The notes under the pieces are model-generated. The model ran no database searches. It worked only from the letters and a program-made list of their open reading frames with translations, and had not been told where the DNA came from. A program made the position numbers and the translations under genes. Of a stretch of 64,000 nucleotides of DNA, positions 1-64,000 are shown piece after piece; the stretch's first letter is position 1, and every line of letters begins with the position of its first letter. Source of the DNA: Candidatus Methanospirareceae archaeon. Lineage in GTDB: Archaea; Halobacteriota; Syntropharchaeia; Alkanophagales; Methanospirareceae. Where the stretch lies: NCBI GenBank assembly GCA_049975405.1, contig JBNGDK010000005.1:156-64155 (forward strand). The letters are read 5' to 3'.

Positions 1-158
1 TCCAGCATCTTCAGCTTGACGGGCTCGTCATCCCTGCGCTCCAGCCCATACATCTTGAGCAGGTCTCCATGGAGATCCCGGCCCGACATGTGCACGTAGA
101 TCGACGGCATCCTCGAACCTTGCGTCCAACCTAAATATTCCACCAGCTGCGATTCCAT
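1..158 (-). CDS. Partial ORF running off the left edge, N-terminal fragment of unknown product. Minus-strand translation reads MESQLVEYLGWTQGSRMPSIYVHMSGRDLHGDLLKMYGLERRDDEPVKLKML and continues beyond position 1.
   Basis: Manual minus-strand translation. An in-frame stop lies at 201-203 and the first Met codon is at 156-158. The ORF is not in the supplied track because it is incomplete. No family recognised. Confidence 0.2.
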   Translation of the reverse strand, partial: MESQLVEYLGWTQGSRMPSIYVHMSGRDLHGDLLKMYGLERRDDEPVKLKML

Positions 159-225
159 CAATCGCGAGGCGAGATGCGTTGATCGCGACCTGGCTTTTAA
201 TTAGTCGAACTCATAGAACTGAGCG

Positions 226-238
226 CGAAAAAAAAAAA
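226..238 (-). terminator. Oligo-T tract (T12 on the minus strand) about 15 nt downstream of the phoU stop, a putative archaeal intrinsic terminator for the pst-phoU operon.
   Basis: Plus strand reads gcgcgaaaaaaaaaaaggtg, which is a T-run on the coding minus strand directly after the stop at 253-255. Confidence 0.5.
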
Positions 239-252
239 GGTGTCGCACAGGT

Positions 253-909
253 TCACCCTAACTTTTTCCGCTTCCCGGTCACCATATAAATGATGCGCGC
301 AGCAACATTACAGGCATGGTCCGCGATCCGCTCCTGGTGCAGTGCGATGAAGATCAGATGGCTCGCACTCGTTATCGTGCGCGGATTTTCGATCATAATC
401 GCGACCAGCTCGCGCCGTATCTGGCCAAAGAGCCCGTCAACCAGGTCGTCGCGCTCCGAGAAATCCTGTAATTGCTCGATCTTTTGCGTCTCAAATGCCG
501 CGAGACAATCGGTCAGCATACCCTGCGTAATCTCCGAGATCCGCGGGATGTCTATCAGCGGTTTCGCATACGGCTCATCCGCTATTTGCAGGACGATCTC
601 GGCGATATCGCCCGCGAGGTCGCTGATCCGGTCGAGGTCCGTAATGATCTTCAGGCAGGTGCCGATCAGTCTGAGATCACCGGCCATGGGCTGCTGCAGC
701 GCCAGCAGCCGCATACACTGATTCTCAATGTCAAATTCTATTCTATCAATAACGACGTTCTCTTCGAGCAATTTCGATGCCAGTGCCTTATCATGGTTGA
801 CCAGCGCTTTGATCGCGTTCTCCTCCGCCGTCTTAGAGAGCTCGCCCATCGTGAGCGTATCTTTTTTGAGCGTTTCTAACGCATCCAAATACTCTTTTCT
901 GACTTTCAT
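253..909 (-). CDS. phoU: Phosphate transport system regulatory protein PhoU
   Basis: 218 aa, alignable to PhoU over its full length with the two-repeat helical architecture. Sits last in the pstSCAB-phoU gene order. Confidence 0.9.
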   Translation of the reverse strand: MKVRKEYLDALETLKKDTLTMGELSKTAEENAIKALVNHDKALASKLLEENVVIDRIEFDIENQCMRLLALQQPMAGDLRLIGTCLKIITDLDRISDLAGDIAEIVLQIADEPYAKPLIDIPRISEITQGMLTDCLAAFETQKIEQLQDFSERDDLVDGLFGQIRRELVAIMIENPRTITSASHLIFIALHQERIADHACNVAARIIYMVTGKRKKLG

Positions 910-913
910 CTAT

Positions 914-1666
914 CTAGCCATATCTCCCGGTAATATAATCCTCGGTTCGCTTATCATCCGGCCGCTCGAAGATCCGCGGGGTCTTGCCGCACTCGAGCAG
1001 CTCGCCCAGGTAGAAGAAGGCGGTGTAATCAGAGACACGAGCGGCCTGCTGCATGTTGTGTGTAACGATCACAATGGTATAATCGCGCTTCAACTCTTTC
1101 AAGAGCTCCTCTATGTGCGCGGTCGAGATCGGGTCCAGAGCCGAGCAGGGCTCGTCCAGGAGGATGATCTCGGGGTTGACTGCCAGGGCGCGTGCGATGC
1201 AGAGCCGCTGTTGCTGCCCCCCTGAGAAGCCCAACGCGTTCTCATCCAACCGATCAGCGACCTCGTCCCAGAGCGCTGCCTTCTTCAAACTCTCCTCCAC
1301 CAGGCGGTCCATGTCCCTGTTCTTCTGTCCATGAATCCGCGGACCGTAGGCGATATTATTATAGATACTCATGGGAAACGGATTGGGCTGCTGGAAGACC
1401 ATGCCCACCTGCTTCCGCAACTGGATCACATCCTCCTCCGGATCATAGATGTTCCGCCCGTCGATGAGGACCTGGCCAGTTGTTGTCGCACCTCTCAGCT
1501 CGTTCATACGATTCAACGCCCTGAGGAACGTCGTCTTACCACAGCCCGAGGGGCCGATGAGCGCGGTGATCCTGTTCGCTGTGATCTTTATATACACGTT
1601 CTGCAAAGCGTGCACGGTTCCGTTTCGGTAATAAACATTCAGGTCGATCGTCTCGATTTTACTCAT
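914..1666 (-). CDS. pstB: Phosphate ABC transporter ATP-binding protein PstB
   Basis: Walker [10 protein letters not shown] and ABC signature LSGGQQQRL. 250 aa. Adjacent to pstA and phoU. Confidence 0.95.
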
Positions 1667-1704
1667 TTCTCACTTATTCTTCTCCGTTCTCACATTCCAT
1701 CCAT

Positions 1705-2556
1705 CTACCTGCCCCCGCCCATCTTCTTCACGTACCGGTTCCGGAGCACGAGCGCAAAGACACTGAGCGTTAAAAAGAGCATGATGAGCACGAGTGACGC
1801 GCCGAATGCACGCGAGAGCGCATCGGGCGTATGTCCTTGCGTGGCCAGCATATACACATACACAGGAAGCGAGGCCACGGGATCGAGTATCGACCGGGGG
1901 AGGAAGGATTCAAGACCCGAGCCTGCGGTTAAGAGCACCACCGCAGTCTCCCCGATCGCCTTGCCCATGCCCAGGAGTATCCCGGTGATGATCCCGGGGT
2001 ATGCGCTCTTCAGGACAACATGCCGTATGGTCTTCCACTTCGTCACACCGAGCGCCAGTGAAGCTTCCCGATACGATTGTGGCACGGTCTTTATCGCTTC
2101 TTCGCTCGCACGCACCGTCCACGGCAGGATCATGAACCCGAGCGCGAGCCCGCCGGAGAGCAGGGAAACGCCAATGCCCAGGTAGTAGACGAGGAACGCC
2201 AGCCCGAACAACCCGATCACGATCGAGGGGACACCGGCCAGGCATTCCACAAAGAAGCGTACAGTGCTGGTGATCATGTTGTCGGGCGCGTACTCCGCGA
2301 GGTAGATCGCGGACGCAATGCCCAGTGGTACGGCGAAGAGCATGCAAACCCCGACCAAACAGAGCGAGCCAATGATCTGCGGAAAGACGCCGCCGTATTC
2401 AAACCGGTAAGGTGCTTCGAGCAAGAACTCTGGACTGATTGCCCCGATCCCTTTGACGAGGATGAAGAGCACGACGATGAAGAGCACGATCACAGAAATA
2501 AGCGCCGTTGCGCTCAATCCGGCCTTTACCAGTTTCTCTTCCGTTTCTATCCTCAT
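1705..2556 (-). CDS. pstA: Phosphate ABC transporter permease PstA. The start is trimmed to the internal Met (MRIETEEKLV...). The ORF-track start at 2673 adds a non-homologous Arg-rich extension.
   Basis: Permease with the EAA-loop region ASEEAIKTVPQSYREASLALG. The ATG at 2554-2556 overlaps the pstC TGA at 2553-2555 (ATGA coupling). Confidence 0.85.
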   Translation of the reverse strand: MRIETEEKLVKAGLSATALISVIVLFIVVLFILVKGIGAISPEFLLEAPYRFEYGGVFPQIIGSLCLVGVCMLFAVPLGIASAIYLAEYAPDNMITSTVRFFVECLAGVPSIVIGLFGLAFLVYYLGIGVSLLSGGLALGFMILPWTVRASEEAIKTVPQSYREASLALGVTKWKTIRHVVLKSAYPGIITGILLGMGKAIGETAVVLLTAGSGLESFLPRSILDPVASLPVYVYMLATQGHTPDALSRAFGASLVLIMLFLTLSVFALVLRNRYVKKMGGGR

Positions 2557-3473
2557 GTGGTCTTCCTCATGCCTCCCCGGATAATTCCGGTGGTAATCAC
2601 ATTGAGGATCGCGACGATAACGAAGAGGACGACGCCAAGCGCGAAGAGCGCATGCTGGTGCATCGAGCCCCAATCAACGTAGGCATGTTCGATCACAATC
2701 GTGGAGGTGAGCACGCGTACCGAGTCCAGCACACTGGTAGGGATACCGGGGATATTCGGGTTCCCGATCACCATGAGTACTGCCATGGTCTCGCCGATCG
2801 CGTTCCCCATGCCCAGCATCAGTGATGCCAGGATGCCGGACTTCGCATGGGGCAAAATAATCTTTCTGATGGTCTGTAACGGTGTCGCGCCGAGCCCGAG
2901 CGAAGCCTCCTTATAAGCCTTCGGCACCGCACGGATAGAGTCCTCGGAGATGCTGATGACGTGTGGGAGCGTCATTACCGCGAGAATCAACCAGCCCGCG
3001 AGGATGCACTCACCGTACCCGCCGAGGTTGTCCCTGATCGCGACTACGAGCACCAATAAACCAAAGAATCCGAGCACGATCGAGGGAATGCCTACGAGCA
3101 TCTCGACGCTCGGCTTGATGATGTTCCGCATCCATTCAGGCGCGAATTCCGCCAGATAGATCGCGGTTGGAATCCCAATAAGCGCGGCGATGCCCAGTGC
3201 GCCGATGCCCACGATGAACGTGCTCACCACCGTCGGCACGATCCCAAAGAGGTCATGGGACGGCCACCAGGTCATCCCGAAGAAGAACTCGGTGCCCAGC
3301 GCGAGGGCAGGAATGCCTTCACGTAGAATGAATATGATAATAAAAAGCACGATAAGGATAGAAGAGAGCGCGCACGCGAAGAGTAATTTCTCGATTACCC
3401 ATTCCAGCAGGCTCCCGTTGAGCGTCATAAATTTCCTGCTCCTGATTCGCTCCAGGGCACACATCTTACTCAA
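2553..3473 (-). CDS. pstC: Phosphate ABC transporter permease PstC
   Basis: 306 aa polytopic membrane protein in the PstC/PstA permease family. Operon position between pstS and pstA. Confidence 0.9.
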   Translation of the reverse strand: MSKMCALERIRSRKFMTLNGSLLEWVIEKLLFACALSSILIVLFIIIFILREGIPALALGTEFFFGMTWWPSHDLFGIVPTVVSTFIVGIGALGIAALIGIPTAIYLAEFAPEWMRNIIKPSVEMLVGIPSIVLGFFGLLVLVVAIRDNLGGYGECILAGWLILAVMTLPHVISISEDSIRAVPKAYKEASLGLGATPLQTIRKIILPHAKSGILASLMLGMGNAIGETMAVLMVIGNPNIPGIPTSVLDSVRVLTSTIVIEHAYVDWGSMHQHALFALGVVLFVIVAILNVITTGIIRGGMRKTT

Positions 3474-4215
3474 CCTCCTCCCGGTGCCGCGTCGAAAAGG
3501 CTAGCTCCTGCTCGCCACGAGCAGAAATCCTGAAGATATCGACCGTGCCCTTTTTCCGGTCGTCCAGCTCGATGAGGTTGAACGACTGCGGAATATTCCA
3601 TTTCACCCGATTCGAGCATACCGTGCCCGCGTTGACGATGACCATCCCGTTCAGGTTCCATATCCAGGGCACGTGCCGGTGACCACAGAGGATGAGGTCC
3701 ACGTGACAGCGCGAGAATAACTCGAGCAGATCGCCCGCGTCAGTGAGTATGTTCCGCTCACGGCCGGTCTTCGGGACGGGGATCACATGGTGATGAAGTG
3801 CAACCACGGTGAAATCGTCAGGGTGGTGGGTGAGGCACCGCTCGAGCCTTGCGTACTTCTCCCGGCCCACATGGCCCTCATCGAGATCAGGTTGAGCAGA
3901 ATCGAGCCCTACGAGTGTAACGCTGTTGTAGCGCTCGACCTTCGAGCGTGCTCCGAAGATCGCTTCAAACCCCAGATAGCCCAGGTTCCGCACATCATGG
4001 TTCCCGGGGATAACCAGCGCAATGTCGCACTGGATATGCTCGATGAATTCCCGCGCGCGTTTGAATTCCTGTGGATAGCCCTCATCCGTCAGATCACCAG
4101 TAACAACAAGGATTTCCGGCTCCAGCTCGTTCAGCTTCGCGATCACCTTCTCCGCCAATTCGGGCAGGAAGTGGGCGTCCGCAGCATGAATGTCCGAGAT
4201 GTGCGCGATCTTCAT
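3466..4215 (-). CDS. Calcineurin-like metallophosphoesterase without signal peptide, embedded in the pst operon. Start set at MKIAHISDIHA; the track ORF extends to 4326.
   Basis: Motifs HISDIHA, GDLTDEG, GNHD and GHRH. Stop overlaps the pstC start region. Confidence 0.8.
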   Translation of the reverse strand: MKIAHISDIHAADAHFLPELAEKVIAKLNELEPEILVVTGDLTDEGYPQEFKRAREFIEHIQCDIALVIPGNHDVRNLGYLGFEAIFGARSKVERYNSVTLVGLDSAQPDLDEGHVGREKYARLERCLTHHPDDFTVVALHHHVIPVPKTGRERNILTDAGDLLELFSRCHVDLILCGHRHVPWIWNLNGMVIVNAGTVCSNRVKWNIPQSFNLIELDDRKKGTVDIFRISARGEQELAFSTRHREEVE

Positions 4216-4303
4216 GGTTGATTCACGAGCTCCGTGTTGTTGCTTCTCCTTTCGCTTCACCTGTTCACCATCTATTAAGCCTAAAAATAACAAAAATAGA
4301 GGG

Positions 4304-4327
4304 GGAAAAGTACCTCTATCCTTCATT
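4304..4327 (-). terminator. Hairpin followed by a T-rich run between pstS and the downstream operon genes. A possible partial terminator or attenuator that would raise pstS mRNA relative to pstCAB.
   Basis: Plus strand reads atagagggggaaaagtacctctat. On the minus strand this gives a 7-bp stem ATAGAGG/CCTCTAT, then ttttgttattttt. Confidence 0.3.
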
Positions 4328-4366
4328 CTTCGATTGGTGTTTTCTCTTTCCTCCTGTCTGCGCTGT

Positions 4367-5374
4367 TTACGCGCTCTTCATGCGGCGTGTGAGATACGCT
4401 ACGGCCAGCAGTCCCGTAACGGCGACTATGGCTTCGAAGCCGGGCTCTTCAGGCGTCGGAGTTGGTGCCGCTGTTGGGATCGATGTAGCAGTTGGCGCTG
4501 CCGTTGTGGATGGCGTTTTGGTCGGCGTGACCGCCCCACCCACCTCGATGTAGCCCATATCCTCGACGACCGCTTGCCCTTCGCTGCTGAGCACGAACTC
4601 GAGAAATGCCTGTTCGAGCGTGCTTGGGTCACCCTTCGTGATGAGATACAGACTCCGCTGGATCGGATAGTCGCCCGCTACAACGTTCTCGACCGTCGCT
4701 TCTACGCCCCCAACGCTGAGCGCCTTCATTGACGAATCAACGTAGCCGAGTGAGAGATACCCGATGCTCCGGTCATCGCTGCTGACCGTTGCGCGCACCT
4801 CGCCGTTTGAGGATTTTACTGATGCCTGTGCCGCAATATACAGATCAAAGGGCGTCATCACGTACGTTTCGAAGGTCTCGCGTGTCCCCGAACCTTCTTC
4901 ACGCGTGATCACCCGGATCTCTGCATCCGGGCCGCCAACATGCTTCCAGTTCGTGATCTCGCCGCTGAAGATCTGTGCCAGTTGCTCCAGTGTCAGGTCA
5001 CTGACCGTGTTGCCGGGATGTACGACGACGGCCACGCTATCCTTGCCGATGGCCACTGGATTCAAATCGGGATACTGTTCCAGCTCCGAAGACTTGACGT
5101 CCCGGGATACCGCGCCGATATCGATCTCGCCCGCACCGACGGACTTGACGCCGTGACCGGAGCCGCCGCCGGAAACAGAGATCCGCAGGTCGGGATTCGC
5201 GTCCATGAGCAGCCGTGCGCACTCCTGATTGATGGGGAGCACGGTGGTCGAGCCGGCGATCGTGAGTTCACCGGAGAGCCCCGTGGGGATCGCGGCGTCA
5301 ATCGCGGGCGTGAGCCCTGCAACCAGTGCCGTCAGGACGAGTGCCGCCAGAGCTATCGCCTTCGCTTTTTTCAT
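4367..5374 (-). CDS. pstS: Phosphate-binding protein PstS with an N-terminal signal peptide and a C-terminal PGF-CTERM archaeosortase sorting signal. Start set at MKKAKAIALAAL; the track ORF starts at 5407.
   Basis: PstS-family periplasmic binding fold with the SGGGSG motif. C-terminus reads TP-rich linker, EEPGFEAIVAVTGLLAVAYLTRRMKSA. Confidence 0.85.
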   Translation of the reverse strand: MKKAKAIALAALVLTALVAGLTPAIDAAIPTGLSGELTIAGSTTVLPINQECARLLMDANPDLRISVSGGGSGHGVKSVGAGEIDIGAVSRDVKSSELEQYPDLNPVAIGKDSVAVVVHPGNTVSDLTLEQLAQIFSGEITNWKHVGGPDAEIRVITREEGSGTRETFETYVMTPFDLYIAAQASVKSSNGEVRATVSSDDRSIGYLSLGYVDSSMKALSVGGVEATVENVVAGDYPIQRSLYLITKGDPSTLEQAFLEFVLSSEGQAVVEDMGYIEVGGAVTPTKTPSTTAAPTATSIPTAAPTPTPEEPGFEAIVAVTGLLAVAYLTRRMKSA

Positions 5375-5390
5375 CTTCGTATCACCAGGA

Positions 5391-5416
5391 TATATAAACA
5401 GCTGCATGTTTATATA
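5391..5416 (-). promoter_or_regulatory. Perfect 10-bp inverted repeat TATATAAACA-gctgca-TGTTTATATA immediately upstream of pstS. The distal arm is placed as a TATA box for a leaderless or short-leader pstS transcript. The palindrome is also a candidate operator.
   Basis: Read directly from the sequence. The arm at 5407-5416 lies 33-42 nt upstream of the ATG at 5374. Confidence 0.4.
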
Positions 5417-5449
5417 AATACCCCTTAAAGATCATATTAATAGGGGAGT

Positions 5450-5465
5450 ATATATACAGAAAAAA
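5450..5465 (-). terminator. Oligo-T terminator downstream of the pit gene
   Basis: Minus strand reads cccttttttctg, 15-25 nt after the pit stop at 5480. Confidence 0.4.
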
Positions 5466-5479
5466 GGGCACTTCACCTC

Positions 5480-6514
5480 CTAGAGAAGCGCGTTGAGCAG
5501 CCAGTAGGCCAGGCCGCCGATGAGCGCAGCCAGGGGGAGCGTAATTGCCCATGCCGTTACCATCCGGACCACTTCAGGCCACCGGATCCGGCTCAGGCTC
5601 TGGAAGAAAGATCCGCCGATCACCGACGAGCCCATGACGTGTGTCGTGCTCACCGGCATGCCCGCTAAACTCACGGCTATTAGGGCGAGTCCGGCACCCG
5701 CTTCTGCCGAAAACCCGTGCCGCGGCTCCAGCTTCGTTAAGCGCATGCCCATGGTTTGGATCACCTGCGAGCCCATCAGCAGTGTACCGAGCGCCATAAT
5801 GACGCCACAGGCGATTCGCACCCACCAGGGCACGGGAAACGGCTCCCCGGGTGGTGCGGCGAGGAACCCCGCGGCGATCAGAGCGGCACTGATCACGCCC
5901 ATCGCATTCTGCGTATCGTTCATGCCGTGGCTGAAGGACATGAAGGACGCGGAGATGGGCTGGAGCTTGCGAAAGAATCGCGCCACCTCAGGTGTCGGGG
6001 TGCCTTTAAAGGCGAGAAAGAGCACCCAGCTGATGAGTGCAAAGATCAGTGCACCGGCAACAAAACCCGCAAAGGGGCCGAGCGCGATCGCAAGGAAGAC
6101 CTTCTCCGTGAGGATCTCCCACCTGATCACGCGCGTGCCACCAGCGACAAGCCCGGCACCCATGATCGCGCCGACCAGCGCATGTGTCACGCTGATCGGG
6201 ATCCCGCTCGCGGTACAGACATAGGTCCAGATGATCGCGCCCAGTAAGCCGCTGATGAGTACGAGGAAGAAGACCTCCGTGGCCAGCTCGGTGATCGAGA
6301 CGATACCTTTTCCGATCGTCTGCGCCACCGCGGTGAACGCGAAGGCGCCAATAAGGTTGAAGACACTTGCGAGCGTTAACGCCTTGAGCGGGGTCAACGC
6401 TTTCGTCGCGATCACCGTGGCGATCGCATTCGCGCTGTCGTTCGCGCCATTCAGGAAGTTGTAGAGTAGCGCAAGGATTATGATGATAATGACGTAGAGA
6501 ACTGCAGAGGCCAT
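5480..6514 (-). CDS. pit: Inorganic phosphate transporter, PiT family
   Basis: 344 aa polytopic protein. PiT signature NGANDSANAIATVIATKAL near the N-terminus and a repeated GMNDTQNAMG motif. Confidence 0.9.
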   Translation of the reverse strand: MASAVLYVIIIIILALLYNFLNGANDSANAIATVIATKALTPLKALTLASVFNLIGAFAFTAVAQTIGKGIVSITELATEVFFLVLISGLLGAIIWTYVCTASGIPISVTHALVGAIMGAGLVAGGTRVIRWEILTEKVFLAIALGPFAGFVAGALIFALISWVLFLAFKGTPTPEVARFFRKLQPISASFMSFSHGMNDTQNAMGVISAALIAAGFLAAPPGEPFPVPWWVRIACGVIMALGTLLMGSQVIQTMGMRLTKLEPRHGFSAEAGAGLALIAVSLAGMPVSTTHVMGSSVIGGSFFQSLSRIRWPEVVRMVTAWAITLPLAALIGGLAYWLLNALL

Positions 6515-6518
6515 CAGA

Positions 6519-7211
6519 TCAGATGCCGCCTTTCAAGCGAAAGGTCTCCAGGATATTCGCCACGTCCTCGCAGTTATCCATGGTATCTTCCAGGATATCC
6601 ACGATCTCCTTGATCAGCAGCCGCTCGAGCACCTCGTTTGGACTCTCCGTCGGCGTGGTCATCAGCCGTTTCAGCCATTTACGATTTACCTTATCCGCTT
6701 CATTCTCCAATTCGTTGATTCGTATGCAGCTCTCCTCCAGCGTTACCTCACTGCGGCGGATGTCACGTAAACAGCAGACAGCCTTCTTTATCTCGTTCGC
6801 TGTCTCCAGAATGATCGGTGCGAACTCATTCACAGGTTCCGGCGTGAGTGGTCGCTGCGAAAATGCCAATCGCGCAACGGCCTTCTCCACGCCGTCGATC
6901 ACATTGTCAAGATTGTGAGCGAAATACCGGATGTCGCCCTTCTCCTCCGTGACTCGCGTGTGATCATAAAAGAGCCCCTGAATAATGTGGTGCACAATAG
7001 CATCACCTTCCTGCTCAATGACCTTGAGCTGCTCTCTGATCTCCATGAGGTTGGAGCTGCGCGAATCCTGGTTCAGCGAAGGGGTAGCAGCATCCTCGGG
7101 TTGATACTCAGCACTCAAATCCAGCATCAGTTGTGCGGCCTCTACCGTGGTATCCGCAAGCTCCTCGAAGAGGTCGAAGAATTTCTTCTCATGCGGGAGG
7201 AAGACAGACAT
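6519..7211 (-). CDS. Pit accessory protein, DUF47/PhoU-like, a TIGR00153-type partner of Pit. Start set at MSVFLPHEKKFFDLFEEL; the track start is 7331.
   Basis: KKFFDLFEE N-terminal motif typical of DUF47. Immediately upstream of pit, 4-nt gap. Confidence 0.75.
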   Translation of the reverse strand: MSVFLPHEKKFFDLFEELADTTVEAAQLMLDLSAEYQPEDAATPSLNQDSRSSNLMEIREQLKVIEQEGDAIVHHIIQGLFYDHTRVTEEKGDIRYFAHNLDNVIDGVEKAVARLAFSQRPLTPEPVNEFAPIILETANEIKKAVCCLRDIRRSEVTLEESCIRINELENEADKVNRKWLKRLMTTPTESPNEVLERLLIKEIVDILEDTMDNCEDVANILETFRLKGGI

Positions 7212-7397
7212 GCCATGCAAGACGGACCCGAACAGGAAGTATCTGGCAAAGGGGGTGGTGGCAGGGCTACGAGTTTCGGCTTGCCGGGCAATAAGAGCGG
7301 CAAACCGCTTCCGCGCTTCACCTCGTGTCATCCCTTGCAGGAAAAGAAGCGCGCGGGGTATTTAAGCCTTTCGAAATTTCTATATATAGTATATATA

Positions 7398-8000
7398 TTA
7401 TATAGTCTCGTCCGGGCTCCGCTGCTCTGAGATATGCGCCAGGAATTTCATGAATGCGCGGCTCCGGTGCGAGCGCTTGCTCTTCTCTTCGCGGCTCATC
7501 TCAGCAAAGGTCTTGCCCCTGATCTCGAAGAGCGGATCATAGCCGAAGCCGTTCGTGCCCCGCATCGTTTCTGCTATACGACCTTTAACGATACCGACAA
7601 AGAGCAGCGGCGTCGCGGTTCGTGATGCGCAGTAGGCGACCACGGTCTTAAAGGTTGCGGTGCGGGCTTCACCCGTGTGGTCAGCCATCAGTCGCAAGAT
7701 TCCTTCGTTTCCGATCGTCCGGAAGACGAATGCGGAAAACGGGCCGGGAAAGCCGTTCAAGGCGGGTATGTGGAGTCCGGAATCTTCGAGGAAGAAGGGC
7801 CGCTTGATCGTTAGTTGATTCTGGATGTACGCCGCACTCTCGCGCGCCACCTCCTCACTGGTATCGAGCTGTAGCTCGGGGTAGTCGTAATCGAGATGCT
7901 CGATCGTGATAGCTCGCGATTCCGCTGCCGCCAGCTCCTGTATCTCCTGTACCTTGTGCGCATTGGAGGTGATGAAGAGCACCTTCCGTCTCGAGCCCAT
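7398..8000 (-). CDS. Non-canonical purine NTP pyrophosphatase (Ham1/RdgB/ITPase family)
   Basis: 200 aa; N-terminal motif VLFITSNAHKVQE typical of Ham1. Confidence 0.9.
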   Translation of the reverse strand: MGSRRKVLFITSNAHKVQEIQELAAAESRAITIEHLDYDYPELQLDTSEEVARESAAYIQNQLTIKRPFFLEDSGLHIPALNGFPGPFSAFVFRTIGNEGILRLMADHTGEARTATFKTVVAYCASRTATPLLFVGIVKGRIAETMRGTNGFGYDPLFEIRGKTFAEMSREEKSKRSHRSRAFMKFLAHISEQRSPDETI

Positions 8001-8061
8001 GGGTTTCCACTGCTTAATATGCTCCCGCTATAAAGATATACCCGTAGCGTTCCCCACTACC

Positions 8062-9150
8062 ATGACGATCGAGAGCAGTATCAAACTGGAGCACGGCGCG
8101 GGAGGCGAGGGAATGCACGAGTTGCTCAAGCTCGTGCTCAGATACTTCACCTTCACGTTCATGGCAGAAAGCAGTAACAGTGATTTGAGGAGCACGATCG
8201 AGGTGCCGTTACAGGCGCTGGACGATTCCGCAGTCGTTGATAATATCGTCTTTACGACCGATTCACACACCGTGAAGCCGCTCTTCTTCCCGGGTGGTGA
8301 TATCGGATCGCTTGCAGTCGCGGGTACAGTGAACGACATCGCGGTCATGGGTGCGCAACCGCTCGGGCTTTCGGTCGCCTTCGTGATCGAGGAGGGGTTC
8401 CCGATGCACGACTTCGAGCGGGTGTTAGCGAGCATGAAGCGCACCTGCGAGGAGGCCGGGGTCGCGGTCGTCACCGGCGATACGAAAGTAGTGGAGCGTG
8501 GCGCGGTGGAGAAGCTGGTGGTGAACACCTCCGCGATCGGCCGGCGAACAGCCGCGTTGGAGCGTAATCTCGCGGAGGTGCGAACGTACCGTGCGCTCAA
8601 CGGCAACTGGTTACTGGATTCGAATCTGCGCGCGGGCGACAGGATAATCGTTTCAGGGTATGTCGGCGATCACGGTGTCGCGCTGCTCTCGTTCCGTGAA
8701 GGGTTCGAGTTTGATACCGCGCTGGAATCTGATATCGCGCCTCTGAACAAGCCGATCCAGGCGATCCTGGCGGTTGGCGGGATCGTAGCGATGAAGGATC
8801 CCACCCGTGGCGGGCTCGCGAATCTGCTGAACGAGTTCAGCACGAAATCGAACGTCGGCATTCTGATCGAGGAGGCGGCGATTCCGGTGCGGGAATCGGT
8901 GCGGAGCGCCTGCGAGCTGCTGGGGATCGATCCGCTGGAGGTCGGAAACGAGGGGAAGTTGGTACTCGGCGTCGTCGAGGAGAAAGCGGAAGCGGTACTT
9001 GCGGCACTGCGAGCAACAAAGCAAGGTCGGGACGCCGCGATCATCGGCACGGCAACAGATGACTTGAAGGGCGTGGTAATGAAGACCCGGGTGGGTGGTA
9101 TGCGGATCGTGGAAACGCCCATTGGCGATCCCGTGCCCCGGATCTGTTGA
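8062..9150 (+). CDS. hypE: Hydrogenase maturation carbamoyl dehydratase HypE. Start set at MTIESSIKLEHGAGG; the track ORF starts at 7906.
   Basis: AIR-synthase-related fold with the EHGAGG N-terminal motif and the C-terminal PRIC motif ending in Cys. Confidence 0.9.
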   Translation: MTIESSIKLEHGAGGEGMHELLKLVLRYFTFTFMAESSNSDLRSTIEVPLQALDDSAVVDNIVFTTDSHTVKPLFFPGGDIGSLAVAGTVNDIAVMGAQPLGLSVAFVIEEGFPMHDFERVLASMKRTCEEAGVAVVTGDTKVVERGAVEKLVVNTSAIGRRTAALERNLAEVRTYRALNGNWLLDSNLRAGDRIIVSGYVGDHGVALLSFREGFEFDTALESDIAPLNKPIQAILAVGGIVAMKDPTRGGLANLLNEFSTKSNVGILIEEAAIPVRESVRSACELLGIDPLEVGNEGKLVLGVVEEKAEAVLAALRATKQGRDAAIIGTATDDLKGVVMKTRVGGMRIVETPIGDPVPRIC

Positions 9151-9194
9151 GGTTACGGTGCTCTCCACACGCTGCTCTGGCTCTTCTGGTGTGC

Positions 9195-9225
9195 GATCCT
9201 CGTGCTTTGAAATCTTTTTAAAAAG
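9195..9225. terminator. Bidirectional T-run and short inverted repeat between convergent hypE and the mrp-like gene
   Basis: Sequence gaaatctttttaaaaagggtt has T5 on both strands. Confidence 0.3.
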
Positions 9226-9228
9226 GGT

Positions 9229-9978
9229 TCAGCGCTGATTCAATTTGAACCGCGGATCCTGTATGACGATCTCCGTGAGTCGCGCAGCCATGGCGCTCTT
9301 ACCTAACGCGTCCGCATTACCGATCTTATCCTCAAGATCCATATCGAACTCGATCGCACCCAGGAGCGGCACGTTGTATGCGCTCAACTCATCCCGCACG
9401 AGTGCGGACTCCCGCATCTTCATATTCTCAATGACGCCGATAATCGGCTTCTGAAGCTCCTGGAGCATCTGAATGACCTTCTTTACCGTGACCAGAGCGA
9501 CCTTCGAGCCAGTGGTCATGATCAGGAACTCGGCACGCTTCAGCCACCGGATGACGTCCATCGCCGCATCACCGATACCGGGTGGCATATCAACAATGAG
9601 GAAATCCAGGGCGCCCCACCGTGTAATGGCGAGCAATTCCAGCATCGCGTTCGTGATATCTTCACCGCGCAGTGGTGCAGCAGCATCGTCAGTGAAATAG
9701 CAGATGCTCATGAACGAGATGCCGTGTACCACAGGCGGGATAATACCGTACTCCTCCTCGGGGAAGACATCGTCAATGCCCAGGATCACGTGTGCGGAAG
9801 GCGCGGACATGTCCAGATCGAGCAGCCCGACCTTATAGCCCCGTTGCGCAAGGATCAGGGCGAGCACCGATGAGGTCAGGCTCTTTCCAATACCACCTTT
9901 ACCGCCGGTTACCGCGATGATTCGCTCTATACCCGCCAACCGTTTGTCAACCACGCTCACGCGCGGATCCATCGTCAT
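9229..9978 (-). CDS. Mrp/MinD-family P-loop ATPase, a candidate archaeal-type HypB given its position immediately downstream of hypA
   Basis: Deviant Walker A GGKGGIGKS. 249 aa. Sits 10 nt after hypA, and Mrp/MinD-type HypB is known from Thermococcus. Confidence 0.7.
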   Translation of the reverse strand: MTMDPRVSVVDKRLAGIERIIAVTGGKGGIGKSLTSSVLALILAQRGYKVGLLDLDMSAPSAHVILGIDDVFPEEEYGIIPPVVHGISFMSICYFTDDAAAPLRGEDITNAMLELLAITRWGALDFLIVDMPPGIGDAAMDVIRWLKRAEFLIMTTGSKVALVTVKKVIQMLQELQKPIIGVIENMKMRESALVRDELSAYNVPLLGAIEFDMDLEDKIGNADALGKSAMAARLTEIVIQDPRFKLNQR

Positions 9979-9987
9979 GCCCCTCCA

Positions 9988-10395
9988 TTATTTCAGCCCT
10001 TTTATCCGCTGGATCGTCACGCCACGACCCTGCACGACCTCAAAATCCGGGCTCTTACAGCTCGGGCAGCGCATATACGCGTGCGCCACTTCAGGCGCAA
10101 AATGAATCGCTTCGCCCTCCGCTTCGTTCAGACTCGCTTTCTGATAGCGCCATTCGGTACCGCAGACCCGGCATGTGAAGATCGCCGGCTCGTCCTCCAG
10201 CTTCACCTGCGCGTTCTGCAGCAGCTTCCCATGCATTTTGGTGATCTCGTCCAGCGCAAAGGTGAACGGGTCGAGCTCTATCTGTTGCAGCTCACCGATC
10301 CGCACGGTGATCTCCGTGATCTCGGTCATCCCTTCTTTACGCGCATCCGCAACGGCTGCCTCGATGACTGCCTCTGCCAGTGCCCATTCGTGCAT
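9988..10395 (-). CDS. hypA: Hydrogenase nickel incorporation protein HypA
   Basis: N-terminal MHEWALAEAVIEA and CxxC...CxxC zinc-ribbon motifs. 135 aa. Confidence 0.85.
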   Translation of the reverse strand: MHEWALAEAVIEAAVADARKEGMTEITEITVRIGELQQIELDPFTFALDEITKMHGKLLQNAQVKLEDEPAIFTCRVCGTEWRYQKASLNEAEGEAIHFAPEVAHAYMRCPSCKSPDFEVVQGRGVTIQRIKGLK

Positions 10396-10698
10396 CGTTC
10401 AGACTCGCTCCCTTCTCTTTCTGGTTATTAGTGAGGCACGAAGGGATAAGTAGCTAGCTTGATTCATGGCTCGATCGCTCGTGTGTTAATCCTCCTATAG
10501 CAGTATCGCGGTTTCAGTCACGATAGCTCTGCCGTGGATTGGAGACTTGACAATGCGATGCAGGAGAGAAATCGACATACGAGCGAGGACGCAGCGGGGA
10601 AAAAAGTATGTGGTTTAAAGCCCCCAGCGTATCCGCTATAAGGACAAAATCACGATTTGTCTTCTCATCTCAAAGTGAGCACCAGAACATGTTTAACC

Positions 10699-10827
10699 TT
10701 ATTTCTCTCTACGTCTCGGTCCACACGTGCAGGCGGCAGGTTCTTTACCGCAGATGCTACACTTATCCTCCGAGTTCAAAGGTGCCCCGCACGTAAAACA
10801 GTAGTATTGTTCAGGCATTTTTTCCAT
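10699..10827 (-). CDS. Unannotated small zinc-ribbon protein of 42 aa, MEKMPEQYYCFTCGAPLNSEDKCSICGKEPAACTCGPRRREK, in the 0.8 kb gap between hypA and the surface-protein gene
   Basis: Manual translation. Cys-pair motifs CxxC, CxxC and CxC. Below the ORF-track length cutoff. Confidence 0.3.
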   Translation of the reverse strand: MEKMPEQYYCFTCGAPLNSEDKCSICGKEPAACTCGPRRREK

Positions 10828-11202
10828 CGGGGAGCAATTAGTGCACTCGCTATTTAAAGGTTTCGCTTTTGAGTGGGTGTCAACTTATTGGGGGTTGGTG
10901 ATCTAAAGCATTCATCAAAAGCAATATTTTCACTCCGGCGGCTTAATTTTCGAGTTGATTTTGGGTAGCACCCACTAACTCTACAGCCCCATTACGCCGC
11001 AAACTTTTTAAGGCGCTTCACCATGTATTGTTACAATGAACACCTCTTCTGAAGGCGACCGCTTTTCAAGATGACAAATTCCTGGCTACTTCTGACCCCG
11101 AGGTTGTTTTTTTACTCCATCTCGGGCATTCTGAGACCTCATTGGCTACCCTGCTTCTAACAGCTTGACGATCCGTTCTGTCATAGCGCTCTAAGGAGGA
11201 AC

Positions 11203-14200
11203 GTGAAAAAGAGGGTGAAGCTGAAAATGAACAAACAAGTTGTAAGTCTCTTATTCATCGTTTTTTTTCTGGTGTTTGGGTTTGCACCATACTCTGGCGG
11301 CGAGAGTACGGTAAACTCACCGAACGGAGCAGTTGTGGACGCAGGGCCTTTATCGGAGGGACTTGCCGCACCGTATCCCATTCACAATCTGAACACCTCC
11401 GAACAGTTCTCCTCGATTCAGGCGGCCATTGACGCGCCTAATACGACTGAAGGTCATATCATCGAAGTCGATTCCGGCACCTACACCGAGAACGTGGTGG
11501 TGAACAAATCAATAACGATCAGATCATCTACGGGTGATCCATCTGGCACGGTTATTCAGGCGGCCAATACGAGCATTGATGTCGTTACGGTTACTGCTGA
11601 TCGGGTGACCATCAGCGGATTCACCATACTGAATGCAACAGCAGCAGGGAAAGCGGGTATCTTCCTCGCTTCGAGCGATAACCTTATCGAGAACAACATC
11701 GTGACCGGTAATTATAACGGTATTTTCGCACTGAATACGATTCCTGGTGGTCTACCGGCGATGTGTGTACAGAGCCTGTGGAGTGCACCGGCATTTGAGC
11801 GTTATTCTGGAAGAGATGCACGCGCGGCGGATAACGATGATGATGCCCGCACCAAGCTTTCAGAACCACCAAAACCGTCTGCTTTACGGACGTCACGAAA
11901 GGCGAGCTCGAGCGGGCCACTCGCGCTAGCTCTGGTTTATAGCGCGGGGGATTCACCACCAGCCTCGATTCAGCGTAATACGATACGTGCCAACAACGTG
12001 AGCCTCAATGAGTATATCGGCATCGTGTTATCTGGATCATCGGAAAACATTGTAGAGGATAATTGGTTGGACGCAAACGGTGACACAGGCATATATCTCG
12101 AATATGGAGACCACAATCTTGTGCGCAAAAACATCGTGACCTCGAATTACTGGGGCATTTATCTGTACCGTGGCGATAATAATACGTTATCCGGAAATAC
12201 GCTCGATTTAAATAGTATCGAGGGAATCTCCCTCGGTGACGCTACAAATACCCAGATTACTAACAACACAGTGAAGTATCAGCATTGGGATGGCGGTATC
12301 AGTCTCTGGGGCACCAGCAGTAATGCCACTATAACGGATAACATCGTCAGCTCTAATGAAGGTTCAGGGATTATCCTATGGGACGCTAATGATAACAATA
12401 CTATAGCTCGTAATGACGCACGGTACAACTACTACTCGGGAATTGACATTATGGGTACCAGCAGCAAGAATACGATCGAAGATAATATTGCCACGGCAAA
12501 TGAAGGATCTGGTATTTCATTGTGGGACTGGGCAAGTAACAATTACCTGAATAATAATATCCTTTCCAACCACAGCTACAATGGGATTGATTTGGGTGAT
12601 TTTACGAACAATAATAACATTGCAAACAACATGGCAAGCTACAACATTTTCAGTGGTATAGGACTGTTCGATTCTAGTAGTAATAATACGGTATTACAGA
12701 ACGAATTGTCAGGTAACCGATTTGGATTAAGCATTTACGGAACTGGCGGATATGGGTGCAATAACATAATAACGAATAACACCATTGTTAACAATCAGTT
12801 TCAGGGTATCTGGTTATTCAATGTATGGGACACTATTATAGCTCATAATATCGTCTCAAATAACACGTATTTTGGGATAGGCGCTTCCCGTTCTTCCAAT
12901 CTATCAATAAGCTCGAACGTCGTTACCGGCAATGAGCAGGGTATAGGGTTACTATATTTCTCTGATAATATAACTGTAACAGGCAACATTGCCACTGAAA
13001 ACAGGCTCTCGGGTATTTATGTATGGGCATCTGAAAACAGCACCTTTTCGAATAATTCGCTGAGTTCTAACATTTTTGAGGGTTTTTATCTTTTGGAAGC
13101 AAGTTATAACACGATATCCAATAATTTCGTAACAGGGAGCTATTGGGGGGCAGCGTTAATTGATGCATCGAACAACATTATAGCAAACAACGATGCGGAA
13201 TCGTGCTATTATAGTGAGGTATGGCTCTATTTATCGCCTGATAACACTATTATTAACGACACCTATTACATTCAGGACGATATATTCTACGGGGTCAGTG
13301 TGTCTATTTCAGAATCGTCAACGCCGGCATTGCAAGCGGTCACGACCGAAACAAATGCAACGTATAGTATCAAGGTAAAGAATCTTGGCAATGACTTGGA
13401 TGAATTTGAGCTATTCAATTCGAGCAGTGATGACCCTGCGATTCTCTTCCTGGACCCTCCCAGTATGCTGCTCGGGCCGCGCGACGTTTCGAGCATTACG
13501 CTTACCGTTGGCGATTCCGAGCCGGGCATATACCGCGTTACGGTAGAAGCGCGCTCAAAGTATGACCCGACCGTGACGGACAGCCTGGAAACACGGACGA
13601 TCGTGCGCGGCATCGTCGGTCCAGAGCCCGATGTAACCAACAGTATCACTGATTCCGCGATCATCAATTGCTCAGAGGACGGGTCAATGTCATCTATTAG
13701 CGGTTCTGTCATTGATAGATCCGCAATTATTGACTCCACCATTACTGATTCTACGATCACCAACTCGGTTATCACGAACAGCGTGGTGGTTGGCACAGTC
13801 CTCCCTCCTGAGATTACCCTCACCAACGCGATGGTGCATGCGGGCATCATTTCAGAAGGCTCTATCACGATACAGGGCGTCACGTACACCATCGATTCTG
13901 ACCGGCGGCTTGATGAGCTCATTATCGGCTCGGATTTCAGTGACAGTAATCTCGTGGGGCTTGCGGGTGCGCGCACGCTGTACGTGACCGCTACCGAGTC
14001 GGACGTGGACTTCGATATCAGTGCTAAGGATGATTATTCCGCCGGCTCGCTGCGTGTGCAACGCGCGATCCTGCCGCCAGCGGGCGTTCGTGAGCTCACG
14101 AACAGTATCGGCGGCTATGTATGGGCGAACGTGAGCGCGAACGTGGCGAACAGCACCGGATGGGTGGTGATTACGGTATTCTATGATCCGGGTGAGCTGG

Positions 14201-14736
14201 GAGATCTCGACGAGCGCTCCCTGACGCTTCGGTATTACAATGAACGTTCCGGAGACTGGGAGGAGGTACCTGTCGGTGGCGTTAATCTCACCGGGCATTA
14301 CGTCTGGGCGAACATCTCACATTACAGTGTCTTCTCGGTTTCTGGTACGGTCACCCCGAAACGAGATATACGCCCAGGTGGTAGCGCTGCGTCGCTCGAT
14401 GCTGATGGTGATGGGCTTTCAACGCTCCAGGAGCTGATCATGGGAACAGATCAGTACAACAACGATACGGACGGAGATGGTTATGACGACGGTATAGACC
14501 CCTTCCCCCTGGATCCGGCGCGGCCGTTACAGCCCACGCCGACGGTGATGCCGGAACCAACGCCAAGTCCAACAGCATTACCCACACCGCCATTATCTCC
14601 GCCACCTGCTTCACCGATGCCAACAGCTGCTCAAGAGGGCTGGGATTTCGAGTTACCGATCCCCGGATATGAAGCAATCGTTGCCCTCTGCTGCTTCATA
14701 ATCGTGGTATGTATTGCACAACGGCGCAGGCGCTGA
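11203..14736 (+). CDS. Large secreted cell-surface protein, 1177 aa. It has a signal peptide, NosD-like parallel beta-helix (PbH1) repeats, a C-terminal module shared with the 2133-aa protein, a Pro/Thr linker and a PGF-CTERM-like anchor (PGYEAIVAL...RRRR). GTG start at 11203, alternative ATG at 11227.
   Basis: Beta-helix repeats NNIVTGNYNGIFAL and ITNNT..G. TSP3-like DTDGDGYDDGIDPFPLDP. Module YVWANISHYSVFSV. Consistent with an archaeosortase substrate. Confidence 0.8.
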   Translation: MKKRVKLKMNKQVVSLLFIVFFLVFGFAPYSGGESTVNSPNGAVVDAGPLSEGLAAPYPIHNLNTSEQFSSIQAAIDAPNTTEGHIIEVDSGTYTENVVVNKSITIRSSTGDPSGTVIQAANTSIDVVTVTADRVTISGFTILNATAAGKAGIFLASSDNLIENNIVTGNYNGIFALNTIPGGLPAMCVQSLWSAPAFERYSGRDARAADNDDDARTKLSEPPKPSALRTSRKASSSGPLALALVYSAGDSPPASIQRNTIRANNVSLNEYIGIVLSGSSENIVEDNWLDANGDTGIYLEYGDHNLVRKNIVTSNYWGIYLYRGDNNTLSGNTLDLNSIEGISLGDATNTQITNNTVKYQHWDGGISLWGTSSNATITDNIVSSNEGSGIILWDANDNNTIARNDARYNYYSGIDIMGTSSKNTIEDNIATANEGSGISLWDWASNNYLNNNILSNHSYNGIDLGDFTNNNNIANNMASYNIFSGIGLFDSSSNNTVLQNELSGNRFGLSIYGTGGYGCNNIITNNTIVNNQFQGIWLFNVWDTIIAHNIVSNNTYFGIGASRSSNLSISSNVVTGNEQGIGLLYFSDNITVTGNIATENRLSGIYVWASENSTFSNNSLSSNIFEGFYLLEASYNTISNNFVTGSYWGAALIDASNNIIANNDAESCYYSEVWLYLSPDNTIINDTYYIQDDIFYGVSVSISESSTPALQAVTTETNATYSIKVKNLGNDLDEFELFNSSSDDPAILFLDPPSMLLGPRDVSSITLTVGDSEPGIYRVTVEARSKYDPTVTDSLETRTIVRGIVGPEPDVTNSITDSAIINCSEDGSMSSISGSVIDRSAIIDSTITDSTITNSVITNSVVVGTVLPPEITLTNAMVHAGIISEGSITIQGVTYTIDSDRRLDELIIGSDFSDSNLVGLAGARTLYVTATESDVDFDISAKDDYSAGSLRVQRAILPPAGVRELTNSIGGYVWANVSANVANSTGWVVITVFYDPGELGDLDERSLTLRYYNERSGDWEEVPVGGVNLTGHYVWANISHYSVFSVSGTVTPKRDIRPGGSAASLDADGDGLSTLQELIMGTDQYNNDTDGDGYDDGIDPFPLDPARPLQPTPTVMPEPTPSPTALPTPPLSPPPASPMPTAAQEGWDFELPIPGYEAIVALCCFIIVVCIAQRRRR

Positions 14737-14751
14737 GTGAACCACTTTTAG

Positions 14752-16224
14752 CTAGCGACTGGTAAGCGGGGCAGTTCTCGCCAGCTCTTCATGGATTCTG
14801 CTCTGGTAGCGGTTGAAATCAGCAAGGCTGCCATCTGCAAGCGCCCATGTCGCCTCGGAAACCCGGGTGTTTTCCGGATCATACCACTGATCCACGAGCG
14901 TGATCACATAGGCGTAGCGCTTTGTCTGCCACTCATGCGCATCGAGCGTCCCGCCGGGATATTCCAACCCATAACGTTCACAGGTTGTTCGCATCAGATA
15001 TGGATATCCTGCAACGGTGTTGAATTCCTCGAAGTCGTAGAAGAAGAGCAGCTCGTTGACGGGATTCACGGTGAATGCTAGAGCGTTCTGGGGCTTATCC
15101 ACATTGACAATGAACTCGCCCACGATCTGATCGCCGTAGACACCCAGGCGGTCATCGAATCTGAAGCTACCCTCGGGCAATGAGAAGATCACACCGCCTC
15201 CAATTTTGTCACCGAGCAGGATGTGGGTCGGGAACATCAGCGAGAACGCGGCAGAACCAACGTGCCACGGCTTCCGCTCGCTCCGCCCGATGGTGGTGAG
15301 ATTGTAGAGCAGCGGTGGGCCCCACAAATCGTAATTTGAGTTATCCCCGCCGCGCATACAGGTAGTGCGATACTCATCAATCAAGACCCAGGATTGCACG
15401 ATCTCATCCGGATCCCTGACAGCGTTCGGATAGACGTATCCCTCCTTCTGGAGGTTGATGAGTTCAACGGCATTGATGAAGTATGGTCTGTCGGCGAAGA
15501 TGCCGAATATGACCTCTGCTTCCACATCATAGCCCTCTCCCCTCTCCACCTGACACGTATCCCAGCTACGAGTATCGATCATCAGAAAGCCCCGGGCTGC
15601 GTCCTCGTAAACGAACTCGTATTCCAGTCCGTCGGTGTCGTAGAGCGCCGTGCTTGCATAAGCGAGTGAATTGTCACCGTCATGATCAGCAAAGCCGAAA
15701 TCACAGGCCGTGAGGACATCGATCTTGCTCGAAACGGCATCATTGTAGACCAGGATATCCCGGTCTCTCATCCTATCAAAGATCGTATAGTAGCTGTGAT
15801 CCAGGTTGATATTCAACCGGTAATAGGGGTTCTCAACGACCAGCCAGCCCTTATCCGGTGCATGCTTGCTCGTGCAGGGCTCCCAGATACGGACGTACCC
15901 GCCGTCCCCGTAGGTCAGCAGATGGCGGATCTGCGTTGGCGTTATCTGCTCACTTTCAATCAGCGATCCCTCCTGGTCGGGAGCCTCATGATATTGATAG
16001 TACCACTCGTGTACCCCAACGTGCACCGCCGCATCAAATAGGGCAATGGCGACGAAGAAGAGGATAGCGAGGAAAAGTGTCAAAACGGGCTTGTTCTTGT
16101 ACAGTCTGGTAAAGCGGTCATGAACAACACCGTGGAGGTCCGAGAACGTTGCAAACTTATCGTCAATACGCTCGCAGACCGCTCTCAGCCTTCTCGGGCG
16201 GGGCTTACTTTCTTCACTGGCCAT
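14752..16224 (-). CDS. Hypothetical N-terminally membrane-anchored protein, 490 aa, of unknown family. One TM helix followed by a large extracytoplasmic domain.
   Basis: TM segment VLTLFLAILFFVAIALF. No recognisable catalytic motifs. Convergent with the surface-protein gene. Confidence 0.55.
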   Translation of the reverse strand: MASEESKPRPRRLRAVCERIDDKFATFSDLHGVVHDRFTRLYKNKPVLTLFLAILFFVAIALFDAAVHVGVHEWYYQYHEAPDQEGSLIESEQITPTQIRHLLTYGDGGYVRIWEPCTSKHAPDKGWLVVENPYYRLNINLDHSYYTIFDRMRDRDILVYNDAVSSKIDVLTACDFGFADHDGDNSLAYASTALYDTDGLEYEFVYEDAARGFLMIDTRSWDTCQVERGEGYDVEAEVIFGIFADRPYFINAVELINLQKEGYVYPNAVRDPDEIVQSWVLIDEYRTTCMRGGDNSNYDLWGPPLLYNLTTIGRSERKPWHVGSAAFSLMFPTHILLGDKIGGGVIFSLPEGSFRFDDRLGVYGDQIVGEFIVNVDKPQNALAFTVNPVNELLFFYDFEEFNTVAGYPYLMRTTCERYGLEYPGGTLDAHEWQTKRYAYVITLVDQWYDPENTRVSEATWALADGSLADFNRYQSRIHEELARTAPLTSR

Positions 16225-16358
16225 TACACACCTCTCCCTTCCTATATTATAGGTGGTACTGCTCCCTTTTTAGATTACCCCACGCTTTGTTGAATCTTCA
16301 GCGTGAACTACTTTGCGGTCGTGGAATTCATATGCTTGCCGTTTGTTGTTGCTGCTGT

Positions 16359-17054
16359 TCATTCTCCACGGTTAGCTACTTCCTGCCGCTTCTGCATCAC
16401 GAAGAAGACAGAAGCGTTTTGTTCAGGATTGCTTTTGAACAGCGATACTTCGCGATACTCTCTGTCAAGCACTGCAAGCGCCTTTGTGTCGTCGCGGTAT
16501 TTTGCACGCAGTTCCGCTATCCGCTTCTCCAGCGGCTCATAATATGCACACCACCATTCATCGGCGGAAATGGTAAACTGCCCGAGCAACTCATAGCCGC
16601 TTTTGGTGATGTGGTTCTGTTTCGTCTTCAGGTCACCGAGTTCATCATGAACCACCAGGAAACCGGCGGGCTTGAGCAGTCGTCGCCATGCTTGCAGACC
16701 CTGTTCAAAGCCAATAACCGCGATTGAGCCCTCGGCCCAGAGGATATCGAAGCTCTCGTCCGGGAACTCCAGCTCGAATAGCGAGCCGTTCACAGCCGTC
16801 ACCCGATCTGCGAGGTTTGCCGCAGCGATCTTCTGCTGTAGATCGTCCAGTGCAGGCTGATTGATGTCCAGTCCTGTTACTGTTCCGTTACTCACCCGCG
16901 CGAGCTCCAGCGTCGGAACGCCCGTGCCGCAGCCGATATCCAGAATAGCGGGATGATTAAGCGCGGGCTGCATCCGAAATGCGCGCCGCGTGTAGCACAG
17001 AAGGTTAGCTCTTACCCGGTCTTTGCACAGCTCATCCTGCACTTCAGTGGTCAT
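16359..17054 (-). CDS. Class I SAM-dependent methyltransferase
   Basis: Motif I ILDIGCGTG and an acidic-loop motif. 231 aa. Confidence 0.85.
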   Translation of the reverse strand: MTTEVQDELCKDRVRANLLCYTRRAFRMQPALNHPAILDIGCGTGVPTLELARVSNGTVTGLDINQPALDDLQQKIAAANLADRVTAVNGSLFELEFPDESFDILWAEGSIAVIGFEQGLQAWRRLLKPAGFLVVHDELGDLKTKQNHITKSGYELLGQFTISADEWWCAYYEPLEKRIAELRAKYRDDTKALAVLDREYREVSLFKSNPEQNASVFFVMQKRQEVANRGE

Positions 17055-17103
17055 GCGAATTCAGTAATTACTCGACTATTGCTCGGTCACGTCACTGCAT
17101 GCG

Positions 17104-17490
17104 TCACTTAACTCTTTGCGCGCCCTTCGCGATCGCTTCCTCGACTGCGGCGAGATCCTTCATCACGAATACTCGCTCCTTCGCGCGATCCTCCGAATGA
17201 ACGGAATTCTTCAGTATCGGTGCGTATTTCTTGAACCGATCGATCTTCACCGTATAGGGGGCGGTATCCTCGATCGGAACGGGCTCGAAACCCCGCTCCT
17301 CCAGATAGGCGATCACCTTATCCCGCTCACTCACGTTCTCGAACTCGAACCGGTAGGTCTCGCGATGGTAATACTCAGCCAGCTCTTTGAAGATCTCAGG
17401 CTCGCCGAAGAAGTGCTTGAAGCACCACAATCTGCCAATCTTGAAGATATTGATCTTCTCCTTCTTTACCTTCGGTTGCTGAGCGCTCAT
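17104..17490 (-). CDS. Hypothetical protein of unknown function. Start set at MSAQQPKVKKEK, with a perfect AAGGAGG Shine-Dalgarno 6 nt upstream.
   Basis: ORF-track ORF 17104-17553 trimmed to the Met with a strong RBS. No family recognised. Confidence 0.5.
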   Translation of the reverse strand: MSAQQPKVKKEKINIFKIGRLWCFKHFFGEPEIFKELAEYYHRETYRFEFENVSERDKVIAYLEERGFEPVPIEDTAPYTVKIDRFKKYAPILKNSVHSEDRAKERVFVMKDLAAVEEAIAKGAQRVK

Positions 17491-17679
17491 GCTTGCCTCC
17501 TTTAGTTTACTATTCGTCAAGCCAGGATAAAACCTTTCGCGATGCATACACATCTTCTGCTGCCAGGTTGACCGCGGATTTTCGCACGTGACACCTGAAC
17601 ACCATGCACTTCACGGGTTCGGCACGAGCTATCGCGCCCGTCACCAGATTAAGCCGGGCCAAGGGGGTCAAACCACCAA

Positions 17680-17697
17680 AAAGCTTATATATATCCT
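17680..17697 (+). promoter_or_regulatory. Archaeal BRE/TATA promoter for the histone gene: caaaaag then ttatatatat, about 30 nt upstream of the ATG
   Basis: The TATA box TTATATATAT centre lies about 34 nt before the ATG at 17724, implying a very short leader. Confidence 0.45.
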
Positions 17698-17723
17698 CCT
17701 CGTACCCAGTATCAGTGATAAAA

Positions 17724-17924
17724 ATGGCTGTATTACCAAAAGCACCTGTAACCAGGTTGGTTAAGAGCGCAGGAGCCGAGCGAGTGAGTGAAGAGGCCGC
17801 TGAAGAGATGACACAGCTGCTCGAGGACTATGGCGCGAAGATCGCGAAGAAGGCTGTGGCACTCGCGAAGCACGCTGGTCGGAAGACCGTGAAGGCCGAG
17901 GACATCGCGCAGGCTGTAGATTAA
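17724..17924 (+). CDS. Archaeal histone (HMfA/HMfB family), 66 aa. Start trimmed from the track ORF at 17604.
   Basis: Sequence [66 protein letters not shown] matches the histone-fold consensus of archaeal histones. Confidence 0.9.
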
Positions 17925-17959
17925 AAAGGCATACCGAAGAGGAGGGGAGAACGAATCAA

Positions 17960-17992
17960 TTCAGATCATCCCCTTTTTATTTTTTTACTCAT
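17960..17992 (+). terminator. Short hairpin (agggga...tcccct) followed by ttttatttttttac; an oligo-T terminator after the histone gene
   Basis: T-run immediately 3' of the histone stop. Confidence 0.45.
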
Positions 17993-18138
17993 TCATGCAG
18001 TGATGGTGCTTCAGGTCGCACAGCGCGCATTCTCATCGTCCGATCGCGCCTGACGTAGTGCTTTCTCGTCTTCAGTGCGTTGAAGAACGATCTGGCAGTG
18101 CGCTATAACCCTTATATCCTCTCAATCTTGATGGACTC

Positions 18139-19428
18139 TTGATGCAGCAATCTGAGTTTGAAGAGGGCGACCGCATACGGGTACGAAAGAGTACCGATTC
18201 CGGCATCACCGTCTACGAAGGCATTTTCATGCCCACGGCATCGCAGAATATCGTCATTAAGCTCGACAGCGGCTATAACATCGGTATTCGGCCTCAGGAT
18301 GTTGAGCTCGAGCTGGTCAGTAGAGCAGGTGTAGTTCAGGAGCATACGGCGGTCGAAGCACCAGAAACGCAAAGAACAGAACGCTTGCCTTTCCTCGCGA
18401 TACTCTCGACGGGCGGCACGATCGCCTCGAAGGTCGATTATCGAACCGGTGCGGTCTCACCGCAATTCACCACTGCGGATATCCTCGAGGCCATTCCAGA
18501 GCTGGGCCAGATCGCCACCATTACTGGCCAGGTCGTGTACAGCATACTGAGCGAGAACATGCGTGCCACGTACTGGCAGCGACTCGCTGCTGAGGTCCAT
18601 GCGGAGATACAGAATGGGGCGGACGGTATTATCGTGACTCACGGGACCGATACCATGGGCTATACCGCTGCGGCACTGGCATTCATGGTGCAGACGCCCG
18701 TGCCAGTTGTGCTCGTCGGCTCTCAGCGCAGTTCAGACCGCCCGTCCAGTGATGCCTCGATGAACGCGATCTGCGCCGCGAAAGTGGCCACGAGCGACAT
18801 CGCTGAGGTTGTGGTCGTGATGCATGGCAGCACCTCCGACGATTTCTGTCTCATACACCGCGGCACGAAGGTGCGGAAGATGCACACCTCGGCCCGGCCC
18901 GCATTCCAATCGATCAATGATGAGCCTATTGGCCGAGTATGGTACAGCGCCGGCGATGTGGCGAGAGTGCGGATCGAGGCCACAGCGCCCTATGTACAGC
19001 GTGGCGAGCGCGAATTGGTGCTCAGAGCTGCGCTTGAAGAGCGGTGTGCGCTCATCAAGTTCTTTCCGGGTGAAGATCCCGCAGTGCTCGAGTATTTCGT
19101 CGAGCAGGGCTATAAGGGGCTTGTCGTGGAGGGCACAGGGTTAGGACACGTCTCCGCGGAATGGATCCCGAGCATACGGCGCACGGTGGAGCGCGGCATT
19201 CCTGTCGTGATGACCTCCCAATGTTTATATGGCGCCATCTGTGATAGGGTCTATGATACCGGCCGTGATCTACTCCATGCGGGCGTCATAGAGGCTGAGG
19301 ACATGCTGCCCGAGACGGCGTTGGTGAAGTTGATGTGGGTGCTCGGCCAGACGCAGGATATGGCGTCTGTAGGGCAGATGATGCAGGAGAATATCGCCGG
19401 TGAGATAAAAGGGAGACGAATGCCATGA
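18139..19428 (+). CDS. gatD: Glutamyl-tRNA(Gln) amidotransferase subunit D (archaeal GatD, asparaginase-like)
   Basis: 429 aa. N-terminal GatD domain plus an asparaginase domain with the [10 protein letters not shown] threonine motif. Confidence 0.9.
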
Positions 19429-20453
19429 ATATTCTCGCAATGGATATAGGCGCGGGCACGCAGGACATACTGATCTTTGATTCTGATCTTATTAGGAATC
19501 TTGAGAGCGCATACAAGCTCGTGCTCCCGTCACCCACCCGTATCGTGGCTAATGAACTCCGGAGGACACGGGAAGACGTGGTCATCTTCGGTGATACAAT
19601 GGGTGGTGGTGCCTTCACACGCGCCGTGCTCGACCATCTCAGAGACTACAAGGTGTATATGACCGAGGATGCAGCACGGACACTAAGAGACGATCTGGAG
19701 AGCGTCCGTGGCTATGGGATTGAGCTCATATCGAGCGAGCAGGAGCTCGAGGAATTGAGTGAGACGGCCGAGCCGATAAAAATATCGGATTTTAATCTCC
19801 AGCTCATCCCGACACTTGCGTCTTTTGGCATTGATACCAATTTCGATGTCATCGCGATCGCAGTGCAGGACCACGGGGTCGCACCTGCGGGTCTTACTGA
19901 TCGTGAGCACCGGTTTCAGTTGATCGAGGAGAACGTGGGCGGTGGGTTGGAGTCCTTCGCATACCTCGATGGCGTACCGGAGAATCTGAGCAGAATGCGA
20001 TCGCTCTATCGGTCGCTGAGACGCTGGTATGATGGGCACATCCTCCTGATGGACACCGGACCTGCGGCGGTGCTCGGCGCACTTGAGGACGAACGGGTGA
20101 AAGATAAAAGTCGGGTTGTCTGTGTCAACGTCGGCAACGCGCATACTATCGCGATCTCGCTCACTGATGGCCAGATAGTCGGGGTCTTTGAGCACCATAC
20201 GCACCTGCTTGATAAGCCGAAACTCGCGCGGTACCTTTCCAGACTGTGCGACGGCACGATTACGTTCCAGGAGGTCTTCGATGATGGCGGGCACGGTGCA
20301 GTCGTGCGCGGCGCGAATCAGCCGGAGATAATATCCATAACGGGACCGAACCGGGGGCGGATGGCAGGCCTGGGCGTCTTTGCCGCACCTGCGGGCGACA
20401 TGATGATGACCGGGGCGGTGGGCTTAATCAAGGCCGTTCTGAATCGCGTGTAA
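19425..20453 (+). CDS. DUF1786-like protein of the ASKHA (actin-like ATPase) fold, conserved in methanogens. Translationally coupled to gatD through an ATGA overlap.
   Basis: N-terminal [14 protein letters not shown] phosphate-1 motif, a second glycine-rich motif and VNVGNAHT. Family name recalled from memory. Confidence 0.5.
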
Positions 20454-20468
20454 TCAGCAGCGCAGCAC

Positions 20469-21296
20469 ATGATTCTCGTATCCAGCATCCCGTTCATTTC
20501 CATCGGGCTCTTCGCCCTAGCGTTGCTCTTCAAGAAGCGAGTGGTCGGTGCGCTGGGCTGGCTCGTCTTCTCACTGTACTGCGTATCTGAGGTCTCCTAT
20601 TATCTCATTGAAAAGGCGGAGTACTTTGACGCTGCGATTGCCGTTATTTTTCTCGCATTTACCCTGCTCTTCGCAGCACTCATGCTCAAACCGGCATCGC
20701 CGAGCGACCGTGATGAAGAAGCGCTGCACTTCACGGTTACCAAAATCGCGCTGATCACAGCCACCCTTTACTTTCCCTTTGCCGCATTTCCCGCGCTTGA
20801 AACGCTCATTATTGCCCTCACCACCCGAATCACCGCCACGGTACTTGCGATGCTCGGCGTGAGCGTGTACATGGTCTACCCATCCAGCATCTATACCACT
20901 GCCAGCTCGTTCCACGCCGTTTACAAGCCGATCGAGATCATTCTGGCCTGCACGGCGATCCAGAGCATAGTGCTCTTTGCCGGCCTGACCCTCGGGGTGG
21001 AGGCACCGCTGAACCGAAAGCTCAAAGCTTTTATCGTCTCCGTTCCCACCATCTACGTGCTGAATATCGTACGGAACGTCTTTGTCACCGCAGCGTACTT
21101 CGGTGAGTGGTTTGGGCCGCCGCTTCAGAGTTTCGATATCGGCCATGGGATCATTGCACGGATCTTCGTCATGGTCTCGCTCATCGTTGTAGCTTACGCC
21201 GTCTTCGTGTTACTCCCTGAGGCGCTCGACCTCATCGAGTACTTCTTCCGCTATCTGTCCAGACGGCTTACCGCTTCAATACGCATCAGCGGATAA
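20469..21296 (+). CDS. Polytopic membrane protein, candidate archaeosortase of the ArtA/exosortase family
   Basis: 275 aa with 7-8 TM helices. Cys161 in IEIILACTAIQSIVLFAG and Arg202 in YVLNIVRNVF lie 41 residues apart, the same Cys-Arg spacing as the catalytic pair of Haloferax ArtA. Three PGF-CTERM substrates occur in the same window. Confidence 0.5.
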   Translation: MILVSSIPFISIGLFALALLFKKRVVGALGWLVFSLYCVSEVSYYLIEKAEYFDAAIAVIFLAFTLLFAALMLKPASPSDRDEEALHFTVTKIALITATLYFPFAAFPALETLIIALTTRITATVLAMLGVSVYMVYPSSIYTTASSFHAVYKPIEIILACTAIQSIVLFAGLTLGVEAPLNRKLKAFIVSVPTIYVLNIVRNVFVTAAYFGEWFGPPLQSFDIGHGIIARIFVMVSLIVVAYAVFVLLPEALDLIEYFFRYLSRRLTASIRISG

Positions 21297-21631
21297 TCTC
21301 GCGCCTTATCGTACTTCACCCGCACACGCGCCTCGACCGCCTTATACTGAATTACAACGGTCACGTCCAGCATATCGCCCCGCAACTCGCAGTATCCGAA
21401 CTCGTTTGCACGTGCTCGGACCTTATCGCGGTTGATCTTCGCGGTTACCGTACTGACCCATGGTTGTAGCGATACGCTCTGCGCAATTGCGTTTTCCAGC
21501 GATTCCGCAGTCTCCGTGCTCACAGGCGTACCGATGAACTGGTGATAGAGCGCGCCGAGCTTGATGCCCGCCTCAAAGAGCGCGTTATCACGATCGGTTA
21601 TCGCTTCTGCTTCATCTTCCATTCCACACAA
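21251..21631 (-). CDS. Hypothetical protein of about 120 aa, overlapping the 3' end of tgtA by 25-34 nt
   Basis: ORF-track only. Beta-rich sequence; no family confidently recognised. Confidence 0.4.
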   Translation of the reverse strand: MCGMEDEAEAITDRDNALFEAGIKLGALYHQFIGTPVSTETAESLENAIAQSVSLQPWVSTVTAKINRDKVRARANEFGYCELRGDMLDVTVVIQYKAVEARVRVKYDKARDYPLMRIEAVSRLDR

Positions 21632-23079
21632 CGCACCTCCGCATATTTCCGGATCTCATCAATCAAGGGCTGGTCCGCCCACGTTTGGTCATACCAGAAG
21701 ACGAACTTCACGTCTCTATTGAGCTTCAGCAGTTTGATGACATTCTGCAAGGCGACTGCTCTGGCTTCGTCATCTACCGACTCGGGTAGCTCCGCCTGCC
21801 CCACCGGATAGCTTTCCGCCAATTCCACGGGACACGGTCCGAACGGCGGCTTCACGAAGAAGACGTGATCAAATAGGTCTTTTGTATCCCCTGGTTTTGC
21901 CGCCGTGGTGACCAATACCGTGCCGGAGACCGTGAATCGGTTCAGCCGGCTTGCATACCGCAGCACCTCAGGCCTGCGTGCTGAACATGCGCTGAGGTAA
22001 AAGAAGGGGTGCTTAGTCCCCGGATCGTAGCGCTCGATCAGTTCGGCATAGCTCGTCATTCGGAGCAGCCCGTTGAGTAACGCAGGGTACGCGCGGCAAC
22101 GGCGCTCGCAGAGCTCCCAGAGGTTCCGATCCACGATGCTCTGCTTCACGATCCGCATCTCCTCGAACGTGACCCAGAGATTGTGCGCAGCCAACAGCTC
22201 CACATCTTCCTGAAGCTCGCGGCAGGTATATGAGGAGCAAACGGGGCACGAGCAGGGCAAGTACTGCAACGCATCCACCTTCTGCGTGCCGTCCGCCGTT
22301 ATGTACCGTCCACCTTTTGCATAGAGCACATAGGCCGCGGAATCGAAGAGGTCGCAGCCCAGTGCAACGGCGAGCGGGAAGATGATCGGATGTCCGGCGC
22401 CGAAGAGATGGACCGGCGCATCCAGCGGTAAGTGCCGTTTCGCTGCGACGATGATGTCCGCGATCGTGCCAAACGCGTATGATTCCAGCAAGGGCACGAC
22501 ACCACCGATGGCATAAAGGTCAAAATCCAGCTCAGCAGCGCGTTGCGCGCTCTCTTCACGTAAGTCGAGGCAGGTCGCGCCCTGCACGACACCCGCCAGC
22601 AGATTGCCCGTGCCCTGGATAATGCTCCGCGCTTCCTGCAGCCGTCTGATCGTCTCCTCTAAATCCGATTTTGCGCGTGCATAGAGCGCATCAGGCGGTG
22701 TGGGAATGTCGAGCGGAACACAGACGTCCGAGCCGATGAGCTGCTGAAATTCCAGCGTCTCCCGGTTGCTCACCTCAACATCCTGGTATTCGTAGAGCTG
22801 GTAGGAGCCCGAATCTGTCATGATGGGCAGATCACAGTCTAATAGCGCATGCAGGCCGTGTGTGACCGCTTCTTCATGCAACCTGGCGTTGCGATAGATA
22901 ATGTATGCATTGGTAATGAGCATCTCCGCGCCGTACTTCCGCATGTCCCGAGGCGCGATCGTCGGAATGTTGGGATTGATCACGGGCAGTATCGTGGGTG
23001 TTTCCACAGTGCCATGCGGCGTTTTCAGTTTACCGATCCGCCCCATCAAATCCTTATGCTTGAGTTCAAACACAGCCAT
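21598..23079 (-). CDS. tgtA: Archaeosine tRNA-guanine transglycosylase (ArcTGT catalytic and C1/C2 region). At 493 aa it appears to lack the C-terminal PUA domain.
   Basis: TIM-barrel TGT motifs, zinc site CSCPVCS...C, N-terminal MAVFELKHKDLMGRIGKL. Confidence 0.9.
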   Translation of the reverse strand: MAVFELKHKDLMGRIGKLKTPHGTVETPTILPVINPNIPTIAPRDMRKYGAEMLITNAYIIYRNARLHEEAVTHGLHALLDCDLPIMTDSGSYQLYEYQDVEVSNRETLEFQQLIGSDVCVPLDIPTPPDALYARAKSDLEETIRRLQEARSIIQGTGNLLAGVVQGATCLDLREESAQRAAELDFDLYAIGGVVPLLESYAFGTIADIIVAAKRHLPLDAPVHLFGAGHPIIFPLAVALGCDLFDSAAYVLYAKGGRYITADGTQKVDALQYLPCSCPVCSSYTCRELQEDVELLAAHNLWVTFEEMRIVKQSIVDRNLWELCERRCRAYPALLNGLLRMTSYAELIERYDPGTKHPFFYLSACSARRPEVLRYASRLNRFTVSGTVLVTTAAKPGDTKDLFDHVFFVKPPFGPCPVELAESYPVGQAELPESVDDEARAVALQNVIKLLKLNRDVKFVFWYDQTWADQPLIDEIRKYAEVRCVEWKMKQKR

Positions 23080-23318
23080 AGCCTTCGTCCCTATTCAACA
23101 ACTACATACACAACCTGCAAGCAGAACTACCTGTAACGATCACCCATAGCTTTGCGACCTTATAAACCCCCATTCATCACCACACAGACGCTCCTTTACT
23201 GATCGGTTCAGAGCGGTCCAGCGCTGTTTGCGTATTCGAACGATTGTGCACGAGCTGCAAATTTAACTAGTTCTATCACCAACACCACTTTTGGAGCGCG
23301 ATTGCGAGCACATAGGGG

Positions 23319-24686
23319 ATGGGACAGGAAGAACACATAAAGCTGCTCTGTGCAGACGTTCTGGCGCGAATAAGACCGACGGCTGAGGGACGGCGCCGTG
23401 TGAAGTCAGTAATTGAGCGTATCATTGCGCAGGTAGCGGAGCAGGCGCAGGAGCTGGGCATTGAGGCTAAGGCCATCTCAGTGGGCTCAACGGCACGAAA
23501 TACCTGGATACGCGGCGAAGCTGACATTGATATCTTTCTCATGTTCCCGGTCGAGCTCACGGAGGACGAGTTCAAAGCGCAAGGGCTCGCACTTGCGCAG
23601 AGCATTGCGCATCGCTATGAGGCGCGGTACGCGGCGCATCCGTACATTCACGCTTACGTACTTGATGCCGAGACCGGAACGGAGTACGAGGCAGACCTGG
23701 TGCCCTGTTACGCGGTTGCGGACCTCGCGGCGTTGAAATCCGCAGTGGATCGCACGCCCTTTCATAACCGGTATGTTCAGGGGCGAATCGCGGGCCGCGA
23801 GGATGAGGTGCTGCTATTGAAGCAGTTTCTGAAGGTACTGGGCATTTACGGCTCGGAGCTCAGGCGTCGCGGGTTCGCCGGGTACCTCTGCGAGCTGCTG
23901 ATTCTGCACTATTCATCCTTTGTCGAACTCTTGAGAAACGCTGCGCAGTGGCAGTATGGCGAACGAATCGACCTTGAGGGGAAGGGTACGTACAGGGGCA
24001 ACGGCACCGAGCCGCTCATCGTGATTGACCCGGTCGATCCGAAGCGTAACGTTGCAGCGGCGGTCTCGGCGTATTCTTTCTCACGGTTAATCGATGCGGC
24101 GCGTGAATTCCTGGCGGAGCCGAGTACGGACTTTTTTACGCTCTATCGGGAAGAGCCGATGAGCGCGGTCGAATTCATGGATATTGTGCGTGAACGCGGG
24201 ACACAGTTCGTGCTGGTCGCCTTCAAGACACCCGCTGTGGTGGAGGACATCCTCTTCCCGCAGTTGCGTAAGGCAGAAACGTCGGTCAACAATTTGATGA
24301 AGCGATACGGATTCCAGGTCTACCGGAGCGACGTGTATGCAGAGGGCGATAAAGCGTTTTTACTCTTCGAGCTGCTGGTGTGGGAGCTCCCGCGGATAAA
24401 GAAACATATCGGGCCGCCCGTTACATCTGCATATCATGCTACGAAGTTCAAGGAACAGTACCGTGCATCGCACCGGCTATTCATTGAGGACGGCAGATAT
24501 GTGGTCGAGGTGGCGCGAAAGCATACCGATGCGGTCAGTTTGCTCAAAACGGAGTTGCGGTCATGCAGCCTGGGGAAACAGCTGCGGGAATCGATCGATA
24601 AGGGCTACGACGTATTGCGCACCGAAGAGATCGAGTTCACGCCGGGCATTGGCGCGTTCTTCGGGGAGTATTTCAGGGGTATCTGA
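23319..24686 (+). CDS. cca: CCA-adding tRNA nucleotidyltransferase (archaeal class I)
   Basis: 455 aa. Class I nucleotidyltransferase head GSTARNTWIRGEADIDIFL and an archaeal CCA body domain. Confidence 0.9.
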   Translation: MGQEEHIKLLCADVLARIRPTAEGRRRVKSVIERIIAQVAEQAQELGIEAKAISVGSTARNTWIRGEADIDIFLMFPVELTEDEFKAQGLALAQSIAHRYEARYAAHPYIHAYVLDAETGTEYEADLVPCYAVADLAALKSAVDRTPFHNRYVQGRIAGREDEVLLLKQFLKVLGIYGSELRRRGFAGYLCELLILHYSSFVELLRNAAQWQYGERIDLEGKGTYRGNGTEPLIVIDPVDPKRNVAAAVSAYSFSRLIDAAREFLAEPSTDFFTLYREEPMSAVEFMDIVRERGTQFVLVAFKTPAVVEDILFPQLRKAETSVNNLMKRYGFQVYRSDVYAEGDKAFLLFELLVWELPRIKKHIGPPVTSAYHATKFKEQYRASHRLFIEDGRYVVEVARKHTDAVSLLKTELRSCSLGKQLRESIDKGYDVLRTEEIEFTPGIGAFFGEYFRGI

Positions 24687-24755
24687 AAAGCGTGGATTAT
24701 ACCACTACACTACAGTTATCGTATCGAATTTTCGACTTGTTTGCGCATTTCTGTT

Positions 24756-26204
24756 TCACGAGCCACTCTGCTCATACGCGTCCGCCACCCGCATTATCAG
24801 ATCTTCCTCGAAATGCCGTCCCACGAGCTGCAACCCGATCGGCAGGTTATGAGAGACGCCGCACGGAATCGAGAGTGAGGGCACACCAGCCAGGTTGATC
24901 GAAACAGTATTCACGTCGGCGAGATACAGTGAGAGTGGATCCTGGATTCGTTCGCCGAGCTTGAAGGCGACGAACGGCATGGTGGGCATCGCGAGGATAT
25001 CGTGCGTCTCCAACGCATCCTCGAATTCGCGTTTGATTAGCGTCCTGACCTTCAACGCCTTAAGGTAATATTTGCCGTAATAGCCCGCGGAGAGCGCGTA
25101 GGTCCCGAGAATGATCCGTCGTTTCACCTCCTCGCCAAACCCGTCGCCCCGTATCCGTGAGAAGGTAGTGTGCCAGTCCTCATCCTTGCCTTCCCGGAGC
25201 CCGTACCGAAGCCCGTCAAACCGTGCGAGATTCGAAGACGCCTCGGACATCGCGATAACGTAGTACGCGGCGAGCGCATATTTCATGTTCCGCATGCTGA
25301 GTTCCTCGTACGTCGCACCCAGCTCCTCTAATGTATGAATCGCGTTCCACACGGCCCGCGCGACCTCAGGATCGCAGCCCTCAAAGAAATCACGGGGCAC
25401 GCCGATTCGCAGCCCCTTAATCGCGTCTACTGTTTCAGCCCCTGTTCCGTTGAGCCATGAGCAGTGGTAGTTTGATAGCCCCTCGTTCTTGAGTTTCACC
25501 TGGGTGCTGTCCCGCCAATCCCTGGCTGCTATCACGTCCAGAAGCAGAGCGGTATCCTTTACGGTCGTGGCTATCGGCCCGATTTGCTCCAGCGAATTCG
25601 CATAGGCGATGAGCCCGTAGCGCGAGATGAACCCGTAGGTGGGCTTCAGACCGACGACGCCGCAGAACGATGCAGGGCACCGTATCGAGCCGCCGGTATC
25701 GGACCCGAGCGCGAGGAGTGCCTCACCTGCTGCAACGGCCGCGGCACTCCCGCCCGACGAGCCACCGGGCACTCGCGTGAGGTCGTGCGGGTTCTTTGTG
25801 GGCCCGTAATAGCTCGTCTCCGTGGACGTGCCCATGCAGAACTCGTCCATATTCGTTTTCCCGATGATGATCGCGCCTTCACGTTTTAATGCTTCGATCA
25901 CGGTCGCGTCATAGGGCGGAACATATCCTGTTAGAATCCGCGAGGCGCACGTGGTCTGGATACCCTGCGTGGAGATGCTATCCTTGATAGCAATGGGTAG
26001 GCCGAGCATCTTTTTGCGCTGGGAATCCGGGTCAGCATGCCGTTTATCAACACCACGCGCCTCTTCAAGTGCGCGTTCTCTGGTGAGCGTGATGTAACAA
26101 TTCAGCGTGCTCCGCTCGATGCGCTCGTATATCCCTGCTATAAGCGCTTCGCACGATATTTCGCCGCTTTTAATGCCTGCTATGGCTTCTATCGCGGTCA
26201 TCAT
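24756..26204 (-). CDS. gatA: Glutamyl-tRNA(Gln)/Asp-tRNA(Asn) amidotransferase subunit A
   Basis: Amidase signature GGSSGGSAAAVAAG. 482 aa. Confidence 0.9.
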   Translation of the reverse strand: MMTAIEAIAGIKSGEISCEALIAGIYERIERSTLNCYITLTRERALEEARGVDKRHADPDSQRKKMLGLPIAIKDSISTQGIQTTCASRILTGYVPPYDATVIEALKREGAIIIGKTNMDEFCMGTSTETSYYGPTKNPHDLTRVPGGSSGGSAAAVAAGEALLALGSDTGGSIRCPASFCGVVGLKPTYGFISRYGLIAYANSLEQIGPIATTVKDTALLLDVIAARDWRDSTQVKLKNEGLSNYHCSWLNGTGAETVDAIKGLRIGVPRDFFEGCDPEVARAVWNAIHTLEELGATYEELSMRNMKYALAAYYVIAMSEASSNLARFDGLRYGLREGKDEDWHTTFSRIRGDGFGEEVKRRIILGTYALSAGYYGKYYLKALKVRTLIKREFEDALETHDILAMPTMPFVAFKLGERIQDPLSLYLADVNTVSINLAGVPSLSIPCGVSHNLPIGLQLVGRHFEEDLIMRVADAYEQSGS

Positions 26205-26242
26205 TGCTGATCTTCAATCGCCCTCCGAGTAGATTTATATAC

Positions 26243-26278
26243 CAATAGCCACCACTTCTTTTATAAACTCTTTTCGTG
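26243..26278. promoter_or_regulatory. Two TATA-like boxes, tttatata and ttttataaa, in the 86-bp divergent gatA and radical-SAM intergenic region
   Basis: AT-rich elements 20-45 nt from each start codon. Positional inference only. Confidence 0.3.
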
Positions 26279-26290
26279 GATCGTTGACTC

Positions 26291-27784
26291 ATGGAGCCCA
26301 AAAAGACGAAATCGCTCTGTCCGCAGTGCCTCAAAGTCATTGATGCGGAGCTTTTTGAACAGGACGGTAAGATCCTTATGAGGAAGCGCTGCCCAGAGCA
26401 CGGTGAGTTCGATGACGTTTACTGGTCAGACGCTGATCTCTATCGCAAGTACACGCGCTGGCACTTCAACACGGATGAGGGCGATGCGGGTATCCAGACT
26501 ACGGGGATAGAGAAGGGCTGCCCGTTTGATTGCGGGCTCTGCCCGGAGCACAGGAGCTCGACGATGCTCGCGCTCATCGATCTCACGAACCGCTGTAACC
26601 AGCACTGTCCGACCTGCTTCGCAAATGCTGCGGTCGCCGGGTATCTGTATGAGCCAACGATGGAGCAGCTCGTGGCCATGATGAAGCTGCTCAGGAGTGA
26701 GGTACCTCCCTGTCCCGCGATCCAGTTCGCGGGTGGCGAGCCCACCGTGCGTGAGAATTTCGTGGAGATCGTGCGGAAGGCACGGGAGCTCGGCTTCTCG
26801 CATATCCAGGTGGCAACGAACGGTATCGCCATGGCGAAGAGCGTCGAGTTCTGCCACGCGTTAAAGGAAGCGGGCTTACACACCGTCTATTTGCAGTTTG
26901 ACGGCGTTACAGACGCGCCCTATGAGAAATTACGGGGTGTACCGGCGTTGCAGACAAAGCTGCAGGCGATCGATAACTGCTGGGCGGGCGAGATCAAGAG
27001 CGTTGTGCTCGTGCCCACACTTGCCCGTGGTGTGAATGACGATCAGATCGGGGATATTATGCGTTTCGCAGCCACGAAACTGCATATCATAAAAGGGGTA
27101 AACGTGCAGCCGATCTCATTCGAGGGTCGTGTGGATGATGCAGAGCGTAAACGGATGAGAATAACGATCCCTGATTTCATACGACTGCTGGAAGAGCAGA
27201 CCAACGGTGAGATACCGGCTGAAAGCTTCTATCCCATCCCCTTCGTCCTGCCGGTCTCTCATTTCGTGGAGGCCTGGAAACACAAGCCGCAGATCGAATT
27301 CACCGTGCATCCACACTGTGGCGCGGCGACCTATGTATTCGTAGTGGACGGCAAATTCGTGCCAATTACTGACTTCGTTGATGTCGAAGGTTTCATGGAA
27401 TTCCTGCAAGAGAACGCAGAAGAGACCCCGCGGGGGCGGATCGGTAAGCTCAGGGCAACAGCAGGGCTCTTCTCAGCCTTGCGGAAATTCATCGACCGGG
27501 AAAAGGCACCTGAGGGGTGCGATCCCCTGAATCTGCTCGCTAACATCCTCGGCATCGGCACACGTGAGGCGGTAGCGGAGTTCCACCGGCAAGCGCTCTT
27601 CATTGGTGCTATGCACTTCATGGACCCTTATAACTACGATCTGGAACGCGTCAAGCGCTGTGGCATTCATTACGCCACACCGGACGGGCGGATCATTCCG
27701 TTCTGCTCGTATAATGCGCTTCATCGGCACCTGGTCGAGCGGGCATTCGCAAAGCAGTATCATACTCCCGACGCGCGTAACTAA
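26291..27784 (+). CDS. Radical SAM enzyme with an N-terminal rubredoxin-like Cys site and additional Cys clusters, a candidate tetraether lipid synthase (Tes/GDGT-MAS-like)
   Basis: Radical-SAM site CNQHCPTC, N-terminal CPQC...CPEH and CPFDCGLCPEH. 497 aa. The architecture matches published descriptions of GDGT-MAS (three 4Fe-4S clusters plus a rubredoxin-like iron). The functional assignment is inference. Confidence 0.75.
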   Translation: MEPKKTKSLCPQCLKVIDAELFEQDGKILMRKRCPEHGEFDDVYWSDADLYRKYTRWHFNTDEGDAGIQTTGIEKGCPFDCGLCPEHRSSTMLALIDLTNRCNQHCPTCFANAAVAGYLYEPTMEQLVAMMKLLRSEVPPCPAIQFAGGEPTVRENFVEIVRKARELGFSHIQVATNGIAMAKSVEFCHALKEAGLHTVYLQFDGVTDAPYEKLRGVPALQTKLQAIDNCWAGEIKSVVLVPTLARGVNDDQIGDIMRFAATKLHIIKGVNVQPISFEGRVDDAERKRMRITIPDFIRLLEEQTNGEIPAESFYPIPFVLPVSHFVEAWKHKPQIEFTVHPHCGAATYVFVVDGKFVPITDFVDVEGFMEFLQENAEETPRGRIGKLRATAGLFSALRKFIDREKAPEGCDPLNLLANILGIGTREAVAEFHRQALFIGAMHFMDPYNYDLERVKRCGIHYATPDGRIIPFCSYNALHRHLVERAFAKQYHTPDARN

Positions 27785-28112
27785 CCGCGAGCTCAGCAGT
27801 TACCCGCACGCAAACCCAAATCACGCTCGCAGCAGTCTTAAAAGCAGTCTTTAAATACGATACTATCCTATAGGTATGTGCCCCTTTCGAAGAGTAGAGT
27901 GACCGCGCAGGACTGCGAAGCATGAGCTCTATGGCAAACAAGGGGCGACATACACGCCGTATTGCACGGTCCCTGCGGTAGCCTTCTCAACGACGATGGC
28001 GATGACCGTAATAAGGAAACCACAATACGGTACATTTTATGCGGAAAGCTTATCAACGACCCTGCTCTTTAAATGAAATCGGTGGATCAATGAACAGTGA
28101 GGGAGAAGGAGC

Positions 28113-28568
28113 ATGGGAGAAGAAAAAGAGCGTGAAAGCGTGGCGAAGGGCAATGAGGATCTCGAGCGGATACGGGCGAACAAGATGCGGGAGTTGGAAG
28201 AGCACATGAAGACGGTAAAGGAAGGCGGCGCCAAGGCCCAGGCAGTCCTTGACCATCCGGTTGAGATAACCGACGCGACCTTCGTGGCATTTGTGAAGCA
28301 GCATCCTCTCGTGGTCGTGGATTGCTGGGCGCCCTGGTGTGGTCCGTGCCGAATGGTCGCACCGATCCTCGAGGAATTAGCGAAGGAGTACGCCGGCAAG
28401 GTGGCCTTTGGTAAGCTGAATGTGGATGAGAACCCGCGTACCGCCACCGAATTTGCGATCATGGCGATACCGACCCTCTTTATCTTCAAGAACGGTGAAC
28501 CGGTCGATGTTATCCAGGGCGCAATGCCCAAGCCTCATTTTGAAGCCAAGCTGAAGGAATGGTTGTAA
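28113..28568 (+). CDS. trx: Thioredoxin with an N-terminal charged extension
   Basis: Active site WAPWCGPC. 151 aa. Confidence 0.85.
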   Translation: MGEEKERESVAKGNEDLERIRANKMRELEEHMKTVKEGGAKAQAVLDHPVEITDATFVAFVKQHPLVVVDCWAPWCGPCRMVAPILEELAKEYAGKVAFGKLNVDENPRTATEFAIMAIPTLFIFKNGEPVDVIQGAMPKPHFEAKLKEWL

Positions 28569-30049
28569 AACCGTATGAACGGACGTGTGTGCACGAACTC
28601 GATATTGTGAGACGGTTCGCAGAGTGCGGGTTCCAGCTACATCCTGAAGCCCTTGCGCTGCTCACCCGCTGCAGACAGAACGCCAAAGGGGGCTGGCATT
28701 TTGACCTGAATGCGATCGCAGAAGCGGTAACGAAATCGGTGGACGCGTCAGTGTGCGTCATTTCGCCCGTTCATGTCTCGGATTTTATCAAACGTAACGG
28801 GAAGCAAGTGGAGGAGCCACTGCCCGCGGAATTGCCTATCATCCTGCGCTCATATCCCGAGCAGTGTGCAGGTGGCGAGCACAAGAACTTTTTACCGCAC
28901 TTCATTGACCGGTATGAGCGGCTCAGTGCGATACTCCAGAAACGGCTGAAGTGCACGCAGATACGGTTCTTGAAGCGCGGGACGGAACATACTGAAGATC
29001 TCACGGTAGTGGGCATGGTCTCGGCGATCAGGAAAACGGCACGGGGCAATCTACTCGTGGAATTAGAAGACCCTACCGGAAGTGTACCGGTAATCGTATC
29101 GCCTCGAGAGGAGTTCATGCTCGATGAGATCATCGGTGTAACGGGTTTTCTGGCGAAAGGTGGTTTTTTTATCGGGCATAAGATCTTCTATCCCGATGTG
29201 CCGCTGCCGAACTCGGCATTACAATCCTCGCTCCCGTCGAGCGCGGAGCAGGGAGAAAGGAATAAAAGTGTACATGCCGTATTCATTTCTGATATGCATG
29301 TGGGGAGCACGTCCTTCCTGGAAGAGGCGTGGGAATGGTTCGTCGCGTGGCTGAAGGCGGAAACTGCAGACCAGCACATCCCGTATCTTGTGGTTGCAGG
29401 CGACGTGGTGGATGGCATCGGTGTGTATCCGGGCCAGGAGGACGATTTGATGATCACGGACATCGAGGAACAATACCGGGTAGCGGCGCAGTATTTTCAC
29501 CAGTTACCGGCACATCTGCACGTTATCATCTCACCGGGCAATCACGATGCGGTACGAGGTGCAGAGCCGCAGCCGCCATTGCCCGAGTACATCAGAACCA
29601 TGTTCCCGGGTAATACGAGCTTTGTAAGCAGCCCCGCGTATATTCAACTTGGCGGGCGCCGGGTGCTGGTCTATCACGGGCAATCGTACGACGACCTGGT
29701 GAACGCAGTCCCGCGGCTCACGTATGGTAAGCCGGAGGATGCGATGGTGGAGATGCTGAAGCGGCGTCATCTCGCGCCTATCTACGGCAATTCACTCTCC
29801 ATAACGCCCCAGGAGCATGATTACGGCGTTATTGATCTCGTCCCTGATATCTTCCACTGCGGGCACACGCACACCGTGGGGCAGTTCAAATACCGGAACG
29901 TGCTGCTCATCAATTCGGGTACCTGGCAGGCGCAGACGCCGTACCAGAAGAAGCGAGACATCACCCCGGTTCCGGGCTGTGCGACGGTCGTGGATCTGCG
30001 TTCGATGCGGGTGGAAGTGCGGGATTTTGTAAGCCAGGCAGGTGCATGA
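28559..30049 (+). CDS. DNA polymerase II (PolD) small subunit DP1, the exonuclease subunit
   Basis: Calcineurin-like phosphoesterase motifs VFISDMHVGS, GDVVDG and GNHD. N-terminal domain typical of archaeal DP1. Overlaps the trx stop by 10 nt. Confidence 0.9.
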   Translation: MVVKPYERTCVHELDIVRRFAECGFQLHPEALALLTRCRQNAKGGWHFDLNAIAEAVTKSVDASVCVISPVHVSDFIKRNGKQVEEPLPAELPIILRSYPEQCAGGEHKNFLPHFIDRYERLSAILQKRLKCTQIRFLKRGTEHTEDLTVVGMVSAIRKTARGNLLVELEDPTGSVPVIVSPREEFMLDEIIGVTGFLAKGGFFIGHKIFYPDVPLPNSALQSSLPSSAEQGERNKSVHAVFISDMHVGSTSFLEEAWEWFVAWLKAETADQHIPYLVVAGDVVDGIGVYPGQEDDLMITDIEEQYRVAAQYFHQLPAHLHVIISPGNHDAVRGAEPQPPLPEYIRTMFPGNTSFVSSPAYIQLGGRRVLVYHGQSYDDLVNAVPRLTYGKPEDAMVEMLKRRHLAPIYGNSLSITPQEHDYGVIDLVPDIFHCGHTHTVGQFKYRNVLLINSGTWQAQTPYQKKRDITPVPGCATVVDLRSMRVEVRDFVSQAGA

Positions 30050-30999
30050 TCATGGCGGTTGAAGCGGTGCGGAACGGTGGCGCGAGTATCAAGAGCAGCG
30101 CGATACGGCGAGCTTTGAACTTCGTTGGTTGGGCACGTGGACGTGCATATACAGCATATGAGAAACAGCTGAAAGAAGAGATAGCCGCGCGAAAACTCCC
30201 CGAGCATGTCGCAATCATCATGGACGGCAACCGGCGGTACGCACGTAAGCTCGGGCTCTCGACGGATGAAGGGTATGATTACGGCGCGGGCATCACCGAG
30301 CGGGTGATCGAATGGTGCTTTGAATGTGGTGTGAAACAACTCACGCTCTACGCATTCTCGATCGAGAACTTTTCACGGACGGAAGATGAGCTGGAGAAGC
30401 TGTTCGAGCTCATGCGGACGAAGTTCGATAAGATCTGCGTGGACGAGCGGTTCCACAGGAACGAAGTGCACATGCGCGTGATCGGGAACATCAGCTTGCT
30501 ACCCGAATCAGTGCGAGCGGCGATACGGCGTGCAGAAGCGGCGACCGAACGTTATAATACGTTCACCTTGTTCGTGGCCGTAGCTTACAGCGGCCGCATG
30601 GAGATCGTGGATTCGATGCGGATAATTGCGCACCTTGTGGAGCGCGGGCTCCTGGCGCCTGAGGATATTGATGAAGATACGATCGCCCGGCATCTGTATA
30701 TCAGTCAGATAGCAGAAGAGACCGATGCCGCGAGTTCAGGCGCGAAGACCCCGGTGGATCTGATCATTCGCACGGGTGGCGAGTTACGGATCAGTAATTT
30801 CGTGCCCTGGCAGGCGCTGGGGAACGAGTGCACCGCTTACTTCTGCGCACCGTTCTGGCCGGAGTTCAGGCGTTTAGACCTCCTGCGAGCGATTCGCACG
30901 TACCAGGAGCGTGAGAATGAGCATTGGCACCGTTCGCATTCTCGTGTATCGCAGCTGAAGCGGCTCCTTGGTCGTGATGCGCGCTCGTCAGCGCGTTAA
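30046..30999 (+). CDS. uppS: Tritrans,polycis-undecaprenyl-diphosphate synthase (cis-prenyltransferase)
   Basis: HVAIIMDGNRRYA motif. ATGA overlap with the DP1 stop. 317 aa. Confidence 0.9.
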   Translation: MIMAVEAVRNGGASIKSSAIRRALNFVGWARGRAYTAYEKQLKEEIAARKLPEHVAIIMDGNRRYARKLGLSTDEGYDYGAGITERVIEWCFECGVKQLTLYAFSIENFSRTEDELEKLFELMRTKFDKICVDERFHRNEVHMRVIGNISLLPESVRAAIRRAEAATERYNTFTLFVAVAYSGRMEIVDSMRIIAHLVERGLLAPEDIDEDTIARHLYISQIAEETDAASSGAKTPVDLIIRTGGELRISNFVPWQALGNECTAYFCAPFWPEFRRLDLLRAIRTYQERENEHWHRSHSRVSQLKRLLGRDARSSAR

Positions 31000-31044
31000 A
31001 AACTACTTATATCTATGGATTTATAAGAACGGGGTATCGAGGAC

Positions 31045-31629
31045 ATGAGAACTTTTATCGCTGTTGATCTGTCAGACGAGATAAGGGCTCAAATCGCGAC
31101 ACTGCAGCAGGAACTCGCATCGCTGGGGCTGCAGGGCACGCTCAAATTTGTGGATCCGAAGCAGGCGCACCAGACGATCAAATTCCTCGGTGAGGTGCCT
31201 GATGAGTCGATTGAACGTATAAAAGCGGCGCTGGCCGCGATTCAGCATGAACCGTTTGAGATCAGGCTGCGTGGTGTGGGGTTCTTCCCTCATGCGGCAC
31301 CGGAGAAGGCGCGCACCATCCGGGTGATCTGGGTGGGTGTAACGGACGGCGGAGCGCAGATGAAGGCATTACAGGAGGGTGTGGAATCGGCGCTGCACGG
31401 ACTGGGCTTTCCGCCTGAGCAGCGGTTCAATGTGCACGTGACACTGTGCAGGGTAAAGAAGCCGTTCAGGTCAAAGGATGAGCTCAGTCGGGTTTTGATG
31501 AAGATTGGTGAGTTACGTGCTGCGGACCTGGGAACGATGCGAGTGGAAGCGCTGAAATTAAAGAAGAGCACCCTGACGCCCCGGGGTCCGATCTATGAAG
31601 ATCTGTATGTAAAGAGCATGGTGGGATAG
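31045..31629 (+). CDS. thpR: RNA 2',3'-cyclic phosphodiesterase (2H phosphoesterase ThpR/LigT)
   Basis: Two H-x-T/S-x motifs, HQTIKF and HVTLCR. 194 aa. Confidence 0.85.
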   Translation: MRTFIAVDLSDEIRAQIATLQQELASLGLQGTLKFVDPKQAHQTIKFLGEVPDESIERIKAALAAIQHEPFEIRLRGVGFFPHAAPEKARTIRVIWVGVTDGGAQMKALQEGVESALHGLGFPPEQRFNVHVTLCRVKKPFRSKDELSRVLMKIGELRAADLGTMRVEALKLKKSTLTPRGPIYEDLYVKSMVG

Positions 31630-31636
31630 CGAATAG

Positions 31637-33055
31637 ATGGCGAAGCCACGAAAGGCAAGCAGCAGCCTGCTGGATTTTCTGTACACGCGAGACGAGCAGC
31701 CTCGCGCAGCCGGTCATCCGGAGGAGTCTCACGGGACCGAGCGGGTACGGAAAGAAGACGAGAAGATGAATTCCGTCGGCGGGATGAAGGGACCGCGCAT
31801 ATATACGGTACAGGAGATTACTGGCAGGATACGGCATATTCTGGAGGACGACCGGGAGCTACGCGACATTTATGTAAAGGGCGAGCTCTCGAATCTCCGC
31901 CACCCGAGCTCAGGCCACCGGTACTTTACGCTCAAGGATGAATATGCTGAGATCCACTGCGTCATGTTCAAGGACGCCAGTCGCGATTTGAAGTTCGAAT
32001 TGGAAGACGGGATGAGTGTGATTATCCGCGGTCGGATCGGCGTGTACGAGAAACGAGGCAAGTATCAGTTGTATGTGGAGGAGATCCAGGAGGCGGGTTT
32101 GGGCGCGCTGTATCTGGCCTTTGAGCAGCTCAAGAAGCGGCTGAAAGCGGAGGGGCTGTTCGATGCGGCGTACAAGAAGCCGATAACCCGTTTCCCGCGC
32201 AGAATCGGGATGGTCACCTCACCCAGTGGCGCGGCCATTCGGGATATGCTGAAGGTAACGAAGAAGCGGTTCCCGCACGTCCATATCCTGCTGGCGCCCG
32301 TAGCGGTGCAGGGCGAGGGCGCATCGCTGCAGATCGCGCATGCGATCCGGATGATGAACCGGTACAGTACGGAACGGGAACGGATCGACGTGCTCATTGT
32401 GGGCCGTGGCGGCGGCTCGCTGGAAGAGTTATGGGCCTTTAATGAAGAGTGCGTGGCACGTGCGATCTTCGCATCACACATTCCGGTTATCTCGGCAGTG
32501 GGGCATGAGACGGACTTCACCATCGCGGATTTTGTCGCGGACAAGCGCGCAGCGACACCGTCAGAAGCGGCCGAAATCGTCGTCCCTGATGCTAAGGAGC
32601 TGGATCGGAATTTGCAGTCGCGGGAGCTGCAGCTACGGCAGAACGTTTACAAAGGGCTCGAGTTTTATCGTAAACGGCTGGAGTCTATGGAGAAGAATCT
32701 CCTGTTCCGAACGCCGAAAGAGCGGATCAATCAGTACCGGCAGACGATCGATGACCTGAAGCGAACGATGGTTGCGGAGCTGCGGCACCTCACGAGCCTG
32801 CACCGAAAGAGCGTGCTGGCATTTGCGGGCAGATTAGAGGCCTTGAGCCCGCTGGCGATCCTAGAGCGTGGTTACAGCATCTGCACGAAAGAGCCGGAGG
32901 GGACGCTGGTGCGCAGTGTGGATGAGCTTACAGTAGGTGATGCGCTCAAAATCCTCTTTACGGACGGCGAGGCGATCTCGGACGTAACGGAAAAGAAAAG
33001 AACAACCGGCATAGCGACGGTAGGAAACAAAAGGCGCCACGAACGACCATCGTGA
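31637..33055 (+). CDS. xseA: Exodeoxyribonuclease VII large subunit. The true start is probably an internal Met, MNSVGG or MKGPRIYT.
   Basis: OB-fold N-terminus and an XseA catalytic core (RIGVYEKRGKYQLYVEEIQ, RRIGMVTSPSGAAIRD). Confidence 0.85.
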   Translation: MAKPRKASSSLLDFLYTRDEQPRAAGHPEESHGTERVRKEDEKMNSVGGMKGPRIYTVQEITGRIRHILEDDRELRDIYVKGELSNLRHPSSGHRYFTLKDEYAEIHCVMFKDASRDLKFELEDGMSVIIRGRIGVYEKRGKYQLYVEEIQEAGLGALYLAFEQLKKRLKAEGLFDAAYKKPITRFPRRIGMVTSPSGAAIRDMLKVTKKRFPHVHILLAPVAVQGEGASLQIAHAIRMMNRYSTERERIDVLIVGRGGGSLEELWAFNEECVARAIFASHIPVISAVGHETDFTIADFVADKRAATPSEAAEIVVPDAKELDRNLQSRELQLRQNVYKGLEFYRKRLESMEKNLLFRTPKERINQYRQTIDDLKRTMVAELRHLTSLHRKSVLAFAGRLEALSPLAILERGYSICTKEPEGTLVRSVDELTVGDALKILFTDGEAISDVTEKKRTTGIATVGNKRRHERPS

Positions 33056-33076
33056 AGATCCAGCTACGTAACTTAC

Positions 33077-33370
33077 TCACTCTCGTCCGCCATACCAGTG
33101 ACTCAGTAATTCAGTCATCGCTTCTGTATCGGTCGCATCGGACGGCTCAGCCAGACCCTGCAATTGGTCGTACTTAATGGAGTATCCTTTTTTCCTAGCG
33201 CGCTTGAGTACGAGTCCTTTCAGGTCCACCGAGAGCGACTGGCCCTTGATATTCACGACGGCGTCCTGCTTAACGACGACCCACGTCTTTCCCCCATCGG
33301 TAGATTGGAGCACACCCTTCAAGTGGATCACGTTCTCGTCCCTTAACCCCTCGAAGTCTTGATCCGGCAT
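33077..33370 (-). CDS. Hypothetical 97-aa protein on the opposite strand between xseA and xseB
   Basis: ORF-track only. Beta-rich and Lys-rich. No family recognised. Confidence 0.35.
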   Translation of the reverse strand: MPDQDFEGLRDENVIHLKGVLQSTDGGKTWVVVKQDAVVNIKGQSLSVDLKGLVLKRARKKGYSIKYDQLQGLAEPSDATDTEAMTELLSHWYGGRE

Positions 33371-33530
33371 GATTCCAGGCTCGATGTTACCCGGAGACCA
33401 CTCAGGCCTCCAATCACTACGTTTATAACTATCCAGAGGGGGATATATATAACGTTATGGTGGCTGGCGGCACGCATGAAGACTTTTACTGCATCAATCG
33501 TTTCTCTTACTCAGGTATACGCGCAACAGT

Positions 33531-33797
33531 ATGGAAGGTCAGGAGCGTCAAGAAATGGTAAAGGAAGAAGGTAAAGCGATCGCGTTTGAAGCCGCGCTGA
33601 AGCGGCTGGAGGAGATAGTGGAGGCGCTGGGCGCGGGCAATCTCTCGCTGGAAGCTTCTCTGAAGATCTTCCAGGAAGGTATGGAGCTCTGCAAGCTCTG
33701 CAACAAGCAACTGGATGAGGCGGAGTATAAAGTGGAGCAGTTGATGGAGCAGGAAGGCGGGGAACTCAGTGTCGAGGGTTTCGAGGTGAACGAGTAG
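33531..33797 (+). CDS. xseB: Exodeoxyribonuclease VII small subunit
   Basis: FEAALKRLEEIVEALGAGNLSLEASLKIFQEGMEL matches the XseB helical consensus. 88 aa; a start at 33555 is possible. Confidence 0.8.
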   Translation: MEGQERQEMVKEEGKAIAFEAALKRLEEIVEALGAGNLSLEASLKIFQEGMELCKLCNKQLDEAEYKVEQLMEQEGGELSVEGFEVNE

Positions 33798-33844
33798 AAC
33801 CACTTGAAGGTACTCATTCGTTCGTTCTTTCTTTTGTTTGCCGA

Positions 33845-34408
33845 TCACTCCTTGGCGATCATGACTTCGGTGGCTTTGATGACCGCTTCCACCTCATCGC
33901 CGATGTCAATATCAAGTTCGTCAACGGCATCCTTGGTGATCAGTGCTTTGAGCACGGTGGGCGTCTCAATTTCGATACGTATAGAAGCAGCAAGCTCGCC
34001 AATCTGGACTCGTTTCACCACACCGGCGAGTTTATTCCGTGCACTGACCTTGAATTGAAGCGCTTCCCAGAGCTCTTCATCGGCCGAGAGCCCCGCTAAA
34101 TACTGCTCATAACGATCGTATTCGTGTAAGAGTCGTTTACCCTCTTCGGTCAGCTCGGAACCGCCACCGCCCTGCGCACCCCCACGGTGGGTCTTTACCA
34201 CGGGCGTCCCGATAGCATCCTCGATCTTCCGGATATGCTCCCACGCGGACCGGTAGGGCATCTCGAGCTTATCAGCAGCTTTTCGGATGGACTTGAGCTC
34301 CTCGATATCGCGGAGCAGTTGTGCCCGGCCCGTGCCCAGAATTGGCTGGCCCTGATGCACGATCCACGGCTTGAATCGCGATTCATACTTCCGCTTTGAC
34401 GCTACCAT
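33845..34408 (-). CDS. ModE-like regulator: N-terminal winged-helix plus C-terminal TOBE (molybdate/tungstate-binding Mop) domain
   Basis: C-terminal SARNKLAGVVKRVQIGELAASIRIEIE...IKATEVMIAKE is a Mop/TOBE domain. N-terminal ModE-type HTH. Confidence 0.7.
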   Translation of the reverse strand: MVASKRKYESRFKPWIVHQGQPILGTGRAQLLRDIEELKSIRKAADKLEMPYRSAWEHIRKIEDAIGTPVVKTHRGGAQGGGGSELTEEGKRLLHEYDRYEQYLAGLSADEELWEALQFKVSARNKLAGVVKRVQIGELAASIRIEIETPTVLKALITKDAVDELDIDIGDEVEAVIKATEVMIAKE

Positions 34409-34433
34409 GATAGTGAAAAGGCTGTCCGGGTTT

Positions 34434-34739
34434 TTAAACGTTGCTAGATCGGTATCGTCGCAGCGCTTTCCGCAGCGTTTTCATCTCCTGCTTCAATAGC
34501 TTCAGCTCGCTCCTTAACGTGATCAGCTGCACACCATCCACGAGATTCGCGGGCATCTCGGGTATTTTAATTGTCAGCGCGCCGTGCCGGCATATGTTGT
34601 TACAGACGCCGCAGCAGGTGCAGCGGTTGTAATCAACGACCGCCTTCTTGTCTCTAATCGCAATCGCGTTATCGGGACAGGCCGTGACGCAATCGCCACC
34701 GCCCTTGCAGACCTGTAGGTCGATTACGGGTATCCACAT
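34434..34739 (-). CDS. Small 2x[4Fe-4S]-type ferredoxin-like protein with a basic helical tail
   Basis: CKGGGDCVTACP and CTCCGVCNNIC motifs. Overlaps the mutS 3' end by 16 nt. Confidence 0.7.
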   Translation of the reverse strand: MWIPVIDLQVCKGGGDCVTACPDNAIAIRDKKAVVDYNRCTCCGVCNNICRHGALTIKIPEMPANLVDGVQLITLRSELKLLKQEMKTLRKALRRYRSSNV

Positions 34740-37351
34740 AGCTTCTTCTGCATCTCATGGAGCAGATTAAGCGCCTCAATGGGCGAGATCTGCTCGATAT
34801 TGATCGTCTTCAGCTCCTCGAGCACCGGGTGCTCCTGCAGGACGATCTCCTTCTCCACCAGCGGCGCGGGGGCGCGCTCTTCAGCGCCGGTTCCTGCCCG
34901 TACCGCTTCACGCTCCATACGCTGCAAAACCTGCCTGGCGGAGGTGATGACATCGGCAGGCAGCCCGGCGAGCTTCGCGACCTGAATCCCGTAGCTCTTG
35001 GAGCCGCGGCCCTCGACCACCTTGCGTATGAAGAAGACCTCATCAGCGACCTCCTTGATAGAGACGTTGTAACAGTGCACGCCCTCGAGCAGATCGGCCA
35101 GCTCGGTAAGCTCGTAGAAATGCGTTGCGAAGAGCGTCTTCGCCTGGATGCGCTCTGAGACGTATTCCGCGACTGCCCATGCGATACTCACGCCGTCGAC
35201 CGTGCTCGTGCCACGTCCGATCTCATCGAGCACGATCAGGCTGCGTGCGGTCGCATTATTGAGGATATTGGCCGTCTCGCTCATCTCGACCATGAACGAG
35301 CTCTGGCCCATAGAGAGGTCGTCGTAGGCGCCGACGCGGGTGAAGATACGATCGACGACCCCGATCTGCGCGTCCGCTGCGGGCACGAACGACCCGAGCT
35401 GCGCCATCAACACGATCAACGCGACCTGCCGCATGAAGGTGGACTTCCCGCTCATGTTCGGGCCCGTAATGATCATCAGCCGTACCGGCCCGCCGATGTG
35501 GACGTCATTCGGCACGAACCCTTCCCGTACCTGCTTCTCAACGACCGGGTGCCTACCTCCTGTTATGACGATCTCGTCGCTCTCGTTGACGGTGGGGCAG
35601 CAGTAGCTGTTCTCGGCCGCGACGTCCGCGAAGGCAACGAGCATATCCAGCTCCGCGATCGCATTTGCCGCTTCCTGTATCTGTTTGGCATGTCGCGCGA
35701 CCGCTTTCCGCACCTGCTCGAACAGCTCGTACTCCAGCTCCTTTATCCGCTCCTCCGCGCTCAGGGCCTTCGCCTCGTACTCCTTCAGGTCCTCCGTGAT
35801 GTACCGTTCCGCATCAGTCAGCGTCTGTTTCCGGATATAGGACTCCGGTACCTTCTCTGACCAGGTCTTCCGCACCTCGACGTAATACCCGAAGACCTTA
35901 TTGTAGCCCACCTTGAGCGATTTGATCCCGGTCCGCAGTTTCTCGTGCTCTTCGAAGTCCGCGAGCCACTGCCGGCCTTCGTGCTTGATCGTCCGCAGCT
36001 CGTCCAGCTCGCGATTGAACCTCTGCTTGATCACGCCGCCCTCTTTTACGGTAAGCGGCGGCTCATCCTGGATGCTCTGCTCGATCATTTCAACGACCTC
36101 CGCGTAGGCCGGCGACTTCAAGGCTCGCAGCGCGTCTTTGTTCTTTGTCGCGCGGCACTTCTTCAGGATGCTTTGTAGCGACTCGCAGTGCTGTAACGAG
36201 CGCTTGAGCGCGATCATATCGCGTGCATTCGCGTTACCGTAGGAGATCCGGCTGATGATCCGCTCGATATCGTGGGTCTCTTTGAAGACGTCCTTGAGCG
36301 ATTCCCGGAGCAGGATATCGTTATTATATTCACGCACCGCCTCCTGCCGCCGCTGTATCTCGGTCGTATCGAGCAAAGGGAACTGCACGCTCTTCTTCAG
36401 CAGCCGTGAGCCCATACCAGTCAGTGTTTTGTCCAGCACGCTCACGAGCGTGCCCCGTGCGGTACCGTCGCGGATATTATGAAAGAGCTCGAGGTTGCGT
36501 ATAGAGACGCTATCGAGCACCATGTAATCGGAGACGAAGAAGGTTTTGAGCGGTTTGATATGCGCAAGCACCCGTTTCTGGGTATCACGCAGATACGAGA
36601 TGACCGCGCCCGCAGCAGAGATGCCGGCCTTGAGCTCACCGCAGCCGAAGCCGTCGAGCGAGATGACCCCGAAATGGTTAATCAGGGTGGTAAACGCGGT
36701 ATTGAACTCGAAATAGTAATCGTCATACCGTGAGATGGTAGCGAGCTCCTGGTCGAGCACGGGCTCGAGCACGAGCGACTCCGGCATAATGATCTCCGCG
36801 GGCCGCACACGCTCGATCTCCGTCACCAGTGACGAATGCGTCTCATCGTCTGTAAACTCAGTCACGGCGAACTCGCCGGTGGAGACGTCCACGATCGCGA
36901 TCCCAACGAGCCCTTCGAGCAGGTTCACGCACAGCAGGTAGTTGCTGACCCGCTCCTCGAGCAGGGTATCCTCGATCACCGTCCCGGGCGTAATCAGCCG
37001 CACGACCTCGCGCCGTTCGACCTCGCCGCTTGCGGCGTCCGTGATCTGCTCGCAGATCGCGACCTTAAACCCTTTCTGGATGAGCTGCTTGATGTACGGG
37101 GTGACCGCGTGGTAGGGCACGCCGGCCATGGGCGTTTTCCGTGCTGCGCCCTTGCCCCGGCCCGTTGCGGTCAAGGTGATGTTCAGCTCGCGTGCGGCGA
37201 TCTTGGCGTCCTCACCGAAGGTCTCGTAGAAGTCACCGACCCGGAAGAGCAGGAGCGCGTCGCGGTACTTCGACTTGATCTCGTAGTACTGCTGCATCAT
37301 CGGGGTCTGCTCAGAAGCGGTGGTCATCGGGACGTTCTCAGAACAAATCAC
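34724..37351 (-). CDS. mutS: DNA mismatch repair protein MutS (bacterial MutS1 type)
   Basis: 875 aa. Walker A GPNMSGKST and full MutS domain series. The true start may be the internal MTTASEQTPMMQQY. Confidence 0.95.
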   Translation of the reverse strand: MICSENVPMTTASEQTPMMQQYYEIKSKYRDALLLFRVGDFYETFGEDAKIAARELNITLTATGRGKGAARKTPMAGVPYHAVTPYIKQLIQKGFKVAICEQITDAASGEVERREVVRLITPGTVIEDTLLEERVSNYLLCVNLLEGLVGIAIVDVSTGEFAVTEFTDDETHSSLVTEIERVRPAEIIMPESLVLEPVLDQELATISRYDDYYFEFNTAFTTLINHFGVISLDGFGCGELKAGISAAGAVISYLRDTQKRVLAHIKPLKTFFVSDYMVLDSVSIRNLELFHNIRDGTARGTLVSVLDKTLTGMGSRLLKKSVQFPLLDTTEIQRRQEAVREYNNDILLRESLKDVFKETHDIERIISRISYGNANARDMIALKRSLQHCESLQSILKKCRATKNKDALRALKSPAYAEVVEMIEQSIQDEPPLTVKEGGVIKQRFNRELDELRTIKHEGRQWLADFEEHEKLRTGIKSLKVGYNKVFGYYVEVRKTWSEKVPESYIRKQTLTDAERYITEDLKEYEAKALSAEERIKELEYELFEQVRKAVARHAKQIQEAANAIAELDMLVAFADVAAENSYCCPTVNESDEIVITGGRHPVVEKQVREGFVPNDVHIGGPVRLMIITGPNMSGKSTFMRQVALIVLMAQLGSFVPAADAQIGVVDRIFTRVGAYDDLSMGQSSFMVEMSETANILNNATARSLIVLDEIGRGTSTVDGVSIAWAVAEYVSERIQAKTLFATHFYELTELADLLEGVHCYNVSIKEVADEVFFIRKVVEGRGSKSYGIQVAKLAGLPADVITSARQVLQRMEREAVRAGTGAEERAPAPLVEKEIVLQEHPVLEELKTINIEQISPIEALNLLHEMQKKLCGYP

Positions 37352-37432
37352 GCTTTTTTCTGCTGATAAAACTTTCTTTTATTGGCGAAGGCGTAATAAG
37401 AAGGGTATCTCTTCTCCTGGTGCGAAAAGACA

Positions 37433-37476
37433 ACGAGGGAGAAAGAGAGAGGAAAAAAGAGAGAGAAAGGAAAAAA
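37433..37476 (+). repeat. 44-bp polypurine/polypyrimidine (GA)n-like tract immediately 5' of the tRNA gene
   Basis: Sequence gagggagaaagagagaggaaaaaagagagagaaaggaaaaaaggg has 100% purine on the plus strand. Confidence 0.7.
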
Positions 37477-37551
37477 GGGCCCGTGGCTTAGCACGGATAA
37501 AGCACCGGCCTTCTAAGCCGGGGATCGCGGGTTCGAATCCCGCCGGGTCCG
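37477..37551 (+). tRNA. tRNA-Arg (anticodon TCT). CCA is not encoded.
   Basis: Manual fold. Acceptor stem GGGCCCG/CGGGTCC with one G-U pair. Anticodon arm CCGGC-cTTCTAa-GCCGG. T-arm GCGGG-TTCGAAT-CCCGC. Length 75 nt. Confidence 0.85.
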
Positions 37552-37562
37552 TAATACGGGGC

Positions 37563-37693
37563 CAGACAATAAAAGGTCAGACCCCCCTTATCAACCCTCC
37601 AATAAGGGGCCGGACCCCCCTTATCAACCCTCCCAGCCAACCACTAAACGGGGCAGACCAGCATCTGTTTGGTGACAAACAACAACTTTAAAT
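37563..37693 (+). repeat. Island-boundary repeat block 1. It holds two tandem ~36-bp units with the core CCCCTTATCAACCCTCC, then a 59-bp tail with a hairpin (TGTTTGgtgaCAAACA) and a TATA-like CTTTAAAT positioned as a leaderless promoter for the next gene.
   Basis: Direct repeats with block 2 (38626-38786) at roughly 85% identity and with the unit at 42545-42578. The TATA-like box lies 24-31 nt upstream of the ATG at 37717. Confidence 0.8.
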
Positions 37694-37716
37694 CCTTGTA
37701 TCGGAAACGGACAAAT

Positions 37717-38001
37717 ATGAAAACCATTACCATTCGATTGCCGGACACGCTCGTAAAGGAACTTCCGGAAGAGGAGTCTTCACTCTCAGAAATCCTGAAA
37801 TTGGGGTTGAAGCAGATGAAGATAGAGAAAGCACTCGAGCGGTATAAAAAGGGTGGCGTATCACTGGCAAGAGTCGCGGAGTTAGCCGGTATTTCGATCC
37901 GGGAGATGATCCCTCTTGCCTATGCACATGGGTTAGAGCCCAAGTACGATGAAGCACTTCTTGAATCAGAACTCACGCCAGAAACCGCACGAACATTGTA
38001 G
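37717..38001 (+). CDS. UPF0175-family (PF03683-like) antitoxin, about 94 aa
   Basis: MKTITIRLPDTLVKEL then a helical domain. Usually paired with DUF3368 PIN-like toxins. The track ORF 37669 begins at a TTG inside the repeat, so the start is moved to the ATG at 37717. Confidence 0.6.
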   Translation: MKTITIRLPDTLVKELPEEESSLSEILKLGLKQMKIEKALERYKKGGVSLARVAELAGISIREMIPLAYAHGLEPKYDEALLESELTPETARTL

Positions 38002-38003
38002 CA

Positions 38004-38549
38004 ATGGCAGAGGTAACCGCTGTTTCTGATTCAGGACCATTGATCGCGCTGGCAAAGCTCGGCGTTCTCTCTCAAGTGCTTGCGGTTTATTCTACGCTTA
38101 TTATATCCTAAGTGGTCTCTCATGAGACCGTAACATCGGGCTTAGCTCTTGGAATGGTCGACGCAAAAGAGCTGGATAAACGCTGCCGAAGCGGTCAGAT
38201 AGTGATCATCCCGTCAGATGAAATACAGGAAATTTCACTGGATCAACCTGCTGAATTGCACCAGGGTGAATTAGAGACGATAAAGATCGCGATACAGCGT
38301 TCTGCGGATTTTCTGTTCCTTGATGATCTTGACGCCCGTCAGGTAGCTGAAGGGAATTGTCGTAAGATGGCGACCGCTCCAACCATAAAGGGGACACTTG
38401 GGGTTCTCGTCGAACTGTATCAGAAGGAGCCGATTTCAAAAGCGCATCTGAAGGAGCATCTTGAAGCGATACAAAAGCGTAAGGATATCTGGATAAGTGC
38501 TCAACTCTGTCAGAAGTTGATTGAGTCGTTGGAAACCGGTGTTCTGTAA
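38004..38549 (+). pseudogene. DUF3368-type PIN-domain toxin interrupted by an in-frame TAA at 38106-38108. The N-terminal 34 codons (MAEVTAVSDSGPLIALAKLG...) and the 145-aa downstream ORF are in the same frame.
   Basis: Manual translation gives ...STLIIS-TAA-VVSHETVTSGLALG... with no frame change. The N-terminal Asp-Ser-Gly-Pro-Leu-Ile-Ala-Leu-Ala-Lys motif is typical of DUF3368. Confidence 0.55.
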
Positions 38550-38625
38550 GCGCTTTTCATAGTGGTAGATATGGAATAGCTGATATGAGCTACGCGCGAC
38601 ATAATCGGTGCCTCTTTGCTTGTCC

Positions 38626-38786
38626 AATAAGGAGCCGGACCCTCCTTATCAACCTTCCCAGCCCATAAAACGGGACTACAAAACGGGATCAGACAATAAG
38701 CGGCCAGACCCCCCTTATCAACCCTCCCGACCACTAAACGGGGCCAGGCCCAGCAGCTGTTTGTTGATAAACAACAACTTTAAATT
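38626..38786 (+). repeat. Island-boundary repeat block 2: two ~36-bp units separated by 30 bp, plus the hairpin/TATA tail
   Basis: Units aataaggagccggaccctccttatcaaccttccc and cagacaataagcggccagaccccccttatcaaccctccc. Tail accactaaacggggccaggcccagcagctgtttgttgataaacaacaactttaaatt matches block 1. Confidence 0.8.
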
Positions 38787-38945
38787 CGTAAGATGCGCAA
38801 AGCATCATCACATCGGCATCACCATGAAAAGAAAAGCGCGGGAAGAAGGGCTTTTGGCTGATTCCCACCGGGCGGGGTGCACCCCTACGGTACAGGATCA
38901 TGGAGCTGCTTGTGGAGACGCCGGTGCACATAACTGCCCTGGCCG

Positions 38946-40094
38946 GTGCCCGAGGCATATCGGAAGAGGCGAAGGCGGATGAGAATATCGTACATTTCAA
39001 TAGACAGAATTTTAACTGAACTTAAGTCCAGAAAAGATTCAAGAATGGTACTTAGTGACGCACGAAAACGTTCAGAACAAGAGCTATTAGAGAAATTAGA
39101 ATCATTAGGTATAACAATCGATAAAAACACCTTTAAGGAATTGTGCGATGGCTATATTTCAGCAGAGGAATTATCTCAATACTTAACAACGAGATATAAC
39201 ATAATTTCCGGTGAAGATTGTGACTGGGTTTGGTTCTGTATAACAATACTTTGGGAGCGGTGGTTTAAAAATATACCAAACCTAGAAATGATCGATGACA
39301 AAATGCAAAAGGGATATTCAGAATGTAAAAAAGACCACACGATACGGGCTTGTGAGATCTGGTTGTCATATTGGGATGATGTCTTAGTCTTGATGGGAAA
39401 ATGGGGCGTACAATCAATAAAGGAATTTGATACCCGTTTTGATCAGACCCAAAGTGTTTATAATTGGTGTCAAGATTTCGAAATGGAACTCCATAACGCT
39501 TCGCTACAGGATGTGGGATATAATCAGTTTCGGATAGATTTCTGCGAGAAAATACTGCCGTTGATAGACAAAGAAGAAAAGTTACTTATTGGAAATATGA
39601 GAATGGGTATTGCTGAGTCATATTTTAACATGGAGCGAGCTAGCAAAGCAGATGAATTATATAAAGCATGGTTAGAAGCCGATCCCACATGGGGCTGGGG
39701 ATGGATTGGCTGGTCTGATCTTTACTGGCTATCTCCAAAAAAGGGATATCATAATCTCGAAAAGGCAGAAAAAATACTTATAGAAGCCCTAGAAAACGAA
39801 GACATCCGTGATAAGAGAGATGTTCTTGAACGCTTATCCGATTTTTATAGTAATATTAAGGCTGTCGATAAAAAGAAAAAAATAAACCGCCAAATAGCGT
39901 TATTGAATAAAGAACACAAAGAAGTTCATACTCATTGGCTGAATGAAGCAAACCCCAATGATTTCCCGTACACTTCATCTGCACAAAAACTGGCAAGAGA
40001 AATTCCTAAAAAAGGAAAGATAGGCAGAAACGACCCCTGTCCCTGTGGCAGCGGGAAAAAGTACAAGAAATGCTGTGGTCGATATACTAAATGA
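38946..40094 (+). CDS. Helical protein with a C-terminal SEC-C metal-binding motif (YecA/SecA-C-like), in an AT-rich island
   Basis: C-terminus [19 protein letters not shown]. About 37% GC. A start at the internal [12 protein letters not shown] is possible. Confidence 0.6.
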
Positions 40095-40476
40095 CAGAAA
40101 AAGCCGCGGTAATATGATTGAAACTGATGGCAAAAATATATCAAGAAGAGAGATAAAGCTAATATCATTTATTTGCAATACATATTGCCCCTTCTGTAAG
40201 AACGACAAATGTAATGCTGAGCAAATTATGGTAAAATATGACACCACGGAGTTGACTCCGGTTCAGGCGAAAGAAATACCTGAATTTAAATTAAACAACG
40301 CATCATGTCAAAATCACATACCTGATGAGGGATTCTTAATGTTTGGCCATAAAATTGAAATCCATTATTCTGATGGTAGAGTTGAGCTAAAGAAAGGGTG
40401 GTACACTACCACTGCGATTTCAGAACTATGGCGAGATGACGTCGAATATGTGGATATCATATTTAGTGACCTATAA
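40045..40476 (+). CDS. Hypothetical Cys-containing protein. The likely start is the internal [10 protein letters not shown].
   Basis: ORF-track only. CxxC motif. AT-rich island. Confidence 0.4.
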
Positions 40477-40517
40477 TTCTTCGCACATACAAAATCAAAG
40501 GCAGTGTAGTAAACTGA

Positions 40518-40823
40518 ATGGAGGAACGCATGAAACTAATCGATGAAATGAAAAGCTGTCTACCAATTCCAGTTTATCCATCTAAAGAATTGCTACAACT
40601 CATGCGTAAACGTGGAAAAAATGTCACCAATAGGGTGGAATTAAACATTACTAAGGTATTTGACTCTGGGGATATTGGAGGAATAGTTTGCGCAGTGCTT
40701 GAAGACAAAGAAGAAGAGTTTATCGTTTCGTTGACCAATCTCAAAATAAAGCCAACACATCCATTAGCTCATAAAATAGTGGCTTATCAAAAACAAAGAA
40801 TAAAAGCTATTTCAGGGAGATGA
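40518..40823 (+). CDS. Hypothetical 101-aa protein
   Basis: ORF-track only. AT-rich island. Confidence 0.4.
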   Translation: MEERMKLIDEMKSCLPIPVYPSKELLQLMRKRGKNVTNRVELNITKVFDSGDIGGIVCAVLEDKEEEFIVSLTNLKIKPTHPLAHKIVAYQKQRIKAISGR

Positions 40824-41413
40824 TATGATTTAGCCTATCTTTGCTTTCAGCAGACAAAAAAAAGGAGATAAAATTGACTATTTCAATATGAGTCGCATAT
40901 GCTACTTTAAGTATTTCTTCAATATTAAGGAAGTATTTAAGAATATATACCTATAATATAATCTATAATCAGGATAAATATAGGGTTTGAGCTATATCTA
41001 CAGTTGGAGAAATTGACAAAATTATAATATATAGCGAGGAAGTAATTTTAACTCTAGCTTAGTGAATATCCTTCGAAATATACCGTAACACTAGAAGTAT
41101 TCAAGAAGTATGCCACGATACTAAGAAATTCAATAGATAGCGATATAACGGGGAACCTACAAATAGTTGGTATGAACGATAGGGCTGCCGTTGAAGAAGC
41201 AATTGCGGTGGGCCACTTTACAACACGATTTGTCGGTACTTTTTATGCCGTTAGTTGTGAGCGGAATTATTGGTTATGTTGGTAGGATTTACGCTTCTTA
41301 TACCGTGAGAAATTGCGTCCTGGCGCGAATCTGGGAGTCCCTCTCAGGTTAAGCCATGTGACAATTCGCACTGTTTTTAACGTGATGGAGTCCTTATTTA
41401 TACGGGATCGATC

Positions 41414-41884
41414 GTGAGAAGACGAAAGGCGAAAGAAAACGAGAAAATATACCTGGTTAAGGTTATCCAGAGCGATTGGACCGGAAGAACAAGAGGCCAG
41501 CCCTACAGGATATTAGCCATTCAGGAAGAACTATCCCTTTATTCTTTTGCGGAAGCAATAGTAAGCTCTTTTAGTTTCGATTTTGATCATGCTTTTGGTT
41601 TTTATGATAATTTAAAGCAATGGACCAAATCAGAAGAATGTTATGAGTTATTCGAAGACATGCCGGAAGAGATTATTATCGAACCGAGAAGATGTAAAAG
41701 TGTTAAAAAGACGAAAGTAAAAGCGGTTTTTAGTGATGTTAAAAAGAGAATGCTTTTTCTTTATGATTATGGTGATGAATGGTATTTTATCGTTGAACTC
41801 CAAAAGATAGAAACTCCAAGAGAAGATTCAAAGTATCCCTTACTTGTAGAATCTGTTGGAAAAGCTTTTGCTCAATACGAATAA
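41414..41884 (+). CDS. pRiA4b ORF-3-like (PF07929-type) protein
   Basis: N-terminal IYLVKVIQSDWTGRTRGQPYRIL and the signature YDYGDEWYF, which match the PRiA4_ORF3 family consensus (YDFGDxWxH). GTG start. Confidence 0.5.
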   Translation: MRRRKAKENEKIYLVKVIQSDWTGRTRGQPYRILAIQEELSLYSFAEAIVSSFSFDFDHAFGFYDNLKQWTKSEECYELFEDMPEEIIIEPRRCKSVKKTKVKAVFSDVKKRMLFLYDYGDEWYFIVELQKIETPREDSKYPLLVESVGKAFAQYE

Positions 41885-42218
41885 TCAGAAGAGCATGGTA
41901 GAAATTATACAAGAGGTACACAAACGCACTTTTTTGAATCGGCCTTTTACTCACTGATGTCCCAGAGCGTCAACCTATTTTAGAGAAAGGTAGACGGTTC
42001 ATTGCTCCTTGTGTTGTACAACTGTTTCTTCAAAGTGATGATGCTTCTCTGGCGATCGTGGAAGAAGCGATGAAAGCGATAGGTTCGGCGGAAGCGATGG
42101 TGGATGATGACGCGCCTTTTCCCGTTCGTCGTGAGAGCAAGGATTGTTATAATGATCAGGGTGCTGAACGTTCAAAACGCTTTTCGGTCGTGCTGAGCTG
42201 GCACGAATCACCAAAAAG

Positions 42219-42464
42219 TTATTTTTGCCGCCCGCAGGTTCGGCCGTATTTAATGCCCCATGGCCCCCATGACGCACCCAGTATAGCACCCACGATGAGC
42301 AGCGAGACAAGGACAATCACACTGTTCTCAATGAGCGTGAACGCAGCGGCATGGAAGGTCAGCCATAAGATGAGAAAGGCGAGCCAGCCCATGACCACAA
42401 CGATCGAGAGCGAAACGCGCCACGCGAATCCTGGCGTTCCCAGCACCGCTTCATCTTCTGCCAT
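42219..42464 (-). CDS. Hypothetical small membrane protein, 81 aa with 2 TM helices
   Basis: Hydrophobic segments. ORF-track only; GC-rich patch. Confidence 0.3.
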   Translation of the reverse strand: MAEDEAVLGTPGFAWRVSLSIVVVMGWLAFLILWLTFHAAAFTLIENSVIVLVSLLIVGAILGASWGPWGIKYGRTCGRQK

Positions 42465-42544
42465 ATACTACGCTCCTTCGAGGATGTAACTGACGTAAAG
42501 CACGTCAGCTTAAAACGTTGTGGTGAGTCGCTGTCGGGGACGGA

Positions 42545-42578
42545 ATAAGGAGCCTGATTCTCCCTATCAACCCTTCCG
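42545..42578 (+). repeat. Third copy of the ~34-bp island repeat unit
   Basis: Sequence aataaggagcctgattctccctatcaacccttcc; about 80% identity to units at 38626 and 37601. Confidence 0.65.
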
Positions 42579-42769
42579 GCCATTAGGGGTCAGAGACAAA
42601 AGGAGCTTTTCTTGCTTCTTTGGATTTACAGAAGGAGCAATGGAGATCTCATCCCTTCGCCTATAAGCTATCGTGGTCGATCTGGTTAATATGTTAATTG
42701 ATTATTCCGAAAAAAGCAAGGGTTTTTATAGATGCATACCAAATTGTCATGCTTATTGTGTGATGAAAG

Positions 42770-43801
42770 ATGAAGAAGGAACAGATGATTGGCTTTTTCT
42801 TGATTGCACTCGTGGCAGGTATAATGTTCGCAGGATGCGTTGAAGAAGAAACACCAGCGACTTATCCAACTCCAGCACAAACAGCTGAAGAAGCACCATC
42901 AATAATGCCATTGGAAACGCTTGAACAAACACAGGCAACAGAAGAAATATTACCTTCATCAACTCCCACACAGTACAAATCTGTTATTCAATATAGAAAC
43001 CAGACTGCATACAAGGCAGAATATATCTTTGAACTATTATTTGGTGAACACACCACTATAAATTTTTTAAATGTTTATGTCCCTATACCAACGGAATGGG
43101 AATCACAGAGAGATGTAGAATTAATTTTACTTTCTCCCGATGGAGATATTAGTTCAAAGAACATTTACGGAAAATACATAAATTTTAATAAAGATAATCT
43201 AAAAAACAATATGCTTTCAACAAAGCAAATATTTAAGTTCAACACGTATGAAACAATAACAAATACTAAAGTTGACAACGTGCAGAATTATAACACTAGC
43301 TCAGTTATTTATAGCGAATACACAAAACATGAAAATAAAATAGAAAGAGATTTTTTTGTAGATAAAATACAAGAAATCGTGGGCGATGAAGAAAATCCTA
43401 TTAAGAGAGCTAGAAAAATTTATGATTATGTTATCGGCTCTGTTAGATATAAGTCGCAAGGTGGAGTCCTCAGAGGTGCGAAATATTGCTATGAAAATAA
43501 AGAAGGAGAATGTGGTGATTATTCAGCGTTGTTTGTAGCTATGTGTAGGGCTGAAGGTATACCAGCCAGACCCGTTGTTGGTTTTTGGGCTGATTCCGCT
43601 TATGGTAATGAGCATGTATGGGCAGAATTTTATGTTCAAGATATTGGATGGATACCCGTAGATCCAACAATCGGACAACAAAGCGAAGAGGAACGAGAGT
43701 ACTACTTCGGAAATATGGATAATAAGCGACTTATAATGTCGAAGGGGTATAATGTTCCGTTTGATGCGGGTACCGCTGATTTATTCCATATTGGGGCTTA
43801 G
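42770..43801 (+). CDS. Transglutaminase-like cysteine protease domain protein with an archaeal lipobox-type signal peptide
   Basis: Signal peptide and Cys (LIALVAGIMFAGC). Transglutaminase core GECGDYSALFVAMCRAEGIPARPV, HVWAEFY, WIPVDPT (Cys-His-Asp). Confidence 0.8.
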   Translation: MKKEQMIGFFLIALVAGIMFAGCVEEETPATYPTPAQTAEEAPSIMPLETLEQTQATEEILPSSTPTQYKSVIQYRNQTAYKAEYIFELLFGEHTTINFLNVYVPIPTEWESQRDVELILLSPDGDISSKNIYGKYINFNKDNLKNNMLSTKQIFKFNTYETITNTKVDNVQNYNTSSVIYSEYTKHENKIERDFFVDKIQEIVGDEENPIKRARKIYDYVIGSVRYKSQGGVLRGAKYCYENKEGECGDYSALFVAMCRAEGIPARPVVGFWADSAYGNEHVWAEFYVQDIGWIPVDPTIGQQSEEEREYYFGNMDNKRLIMSKGYNVPFDAGTADLFHIGA

Positions 43802-44135
43802 GTGGTATGGTATTGGCGAACATCCTTCTTTAAATTACCAGTATGATGGGGGAAAAATGTAATTATTATATATTTGAGAGGGTAATAAATTGCTCGTTAA
43901 AATCCCTTTCATCACTCTGTGGTCCTGTTGATGTTGCACCAGATAAAGGATTTGTTTTAGTTAATAAAAGCAAATTAAATGGCGAACGGAGTAGAAGTCG
44001 ATCTTGACGAACAGCCAGTTTTGAAATAATTAAACGTGTTCGAACCAACTCTTCTAATATTTGATTCCAAGTCTGAGCAGCGTGCATTGAATTAGGCACT
44101 GCAAGGTTTTATACCGCTGCGGACATGATTAGAGC

Positions 44136-44783
44136 ATGCGAAAAAGCGTACTGGTGGTCTGGCTGCTGGTGCTGCTCGCGTTCGCGCTCAGTATCGCGGT
44201 CTACCCGCAGATGCCGGAGCTGATGGCTTCGCACTGGAACGCACGCGGCGAGGTCGACGGCTACATGTCCAAGTTCTGGGGCCTGTTCTTGCTCCCGCTA
44301 CTGCTCGCGGGTGTCGTGCTCCTGCTGCTGGCGATACCGCGTATCGATCCGTTGAGGGCGAACATAGCAGCGTTTCGATCCTATTACGACGGTTTCATCC
44401 TGGTCTTCTGCCTCTTTCTGCTCCTGGTACACCTGCAGGTCATTCTGTGGAACAGCGGCATCGAGATCAGCCCCAACCTGACGCTCCCGATCGGCTGCGG
44501 GCTGCTCTATTACTATATCGGGATCATGCTCGAGCACGCGCAGCGGAACTGGTTCATCGGAATCAGGACGCCATGGACGCTGAGCAGCGATACCATATGG
44601 ACGCAGACGCATCAACGCGGTGCGAAACTGTTCAAGCTCGCGGGCGCTATTGCCATACTGGGAGTTTTCGTTCCGGCCTACGCTATCCTCTTCATCATCA
44701 TGCCCGTGCTCTTCGTCGCGGTGTACACTATTGTCTATTCCTACTGGGCATATCAGGAGGAGCTGCGGCGTGGACGCAGTTAG
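44136..44783 (+). CDS. SdpI/YhfL-family membrane protein (DUF1648 plus SdpI immunity-like domain)
   Basis: PQMPELMASHWNARGEVDGY matches the DUF1648 motif. 6 TM helices. GC-rich, unlike its neighbours. Confidence 0.6.
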   Translation: MRKSVLVVWLLVLLAFALSIAVYPQMPELMASHWNARGEVDGYMSKFWGLFLLPLLLAGVVLLLLAIPRIDPLRANIAAFRSYYDGFILVFCLFLLLVHLQVILWNSGIEISPNLTLPIGCGLLYYYIGIMLEHAQRNWFIGIRTPWTLSSDTIWTQTHQRGAKLFKLAGAIAILGVFVPAYAILFIIMPVLFVAVYTIVYSYWAYQEELRRGRS

Positions 44784-44912
44784 GTGATTGTGCCTCTTCC
44801 ATCTCTTCAAATGACCGGGGACAGGTTCTACGGGGCACTTCAGTCTAAACGATACTCCACGTCGTTCCTTTACATCGTGCGATCTTGGAGAAAAGAAAGT
44901 ATACTACTTATC

Positions 44913-45161
44913 TTACAGTGCAACGGCTTTAAAATCAAGCTCGCCCGCGAGAATTTTTTGCAGTTTGACTTTCTGCTCGCTCACTTCCTTTAAAATTTGA
45001 TTGACGTGTTCCACAGTATCTATCGAGAAATATCGTTCTCCACACTGTTGGCAAACCAATGCGGGGACTTCTTTTATTACCACTACTTTCCCGTCTGCTT
45101 TTTTTATAACTTCAACCTCTTTCTCTTCTAATTCTCCACCGCAAAGGCTACAAGGCTCCAT
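44913..45161 (-). CDS. YgiT-type zinc-finger protein (MqsA-like zinc ribbon without HTH)
   Basis: CSLCGG...VPALVCQQCGERYFS. Strong SD (AAGGAGG) 7 nt upstream. Confidence 0.6.
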   Translation of the reverse strand: MEPCSLCGGELEEKEVEVIKKADGKVVVIKEVPALVCQQCGERYFSIDTVEHVNQILKEVSEQKVKLQKILAGELDFKAVAL

Positions 45162-45304
45162 TGTTTCATTTACCTCCTTTTTTCCTCAATCTAGAGTTAA
45201 TCCATCTTTCAGGATTCGGTTCATAGGCCGTTAATATTCTTATATGTTCTTTACATAAAGCAACAGGCACGTGGATAGGTCTTGGACCGACAAAGACCAG
45301 GATT

Positions 45305-45430
45305 AAAAAACTTTTCGTTCCGCCCTACGCTATCCTCTTCATCATCGTGCCTGTGCTCCTCGTCGCAGTGTACACTATTGTCTATTCCTACTGGGCATAT
45401 CAGGAGGAGCAGCGGCGTGGACGCAAGTAG
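45305..45430 (+). pseudogene. Orphan duplicate of the last ~40 codons of the SdpI-like gene (FVPPYAILFIIVPVLLVAVYTIVYSYWAYQEEQRRGRK)
   Basis: About 90% nucleotide identity to 44666-44783. No upstream coding continuity. Confidence 0.55.
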
Positions 45431-45497
45431 GTGATAGGAAGTGGCATTTTTCGGTAGCGTGGCCAACCTCAAGAACTGGCGCGAAGCGCCGTCTATA

Positions 45498-46229
45498 TCA
45501 GATCCTCAGGGAGCTTGTACCGAGGATGCGAACGATGTCATTCCTGGAGATTGACGGCCGGTGCGTGGATGCAAATTTCCGCTTTGACAGATTCTCCACG
45601 ATACTCGGTAACAGCTCAGCGGGGATCCCGACGAAAATATCCTCATCTTTGACAGTCATAGACCTTCTTGCACCCACATCACCCAGGCTATAAACAACTT
45701 CACCGGTCAGAGCAGGGTAAGCAACCACTGCTGAACAGACCGGAGGACCGGTTAAGCCCCTGGTAAGCCTGCCTGATTCGTATGCAACTGCTTCCGCTAT
45801 TTCCATCCCTTGCTTCGCAGTGCAGATGAGAACCACGATGTCCGGTTCAAATGCGGTCTTTTCCAATGGTGAAAACGTAATCACCTTAACGGCTCCAGGT
45901 TCTAGTCTTGGAATTGAGCTGATAAATCGTCTCGCAGCTCTCGTGGAGCCAAAGAGTCCTAAATCCTTAGCAAGGAACTCACCGGTCATTAACCGCTCAC
46001 TTGGCGGTATCAACCCGCAACTATAAGCGCCCCCGTCACATTCGTGGTTCTCCGCAAGGGTATAGAACGATACCCCTTCAAGCCGGACTTTATCGAGCAT
46101 TTGGCAGAGTCTCATTCGCCCTTGCAGCTGTTCTACACCTTCCAGCGGTCTGCTCGAGAACGTGACAGCAATCGGAGAACGTTCGAGCCCTAAGATCGCC
46201 GTTAATCTTTTTGCGAGTTCGGCATACAT
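45498..46229 (-). CDS. DUF169-family protein (COG2043-like)
   Basis: 243 aa. Family assignment from memory of the N-terminal LGL..PIAV.F and C.GG motifs. Confidence 0.45.
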   Translation of the reverse strand: MYAELAKRLTAILGLERSPIAVTFSSRPLEGVEQLQGRMRLCQMLDKVRLEGVSFYTLAENHECDGGAYSCGLIPPSERLMTGEFLAKDLGLFGSTRAARRFISSIPRLEPGAVKVITFSPLEKTAFEPDIVVLICTAKQGMEIAEAVAYESGRLTRGLTGPPVCSAVVAYPALTGEVVYSLGDVGARRSMTVKDEDIFVGIPAELLPSIVENLSKRKFASTHRPSISRNDIVRILGTSSLRI

Positions 46230-46571
46230 CTATCTCTATTCACCTCCTCTAATCTTCTCTATTTCCTCCAGCCCCTTTAATGTTTCCCTCACTTCACCGT
46301 ATCGCCGGTATTCATGTTCGTGGATGACCCACGGATAGGAGTCGATGCACTGAACCTTGAGGAGTTTTAGATATCCTCGGATGAATGCTGCAGGTATTGA
46401 GCGGTTTCTGACGAGCACGTACAGATCGCAGAAGGGCCAGAGCCTAAGGGAAAAACGCTCAGGGTGTAGACGGTAACTGTTAAGGTGCGTGCCGGAAGTA
46501 AAAAGCTAAGCGGGCCGCTCTATTTATAGCCACTTGCGAAATAGTATATTCGATAATAGAAAACGCAAAAG

Positions 46572-47717
46572 GTGCTCAAAATGGGAAATCCAAAAAGAAT
46601 AATGAACGATAAAATAATGAAGCTCATAGCAGTGACAGGAGATCTAATCAGAGACTGTGCATTAGAAAACGGTGGTATTGTAGCTGCGAACGCAACAAAA
46701 AAATATTATCCAGCAGCTGCTAAAAATTACTTTTATGTCTGGCCACGTGATGCTGCATTTGCCTGTATTGCCGCAGATGTGTTGGGCCTTGAGAACGTCC
46801 AGGAAAACTTCTTTGACTGGTGTTTGAAGCGGGCTGAAGGGTTCAGAGATAACGGATTGTTTTATGAAAAATACTACCCGAACGGATTAAAAGCGTTAAC
46901 ACAGTTCCAACCAGACCAGACCGGTATGGTATTGTTTGCGGTATGGCACCATTATAAAGCGGATATGAGCCGGGCATCAGAATTCCATGAGCTCATTGAA
47001 ATCGCCGGCAACGGTATCTGTAGCGCGTGGAACAAAGATCACTTCACCAGGGTTACGAACGACCTGTGGGAGGAGCGACTTTGCTTTCCGGATCTCAACG
47101 AGAATTTCTCGTATTCGTTAGCCGCATGCATCAAAGGTCTTCGCTGTGCACATGCAGTAATGCCAAACCCAAAATGGATTACAACTGCATCAGAAATGAA
47201 AAAACGTCTGGATAACCAGTTCATGGACTATTTCATCCGATCATGTGGTAAGCTATCTGACCGGCGGATAGATGCATCCGCAATGGGGTTAGTTTATCCG
47301 TTTGAGGTGTATGACGCTAATGATCCGCGAATACTTGCCACAATAAACGAAATCGAGAAAAGACTTGTTAATAACGGGGGAGTACACCGGTATGAACACG
47401 ACGAGTATGATGGCTGGATGTATGAAACGCTGCACAGAAAAAAGGGTGCAGGTGCATGGCCGCTCCTGAATTTCTGGATGGCTCTGTATTATGCGATTAA
47501 AGGAGATAAAGATAGTGCTGAAAAGTACTATTACTGGGTTTTAGAAAAAATTAACGCGGGTTATTGCTGCATACCTGAGCAGATATTTGAAAATGAAATA
47601 CAGGTGTCTGTCTCGCCGTTACTATGGTCTCATGCCATGTTCGTAGTGGCCTCTAAACAGCTGGGGATACTTACATCACATAACCGCGTCACTGCAAATA
47701 AAACTATTGATTTGTAG
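46572..47717 (+). CDS. Glycoside hydrolase family 15 (glucoamylase/trehalase-like) catalytic domain protein
   Basis: YFYVWPRDAAF motif and (alpha/alpha)6-barrel-type sequence. 381 aa. Confidence 0.7.
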   Translation: MLKMGNPKRIMNDKIMKLIAVTGDLIRDCALENGGIVAANATKKYYPAAAKNYFYVWPRDAAFACIAADVLGLENVQENFFDWCLKRAEGFRDNGLFYEKYYPNGLKALTQFQPDQTGMVLFAVWHHYKADMSRASEFHELIEIAGNGICSAWNKDHFTRVTNDLWEERLCFPDLNENFSYSLAACIKGLRCAHAVMPNPKWITTASEMKKRLDNQFMDYFIRSCGKLSDRRIDASAMGLVYPFEVYDANDPRILATINEIEKRLVNNGGVHRYEHDEYDGWMYETLHRKKGAGAWPLLNFWMALYYAIKGDKDSAEKYYYWVLEKINAGYCCIPEQIFENEIQVSVSPLLWSHAMFVVASKQLGILTSHNRVTANKTIDL

Positions 47718-47783
47718 TTGTTCTAATCTTCAACTGAAGAAATAAGTGAGGCGCCCAGCATGACTGCAGGAAACTGGGTGTCT

Positions 47784-48029
47784 TCACCCACTCTTCATTT
47801 TTCGCACTATATCAATAGCTGCAAGAATCACGCCAACGCCCAGTAAACTGTACCCGATGAGTCTGTTATCGCTCCCCAAAAACAACCCCGCTATGATAAA
47901 TCCGAAAGCAAGGCCGGCTAAGGGGGTGAGGCTTTTACCCGGTTTATTCTTATTAACGAAGAAAACAAGGAGGGCGATAAGAGCCAGGACGACAAGAGCT
48001 ATCGCGATATAAATCTGTGACGGATTCAT
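47784..48029 (-). CDS. Small membrane protein, 2 TM helices
   Basis: ORF-track. Hydrophobic helices. Confidence 0.4.
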   Translation of the reverse strand: MNPSQIYIAIALVVLALIALLVFFVNKNKPGKSLTPLAGLAFGFIIAGLFLGSDNRLIGYSLLGVGVILAAIDIVRKMKSG

Positions 48030-48125
48030 AGTAGTACTCTCGTTCTGTCATTTATATGTCCTCGCTGGTTATTCCTTCTTCGCTTAGGCTAAATCTAAGC
48101 CTTCATACCCCAGAAAATACTGCCC

Positions 48126-48345
48126 TTACGCCTGCCGCACCGTTCGCTTCTGCTCGTAGAGCCGCCTCAGTGCCGTTACCATATCCGCGTAGCAGCAGTA
48201 CTCAGAACGCTTCGTTCGCTGTATGCTCGTACGCGGTAATTGCGCCGTACCCGTTCCAGCGCGGGATCGAACCGCACCCGGCTGAGATGCATCGACTGCT
48301 CCGGCCTGTACCCGCTGTCCTAGAGCCTCGTGGTGCTGCCTGAAA
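48126..48345 (-). pseudogene. Degenerate duplicate of the 3' end of the hypothetical gene 49273-50256
   Basis: About 78% nucleotide identity to 49290-49480. The protein match (SEYCCYADMVTALRRLYEQKRTVRQA against SEYYCYADLVTALKRIYEQEQTVRQA) is then lost through indels. Confidence 0.45.
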
Positions 48346-48459
48346 GCGGAAAGCTTATATGTGCCGGTGATACAGGTGCAGCTTAAGTCATAGGCACACA
48401 CATACCTGCTTAAGTGCAAGGCATAATCACTTTTCAAGAGAAAAATGAAAGGATAACAT

Positions 48460-49143
48460 ATGGTGGCAGTGTTAACGCCAGATGTGAAAAAACTGGAAAG
48501 CAAGGCAGATATTAACGGCTTGATAAAAGCGTTAGAGCACAAGAAAATCGATGTCCGGTACAGAGCAGCAGTGGCGCTTGGTAAGCTGGGCGACGAGCGA
48601 GCAGTAGAACCGCTCATTCGCGCTTTCCAGGATGAAGACGAGGTTTTTCGTGCAAAAGTAGCAGCGGCGCTTGGCAAGCTGGGCGATGAGCGTGCAGTAG
48701 AACCGCTCATTCGCGCTTTACAGGACGAAGATGATACTGTTCGCGAGAAAGCAGCGGAGGCGCTTGGTAAGCTGGGCGATGAGCGTGCAGTAAAACCACT
48801 CATTCGTGCTCTGGAGGATAAAAATGAATTTTTCCGGAAGAAAGCAGCCGAGGCGCTTGGTAAGCTGAGAGATGAACGTGCAGTAGAACCGCTCATTCGC
48901 GCGTTGCCGGATAAGGATGAGTATGTTCGCGCGAAAGCAGCCGAGGCGCTTGCGGTGATCGGAGAACCGGCGGTAGAACCGCTCGTTCGCGCTCTGAAGG
49001 ATAAAAATGATGATGTTCACACAGGCGCAGCAAAGGCTCTTGAAAGAATGAACTGGATTCCTAGAGACAAAGCTGAAGAAGCTTCTTTCTTACTGGCAAA
49101 AAAGGTGTGGCATCATTTAATAGGGCTAAAGAAAAAAGAATGA
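48460..49143 (+). CDS. PBS-lyase HEAT-like repeat protein
   Basis: Seven 31-aa repeats of AAEALGKLGDERAVEPLIRAL(Q)D.D..VR; 93-bp tandem periodicity at the DNA level. Confidence 0.85.
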   Translation: MVAVLTPDVKKLESKADINGLIKALEHKKIDVRYRAAVALGKLGDERAVEPLIRAFQDEDEVFRAKVAAALGKLGDERAVEPLIRALQDEDDTVREKAAEALGKLGDERAVKPLIRALEDKNEFFRKKAAEALGKLRDERAVEPLIRALPDKDEYVRAKAAEALAVIGEPAVEPLVRALKDKNDDVHTGAAKALERMNWIPRDKAEEASFLLAKKVWHHLIGLKKKE

Positions 49144-49272
49144 TCTGGATTCCTGAAGACAAAGTTGAAGAAGCTTCTTTCTTACTGGCGAAAAAGGTGT
49201 GCTTCGAGCGGTAGTGGATCCGCTATTCAGTGCGTTATGCCAGGCCACTTACCTCAGGATTCGATTATTATA

Positions 49273-50256
49273 CTACATATACGCCTGCCGCACCGTCTGT
49301 TCCTGCTCGTAGATCCGTTTCAGTGCTGTCACCAGATCCGCATAGCAGTAGTACTCGGACTGCTCCGCTTTCTGCTCGTACGCGGCAATGGTGCGCTGTA
49401 CCCGCTCCAGCGCGGGATCGAGCCGCACCCAGCTGAGGTGTACTGACTGCTCTGGCTGATACCCGCCGTCCTCGACCGTCGTGGTGTATCCTGCCAATTC
49501 CAGCTCCGCGTTGACCTTCTCATGATTCAGCTCTCCGTACGCATACGCGAGCACAAATCTCTTTACATGGTGCAACAGCTCTCGATCTTTGATCCCAAAT
49601 CCGGGTTCCGCATTCAACGCGGGCACAGTCGCCAGCCCGGCGAGCGAGAAGAGGAATGGTGTGGCCATGAAAGCTTTAAACGCTGCTGGTGCGGCGTCAT
49701 GCAGCTCCTTAAAAAACGTGAGCACGTCATCGCGGCGCGGCATGCCCAGTGACCCGAGCGTCTCGAGTAGTACCAGCGGCTCTTCATAAACACCGAATGC
49801 CGCTTCTGCGCCAAGTGCCTGGACGAAACTCCGCACGCCCTGACGGGTCACCTCGAGGATCGCGTCGGGCACGACCTGCGCGGCACGCAGGTTCGCACGC
49901 TGTAGCGGCGTGATGTACCGCTGCTGCTCCCGCAGGAACCCCACAAAATTGCCGGGATAAAACTCCTCGATGTCCGCGAGATACGCGAAGTTGTGTGCCA
50001 GGATGCCGAGCTTCGCCAGCTCCGTGGGATAGTAATCGAACGGCACCCGCGGATTCGGCGTTGAGAACCGCATCTCGTGCGCCTCCGGGAAGATGAGCGC
50101 CGGGTTCCTGGACTGGTACCAGACGGTCGGCTCATACACGATCCGGTAACCTGCGTACGCTTCTGGCTCCAGGTACGTCTGGAGCTCCTGGAATGCCGAC
50201 TCCCATTCCGCCGTTACCGCGGCCAGTAGCTGCTGAGTATCCTCATGCTCTTCCAT
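49273..50256 (-). CDS. Hypothetical 327-aa protein
   Basis: ORF-track. No family recognised. Its 3' end is duplicated at 48126-48345. Confidence 0.55.
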   Translation of the reverse strand: MEEHEDTQQLLAAVTAEWESAFQELQTYLEPEAYAGYRIVYEPTVWYQSRNPALIFPEAHEMRFSTPNPRVPFDYYPTELAKLGILAHNFAYLADIEEFYPGNFVGFLREQQRYITPLQRANLRAAQVVPDAILEVTRQGVRSFVQALGAEAAFGVYEEPLVLLETLGSLGMPRRDDVLTFFKELHDAAPAAFKAFMATPFLFSLAGLATVPALNAEPGFGIKDRELLHHVKRFVLAYAYGELNHEKVNAELELAGYTTTVEDGGYQPEQSVHLSWVRLDPALERVQRTIAAYEQKAEQSEYYCYADLVTALKRIYEQEQTVRQAYM

Positions 50257-50270
50257 GATGCTTCACCTAA

Positions 50271-51254
50271 TTACATGAACGTCTTGCGGAGCGTTTCTGC
50301 GTCATGCGGGCTCAAATACCCCACCGGGATGTCCAGCAGCGTAAACGCACCTGTTCGCCCGTCCTTCTGTAGCCGATAAGCGGCACGCGCGCAGGCGACC
50401 AATACATTCGCCGTGAACTCAGGATTACTCTCCAGCTGTGTCCGATACTCGAGCACGTGCTGGTTGCCCTGGCCCGTCGTCCCGGAGGCGAAGACGAAAC
50501 CACCGTGCGGGAGGCGTGCATGCTTCTTTGCCATCGCTTCCCTGGTCACGAAGATCACCTCGGTCTCGTACTCGTCAAAGTAGTGCGGCATGGCGGTTAG
50601 CTCCTCCCGAATGCGCGTTGCATCCGCATTCGGCTCGGCAACCACGAAGACTACACGCTTGTGCATCTCGCGCTTCGTGAACGTCGGCGTATCGCCGCAG
50701 CGCACCCGCTTTAGCGCCTCATCGTTCGGGATCGTGTAGGCGCGCGCGTCAACGACGCCCCTTACCTGCCGCGCAGCGTCTGAATGCCCCTGGCTCACAC
50801 CCTTGCCCCAGAAGGTGTACTGCGCACCTCCCGGGAGGAACGCATCGCCGAGCACCCGCATCATGGAGAAGATACCGGGATCCCAGCCGGTCGAGATGAC
50901 CGCGACATGCCCGTGCGCCTTCGCCACCGTATCCATCTCCACATAATAACGCGGGATATCCGCGTGCGTATCAAAACTGTCAACCGTCGTGAACCGCTGG
51001 GTGAAAAGCGGGCCCTGGACCGGGATATCGTCTTTCGAGCCGCCACACAGGATCACCACGTCTATCTTCAGCCCTGCAGGCACCTCCCCCTCATCGAGCT
51101 GCAGTACCGGTACGTTCGTTACTTCCGCTCGAACGCGCTCGGGCCGCCGCGTGAAGACCGCGACCAGGTCAGTATCCGTATTCAACGTCAACGACCGTTC
51201 CACACCACGACCGACATTACCATAGCCCGCAATGGCTATATTGATCTTGTCCAT
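50271..51254 (-). CDS. ddh: meso-Diaminopimelate D-dehydrogenase (Ddh). Start set at MDKINIAIAGYGNVGRG; the track start is 51344.
   Basis: N-terminal Rossmann motif IAIAGYGNVGRG and a Ddh C-terminal domain. Confidence 0.7.
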   Translation of the reverse strand: MDKINIAIAGYGNVGRGVERSLTLNTDTDLVAVFTRRPERVRAEVTNVPVLQLDEGEVPAGLKIDVVILCGGSKDDIPVQGPLFTQRFTTVDSFDTHADIPRYYVEMDTVAKAHGHVAVISTGWDPGIFSMMRVLGDAFLPGGAQYTFWGKGVSQGHSDAARQVRGVVDARAYTIPNDEALKRVRCGDTPTFTKREMHKRVVFVVAEPNADATRIREELTAMPHYFDEYETEVIFVTREAMAKKHARLPHGGFVFASGTTGQGNQHVLEYRTQLESNPEFTANVLVACARAAYRLQKDGRTGAFTLLDIPVGYLSPHDAETLRKTFM

Positions 51255-51360
51255 CGTTCGCTCCTCGTTTGAAGTTACTTCCCAGCGCTTATATAAGTGA
51301 AGTGGCGAGTCTGGCGTCACGGCACTGATTTCCGGCAGCAGCAAACACCGACAGCTTTAA

Positions 51361-54300
51361 ATGCGTGCCTACCATGCGAAGCTTATAAGAGAAGGCACAG
51401 CCGCCGAAAAAGGTCTAGTTATGCCGCGATCAACTCATTGCTTCGCGATAGTTGCAATCGTTCTCCTCATAGCAGCGGCTGTGCAGCCCCTCACCGCGCA
51501 ACCCGCGCGTATAACGTCCTTTCCAGCTCCTGAGCCGTCCTGCATTTCGCCGGTCACCGCTTCTGCGTTGACCATGATCGCACAGACGCGGGCGATCGCG
51601 AATCAGCAGCGGGACAGCGGGCTTGATGTCGATGCACTGCAGCGTCAAACGCCGGTCGCAGACCGGACAGATACAGACGGCGATGGCCTCTACGATCCGG
51701 TGGAATGGGTGCTCGGCACTGATTGTAACAACTCGGATTCGGACTTCGACCAGCTGGATGATTCCTTCGAAGTGTATAATGATCTTGATCCGTTGAAGCC
51801 CGATTCGAATGATGACGGGTTAGCGGATTATTTTGAAGTGAACAATGTCACCTCGCTTGATCTCGATGGTGATGACTACCCCAACGCCTGGGATGTTGAT
51901 AACGATGGCGATGGCGTGGTTGATGCGTTAGACCTCTCCCCGTTCTCCAGATCTACCACGCACGAAAGCATTCATTTCGATATCCAAACGAACGGGAACC
52001 CAGCATACATCAACTTCCAGCTGCGGCCAGAGAATCCCGACCACCTGCGGCAGACCCTGCAAACCTGGGACTGGCCACCCGATTGGGAAGGTGCGATGAA
52101 GGATACGAACGTATCCCGTGAAGATGTGCACATTACCCCCATGCTTGAGTTCACCATTCCTATAACCTGCACCGTTACCGCGAACCACAGTGGGAAGTGT
52201 CTAGAGGTTTATAACGCGAGCCTCGACGATGGTGCCAACGTCCAGCAGGCTAATTGCTCCAGTGCAAGTAACCAGCTCTGGCGGCTCGAACAGGTAAACA
52301 ACGGCTATTACAGGATCCTGGCACACCACAGTGGCAAGTGCCTGGAGGTCTATAACGCGAGTCTCGATGATGGCGCCAACGTCCAGCAAGCGAACTGCAG
52401 CGGCCAGGATAACCAGCTCTGGAAACTCGAGGCTGTGGGGAACAACCTCTTTAAAATCAGCGCCAAACATAGCGGCAAGTGCCTGGAGGCCTTCAATAGC
52501 ACTGCAGATGGCGCTATCGTCTCTGACGCTAACGTCTATCAAGCTGATTTCTGGAGTCATGATAACCAGCTCTGGAAACTCGATCCTGTTGAAAACGCCC
52601 TGCCGAGCCAGTCACTGGTGGATGAGTACCACATCATGATCAACTTTAACAAAGCATACATTCCACTTTCGCCCACGCGTGAATACGGGGCTTCGGTCGC
52701 GCTGGCCGGCCGGATGTTCTTCCCCGCGGCTGCACCGCTCGACCTCTCTGCAGACGCACAACTGGTCTGGACCGTGACAGCACAAACCGACAGTGCAGCT
52801 GAAAAGATCGCGTTGAAGGCGCCGAATGGCTGGGATGTCCGTGTAAAGGACAGCGGCGATAATGCGCTCTATGTTCAACCCCCTGCCATCGGCGGTAGAG
52901 AAAAGTTCGAGCTCATCTATGTGGCTGAGAACAAAGTGGGTTTGAAAGTTCAGGGCGGGCAGTTTGTCGGCGTTGATCATGTCAAACTGATGTATTGGGA
53001 ATGGAACCCACTTGTTGCCAATCGTGGCACCATAGGCGAAAAGGAAACCTTCATACTGGAACGCATAGATGACAAAATTGCGTTGAAAGCGTATAATGGT
53101 AAATACGTGTGCGTGGGATGTGGCGATGCTCTTTACCGGGGTGGGCTCAATGCAGACTCCACAGTGCCGGTCTATTTTGATCTGATCGAGTTAGAGGAAA
53201 TAGCGTCAGAAACAACGATTCTCGCACGGTACAAAGAGGATTTCCAGCTCACTGGCTTTACCGTTGATGAGAACTACGGCTCTGAAGTGGGTGTGTTCTA
53301 CAGCGATGACATAGATCGAACCCTGGCGGCCGATTTTGTCATGGCCTACGAGTTCCTCAGGAATACCACAACGCACATTGCTGACATGCCCGCTATCCTC
53401 ACGGCGAGCAACGTGATCATAGCTGCGAATACACGCGCGTTCTCGCATCAGGACGCAGGGCTGGTGGAATTGACCGGTAATATGACGCTCGATGCGCTCG
53501 ATTCGCTGCCAGAGGGCATGAATCTGCCCCTGCTCATCGCGTTCGAGGACCGGTTCACGAGTAGAGCCATGGACGATCTGGTCGTCGCGGGCTCGTATAT
53601 CACCGGAGATACGTACGCGGTGGATCTGAGCGCTGTGCCTGTGGTCACGACGAAAACGCTGAAGATGTCCTGGTACAACACGAGCACGAACGAATCGCTC
53701 GAAATAGACGATCTGTTGACCGAGATACAGGAATGGGGGCAGGCAAAAGGGCTGGATGACGATACCATGGCCACGATGATGGGTCTCATGCTCGCCTGGG
53801 ATACCGGTGAATCAACCGTGATCAGAATAGGTTCCGCCGATACTACCTTTGATACCCCGGGAAAGAACGCTGTCCTGGACGCAATTGAGGATTACGGTAT
53901 CGGAGGGGTTGAACTGATCGCCGCGTCCATAATACCGATCTATGCCGTGATTCGTACCTTCAAAATGCAGCCCACTGTATTGGCAAAGGCACTCAATATC
54001 GGGCGCTGGAAGCTGCTCAAGCTGCGGTGGAAAAGTACCATGAACTGTAAGATCGGCTGGGTGGGAAAGGTCGGGAGAGTAGCAAAGGTGGTGGCTATTA
54101 TCGGATTGATTATTGATGTTGGTATCGCACTTGGCTACTTAATTTACTTCCTCGCCACCAGTGACCCATCGGCGTTCGAGATCTGGTACGCGAGTTTTTA
54201 CACCACCATGGTGGTTGCATTTGCGGTTGCGCTCTTCCTGATCGGCCTGCTTGCCTCCGGGCCGGTGGGCTGGATCATCGTCGCCATTATTGCGGTCATC

Positions 54301-57300
54301 GACTTCATCCTGGAGATATTTGGGGTTGGATTTAGCAAATTTGTGGAATGGTTCATCAGCCTCTTTTATGATATTGATGAGCTGACCAAGGTCGAACTCG
54401 AGATGAAGGAGACCACGTTGAATGTCGACGACTATGATGATAATAGCTTGACCGCTGGAGACCATATAGAGTTCAAGAGCCGTATAGTCGGTAAGGTCTG
54501 GGGTGATCCGGGTTGTCTGGATAATAGCTATATTACTCCTTCCTACCAGTATTCGGTTCCGTCTGGATCTGCATCCGCGCAGGACAAATTCAATAACTAT
54601 CCTTCTGATTGGACCTATCAATATCGAGAAATTTGTTTCTGGTTTTTTGATCGGGAGATTTGTTATACGCTACCCGAAAAAGTACGGGAGTACGAAACCG
54701 GTGTGTGGGTAAAGCCCCTGAGCATGATCAATTTCCCGCTTACCGTCTGGCTCGCTTCCAGTTACAAAGTCTATTACGAGGAATGCTGGTGGTTCTTTGG
54801 CTGGCATTGCGACACCGAAAGCACATCCAAGACGAGCAATAGTGAGCGGACAACGCTCTACTTCGATGTGCTGCCTCAGACGATTACCGATTTCCTCTAC
54901 TGGCGTCAGATTGCCTCGCTCGATCGCGACGGCGACGAGCTTTTCAATAGCGCGGAGCAAGCCAACCGTACCAACCAGTGGCGATTCGATACTGATAATG
55001 ACGCGCTCTCCGATAAATTCGAACTCGATTACGGGACGAACCCCACCAGATCTGATACTGACGGTGACGGGCTAAATGACGCACTTGAGCTGCGGCTCAA
55101 TACCGATCCTTTTGTCACGGACACCGATGATGACGGGTTGAGCGATGCCGAGGAGCACAAAGGCTGGCAGATAACCTTTACCTATTACGGCCATGAATTC
55201 ACCGGGAAGGTGTGGTCAAATCCGCTGAGTGATGATACCGATAACGATGGGCTCTCCGATCTCGAAGAGTTCATGAAACGGCTTAACCCGCGATCAGGTG
55301 ACACCAACGGAAACGGCGTGCCCGATCCCAACGAGTCCATTACCCCTCTGTATGGCAGTATAAGGAGTGTAGATTTAAACGGAATGGGCAGCAGCATCAA
55401 CATACTGCCCGGCGAGCCGGTCAATGCGACCGTCGAATACCGGCTCATTGGCGTGCGGGATCCTGACTCAGGAACGCCTGCCTCGTGCTCTATCCTGATC
55501 ACCATGGACAATTCGAGCCTGAACGAGACCATATATAACGGCACGCCGGTGATCGGAAACAGGACTGAAGGTTCTTTCAACTTCTCCTTTAATGCCTCAA
55601 ATACTGAAGGGATCTACGAGTTGCGCTGCCTCTGGAAGTGGAGCCATCTCGTTGAGACCCTTCCAGAAGCAGAACGGGAGGTGATCGGCGTCATTATAAC
55701 AACCAATAATACGAGTGCCGAATGGGTTGCTGACGGCCCGGATACCGATGGTGACGGCATCATTGACCTTAACGAAGCGATCGGCTGGGATGTTACCTTC
55801 ACTGATGCCAATGGCACGCATACCATCCACGTGAACAGTGATCCCAGACGCAGTGACACTGATTCTGACGGCCTCACTGATCTCGAAGAGTGGAACTGGT
55901 TCACCGATTCTTCAGATCCTCGATCTGCTGATACTGACGGTGATGGCGTGACCGATCTCGTGGAGATTTTCTGGGATTATGACGTACTCTCGTTTGATAC
56001 GGATGGCGATGGTCTCGATGATGGCACTGAACTTGCGTTCAATAGCGACCCGAAAGATGAGGATACCGACGATGACGGGCTCAACGATAAGGAAGAGTTT
56101 GAGTTCAATTCCGATCCTGATAACCCGGACACCGATGGCGACGGTCTCAATGACAGAGCTGAGAAGGAGTGCGGCTCCAGCCTGCTGCAGCCAGATCCTG
56201 ATGACGACACGCTCTTTGATACTCTTGAATGCGCATTGGGCACTGACCCCTGGAATCCGGACACTGACGATGACGGTCTACTCGACGGCTACGAGGTCCA
56301 TGCGCTTAATACCAGTCCCCTGCTCAACGACTCAGATTTCGATCTCCTCAATGACGGTGAGGAGCTCAGGTGGAAGACAGACCCGCTGTGCAATGATACT
56401 GACCGGGATGGACTCTGGGACGGGACGGAACTCGAACTGGGCACCAATCCACTCTACAGGGATACCGATTATGATAGCATCAATGACTCGGAAGATCCTG
56501 ACTCCTTTGCTGAACACGTGGAGCATATCGTTCTCGCATGCGATCCTGCCACAGAAATAGATGAGTTCGCTGATAACCTCGCGCTTTACACTAACGTCAC
56601 CACCATTACTGCGGACGAGCTGCTCGCAAATTATACTGCTGAGCCGTACATCGTGCTCGTTGGCCGACCTGACGGAGGAGACGGTACCGTCGGCAATATC
56701 ACCCGTAATGTGCTGGCAGACGACAACGAGACGCTCGCCCGGATGCTCGAATCGGAGTACGACCGGTTTGCCATCAAGTACGGTGTCTGGAACAGCACGC
56801 AGACGGTCGTGATGCTCTCACAGCCCTACCCCGCTGACCACTGGCGCGCGCTGATGATGCTGAAGAGTTTGCGGGAGACGGTCCTGCCCGGCTCGGTTGA
56901 GATCGCATGGCCAACGCCCCGCGATGTGTTACGTGTCGATTCGGAGAATGTGCTGAAGGAGACAGATGCACTCGTCTGGATCGCGCTCGATGCGGCAGTG
57001 ATACCGCGTGTGAAGCTGAGCCGCTACACCGAAGCCACCACGCCGGTCGCTCTGACGCCTGCTACGGGGATGGCATATTACGATACCCCGGTGGGCCGCT
57101 ACCTGGAGATCAACGTGAGCGAGAATATCCAGAACGCAACGAATGAGAACGTTAAACAGGCGTGGATATTTGTCTATTACACAGCGGCGGACCTCGATCG
57201 AACAGGTGATGGTCTGGCGAACGATACCCGCGACATAGATGAAAACACCCTGCGACTGTATTCGTTCAATGAAAACACGGGTAGATGGGCGAAACTAACG

Positions 57301-57762
57301 AATAAAACGAGCTGGGTCTTCGAGACGGGCGTGAACACCACGAACGTAGAACTCTACGGCATGAGCTACGAGGGCTATATATGGGCAAACGTGTCGCATT
57401 TCTCCCTCTACAGCGTTGTGAGTGAAGGATCGCCTCGACGCGGAGGTGGGTACACACCGCGCGATGCTGATGGCGATGGATATACGGACGTTGAGGAGCT
57501 GCTCGCAGGGACTGATCCGGAAGATCCTGAGGACTATCCCGGCAAACCGGTTGTAACGCTCTCGCCTGCACCTGAACCATCACCGGTATCAACGTCTGCA
57601 CCAATGCCTGCCACACCGATCCCAACCACGACGATACCAACAACACCACCAGCCACACCGCTCCCGGAGGAACCGGGGTTTGAGACCGTGCTGTGGCTCA
57701 TGGGCCTGGGATGTGCCGTTATCCTCGCGATGGCTGCCCGTAAAACGAGAAGAAGGGTGTGA
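51361..57762 (+). CDS. Giant cell-surface protein, 2133 aa. It has a signal peptide (probable start 51421), TSP3-like calcium-binding repeats, a three-repeat ricin-B (QxW) lectin domain, an internal block of about 4 TM helices (aa ~855-990), a long array of DxDxDGxxD TSP3 repeats, a C-terminal module shared with the 1177-aa protein, a Pro/Thr linker and a PGF-CTERM anchor.
   Basis: CLEVYNASLDDGANVQQANC..NQLW repeated three times. DTDGDGLNDALE-type repeats. C-terminus EEPGFETVLWLMGLGCAVILAMAARKTRRRV. Confidence 0.85.
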   Translation: MRAYHAKLIREGTAAEKGLVMPRSTHCFAIVAIVLLIAAAVQPLTAQPARITSFPAPEPSCISPVTASALTMIAQTRAIANQQRDSGLDVDALQRQTPVADRTDTDGDGLYDPVEWVLGTDCNNSDSDFDQLDDSFEVYNDLDPLKPDSNDDGLADYFEVNNVTSLDLDGDDYPNAWDVDNDGDGVVDALDLSPFSRSTTHESIHFDIQTNGNPAYINFQLRPENPDHLRQTLQTWDWPPDWEGAMKDTNVSREDVHITPMLEFTIPITCTVTANHSGKCLEVYNASLDDGANVQQANCSSASNQLWRLEQVNNGYYRILAHHSGKCLEVYNASLDDGANVQQANCSGQDNQLWKLEAVGNNLFKISAKHSGKCLEAFNSTADGAIVSDANVYQADFWSHDNQLWKLDPVENALPSQSLVDEYHIMINFNKAYIPLSPTREYGASVALAGRMFFPAAAPLDLSADAQLVWTVTAQTDSAAEKIALKAPNGWDVRVKDSGDNALYVQPPAIGGREKFELIYVAENKVGLKVQGGQFVGVDHVKLMYWEWNPLVANRGTIGEKETFILERIDDKIALKAYNGKYVCVGCGDALYRGGLNADSTVPVYFDLIELEEIASETTILARYKEDFQLTGFTVDENYGSEVGVFYSDDIDRTLAADFVMAYEFLRNTTTHIADMPAILTASNVIIAANTRAFSHQDAGLVELTGNMTLDALDSLPEGMNLPLLIAFEDRFTSRAMDDLVVAGSYITGDTYAVDLSAVPVVTTKTLKMSWYNTSTNESLEIDDLLTEIQEWGQAKGLDDDTMATMMGLMLAWDTGESTVIRIGSADTTFDTPGKNAVLDAIEDYGIGGVELIAASIIPIYAVIRTFKMQPTVLAKALNIGRWKLLKLRWKSTMNCKIGWVGKVGRVAKVVAIIGLIIDVGIALGYLIYFLATSDPSAFEIWYASFYTTMVVAFAVALFLIGLLASGPVGWIIVAIIAVIDFILEIFGVGFSKFVEWFISLFYDIDELTKVELEMKETTLNVDDYDDNSLTAGDHIEFKSRIVGKVWGDPGCLDNSYITPSYQYSVPSGSASAQDKFNNYPSDWTYQYREICFWFFDREICYTLPEKVREYETGVWVKPLSMINFPLTVWLASSYKVYYEECWWFFGWHCDTESTSKTSNSERTTLYFDVLPQTITDFLYWRQIASLDRDGDELFNSAEQANRTNQWRFDTDNDALSDKFELDYGTNPTRSDTDGDGLNDALELRLNTDPFVTDTDDDGLSDAEEHKGWQITFTYYGHEFTGKVWSNPLSDDTDNDGLSDLEEFMKRLNPRSGDTNGNGVPDPNESITPLYGSIRSVDLNGMGSSINILPGEPVNATVEYRLIGVRDPDSGTPASCSILITMDNSSLNETIYNGTPVIGNRTEGSFNFSFNASNTEGIYELRCLWKWSHLVETLPEAEREVIGVIITTNNTSAEWVADGPDTDGDGIIDLNEAIGWDVTFTDANGTHTIHVNSDPRRSDTDSDGLTDLEEWNWFTDSSDPRSADTDGDGVTDLVEIFWDYDVLSFDTDGDGLDDGTELAFNSDPKDEDTDDDGLNDKEEFEFNSDPDNPDTDGDGLNDRAEKECGSSLLQPDPDDDTLFDTLECALGTDPWNPDTDDDGLLDGYEVHALNTSPLLNDSDFDLLNDGEELRWKTDPLCNDTDRDGLWDGTELELGTNPLYRDTDYDSINDSEDPDSFAEHVEHIVLACDPATEIDEFADNLALYTNVTTITADELLANYTAEPYIVLVGRPDGGDGTVGNITRNVLADDNETLARMLESEYDRFAIKYGVWNSTQTVVMLSQPYPADHWRALMMLKSLRETVLPGSVEIAWPTPRDVLRVDSENVLKETDALVWIALDAAVIPRVKLSRYTEATTPVALTPATGMAYYDTPVGRYLEINVSENIQNATNENVKQAWIFVYYTAADLDRTGDGLANDTRDIDENTLRLYSFNENTGRWAKLTNKTSWVFETGVNTTNVELYGMSYEGYIWANVSHFSLYSVVSEGSPRRGGGYTPRDADGDGYTDVEELLAGTDPEDPEDYPGKPVVTLSPAPEPSPVSTSAPMPATPIPTTTIPTTPPATPLPEEPGFETVLWLMGLGCAVILAMAARKTRRRV

Positions 57763-57881
57763 CGGTAAGTACGAAAATCCGGTGAATTCGTTAGCTCAAA
57801 CTCGTGCAGTAAGCGAGAGGTTGCTGAATAGCGTGTAACAATGTGTTTTACTCGGCTCGATCGCCGACGACGCGTTTAGAG

Positions 57882-64000: not shown

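Follow-up and report, generated by a model that had tools for sequence, protein, structure and literature searches.

Described archaeosortase systems

The closest described system is archaeosortase A (ArtA) of Haloferax volcanii (HVO_0915), a protein of 303 aa encoded by a 912 bp gene (PMC7157517), in which Cys173 and Arg214 are critical residues (PMC9263693) and whose substrates include the S-layer glycoprotein HVO_2072 and HVO_0405. These substrates carry a PGF motif, a hydrophobic helix and basic residues behind a Thr/Pro-rich stretch, and in Haloferax their cleavage and lipidation depend on ArtA and also need PssA and PssD (PMC7157517, PMC6098224). Cleavage at PGF by ArtA and its requirement for lipidation are known only for H. 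volcanii (PMC9263693, PMC7157517, PMC6098224). A phosphate-binding protein of the same species, PstS-type with a PGF-CTERM domain, was predicted in 2012 to be an archaeosortase substrate with a C-terminal lipid anchor, according to the passage of PMC3387779 that treats it, citing Haft et al. 2012.

Other anchored proteins share parts of this design. The oligopeptide-binding proteins of the crenarchaea Sulfolobus and Aeropyrum carry a signal removed by signal peptidase I and, beyond the binding core, a linker rich in hydroxy-amino acids and a C-terminal hydrophobic anchor; they have no PGF motif and their hosts no archaeosortase, so that the helix itself serves as the anchor (PMC3387779). In the S-layer protein Mhun_2263 of Methanospirillum hungatei, a PGF-CTERM domain follows a proline-rich spacer of ~50 aa, an arrangement that tethers an extracellular protein and fixes how far it stands off the membrane (PMC11641113).

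The stretch of DNA analysed here (64 kb, hereafter the window) belongs to an ANME-1 archaeon (Candidatus Methanospirareceae), an uncultured organism that oxidises methane. It very probably holds a housekeeping artA and three presumed ArtA substrates, a phosphate-binding protein (PstS), a NosD-like protein and a giant surface protein, interspersed with unrelated genes and without a dedicated cluster. An artA gene together with PGF-tailed secreted proteins including PstS is the usual ANME-1 arrangement. The enzyme belongs to the same TIGR04125 family as Haloferax ArtA and has the same Cys-Arg spacing, but is shorter at 275 aa; unlike the Haloferax system, which is known from experiment, the one described here is predicted from sequence, and the window contains no S-layer glycoprotein gene and neither pssA nor pssD. 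Whereas Mhun_2263 is a structural lattice protein, the ANME-1 tails sit on the binding protein of a transporter and on large proteins that resemble adhesins. The feature is real and the sequence-only reading of it mainly correct, although it was already known: artA is annotated at NCBI, and PMC3387779 already cites the prediction of a PGF tail on the Haloferax phosphate-binding protein.

The archaeosortase A gene

20469..21296, + strand: artA, archaeosortase A, 275 aa (TIGR04125, TIGR04178, NCBI identity)

The 275-aa polytopic protein, previously proposed as a candidate archaeosortase, is assigned by sequence to archaeosortase A, a polytopic membrane cysteine transpeptidase/protease. It scores 195.4 bits with TIGR04125 (cut-off 75) and 63.8 bits over aa 155-250 with TIGR04178 (cut-off 23), and models of other subtypes (ArtB, XrtX, heimdallarchaeosortase, XrtR, ArtH and XrtH) give at most 25 bits, far under their cut-offs. 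The model identifiers suggested for this search had been exchanged: TIGR04125 describes archaeosortase A, and TIGR04126 describes PGF-CTERM. An identical sequence is deposited as MGC9443675.1 under the title 'archaeosortase A [Candidatus Methanospirareceae archaeon]'. A Pfam scan of ArtA returned no match; in precomputed tables PF09721 is assigned to all of its homologues. The gene shares a contig with pstS, whose product passes both TIGR04126 and PF18204, so that the sortase and a model-defined sorting signal co-occur.

Cys161 lies within IEIILACTAIQSI and Arg202 within YVLNIVRNVFVTA, and their spacing of 41 residues equals the distance from Cys173 to Arg214 in Haloferax ArtA, as the sequence-only reading had it. 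Cys161, Arg202 and His226 are invariant across 121 ArtA homologues, and Arg231 is conserved in 93% of them. Judged by sequence, Cys161 and Arg202 are the counterparts of the catalytic Cys173 and Arg214, and Arg231 is a candidate for the counterpart of Arg253, the third critical residue in Haloferax. The AlphaFold model (pLDDT 86.6) is polytopic and all-helical, with nine long helices of 16-32 residues over the whole chain, one short helix and a beta hairpin.

PstS and its PGF-CTERM tail

4367..5407, - strand: pstS, phosphate ABC-transporter substrate-binding protein (TIGR02136, 4gd5 match, pst operon)
4370..4444, - strand: PstS PGF-CTERM sorting signal, PGF with a 16-residue hydrophobic helix and RRMKSA (PF18204, TIGR04126)
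3466-4326, - strand: calcineurin-like metallophosphoesterase (Pfam), downstream of pstS
2553-3473, - strand: pstC (Pfam), downstream of pstS
1705-2673, - strand: pstA (Pfam), downstream of pstS
914-1666, - strand: pstB (Pfam), downstream of pstS
253-909, - strand: phoU (Pfam), downstream of pstS

The pstS gene is followed by the remainder of the pst operon (253..4326, - strand). Its ORF encodes 346 aa; the deposited protein (MGC9443661.1, 100% identical) has 335 aa and begins at Met12 (nt 5374), which is likely the true start. PstS scores 235.8 bits with TIGR02136 (cut-off 206.6), and among solved structures it matches the phosphate-binding protein 4gd5 best (E 1.2e-47). The chain opens with a Sec-type signal peptide, and its binding core occupies about aa 34-273 counted from Met12, equivalent to about 45-288 of the 346-aa ORF; the Pro/Thr linker and then the PGF-CTERM tail come after the core. 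The signal peptide does not end in a lipobox ([LVI][ASTVI][GAS]C), and the sole cysteine, aa 63, falls in the binding core.

The protein ends in TPTPEEPGFEAIVAVTGLLAVAYLTRRMKSA, with 22 residues after the PGF motif. This tail scores 26.1 bits with TIGR04126 in the whole protein and 32 on its own (cut-off 24.5), and 36.5 and 41.4 bits, respectively, with PF18204 (cut-off 18.8). It therefore passes both models, as had been anticipated, and is classed by sequence as a bona fide PGF-CTERM rather than a plain transmembrane anchor that draws no HMM hit.

Of the 120 best PstS homologues, 87 have a tail of this kind, with PGF in 80, SGF in five and PGY in two. In 74 of the 87, the residue directly after the motif is Glu; among the best 120 homologues the first basic residue of a tail comes 15-20 residues past the motif, and the linker sequence is variable. 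PGY replaces the usual PGF in the orthologue tails P0110, P0113 and L021. PGF-tailed PstS occurs in ~30 species-representative ANME-1-type genomes. Given these counts and the 2012 Haloferax prediction cited in PMC3387779, it is an overstatement to call a PGF-CTERM noteworthy on a substrate-binding protein.

Homologues with no such tail (66-74% core identity) are anchored differently: those of Ca. Argoarchaeum and Archaeoglobaceae have an FAGC or LAGC lipobox, and those of Bathyarchaeia and others an N-terminal membrane helix. By sequence, then, the predicted anchors are swapped, with PstS homologues that have no PGF tail bearing an N-terminal lipobox or membrane helix instead. The Haloferax phosphate-binding protein belongs to another lineage, whereas in the ANME-1-type clade the tail is the rule and the sister lineages use a lipobox or N-terminal helix.

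The NosD-like and giant surface proteins

11203..14736, + strand: NosD-like secreted parallel beta-helix surface protein, 1177 aa (PF13229, PF05048, TIGR03804)
14662..14733, + strand: divergent PGF-CTERM-like tail of the NosD-like protein, PGYEAIVALCCFIIVVCIAQRRRR (orthologue tails)
51361..57762, + strand: giant surface protein, 2133 aa (Pfam matches, hydrophobicity scan, translation)
57673..57759, + strand: PGF-type tail of the giant protein, PGFETVLWLMGLGCAVILAMAARKTRRRV, long-helix variant PGFEAILWL... (translation, homologues)

The four sequences quoted in the sequence-only reading all occur as written. Its count of three PGF-CTERM proteins holds for PstS by both models; the NosD-like and giant tails match neither PF18204 nor TIGR04126, even at E<=10. 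The giant protein, which had been placed within 4367-21296, is encoded 30 kb outside that interval. The Pro/Thr-rich linkers are present in all three proteins, Pro plus Thr making up 0.42-0.55 of the 40 residues preceding the motif versus 0.11-0.12 elsewhere in each protein; their O-glycosylation is putative. The three tails go beyond chance: a pattern scan ([P][GAS][FYWL], then a hydrophobic stretch, then basic residues) across the C-termini of all 470 stop-to-stop ORFs in the window returned no others. A lineage profile made from 76 PstS-orthologue tails ranks PstS, the NosD-like protein and the giant protein first to third, with 52.8, 21.2 and 7.4 bits; the next ORF scores 6.8, which puts the giant tail at background level.

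The NosD-like protein (PF13229, 188 bits; PF05048, 171 bits; 11 TIGR03804 repeats) carries 27 N-X-S/T sequons in addition to a signal peptide, and its Pro-rich linker leads into a PGY tail. Its C-terminus reads PIPGYEAIVALCCFIIVVCIAQRRRR, and the lineage-profile score of the tail corresponds to E 3.7e-6. Its nearest orthologue (P0279, 76% identical) has PGY too and likewise fails PF18204, whereas the orthologues P0280-P0283 (59-66% identity) have canonical tails, PGFEFPxPGF[EDG]AL...RRRR, that score 24-37 bits. Because it matches neither model, the tripartite architecture with PGY is present and these orthologues pass, the tail is classed by sequence as a diverged relative of PGF-CTERM and not as a model-defined member.

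Besides its signal peptide, the giant protein contains three ricin-type lectin domains and many TSP3 calcium-binding repeats (Pfam). Four hydrophobic helices lie inside the chain at about aa 846-995, and a Pro/Thr linker leads to the long-helix tail. The protein ends in EEPGFETVLWLMGLGCAVILAMAARKTRRRV, comprising PGF, a 20-residue helix and RKTRRRV; helices of this type exceed the canonical one by 3-4 residues. Some 12 homologues share the motif 'PGF[EG]A[IL]LWL..A..F.V...basic' and score 7-9 bits with PF18204; for relatives overall the range is 7-17 bits, under the 18.8 cut-off, and remoter homologues have plain anchors. A C-terminal module of ~260 aa, ending in the tail, is homologous between the giant and NosD-like proteins (E 1e-23). 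Both tails qualify as PGF-CTERM-like solely through orthology and architecture; TIGR04126 overlooks some genuine PGF-CTERM domains that lineage-specific profiles recover (PMC9723798).

Alternative readings of the tails and the locus

It is very unlikely that the PstS tail is merely a transmembrane anchor with an incidental PGF. The Sulfolobus and Aeropyrum binding proteins provide a precedent, with a C-terminal helix anchor behind a glycosylated Ser/Thr stretch, but crenarchaea have neither the archaeosortase nor the motif (PMC3387779), whereas the PstS tail passes two independent curated models, keeps its helix length and PGF-Glu across 87 homologues, and is encoded on the same contig as ArtA, 15 kb distant. 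For the NosD-like and giant tails the corresponding reading, in which they are plain C-terminal anchors that ArtA leaves unprocessed and only canonical-tailed proteins such as PstS are true substrates, is unlikely but has more in its favour. It would account for the failure of both tails with both models, for the longer helix and sub-threshold relatives of the giant type, and for the remoter homologues of both proteins that have plain anchors and no PGF at their ends (P0263, P0266, P0268, P0284, P0285, P0287, P0289); moreover, permutation of PGF stops processing in Haloferax (PMC6098224). However, a pure anchor has no need of the motif, and the PGF position is kept in the ~12 giant-type tails despite variable flanks. 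Among the orthologues of the NosD-like tail are ones that pass PF18204, and PGY also appears in PstS orthologue tails.

A dedicated cluster, in which artA and the three substrates form a functional surface-protein island, is the most improbable of the alternatives. The presence of artA and three PGF-type tails within 64 kb seems to favor it, given that ANME-1 bins hold just 4-9 PGF-CTERM proteins each in published InterPro counts (PMC5244752), but curated models undercount such tails (PMC9723798), so that their background rate is uncertain. Unrelated housekeeping genes lie between these genes (hypA, a ParA/NUBPL-type P-loop ATPase, a histone, gatD, TGT, the CCA-adding enzyme, mutS and others), pstS has its own operon, and relatives keep artA with gatD and DUF1786 and without these substrate genes nearby. 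Interspersed substrates of a housekeeping ArtA remain the preferred reading.

Proposed anchoring mechanism and implications

In the proposed mechanism, the substrates would be exported via Sec by their N-terminal signal peptides, that of PstS ending at MKKAKAIALAALVLTALVAGLTPAIDA before Ala. The tripartite architecture suggests that the C-terminal hydrophobic helix and basic end would then retain each protein in the membrane, so placed that PGF lies on the outer side. By homology with Haloferax, ArtA, acting through Cys161 and Arg202, may cut at or near PGF and join the new C-terminus to an archaeal lipid, so that PstS would remain tethered to the membrane through its ~35-residue Pro/Thr linker, beside the PstCAB permease encoded downstream. 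In the ANME-1 lineage this C-terminal lipid anchor would substitute for the N-terminal lipobox or membrane-helix anchor that the closest PstS homologues lacking the tail possess. The NosD-like and giant proteins, with their diverged signals, are probably processed as well, with less certainty.

A wider reading is put forward tentatively, at somewhat less than even likelihood for all of its parts jointly: that in ANME-1 the archaeosortase route replaced lipobox or N-terminal-helix anchoring of PstS, that ArtA accepts PGY tails and long-helix 'PGFEAILWL' tails, and that giant TSP3/lectin surface proteins form a family sharing the latter type. If this is true, TIGR04126 and PF18204 would substantially under-count ArtA substrates in these uncultured methanotrophs, and the ANME-1 substrate repertoire would be made up chiefly of proteins for nutrient uptake and adhesion, not of an S-layer protein.

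Organization of the candidate sorting system

The window comprises nearly all of a 64.6-kb contig from an NCBI metagenome-assembled genome (MAG) labelled Candidatus Methanospirareceae archaeon, and the source lineage is an ANME-1 (Methanophagales) methanotroph. A sequence-only reading had placed three PGF-CTERM proteins and a candidate archaeosortase between 4367 and 21296. The genes and tails were recovered, but the largest of the proteins is encoded 30 kb beyond that range. The four genes are as follows:

4367-5407, minus strand: pstS, for the phosphate-binding protein of an ABC transporter (deposited protein from Met12, 335 aa)
11203-14736, plus strand: gene for a NosD-like secreted parallel beta-helix protein (1177 aa)
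20469-21296, plus strand: candidate artA (275 aa), at its originally noted position
51361-57762, plus strand: gene for a giant TSP3/lectin surface protein (2133 aa)

All four of the C-terminal and internal sequences quoted in that reading are found exactly in the window. The C-termini of all 470 ORFs in the window were scanned mechanically for a motif of the PG[FY] type with a hydrophobic stretch and basic residues after it. Exactly three proteins were returned, PstS, the NosD-like protein and the giant protein, so that the pattern is not something that the large number of ORFs produces by chance. The proposed Pro/Thr-rich linkers are also present, with a combined Pro and Thr fraction of 0.42-0.55 in the 40 residues ahead of the motif versus 0.11-0.12 elsewhere in the same proteins. 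The original reading is correct in the main and the feature is real. Much of it is already known, as the enzyme is annotated and the combination of PstS with a PGF tail is the norm in this lineage and has been predicted in the literature, and its significance outside annotation is small.

Archaeosortase A

The 275-aa protein suspected of being an archaeosortase is archaeosortase A (ArtA), scoring 195.4 bits against the ArtA model TIGR04125 (cut-off 75) and 63.8 bits against the exosortase/archaeosortase signature TIGR04178 (cut-off 23). The ArtB, ArtH, XrtX, XrtR, XrtH and heimdallarchaeosortase models give at most 25 bits, with cut-offs far higher. The accessions had been mixed up in the sequence-only reading: TIGR04125 describes ArtA, and TIGR04126 describes PGF-CTERM. 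The protein is identical to NCBI MGC9443675.1, which is already named 'archaeosortase A'. Cys161 and Arg202 are located where they had been reported, and their spacing of 41 matches that of Cys173 and Arg214 in Haloferax volcanii ArtA, in which Cys173, Arg214 and Arg253 are critical for activity (PMC9263693). When the protein is aligned with 120 homologues, Cys161, Arg202 and His226 show no variation, and the conservation of Arg231 is 93%. AlphaFold predicts an all-helical, polytopic membrane protein (pLDDT 86.6), and no solved structure resembling it by sequence or fold was found. A Pfam hmmscan of ArtA returns no family even at E<=10; precomputed tables give PF09721 (Exosortase_EpsH) for all 120 homologues.

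The presence of ArtA in ANME-1 archaea is confirmed here, but current NCBI records already annotate the enzyme in many Methanophagales MAGs. The text of a 2017 comparative study describes ANME-1 as being without an archaeosortase A domain (PMC5244752). The table of that study contains two hits in its first column, taken here to be one of the ANME-1 data sets.

The artA gene is not clustered with the genes for its candidate substrates, and housekeeping genes stand in between. It is the last member of a tight gatD-DUF1786-artA string (18139-21296, plus strand), with a 4-bp overlap followed by a 15-nt gap. This string is kept in relatives with 59-70% ArtA identity (loci L003, L004, L054 and L056) and is absent from two relatives at 55% identity (L001 and L055). 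The idea of DUF1786 as a partner of ArtA was set aside; the string occurs only in relatives with at least 59% ArtA identity and is missing in the two others. The pssA and pssD genes, which neighbor artA in Methanosarcina, were not found within the window. In one other ANME-1 genome (GCA_026133975.1), a gene for a PssA-type CDP-alcohol phosphatidyltransferase is found about 3 kb from artA (L001, 9790-10485, minus strand), an arrangement that recalls the artA-pssA-pssD synteny of Methanosarcina.

PstS and the pst operon

PstS is 100% identical to MGC9443661.1, scores 235.8 bits against the subfamily model TIGR02136 (cut-off 206.6), and has a core similar to solved phosphate-binding proteins (4gd5, E 1.2e-47). 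Its gene is the first in a minus-strand operon that continues with a metallophosphoesterase gene, pstC, pstA, pstB and phoU, and that is preceded upstream by genes for a PiT-type phosphate transporter and a DUF47 protein. The phosphoesterase (3466-4326, minus strand) is calcineurin-like and may free phosphate from its esters so that it can be taken up; the pstS-phosphoesterase-pstC order is found in 26 of the 45 PstS loci compared, including tail-less Candidatus Argoarchaeum loci.

PstS possesses a Sec-type signal peptide without a lipobox, and its sole cysteine is inside the binding core. Its tail, as had been proposed, is a PGF-CTERM by both curated models: TIGR04126 gives 26.1 bits for the whole protein and 32 for the tail alone (cut-off 24.5), and PF18204 gives 36.5 and 41.4 bits, respectively (cut-off 18.8).

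The suggestion that such a tail is unusual on a substrate-binding protein did not survive comparison. Among the best 120 PstS homologues in a collection of 5.8 billion proteins, 87 carry a C-terminal [PS]G[FY] tail (80 PGF, 5 SGF and 2 PGY), and tailed proteins are found in about 30 ANME-1-type MAGs (species-representative genomes). In 74 of the 87, a glutamate directly follows the motif; basic residues begin 15-20 residues further on, and the linker sequence is variable. Most tailed homologues already have PF18204 in their precomputed annotation. A 2012 review, citing Haft et al. 2012, lists a putative Haloferax volcanii phosphate-binding protein as a predicted substrate of archaeosortase that would be lipid-anchored at its C-terminus (PMC3387779).

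The NosD-like and giant protein tails

The other two tails were also proposed to be PGF-CTERM domains, but they fail the curated definition, as neither TIGR04126 nor PF18204 matches either isolated tail at E<=10.

NosD-like protein, plus strand, PGY variant: PGYEAIVALCCFIIVVCIAQRRRR
Giant protein, plus strand, long-helix PGFEAILWL type: PGFETVLWLMGLGCAVILAMAARKTRRRV

Tails of orthologues were then compared, and a lineage profile built from 76 PstS-orthologue tails was run on the C-termini of the window ORFs.

Scores of window ORF C-termini against the lineage tail profile
PstS: 52.8 bits, E 4.8e-16
NosD-like protein: 21.2 bits, E 3.7e-6
Giant protein: 7.4 bits, E 0.075
Next-best window ORF: 6.8 bits, E 0.12

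NosD-like relatives at 59-66% identity have tails of the form PGFEFPxPGF[EDG]AL...RRRR that pass PF18204 with 24-37 bits. PGY also occurs in the closest relative (76% identical), whose tail likewise fails PF18204. Because orthologues have passing tails and PGY is sporadic in PstS tails too, the NosD-like tail is read as a diverged PGF-CTERM. The giant-type tail, PGF[EG]A[IL]LWL..A..F.V plus basic residues, is common to about a dozen homologues, and its helix exceeds the canonical length by 3-4 residues. Such tails reach only 7-9 bits with PF18204 (17.4 in one variant), none has it in precomputed annotation, and homologues at a greater distance end in plain anchors that lack PGF.

TIGR04126 is documented to miss genuine PGF-CTERM domains owing to their shortness, and profiles built for a particular lineage to find more of them (PMC9723798). 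Given these misses, the NosD-like and giant proteins are regarded as probable but unproven ArtA substrates. As the curated models miss PGY and long-helix tails in this lineage, ANME substrate counts for ArtA are probably underestimates.

The two proteins share a C-terminal module of about 260 residues (BLASTP E 1e-23; NosD-like 13903-14733, giant 56911-57759, both plus strand), consisting of a beta-rich domain ending in ...VWAN[VI]SH[FY]S..SV, a DxDGDG repeat, the Pro/Thr linker and the PG[FY] tail. A search of the C-terminal 330 residues of both proteins with NCBIfam for a 'PGF-pre-PGF' domain (TIGR04213) reported no hit to any model; only one homologue has the NCBI name 'PGF-pre-PGF domain' protein.

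Several further features were observed. In the giant protein, which has a signal peptide and a C-terminal PGF tail, four hydrophobic helices lie internally at about residues 846-995 and separate two large extracellular regions in which TSP3 calcium-binding repeats and ricin lectin domains abound, a topology that is unusual for a presumed adhesin. The NosD-like gene body (12001-14000) has a GC content of 0.45, markedly below its surroundings, which could reflect Asn/Ser/Ile-rich beta-helix repeats or foreign origin. Convergent with this gene is a 490-aa ORF (14752-16224, minus strand) with one N-terminal hydrophobic segment; at the thresholds applied, it matches no family in Pfam or NCBIfam. 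Elsewhere, a tRNA-Arg(TCT) gene (37477-37551) is followed by a low-GC stretch extending to 48000 (0.35-0.48 versus about 0.55 elsewhere), with genes for SEC-C-motif, PRiA4_ORF3-like, transglutaminase-like and SdpI-like proteins. This stretch may be a foreign island; neither a tRNA-derived direct repeat nor an integrase was found in it.

Proposed anchoring and exchange of the PstS anchor

By homology to the Haloferax system (PMC7157517, PMC6098224), the substrate proteins would be exported via Sec and kept in the membrane by the C-terminal helix, after which ArtA would cleave at or near PGF and the product would be attached to an archaeal lipid; this lipid is possibly archaetidylethanolamine, synthesized by PssA and PssD. 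Once anchored, PstS would be suspended on its Pro/Thr linker of about 35 residues next to PstCAB. The sequence features are what this analysis shows, whereas the export of the proteins and their cleavage and lipidation are inferred, as is O-glycosylation of the linkers, if any.

The sole result of this analysis that adds something is an anchor swap. The closest tail-less PstS homologues (66-74% core identity) end directly past the binding domain and are anchored N-terminally, either by a lipobox (FAGC in Candidatus Argoarchaeum, LAGC in Archaeoglobaceae) or by an apparently uncleaved N-terminal membrane helix (Bathyarchaeia, Candidatus Methylarchaceae and others). Since these proteins carry an N-terminal anchor instead, the PGF tail behaves as an interchangeable anchoring module, which supports an anchor function for it. 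ANME-1 PstS is predicted to be tethered via its C-terminal PGF signal rather than an N-terminal lipobox, and close PstS orthologues, which alternate between a lipobox, an N-terminal helix and a PGF-CTERM tail, provide a clean natural case of exchangeable archaeal surface anchors.

Follow-up and report, generated by a model that had tools for sequence, protein, structure and literature searches.

Why should a single arginine tRNA gene be followed by a train of small, unrelated and mostly AT-rich gene modules, with copies of one short repeat among them, and is that repeat the device by which the modules arrived? The locus lies in a 64,000-nucleotide stretch of DNA (the window) from a Candidatus Methanospirareceae (ANME-1) MAG, a methane-oxidising archaeon; the MutS encoded in the window is 100% identical to a MAG protein of that group. 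The first-pass annotation offered two analogies: an integron-like array, its cassettes bounded by a recombination-site-like repeat that doubles as a portable promoter, and a tRNA-associated att site used for serial integrations.

The repeat and the modules around it

The repeat, E, is a unit of ~40 nt with the consensus (A)TAAGGGGCCAGACCCCCCTTATCAACCCTCCCRRCC: a 23-nt perfect hairpin followed by a C-rich tail, with a stop codon embedded in the stem. Its core is an 8-bp inverted repeat with a 7-nt spacer (ATAAGGGG-CCAGACC-CCCCTTAT). The core CCCCTTATCAACCCTCC has exactly five matches in 64 kb at no more than 3 mismatches (positions 37584, 37617, 38642, 38711 and 42560), all on the + strand and all in copies just 3' of tRNA-Arg(TCT); chance would supply 0.10 matches, and five were reached in none of 100 shuffles. 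A covariance model of the family picks out the same five units and no others in the 64 kb. The repeat family first proposed is accordingly real, and its starts had been placed correctly within a few bases. The stem of copy 3 carries a compensatory GGAG/CTCC change, and L128, one of the relatives considered below, has a 15-nt left-half duplication at the position matching the partial copy of the window (Table 1).

Table 1. Features of the tRNA-Arg(TCT) region (window coordinates)
Feature	Position	Strand	Basis
tRNA-Arg(TCT), hot-spot anchor	37477..37551	+	ARAGORN; Rfam 68.6 bits
Partial left-half-like E copy (ATACGGGGCCAGAC), between tRNA and E1	37554..37567	+	
E copy 1 (AATAAAAGGTCAGAC...), its left arm degenerate	about 37567..37600 (covariance model 37569-37599)	+	37.6 bits
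E copy 2, full unit	37600..37642	+	covariance model 64.2 bits
UPF0175/PIN toxin-antitoxin (TA) module, mobile, probable own promoter region	37659..38594	+	Pfam; PADLOC PDC-S70
Hairpin TGTTTG-GTGA-CAAACA	37666-37681	+	
CTTTAAAT box	37686-37693 and 38778-38785	+	
UPF0175 gene (TA module)	37717-38001	+	Pfam
DUF3368-type PIN gene (TA module)	38004-38549	+	Pfam
E copy 3	38625..38667	+	covariance model 61.1 bits
E copy 4	38694..38736	+	covariance model 64.0 bits
Second copy of linker and putative TA-module promoter tail	38737..38785	+	
Hairpin TGTTTG-TTGA-TAAACA	38758-38773	+	
SEC-C/PRiA4 module	38786..42064	+	Pfam; identity to L128
52-codon Cys-rich ORF, in the GC-rich leader of this module	38824-38982	+	
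SEC-C/TPR gene	38979-40094	+	
1.1-kb extra segment in this module, two small ORFs	40100-41215		
PRiA4_ORF3 gene	41414-41884	+	Pfam
Native-GC segment	42163..42538	-	blastn 85.4% to L129
81-aa membrane-protein gene in this segment	42219-42464	-	
E copy 5, most diverged	42543..42585	+	covariance model 50.4 bits
AT-rich block	42600..44050	+	
Transglutaminase-like lipoprotein gene (Transglut_core) in this block	42770-43801	+	Pfam
Remainder of flagged region, no E copies	44136..47717	.	
SdpI/DUF1648, native GC	44136-44783		
124-nt repeats of SdpI 3' end, bracketing 524-nt AT-rich insert	44665-44788 and 45312-45435		
MqsA-like zinc-finger gene, inside this insert	44913-45161	-	
DUF169	45498-46229	-	
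GH15-like glucoamylase-family gene	46572-47717		

The gene content is as first described (UPF0175, DUF3368-type PIN, SEC-C, PRiA4_ORF3 and Transglut_core are all found), with one correction: on translation, an in-frame TAA at 38109-38111 inactivates the PIN gene. So is the mosaic composition, the modules being AT-richer (GC fraction 0.28-0.50) than the flanks (~0.55-0.60): the TA module stands at 0.47-0.50, the stretch from 39.0 to 41.95 kb at 0.28-0.44 and that from 42.6 to 44.05 kb at 0.28-0.43. A Pfam scan of window ORFs of at least 120 aa found no integrase, recombinase or transposase domain, in agreement with the annotation (four of the scanned ORFs have no Pfam match at all), and no integrase gene, intact or decayed, was found in the window. 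Its modules would consequently be remnants, or were moved in trans.

The portable promoter has fared less well. A hairpin followed by a CTTTAAAT box does come after two E copies, 2 and 4 only, yet not as an identical ~58-bp extension: the 36-nt tails of the pair share 92% identity, and between the larger blocks 37600-37693 (A) and 38694-38785 (B) ~86 of 96 aligned columns match. The ATG at 37717 lies 24 nt beyond the end of the first box, the spacing that the annotator gave for a TATA-like element; for the second, the next ATG comes only at 38824, 39 nt away. What is more, the tail travels with the UPF0175/PIN module rather than with E. Module and tail together are 86.5-87.3% identical in nucleotides, over exactly 37659..38594, to copies in unrelated contexts, on contigs that lack E (seven contexts of the same module carry none), and the L128 sequence differs at the position of the second copy, so that no tail precedes its SEC-C module. 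These comparisons identify the hairpin-plus-CTTTAAAT tail as the probable promoter region of the UPF0175/PIN module, duplicated once and lying outside the repeat family.

The same locus in relatives

What follows this tRNA gene in other genomes? Relatives whose MutS is 93-95% identical to that of the window carry different DNA there, as independent acquisition of the modules would have it. Three of them (L032, L132 and L133) have the tRNA, E, 290 nt, E' and then a convergent lectin gene, without any module of the window: effectively an empty site. In L129 the order is tRNA, E', lectin, E block, PBP, the 81-aa gene (the ortholog of the window's, here ~5.5 kb from the tRNA) and then, where the window has its AT-rich transglutaminase block, an MmeI-type restriction-modification gene. 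L128 and L131 have the tRNA, E and then SEC-C/PRiA4, and lack both the TA module and segment 40100-41215; L170 has the tRNA, an AAA-ATPase module, E, and then the TA promoter with UPF0175. Homology breakpoints between window and relatives fall at E1/E2, E4 and E5: homology with L128 and L131 resumes at copy 4 (blastn breakpoints), and that with L129 stops exactly at copy 5. Copy 3 with its following linker is orthologous to the degenerate E block of L129.

Two of these loci speak to the site of insertion. The SEC-C/PRiA4 module of L128 (2.3 kb; 92.9% and 85.4% identity to the window's) is bordered by 64-nt repeats, 61/64 identical, that start at ATCCCGCC of the tRNA 3' end and extend through E, and its right repeat is followed by the flank of the L032 empty site. 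In L170 the ATPase module runs from the last tRNA base through an 18-nt repeat of the tRNA end (15/18); since E is not duplicated there, the crossover is placed in the tRNA end. The repeated att core in these relatives is thus the 3' end of tRNA-Arg itself. The two modules, different as they are, have a common right end, TCCGCACCYAACTAA..TGCT, immediately ahead of the tRNA-end repeat, which points to one element family. The L170 ORF adjoining the tRNA has Phage_integrase as its sole Pfam match (profile positions 115-164 of 172, E-value 0.011), and 4 of its 5 top PDB matches are tyrosine recombinases, P. abyssi XerA first (E-values 0.3-0.9). It may be a decayed tyrosine-recombinase remnant; the match is weak and below threshold, and this single relative supplies the only trace of a recombinase. 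Repeats and remnant both favour the tRNA-att analogy.

E beyond the island

E is no private boundary of this island. It occurs at 43 archaeal loci in ~30 MAGs of the ANME-1 lineage, 1-4 loci per MAG, behind tRNA-Arg or immediately behind the stop codon of a core gene and without exception in sense orientation, and in several MAGs it forms tandem arrays of 2-5 units. The genes upstream belong to 13 families, all housekeeping (Cgi121, PAN, PolD, SRP54, ProB and others), and of the 32 loci where a protein gene precedes E, 31 use its TAA as the stop codon or have it in frame as a second stop. Even in genomes with MutS genes of only ~72% DNA identity E reaches 57-72 bits, and synteny around the dispersed copies is mostly conserved. 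The first-pass annotation had named two findings that would tell against its cassette array: a common intergenic element without ties to variable gene content, and an identical syntenic region at this tRNA in related strains. E is indeed dispersed and usually not tied to variable content; the second was not found, the tRNA regions of the relatives not being identical.

How the modules may have arrived

Since relatives carry different DNA after tRNA-Arg, the best reading of the region, probably right though held with no great assurance, is a hypervariable hot spot at the tRNA-Arg(TCT) 3' end, made by serial recombinase-type insertion and then decay, with an E that is not specific to the island and a tail that is the TA promoter. 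Small modules would have entered one by one, in the tRNA end or immediately beyond it: here the UPF0175/PIN pair, the SEC-C/PRiA4 block and the AT-rich transglutaminase block; among those of relatives are a lectin gene and an AAA-ATPase. A tyrosine recombinase of the inserting elements, with an att site that overlaps the tRNA 3' end, is the most likely agent, and the insertions would later have been trimmed by deletions and illegitimate joins. Each insertion would duplicate a stretch that begins in the tRNA 3' end and, in this lineage, continues into E, which would explain why E copies pile up at module borders. In the window one can hardly make out the tRNA-end repeat: block B starts CGGGAC.. 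against CGGGTC.., and any such repeat at E5 is doubtful at best. The duplication that gave blocks A and B also takes in the TA promoter tail. One simple att crossover into a site like that of L128 would not be expected to do this, and a further event has to be assumed, such as gene conversion or tandem integration.

tRNA-targeted integrative elements and islands of archaea and bacteria use a tyrosine recombinase and an att site that overlaps the 3' end of the tRNA gene, and they grow by tandem accretion at one tRNA. The present locus shares with them its position, several stacked modules of foreign composition, variable presence among close relatives and, in those relatives, tRNA-3'-end direct repeats and one recombinase remnant. 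It differs in that the window has no integrase, the modules are only 1-5 kb (1.1-4.6 kb as measured), no free element with the att sequence, E or the common right end was found in IMG/VR, and the repeats in many cases reach into the conserved non-tRNA E downstream of the gene, or are made up of it.

Might the host have done this without a dedicated recombinase? Campbell-type insertion or exchange of related-strain DNA, circular or linear, through RadA would need only a short identical stretch (E, the tRNA end or a gene 3' end), E being merely portable homology. The flanking repeats do vary widely in content and in length, from 18 nt (L170) through 64-82 nt (L128) to ~95-150 nt (blocks A and B of the window). 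The members of a repeat pair are 78-95% identical, which divergence between donor and recipient would lead one to expect; an intact integrase is absent from all modules seen; and the UPF0175/chromosome join of L170 lies at a 5-nt microhomology, ATGGC. Other window insertions are bracketed by 124-nt and ~230-nt duplications of protein-gene 3' ends (~150 nt in L032), which fit homology-driven and site-specific insertion equally. Against this stand the specific right end common to two unrelated modules beside the tRNA-end repeat and the remnant abutting the tRNA in L170, both of which argue for a dedicated element family; a diverged 18-nt repeat (15/18) is also short for homologous recombination, and the L170 insert starts precisely at the last tRNA base. 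We consider this explanation unlikely, if worth keeping in mind.

Alternatively E itself might be the site, acted on at any genomic E by a recombinase encoded elsewhere, in an integrase-less cassette platform like attC arrays or pdif modules. An inverted repeat around a short spacer is the tyrosine-recombinase core geometry of loxP, FRT, dif and lambda core sites, and E has it; breakpoints fall at E copies, partial left halves ending ..CAGAC adjoin other sequence, E forms tandem arrays, and the cassettes lack recombinases. The proposal is nonetheless quite improbable: roughly a dozen core-gene loci have E within a short intergenic spacer, between neighbours that stay the same at orthologous positions, the L170 crossover left E unduplicated, copies of the TA module elsewhere are E-less, E is missing from junction 42064-42163, the "left half" that follows E may be native sequence (compare CTAACGGGGCG in the empty site of L032), and all E copies keep a single orientation locked to the upstream gene, which is not required of a DNA site. 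Toxin-antitoxin cassettes are common in integron arrays, and like integrons the locus has small unrelated modules separated by a repeated hairpin-containing site. It has no intI and no attI, its modules have mixed orientations and their own promoters, E is also found at stable core-gene loci, and attC sites are 55-140 nt long with RYYYAAC/GTTRRRY ends and extrahelical bases. In each defining feature tested the analogy breaks down. (Integron cassette arrays with intI, attI and attC are reported in archaeal MAGs too [PMC9668308].) The Xer-dependent pdif modules of Acinetobacter plasmids, and elements that exploit Xer, resemble the locus in lacking a recombinase, in carrying TA pairs and in their short bounding sites, which, like E, a recombinase encoded elsewhere could use; yet E has 8-7-8 rather than 11-6-11 geometry, its copies are all direct rather than alternating, and it is multi-copy at gene ends whereas dif is a single terminus site.

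Could E have come in as each module's own 3'-end element, imported with its genes from other ANME-1 genomes and without a role in insertion? It lies directly 3' of genes, in sense and lineage-wide, E3 follows the PIN stop codon by 75 nt, and AT-rich modules could derive from lower-GC ANME-1 genomes; this seems very improbable, however, in view of the seven E-less contexts of the TA module, the place of E5 in a divergent spacer upstream of a minus-strand gene, and the tRNA 3'-end fragment preceding the right-hand E of the L128 SEC-C module. A REP- or MITE-like selfish repeat, or chance similarity, is scarcely credible at all. Chance is excluded by the shuffles. Bacterial REP/BIME elements are likewise short, hairpin-bearing, 3'-intergenic repeats in sense orientation, sometimes clustered or tandem, and both they and E could stabilise upstream mRNA. 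E, in contrast, is low-copy (one locus in 64 kb), holds orthologous positions across species, is conserved almost base for base while flanking genes diverge, has its stop codon within the stem and lacks the conserved GTAG head; it shows no target-site duplication and no associated transposase, and we know of no RAYT-type transposase associated with it.

What, then, is E? It has no match in any Rfam family, IMG/VR contig or searchable paper, and is apparently an undescribed ~40-base element of ANME-1. Its conservation makes it a stable landmark beside the att site, and its near-invariance implies a function for the host: a 3'-end signal on RNA, we infer, or a factor-binding signal.

The tRNA-Arg(TCT) locus in the window and in its relatives

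The first foreign module of the window starts 108 nt past tRNA-Arg(TCT), and the GC content of the window is a mosaic. The gene list of the first-pass annotation stands, except that the PIN gene of the UPF0175/PIN (TA) module has an in-frame stop codon (see the table below). The repeat that it placed beside tRNA-Arg is confirmed: CCCCTTATCAACCCTCC, the core of a ~40-nt unit here called E, matches the window five times with at most 3 mismatches (0.1 matches would be expected by chance), always on the plus strand and at spacings of 33, 1025, 69 and 3849 nt; a covariance model of the family, searched without filters, recovers the same five units and no others in 64 kb. Degenerate copies or half-sites of E are absent from the other GC breakpoints, at 44.05, 44.85, 45.3, 46.35 and 48.0 kb. 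The annotation had seen no integrase, and no recombinase or transposase domain is found in any scanned window ORF of 120 aa or more.

Features of the tRNA-Arg locus and its surroundings; coordinates are those of the window or, where an L-number is given, of a locus fetched from another genome or metagenome. E', copy of E in relatives; CTTTAAAT, TATA-like box.
Feature	Position	Strand	Remarks
NosD/beta-helix surface-protein gene	11203-14736		1177 aa; GC 0.41 at 12001-13000
mutS	34724-37327	minus	
tRNA-Arg(TCT)	37477-37551	plus	divergent from mutS
E cores (starts)	37584, 37617, 38642, 38711, 42560	plus	
Related blocks	37600-37693, 38694-38785		agree in ~86/96 columns
TA module	37659-38594		
PIN (DUF3368) gene	38004-38549		in-frame TAA at 38109-38111
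SEC-C/PRiA4 module	38786-42064		
Leader of SEC-C module	38840-38975; L128 8640-8760		frame +2; GC-rich
SdpI/DUF1648 gene, last 124 nt	44665-44788		
Repeat of SdpI 3' end	45312-45435		94% identical, 647 nt downstream
Insert between SdpI copies	44789-45311		524 nt, AT-rich
ORF in SdpI insert	44913-45161	minus	82 aa, YgiT/MqsA-type
~230-nt direct repeat	48112-48345, 49266-49497		about 85% identical
HEAT/PBS-lyase repeat gene	48460-49143		93-nt internal tandem repeats
327-aa gene	49273-50256	minus	no Pfam match
Broken PIN gene of L140 TA module	L140 1727-2279		module 96%-related
IS110-family transposase	L140 3439-4470		DEDD_Tnp_IS110 + Transposase_20
Ten co-directional ORFs	L137 656-6278		none with Pfam match
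CRISPR arrays	L018 5002-5076, 5217-7263; L045 2570-4960		
After tRNA-Arg, L032/L132/L133			E, 290 nt, E', convergent lectin/PPC gene; no window modules
After tRNA-Arg, L129			E', lectin, E block, PBP, 81-aa membrane gene, MmeI-type restriction-modification gene
After tRNA-Arg, L128 and L131			half-unit, E, SEC-C, PRiA4
After tRNA-Arg, L170/L169			no immediate E; 1.65-kb module, tRNA-end repeat, E, linker, CTTTAAAT tail, UPF0175

Comparison of the orthologous locus, as the annotation had proposed, shows that its content differs among close relatives (contigs with MutS 93-95% identical to the window's, which itself has a 100% identical counterpart in a Candidatus Methanospirareceae MAG; public metagenomes with variants are JGI 3300059599, 3300057045, 3300057017 and 3300056883, and ENA ERZ27245514 and ERZ27248936). 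All window modules are absent at the same tRNA from L129 and from L032/L132/L133, whose 290-nt stretch includes a second copy of part of the neighbour's 3' end: these are empty sites. L128 and L131 are without window segments 37601-38689 (the TA module) and 40100-41215; in L170 and L169 the 1.65-kb module consists of a 69-aa ORF and an AAA-ATPase/DUF4143 gene, and a deletion join, E' and the lectin gene lie beyond UPF0175. The window's homology to its relatives stops at E1/E2 (37600), restarts at E4 (38690) and ends again immediately 5' of E5 (42538); the junction at 42064-42163 is without E. More distant genomes (MutS 75-80%) have mutS and tRNA-Arg without E or island, and the tRNA is present without either in L048, L134 and L137. 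A metagenome scan for MutS returned mostly bacterial MutS, at ~44% identity, and only 3 useful loci. The ten-ORF stretch of L137 (Methanophagales CR_Bin_179, JAFNKG010000003.1), ~3.5 kb from tRNA-Arg and mutS in a genome without E there, may be a virus or plasmid integrated at the same tRNA. One ANME-1-type MutS homologue (P0240, 1378 aa) contains intein and homing-endonuclease domains (PF14528, PF14890, PF05204).

Direct repeats of another kind lie farther along the window. The 3' end of the SdpI/DUF1648 gene recurs beyond an insert whose product resembles zinc-finger antitoxins; a second small insertion seems to have occurred here, duplicating a long stretch of the gene's 3' end. The right copy of the ~230-nt repeat is the 3' end of the 327-aa gene and the left copy a detached duplicate, with the HEAT-repeat gene between them: the same architecture as at SdpI and at the L032 lectin gene. 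The leader of the SEC-C module resembles an N-terminal helix-turn-helix and looks like the curtailed N-terminus of an ArsR-like regulator (the sole Pfam hint is faint, with an E-value of 0.06); another frame holds a conserved 52-codon Cys-rich ORF. The GC dip in the surface-protein gene is far from the island.

Probable integration at the end of tRNA-Arg

In L128 a 2.3-kb SEC-C/PRiA4 module lies between direct repeats (61/64 identical) that start inside the tRNA (ATCCCGCC(G/A)GGTC(C/T)G) and extend through the half-unit and E; past the right repeat come a degenerate E and then the exact flank of the L032 empty site. The arrangement is that of a classical attL/attR pair. The ATPase module of L170 opens at the base after the tRNA and terminates in AATACCGCAGGGACCGTC, an 18-nt match to the tRNA end with 15 identical positions, after which comes a single E; this places the crossover of that event in the tRNA end, with E left unduplicated. 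In the window itself only the E-containing blocks repeat, and the tRNA-end portion is barely recognisable. These two unrelated modules, SEC-C/PRiA4 and ATPase, have in common ~30 nt that lie immediately inward of the right repeat (TCCGCACC(Y)AACTAA..TGCT; the right end of a module runs ..TCCGCACCYAACTAA..tRNA-end), which points to one family of integrating elements. The L170 ORF abutting the tRNA has Phage_integrase (PF00589) as its sole Pfam match, over profile positions 115-164 of 172 and with an E-value (0.011) that falls short of the curated cut-off. Its top PDB matches include P. abyssi XerA, HP1 integrase and XerH (E-values 0.3-0.9), to whose catalytic C-terminus the ORF aligns, with the tyrosine apparently lost. 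As evidence of a recombinase remnant this is weak but coherent; tblastn finds no such remnant in the window. Because of the att-type repeats, the shared right end and the L170 remnant, the best explanation, and on balance a probable one, is that modules integrate serially at the tRNA-Arg end through tyrosine-recombinase-type events and then decay; E would accumulate at the junctions because it adjoins the att core. Serial integration at a tRNA-associated att site was among the first-pass suggestions, and the tRNA-end repeats and empty sites of the relatives fit it. Insertion at a tRNA 3' end and empty sites in relatives, both found here, are features of tRNA-targeted islands; such islands have an integrase in the element, whereas none is found in the scanned window ORFs and L170 has only a weak, putative C-terminal remnant. 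IMG/VR yielded no viral or plasmid attP when queried with the right end that the modules share and with the tRNA-Arg 3' 22-mer, and no E when queried with the full core, right half and left half; matches, where any, were chance 15-16-mers failing the covariance model.

The TA module also occurs elsewhere. Other ANME-community contigs carry it, over exactly the limits tabulated, at 86.5-87.3% DNA identity; some are TA-rich islands adjoining an IS110 transposase, one copy is lodged between two FGE-sulfatase gene fragments, and E is absent from all of them. In the window ~50 nt of related sequence follow units 2 and 4: a linker with a partial left half of E (ACGGGGC(C)AG), a short hairpin and CTTTAAAT. 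Since homology among the TA modules begins at CAGCATCTG and takes in hairpin and CTTTAAAT, this tail is the TA module's own promoter region; it was rejected as part of the repeat family, and because it travels with the TA module in contigs without E, the first-pass notion of a repeat that doubles as a portable promoter falls. L128 has a T-rich box in place of the second tail copy, the one ahead of the SEC-C module; that copy was duplicated locally, through gene conversion or tandem insertion. In L140 a frameshift, a few codons before the position of the window's TAA, disrupts the PIN gene; that of L171 is intact (181 aa). The different lesions in the window and L140 indicate that the toxin decayed independently while the antitoxin was kept. 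The IS110-family transposase of L139-L141, split in L141, edges a stack of three TA-like modules including UPF0175/PIN.

Could the modules have arrived otherwise? Insertion driven by homology would suit flanking repeats that vary from 18 to ~230 nt, the protein-gene 3'-end repeats that flank both the MqsA-like insert and the HEAT-repeat gene, and one join at a 5-nt microhomology; we regard it as unlikely, if well short of negligible. If E were instead a site for a trans-acting recombinase, its 8-7-8 geometry would make sense, as would the truncated left halves and the fact that homology breaks at E, but the copies of E next to core genes (see below) are stable, the L170 crossover falls outside E and TA modules exist without E: this seems distinctly improbable. 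That E is each module's own 3' element fits poorly and is more doubtful still, and we give next to no credence to a selfish repeat or chance, which fits poorly also.

Among known systems, the integron, to which the island had been likened, is a poor match. Integrons have intI with an adjacent attI and Pc, and no integrase is found among the scanned ORFs of the window's 64 kb. An attC site is an imperfect palindrome of 55-140 nt with R''/R' (RYYYAAC...GTTRRRY) and extrahelical bases, whereas E, on inspection of 67 aligned copies, has a perfect stem and no GTTRRRY partner, and is rejected as attC on structure. Integron cassettes are promoterless and in one orientation; the TA module here has its own CTTTAAAT region in every context, and the lectin and ATPase modules of relatives are inverted. 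REP and MITE elements are high-copy and dispersed, with terminal inverted repeats, target-site duplication and insertion polymorphism, unlike E with its 1-4 loci per MAG (incomplete MAGs, scanned with an exact core) and one locus in 64 kb, its orthologous positions across species and no visible target-site duplication. CRISPR arrays, with a repeat-spacer length of ~60-75 nt and unique spacers, are rejected on spacing, since tandem E units have 36-43-nt periods and identical linkers; Xer/dif sites (28 nt, 11-nt arms, 6-nt spacer) alternate in orientation, whereas E is 8-7-8 and always direct. An array of type III toxin-antitoxin RNA (36-43-nt tandem units) is rejected because single copies follow core genes, and a coding extension or readthrough peptide because tandem units contain stop codons and copies follow a tRNA and a CRISPR repeat.

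Element E across the ANME-1 lineage

The E unit reads (A)TAAGGGG-CCAGACC-CCCCTTAT, then CAACCCTCCC-RR-CC: an 8-bp perfect stem (with a compensatory GGAG/CTCC change in window copy 3) closing a 7-nt loop, with a C-rich tail on the 3' side. A scan of 185,579 species-representative genomes with a 21-nt degenerate core gave 47 loci, 43 of them archaeal and nearly all in ANME-1/Methanophagales-type MAGs, about 30 in number with 1-4 loci each (the MAGs being incomplete and the exact core being required). Because the scan demanded that core, conservation at its 21 positions is by construction and diverged copies are under-counted (one, after PolD in L134, scores 34 bits). E is nearly invariant outside the scan pattern too (ATAAGGGGCCA at left, C-RR-CC at right), and it still reaches 57-72 bits where the DNA identity of mutS to that of the window is just ~72%.

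E always lies downstream of a gene, on that gene's strand. Its TAA serves as a stop in 31 of the 32 loci with an upstream protein gene: as the stop codon itself in 20, and as a further in-frame stop, 3 or 6 nt beyond the first, in 11. The upstream genes belong to 13 housekeeping families (Cgi121, proteasome ATPase PAN, PolD DP2, SRP54, ProB, NadA, ThiC, geranylgeranyl reductase, MBL hydrolase, FAD oxidase, epimerase and two unnamed). Three further MAGs have E 2 nt after tRNA-Arg(TCT), as in the window's relatives, and in L018 a CRISPR repeat directly precedes it (..GCTTTTGCAAT followed at once by AAGGGG). Orthologous loci in different MAGs have E at the same place and mostly the same downstream gene, which argues that the core-gene copies are old and stable, not hot spots. 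Tandem arrays comprise 2-5 units at periods of 36-43 or 69-76 nt, the inner units without the ATAA arm. E matches nothing in Rfam 15 (covariance models over 36.5-49.5 kb at E-values up to 1 find the tRNA alone), and literature searches by exact sequence and topic returned nothing on it.

E stands beside CRISPR arrays in two Methanophagales MAGs, L018 and L045; the L045 array has 36 repeats, and E is ~60 nt away from the first of them. A second intergenic motif, GGATCAAACCTTTTTCTAAAAGGTTTG, follows E by ~10-40 nt in six MAG loci (L005, L018, L020, L024, L039, L045); a palindrome with T5/A4 runs, it may be a bidirectional terminator. A third, GAAAAGCTTTACCAAAAGAACAA, recurs in L009, L030 and L046.

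What E may do

Is E read as RNA or as DNA? Covariation of the stem is modest (5 compensatory cells at 2/8 pairs; the sense strand has 10 G-U cells), and the RNA fold of -10.2 kcal/mol (z = -1.7) makes the hairpin alone energetically unremarkable; these figures are compatible with either role and cannot decide between them. A T5 run within 60 nt past E occurs at 37% of loci against 12% of random positions, an enrichment that is suggestive only. Several features point to recognition of one strand: 1) the strict sense orientation, with a stop codon in the stem; 2) placement after tRNA, CRISPR repeat and ORFs alike; 3) the invariant loop and tail; 4) some sense-strand G-U pairs and a few compensatory changes, and frequent downstream oligo-T. 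We infer that a specific factor may recognise E, most simply on RNA 3' ends, while leaving room for a role in DNA. The order of hairpin and UAUCAACCCUCC may resemble that of the 16S rRNA 3' end (helix 45, then GAUCACCUCC).

Whatever its role, E is probably functional: a cis-element, not described before, that strong purifying selection maintains. That much is judged far likelier than a landing-site reading, in which E, recognised by a factor in trans, would at tRNA-Arg receive cassettes captured without an integrase of their own, an archaeal counterpart of integron or pdif platforms. We think such capture improbable; under it, the core-gene copies would either be additional landing pads or belong to a novel class of sequence-specific signal for 3' ends.

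Overall, the first-pass interpretation is partly supported. The island is of an ordinary kind, a tRNA-linked integration hot spot, in unusual form: its modules are tiny and without integrase, and its junction repeats are built from a conserved element that is not tRNA. The result of greater interest is E, apparently an undescribed, strongly constrained cis-element of ANME-1 genomes, kept almost base for base in ~30 species-level genomes whose neighbouring genes have diverged to ~70% DNA identity. Its conservation and the stop codon in its stem imply that some factor recognises the sequence, on RNA 3' ends or on DNA, and such a factor would be new to archaea. Should E prove to mark the 3' ends of transcripts, this lineage would depart from the archaeal rule of oligo-T termination; should it prove to be a recombination site, it would stand for a cassette system of a new kind. 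ANME-1 archaea are uncultured and important for the methane cycle, and to our knowledge little is known of gene uptake by their genomes. The tRNA-Arg(TCT) beside mutS is a concrete and repeatedly used point of gene entry, and the variants of the locus in public metagenomes allow the gain and loss of defence and surface genes to be tracked.
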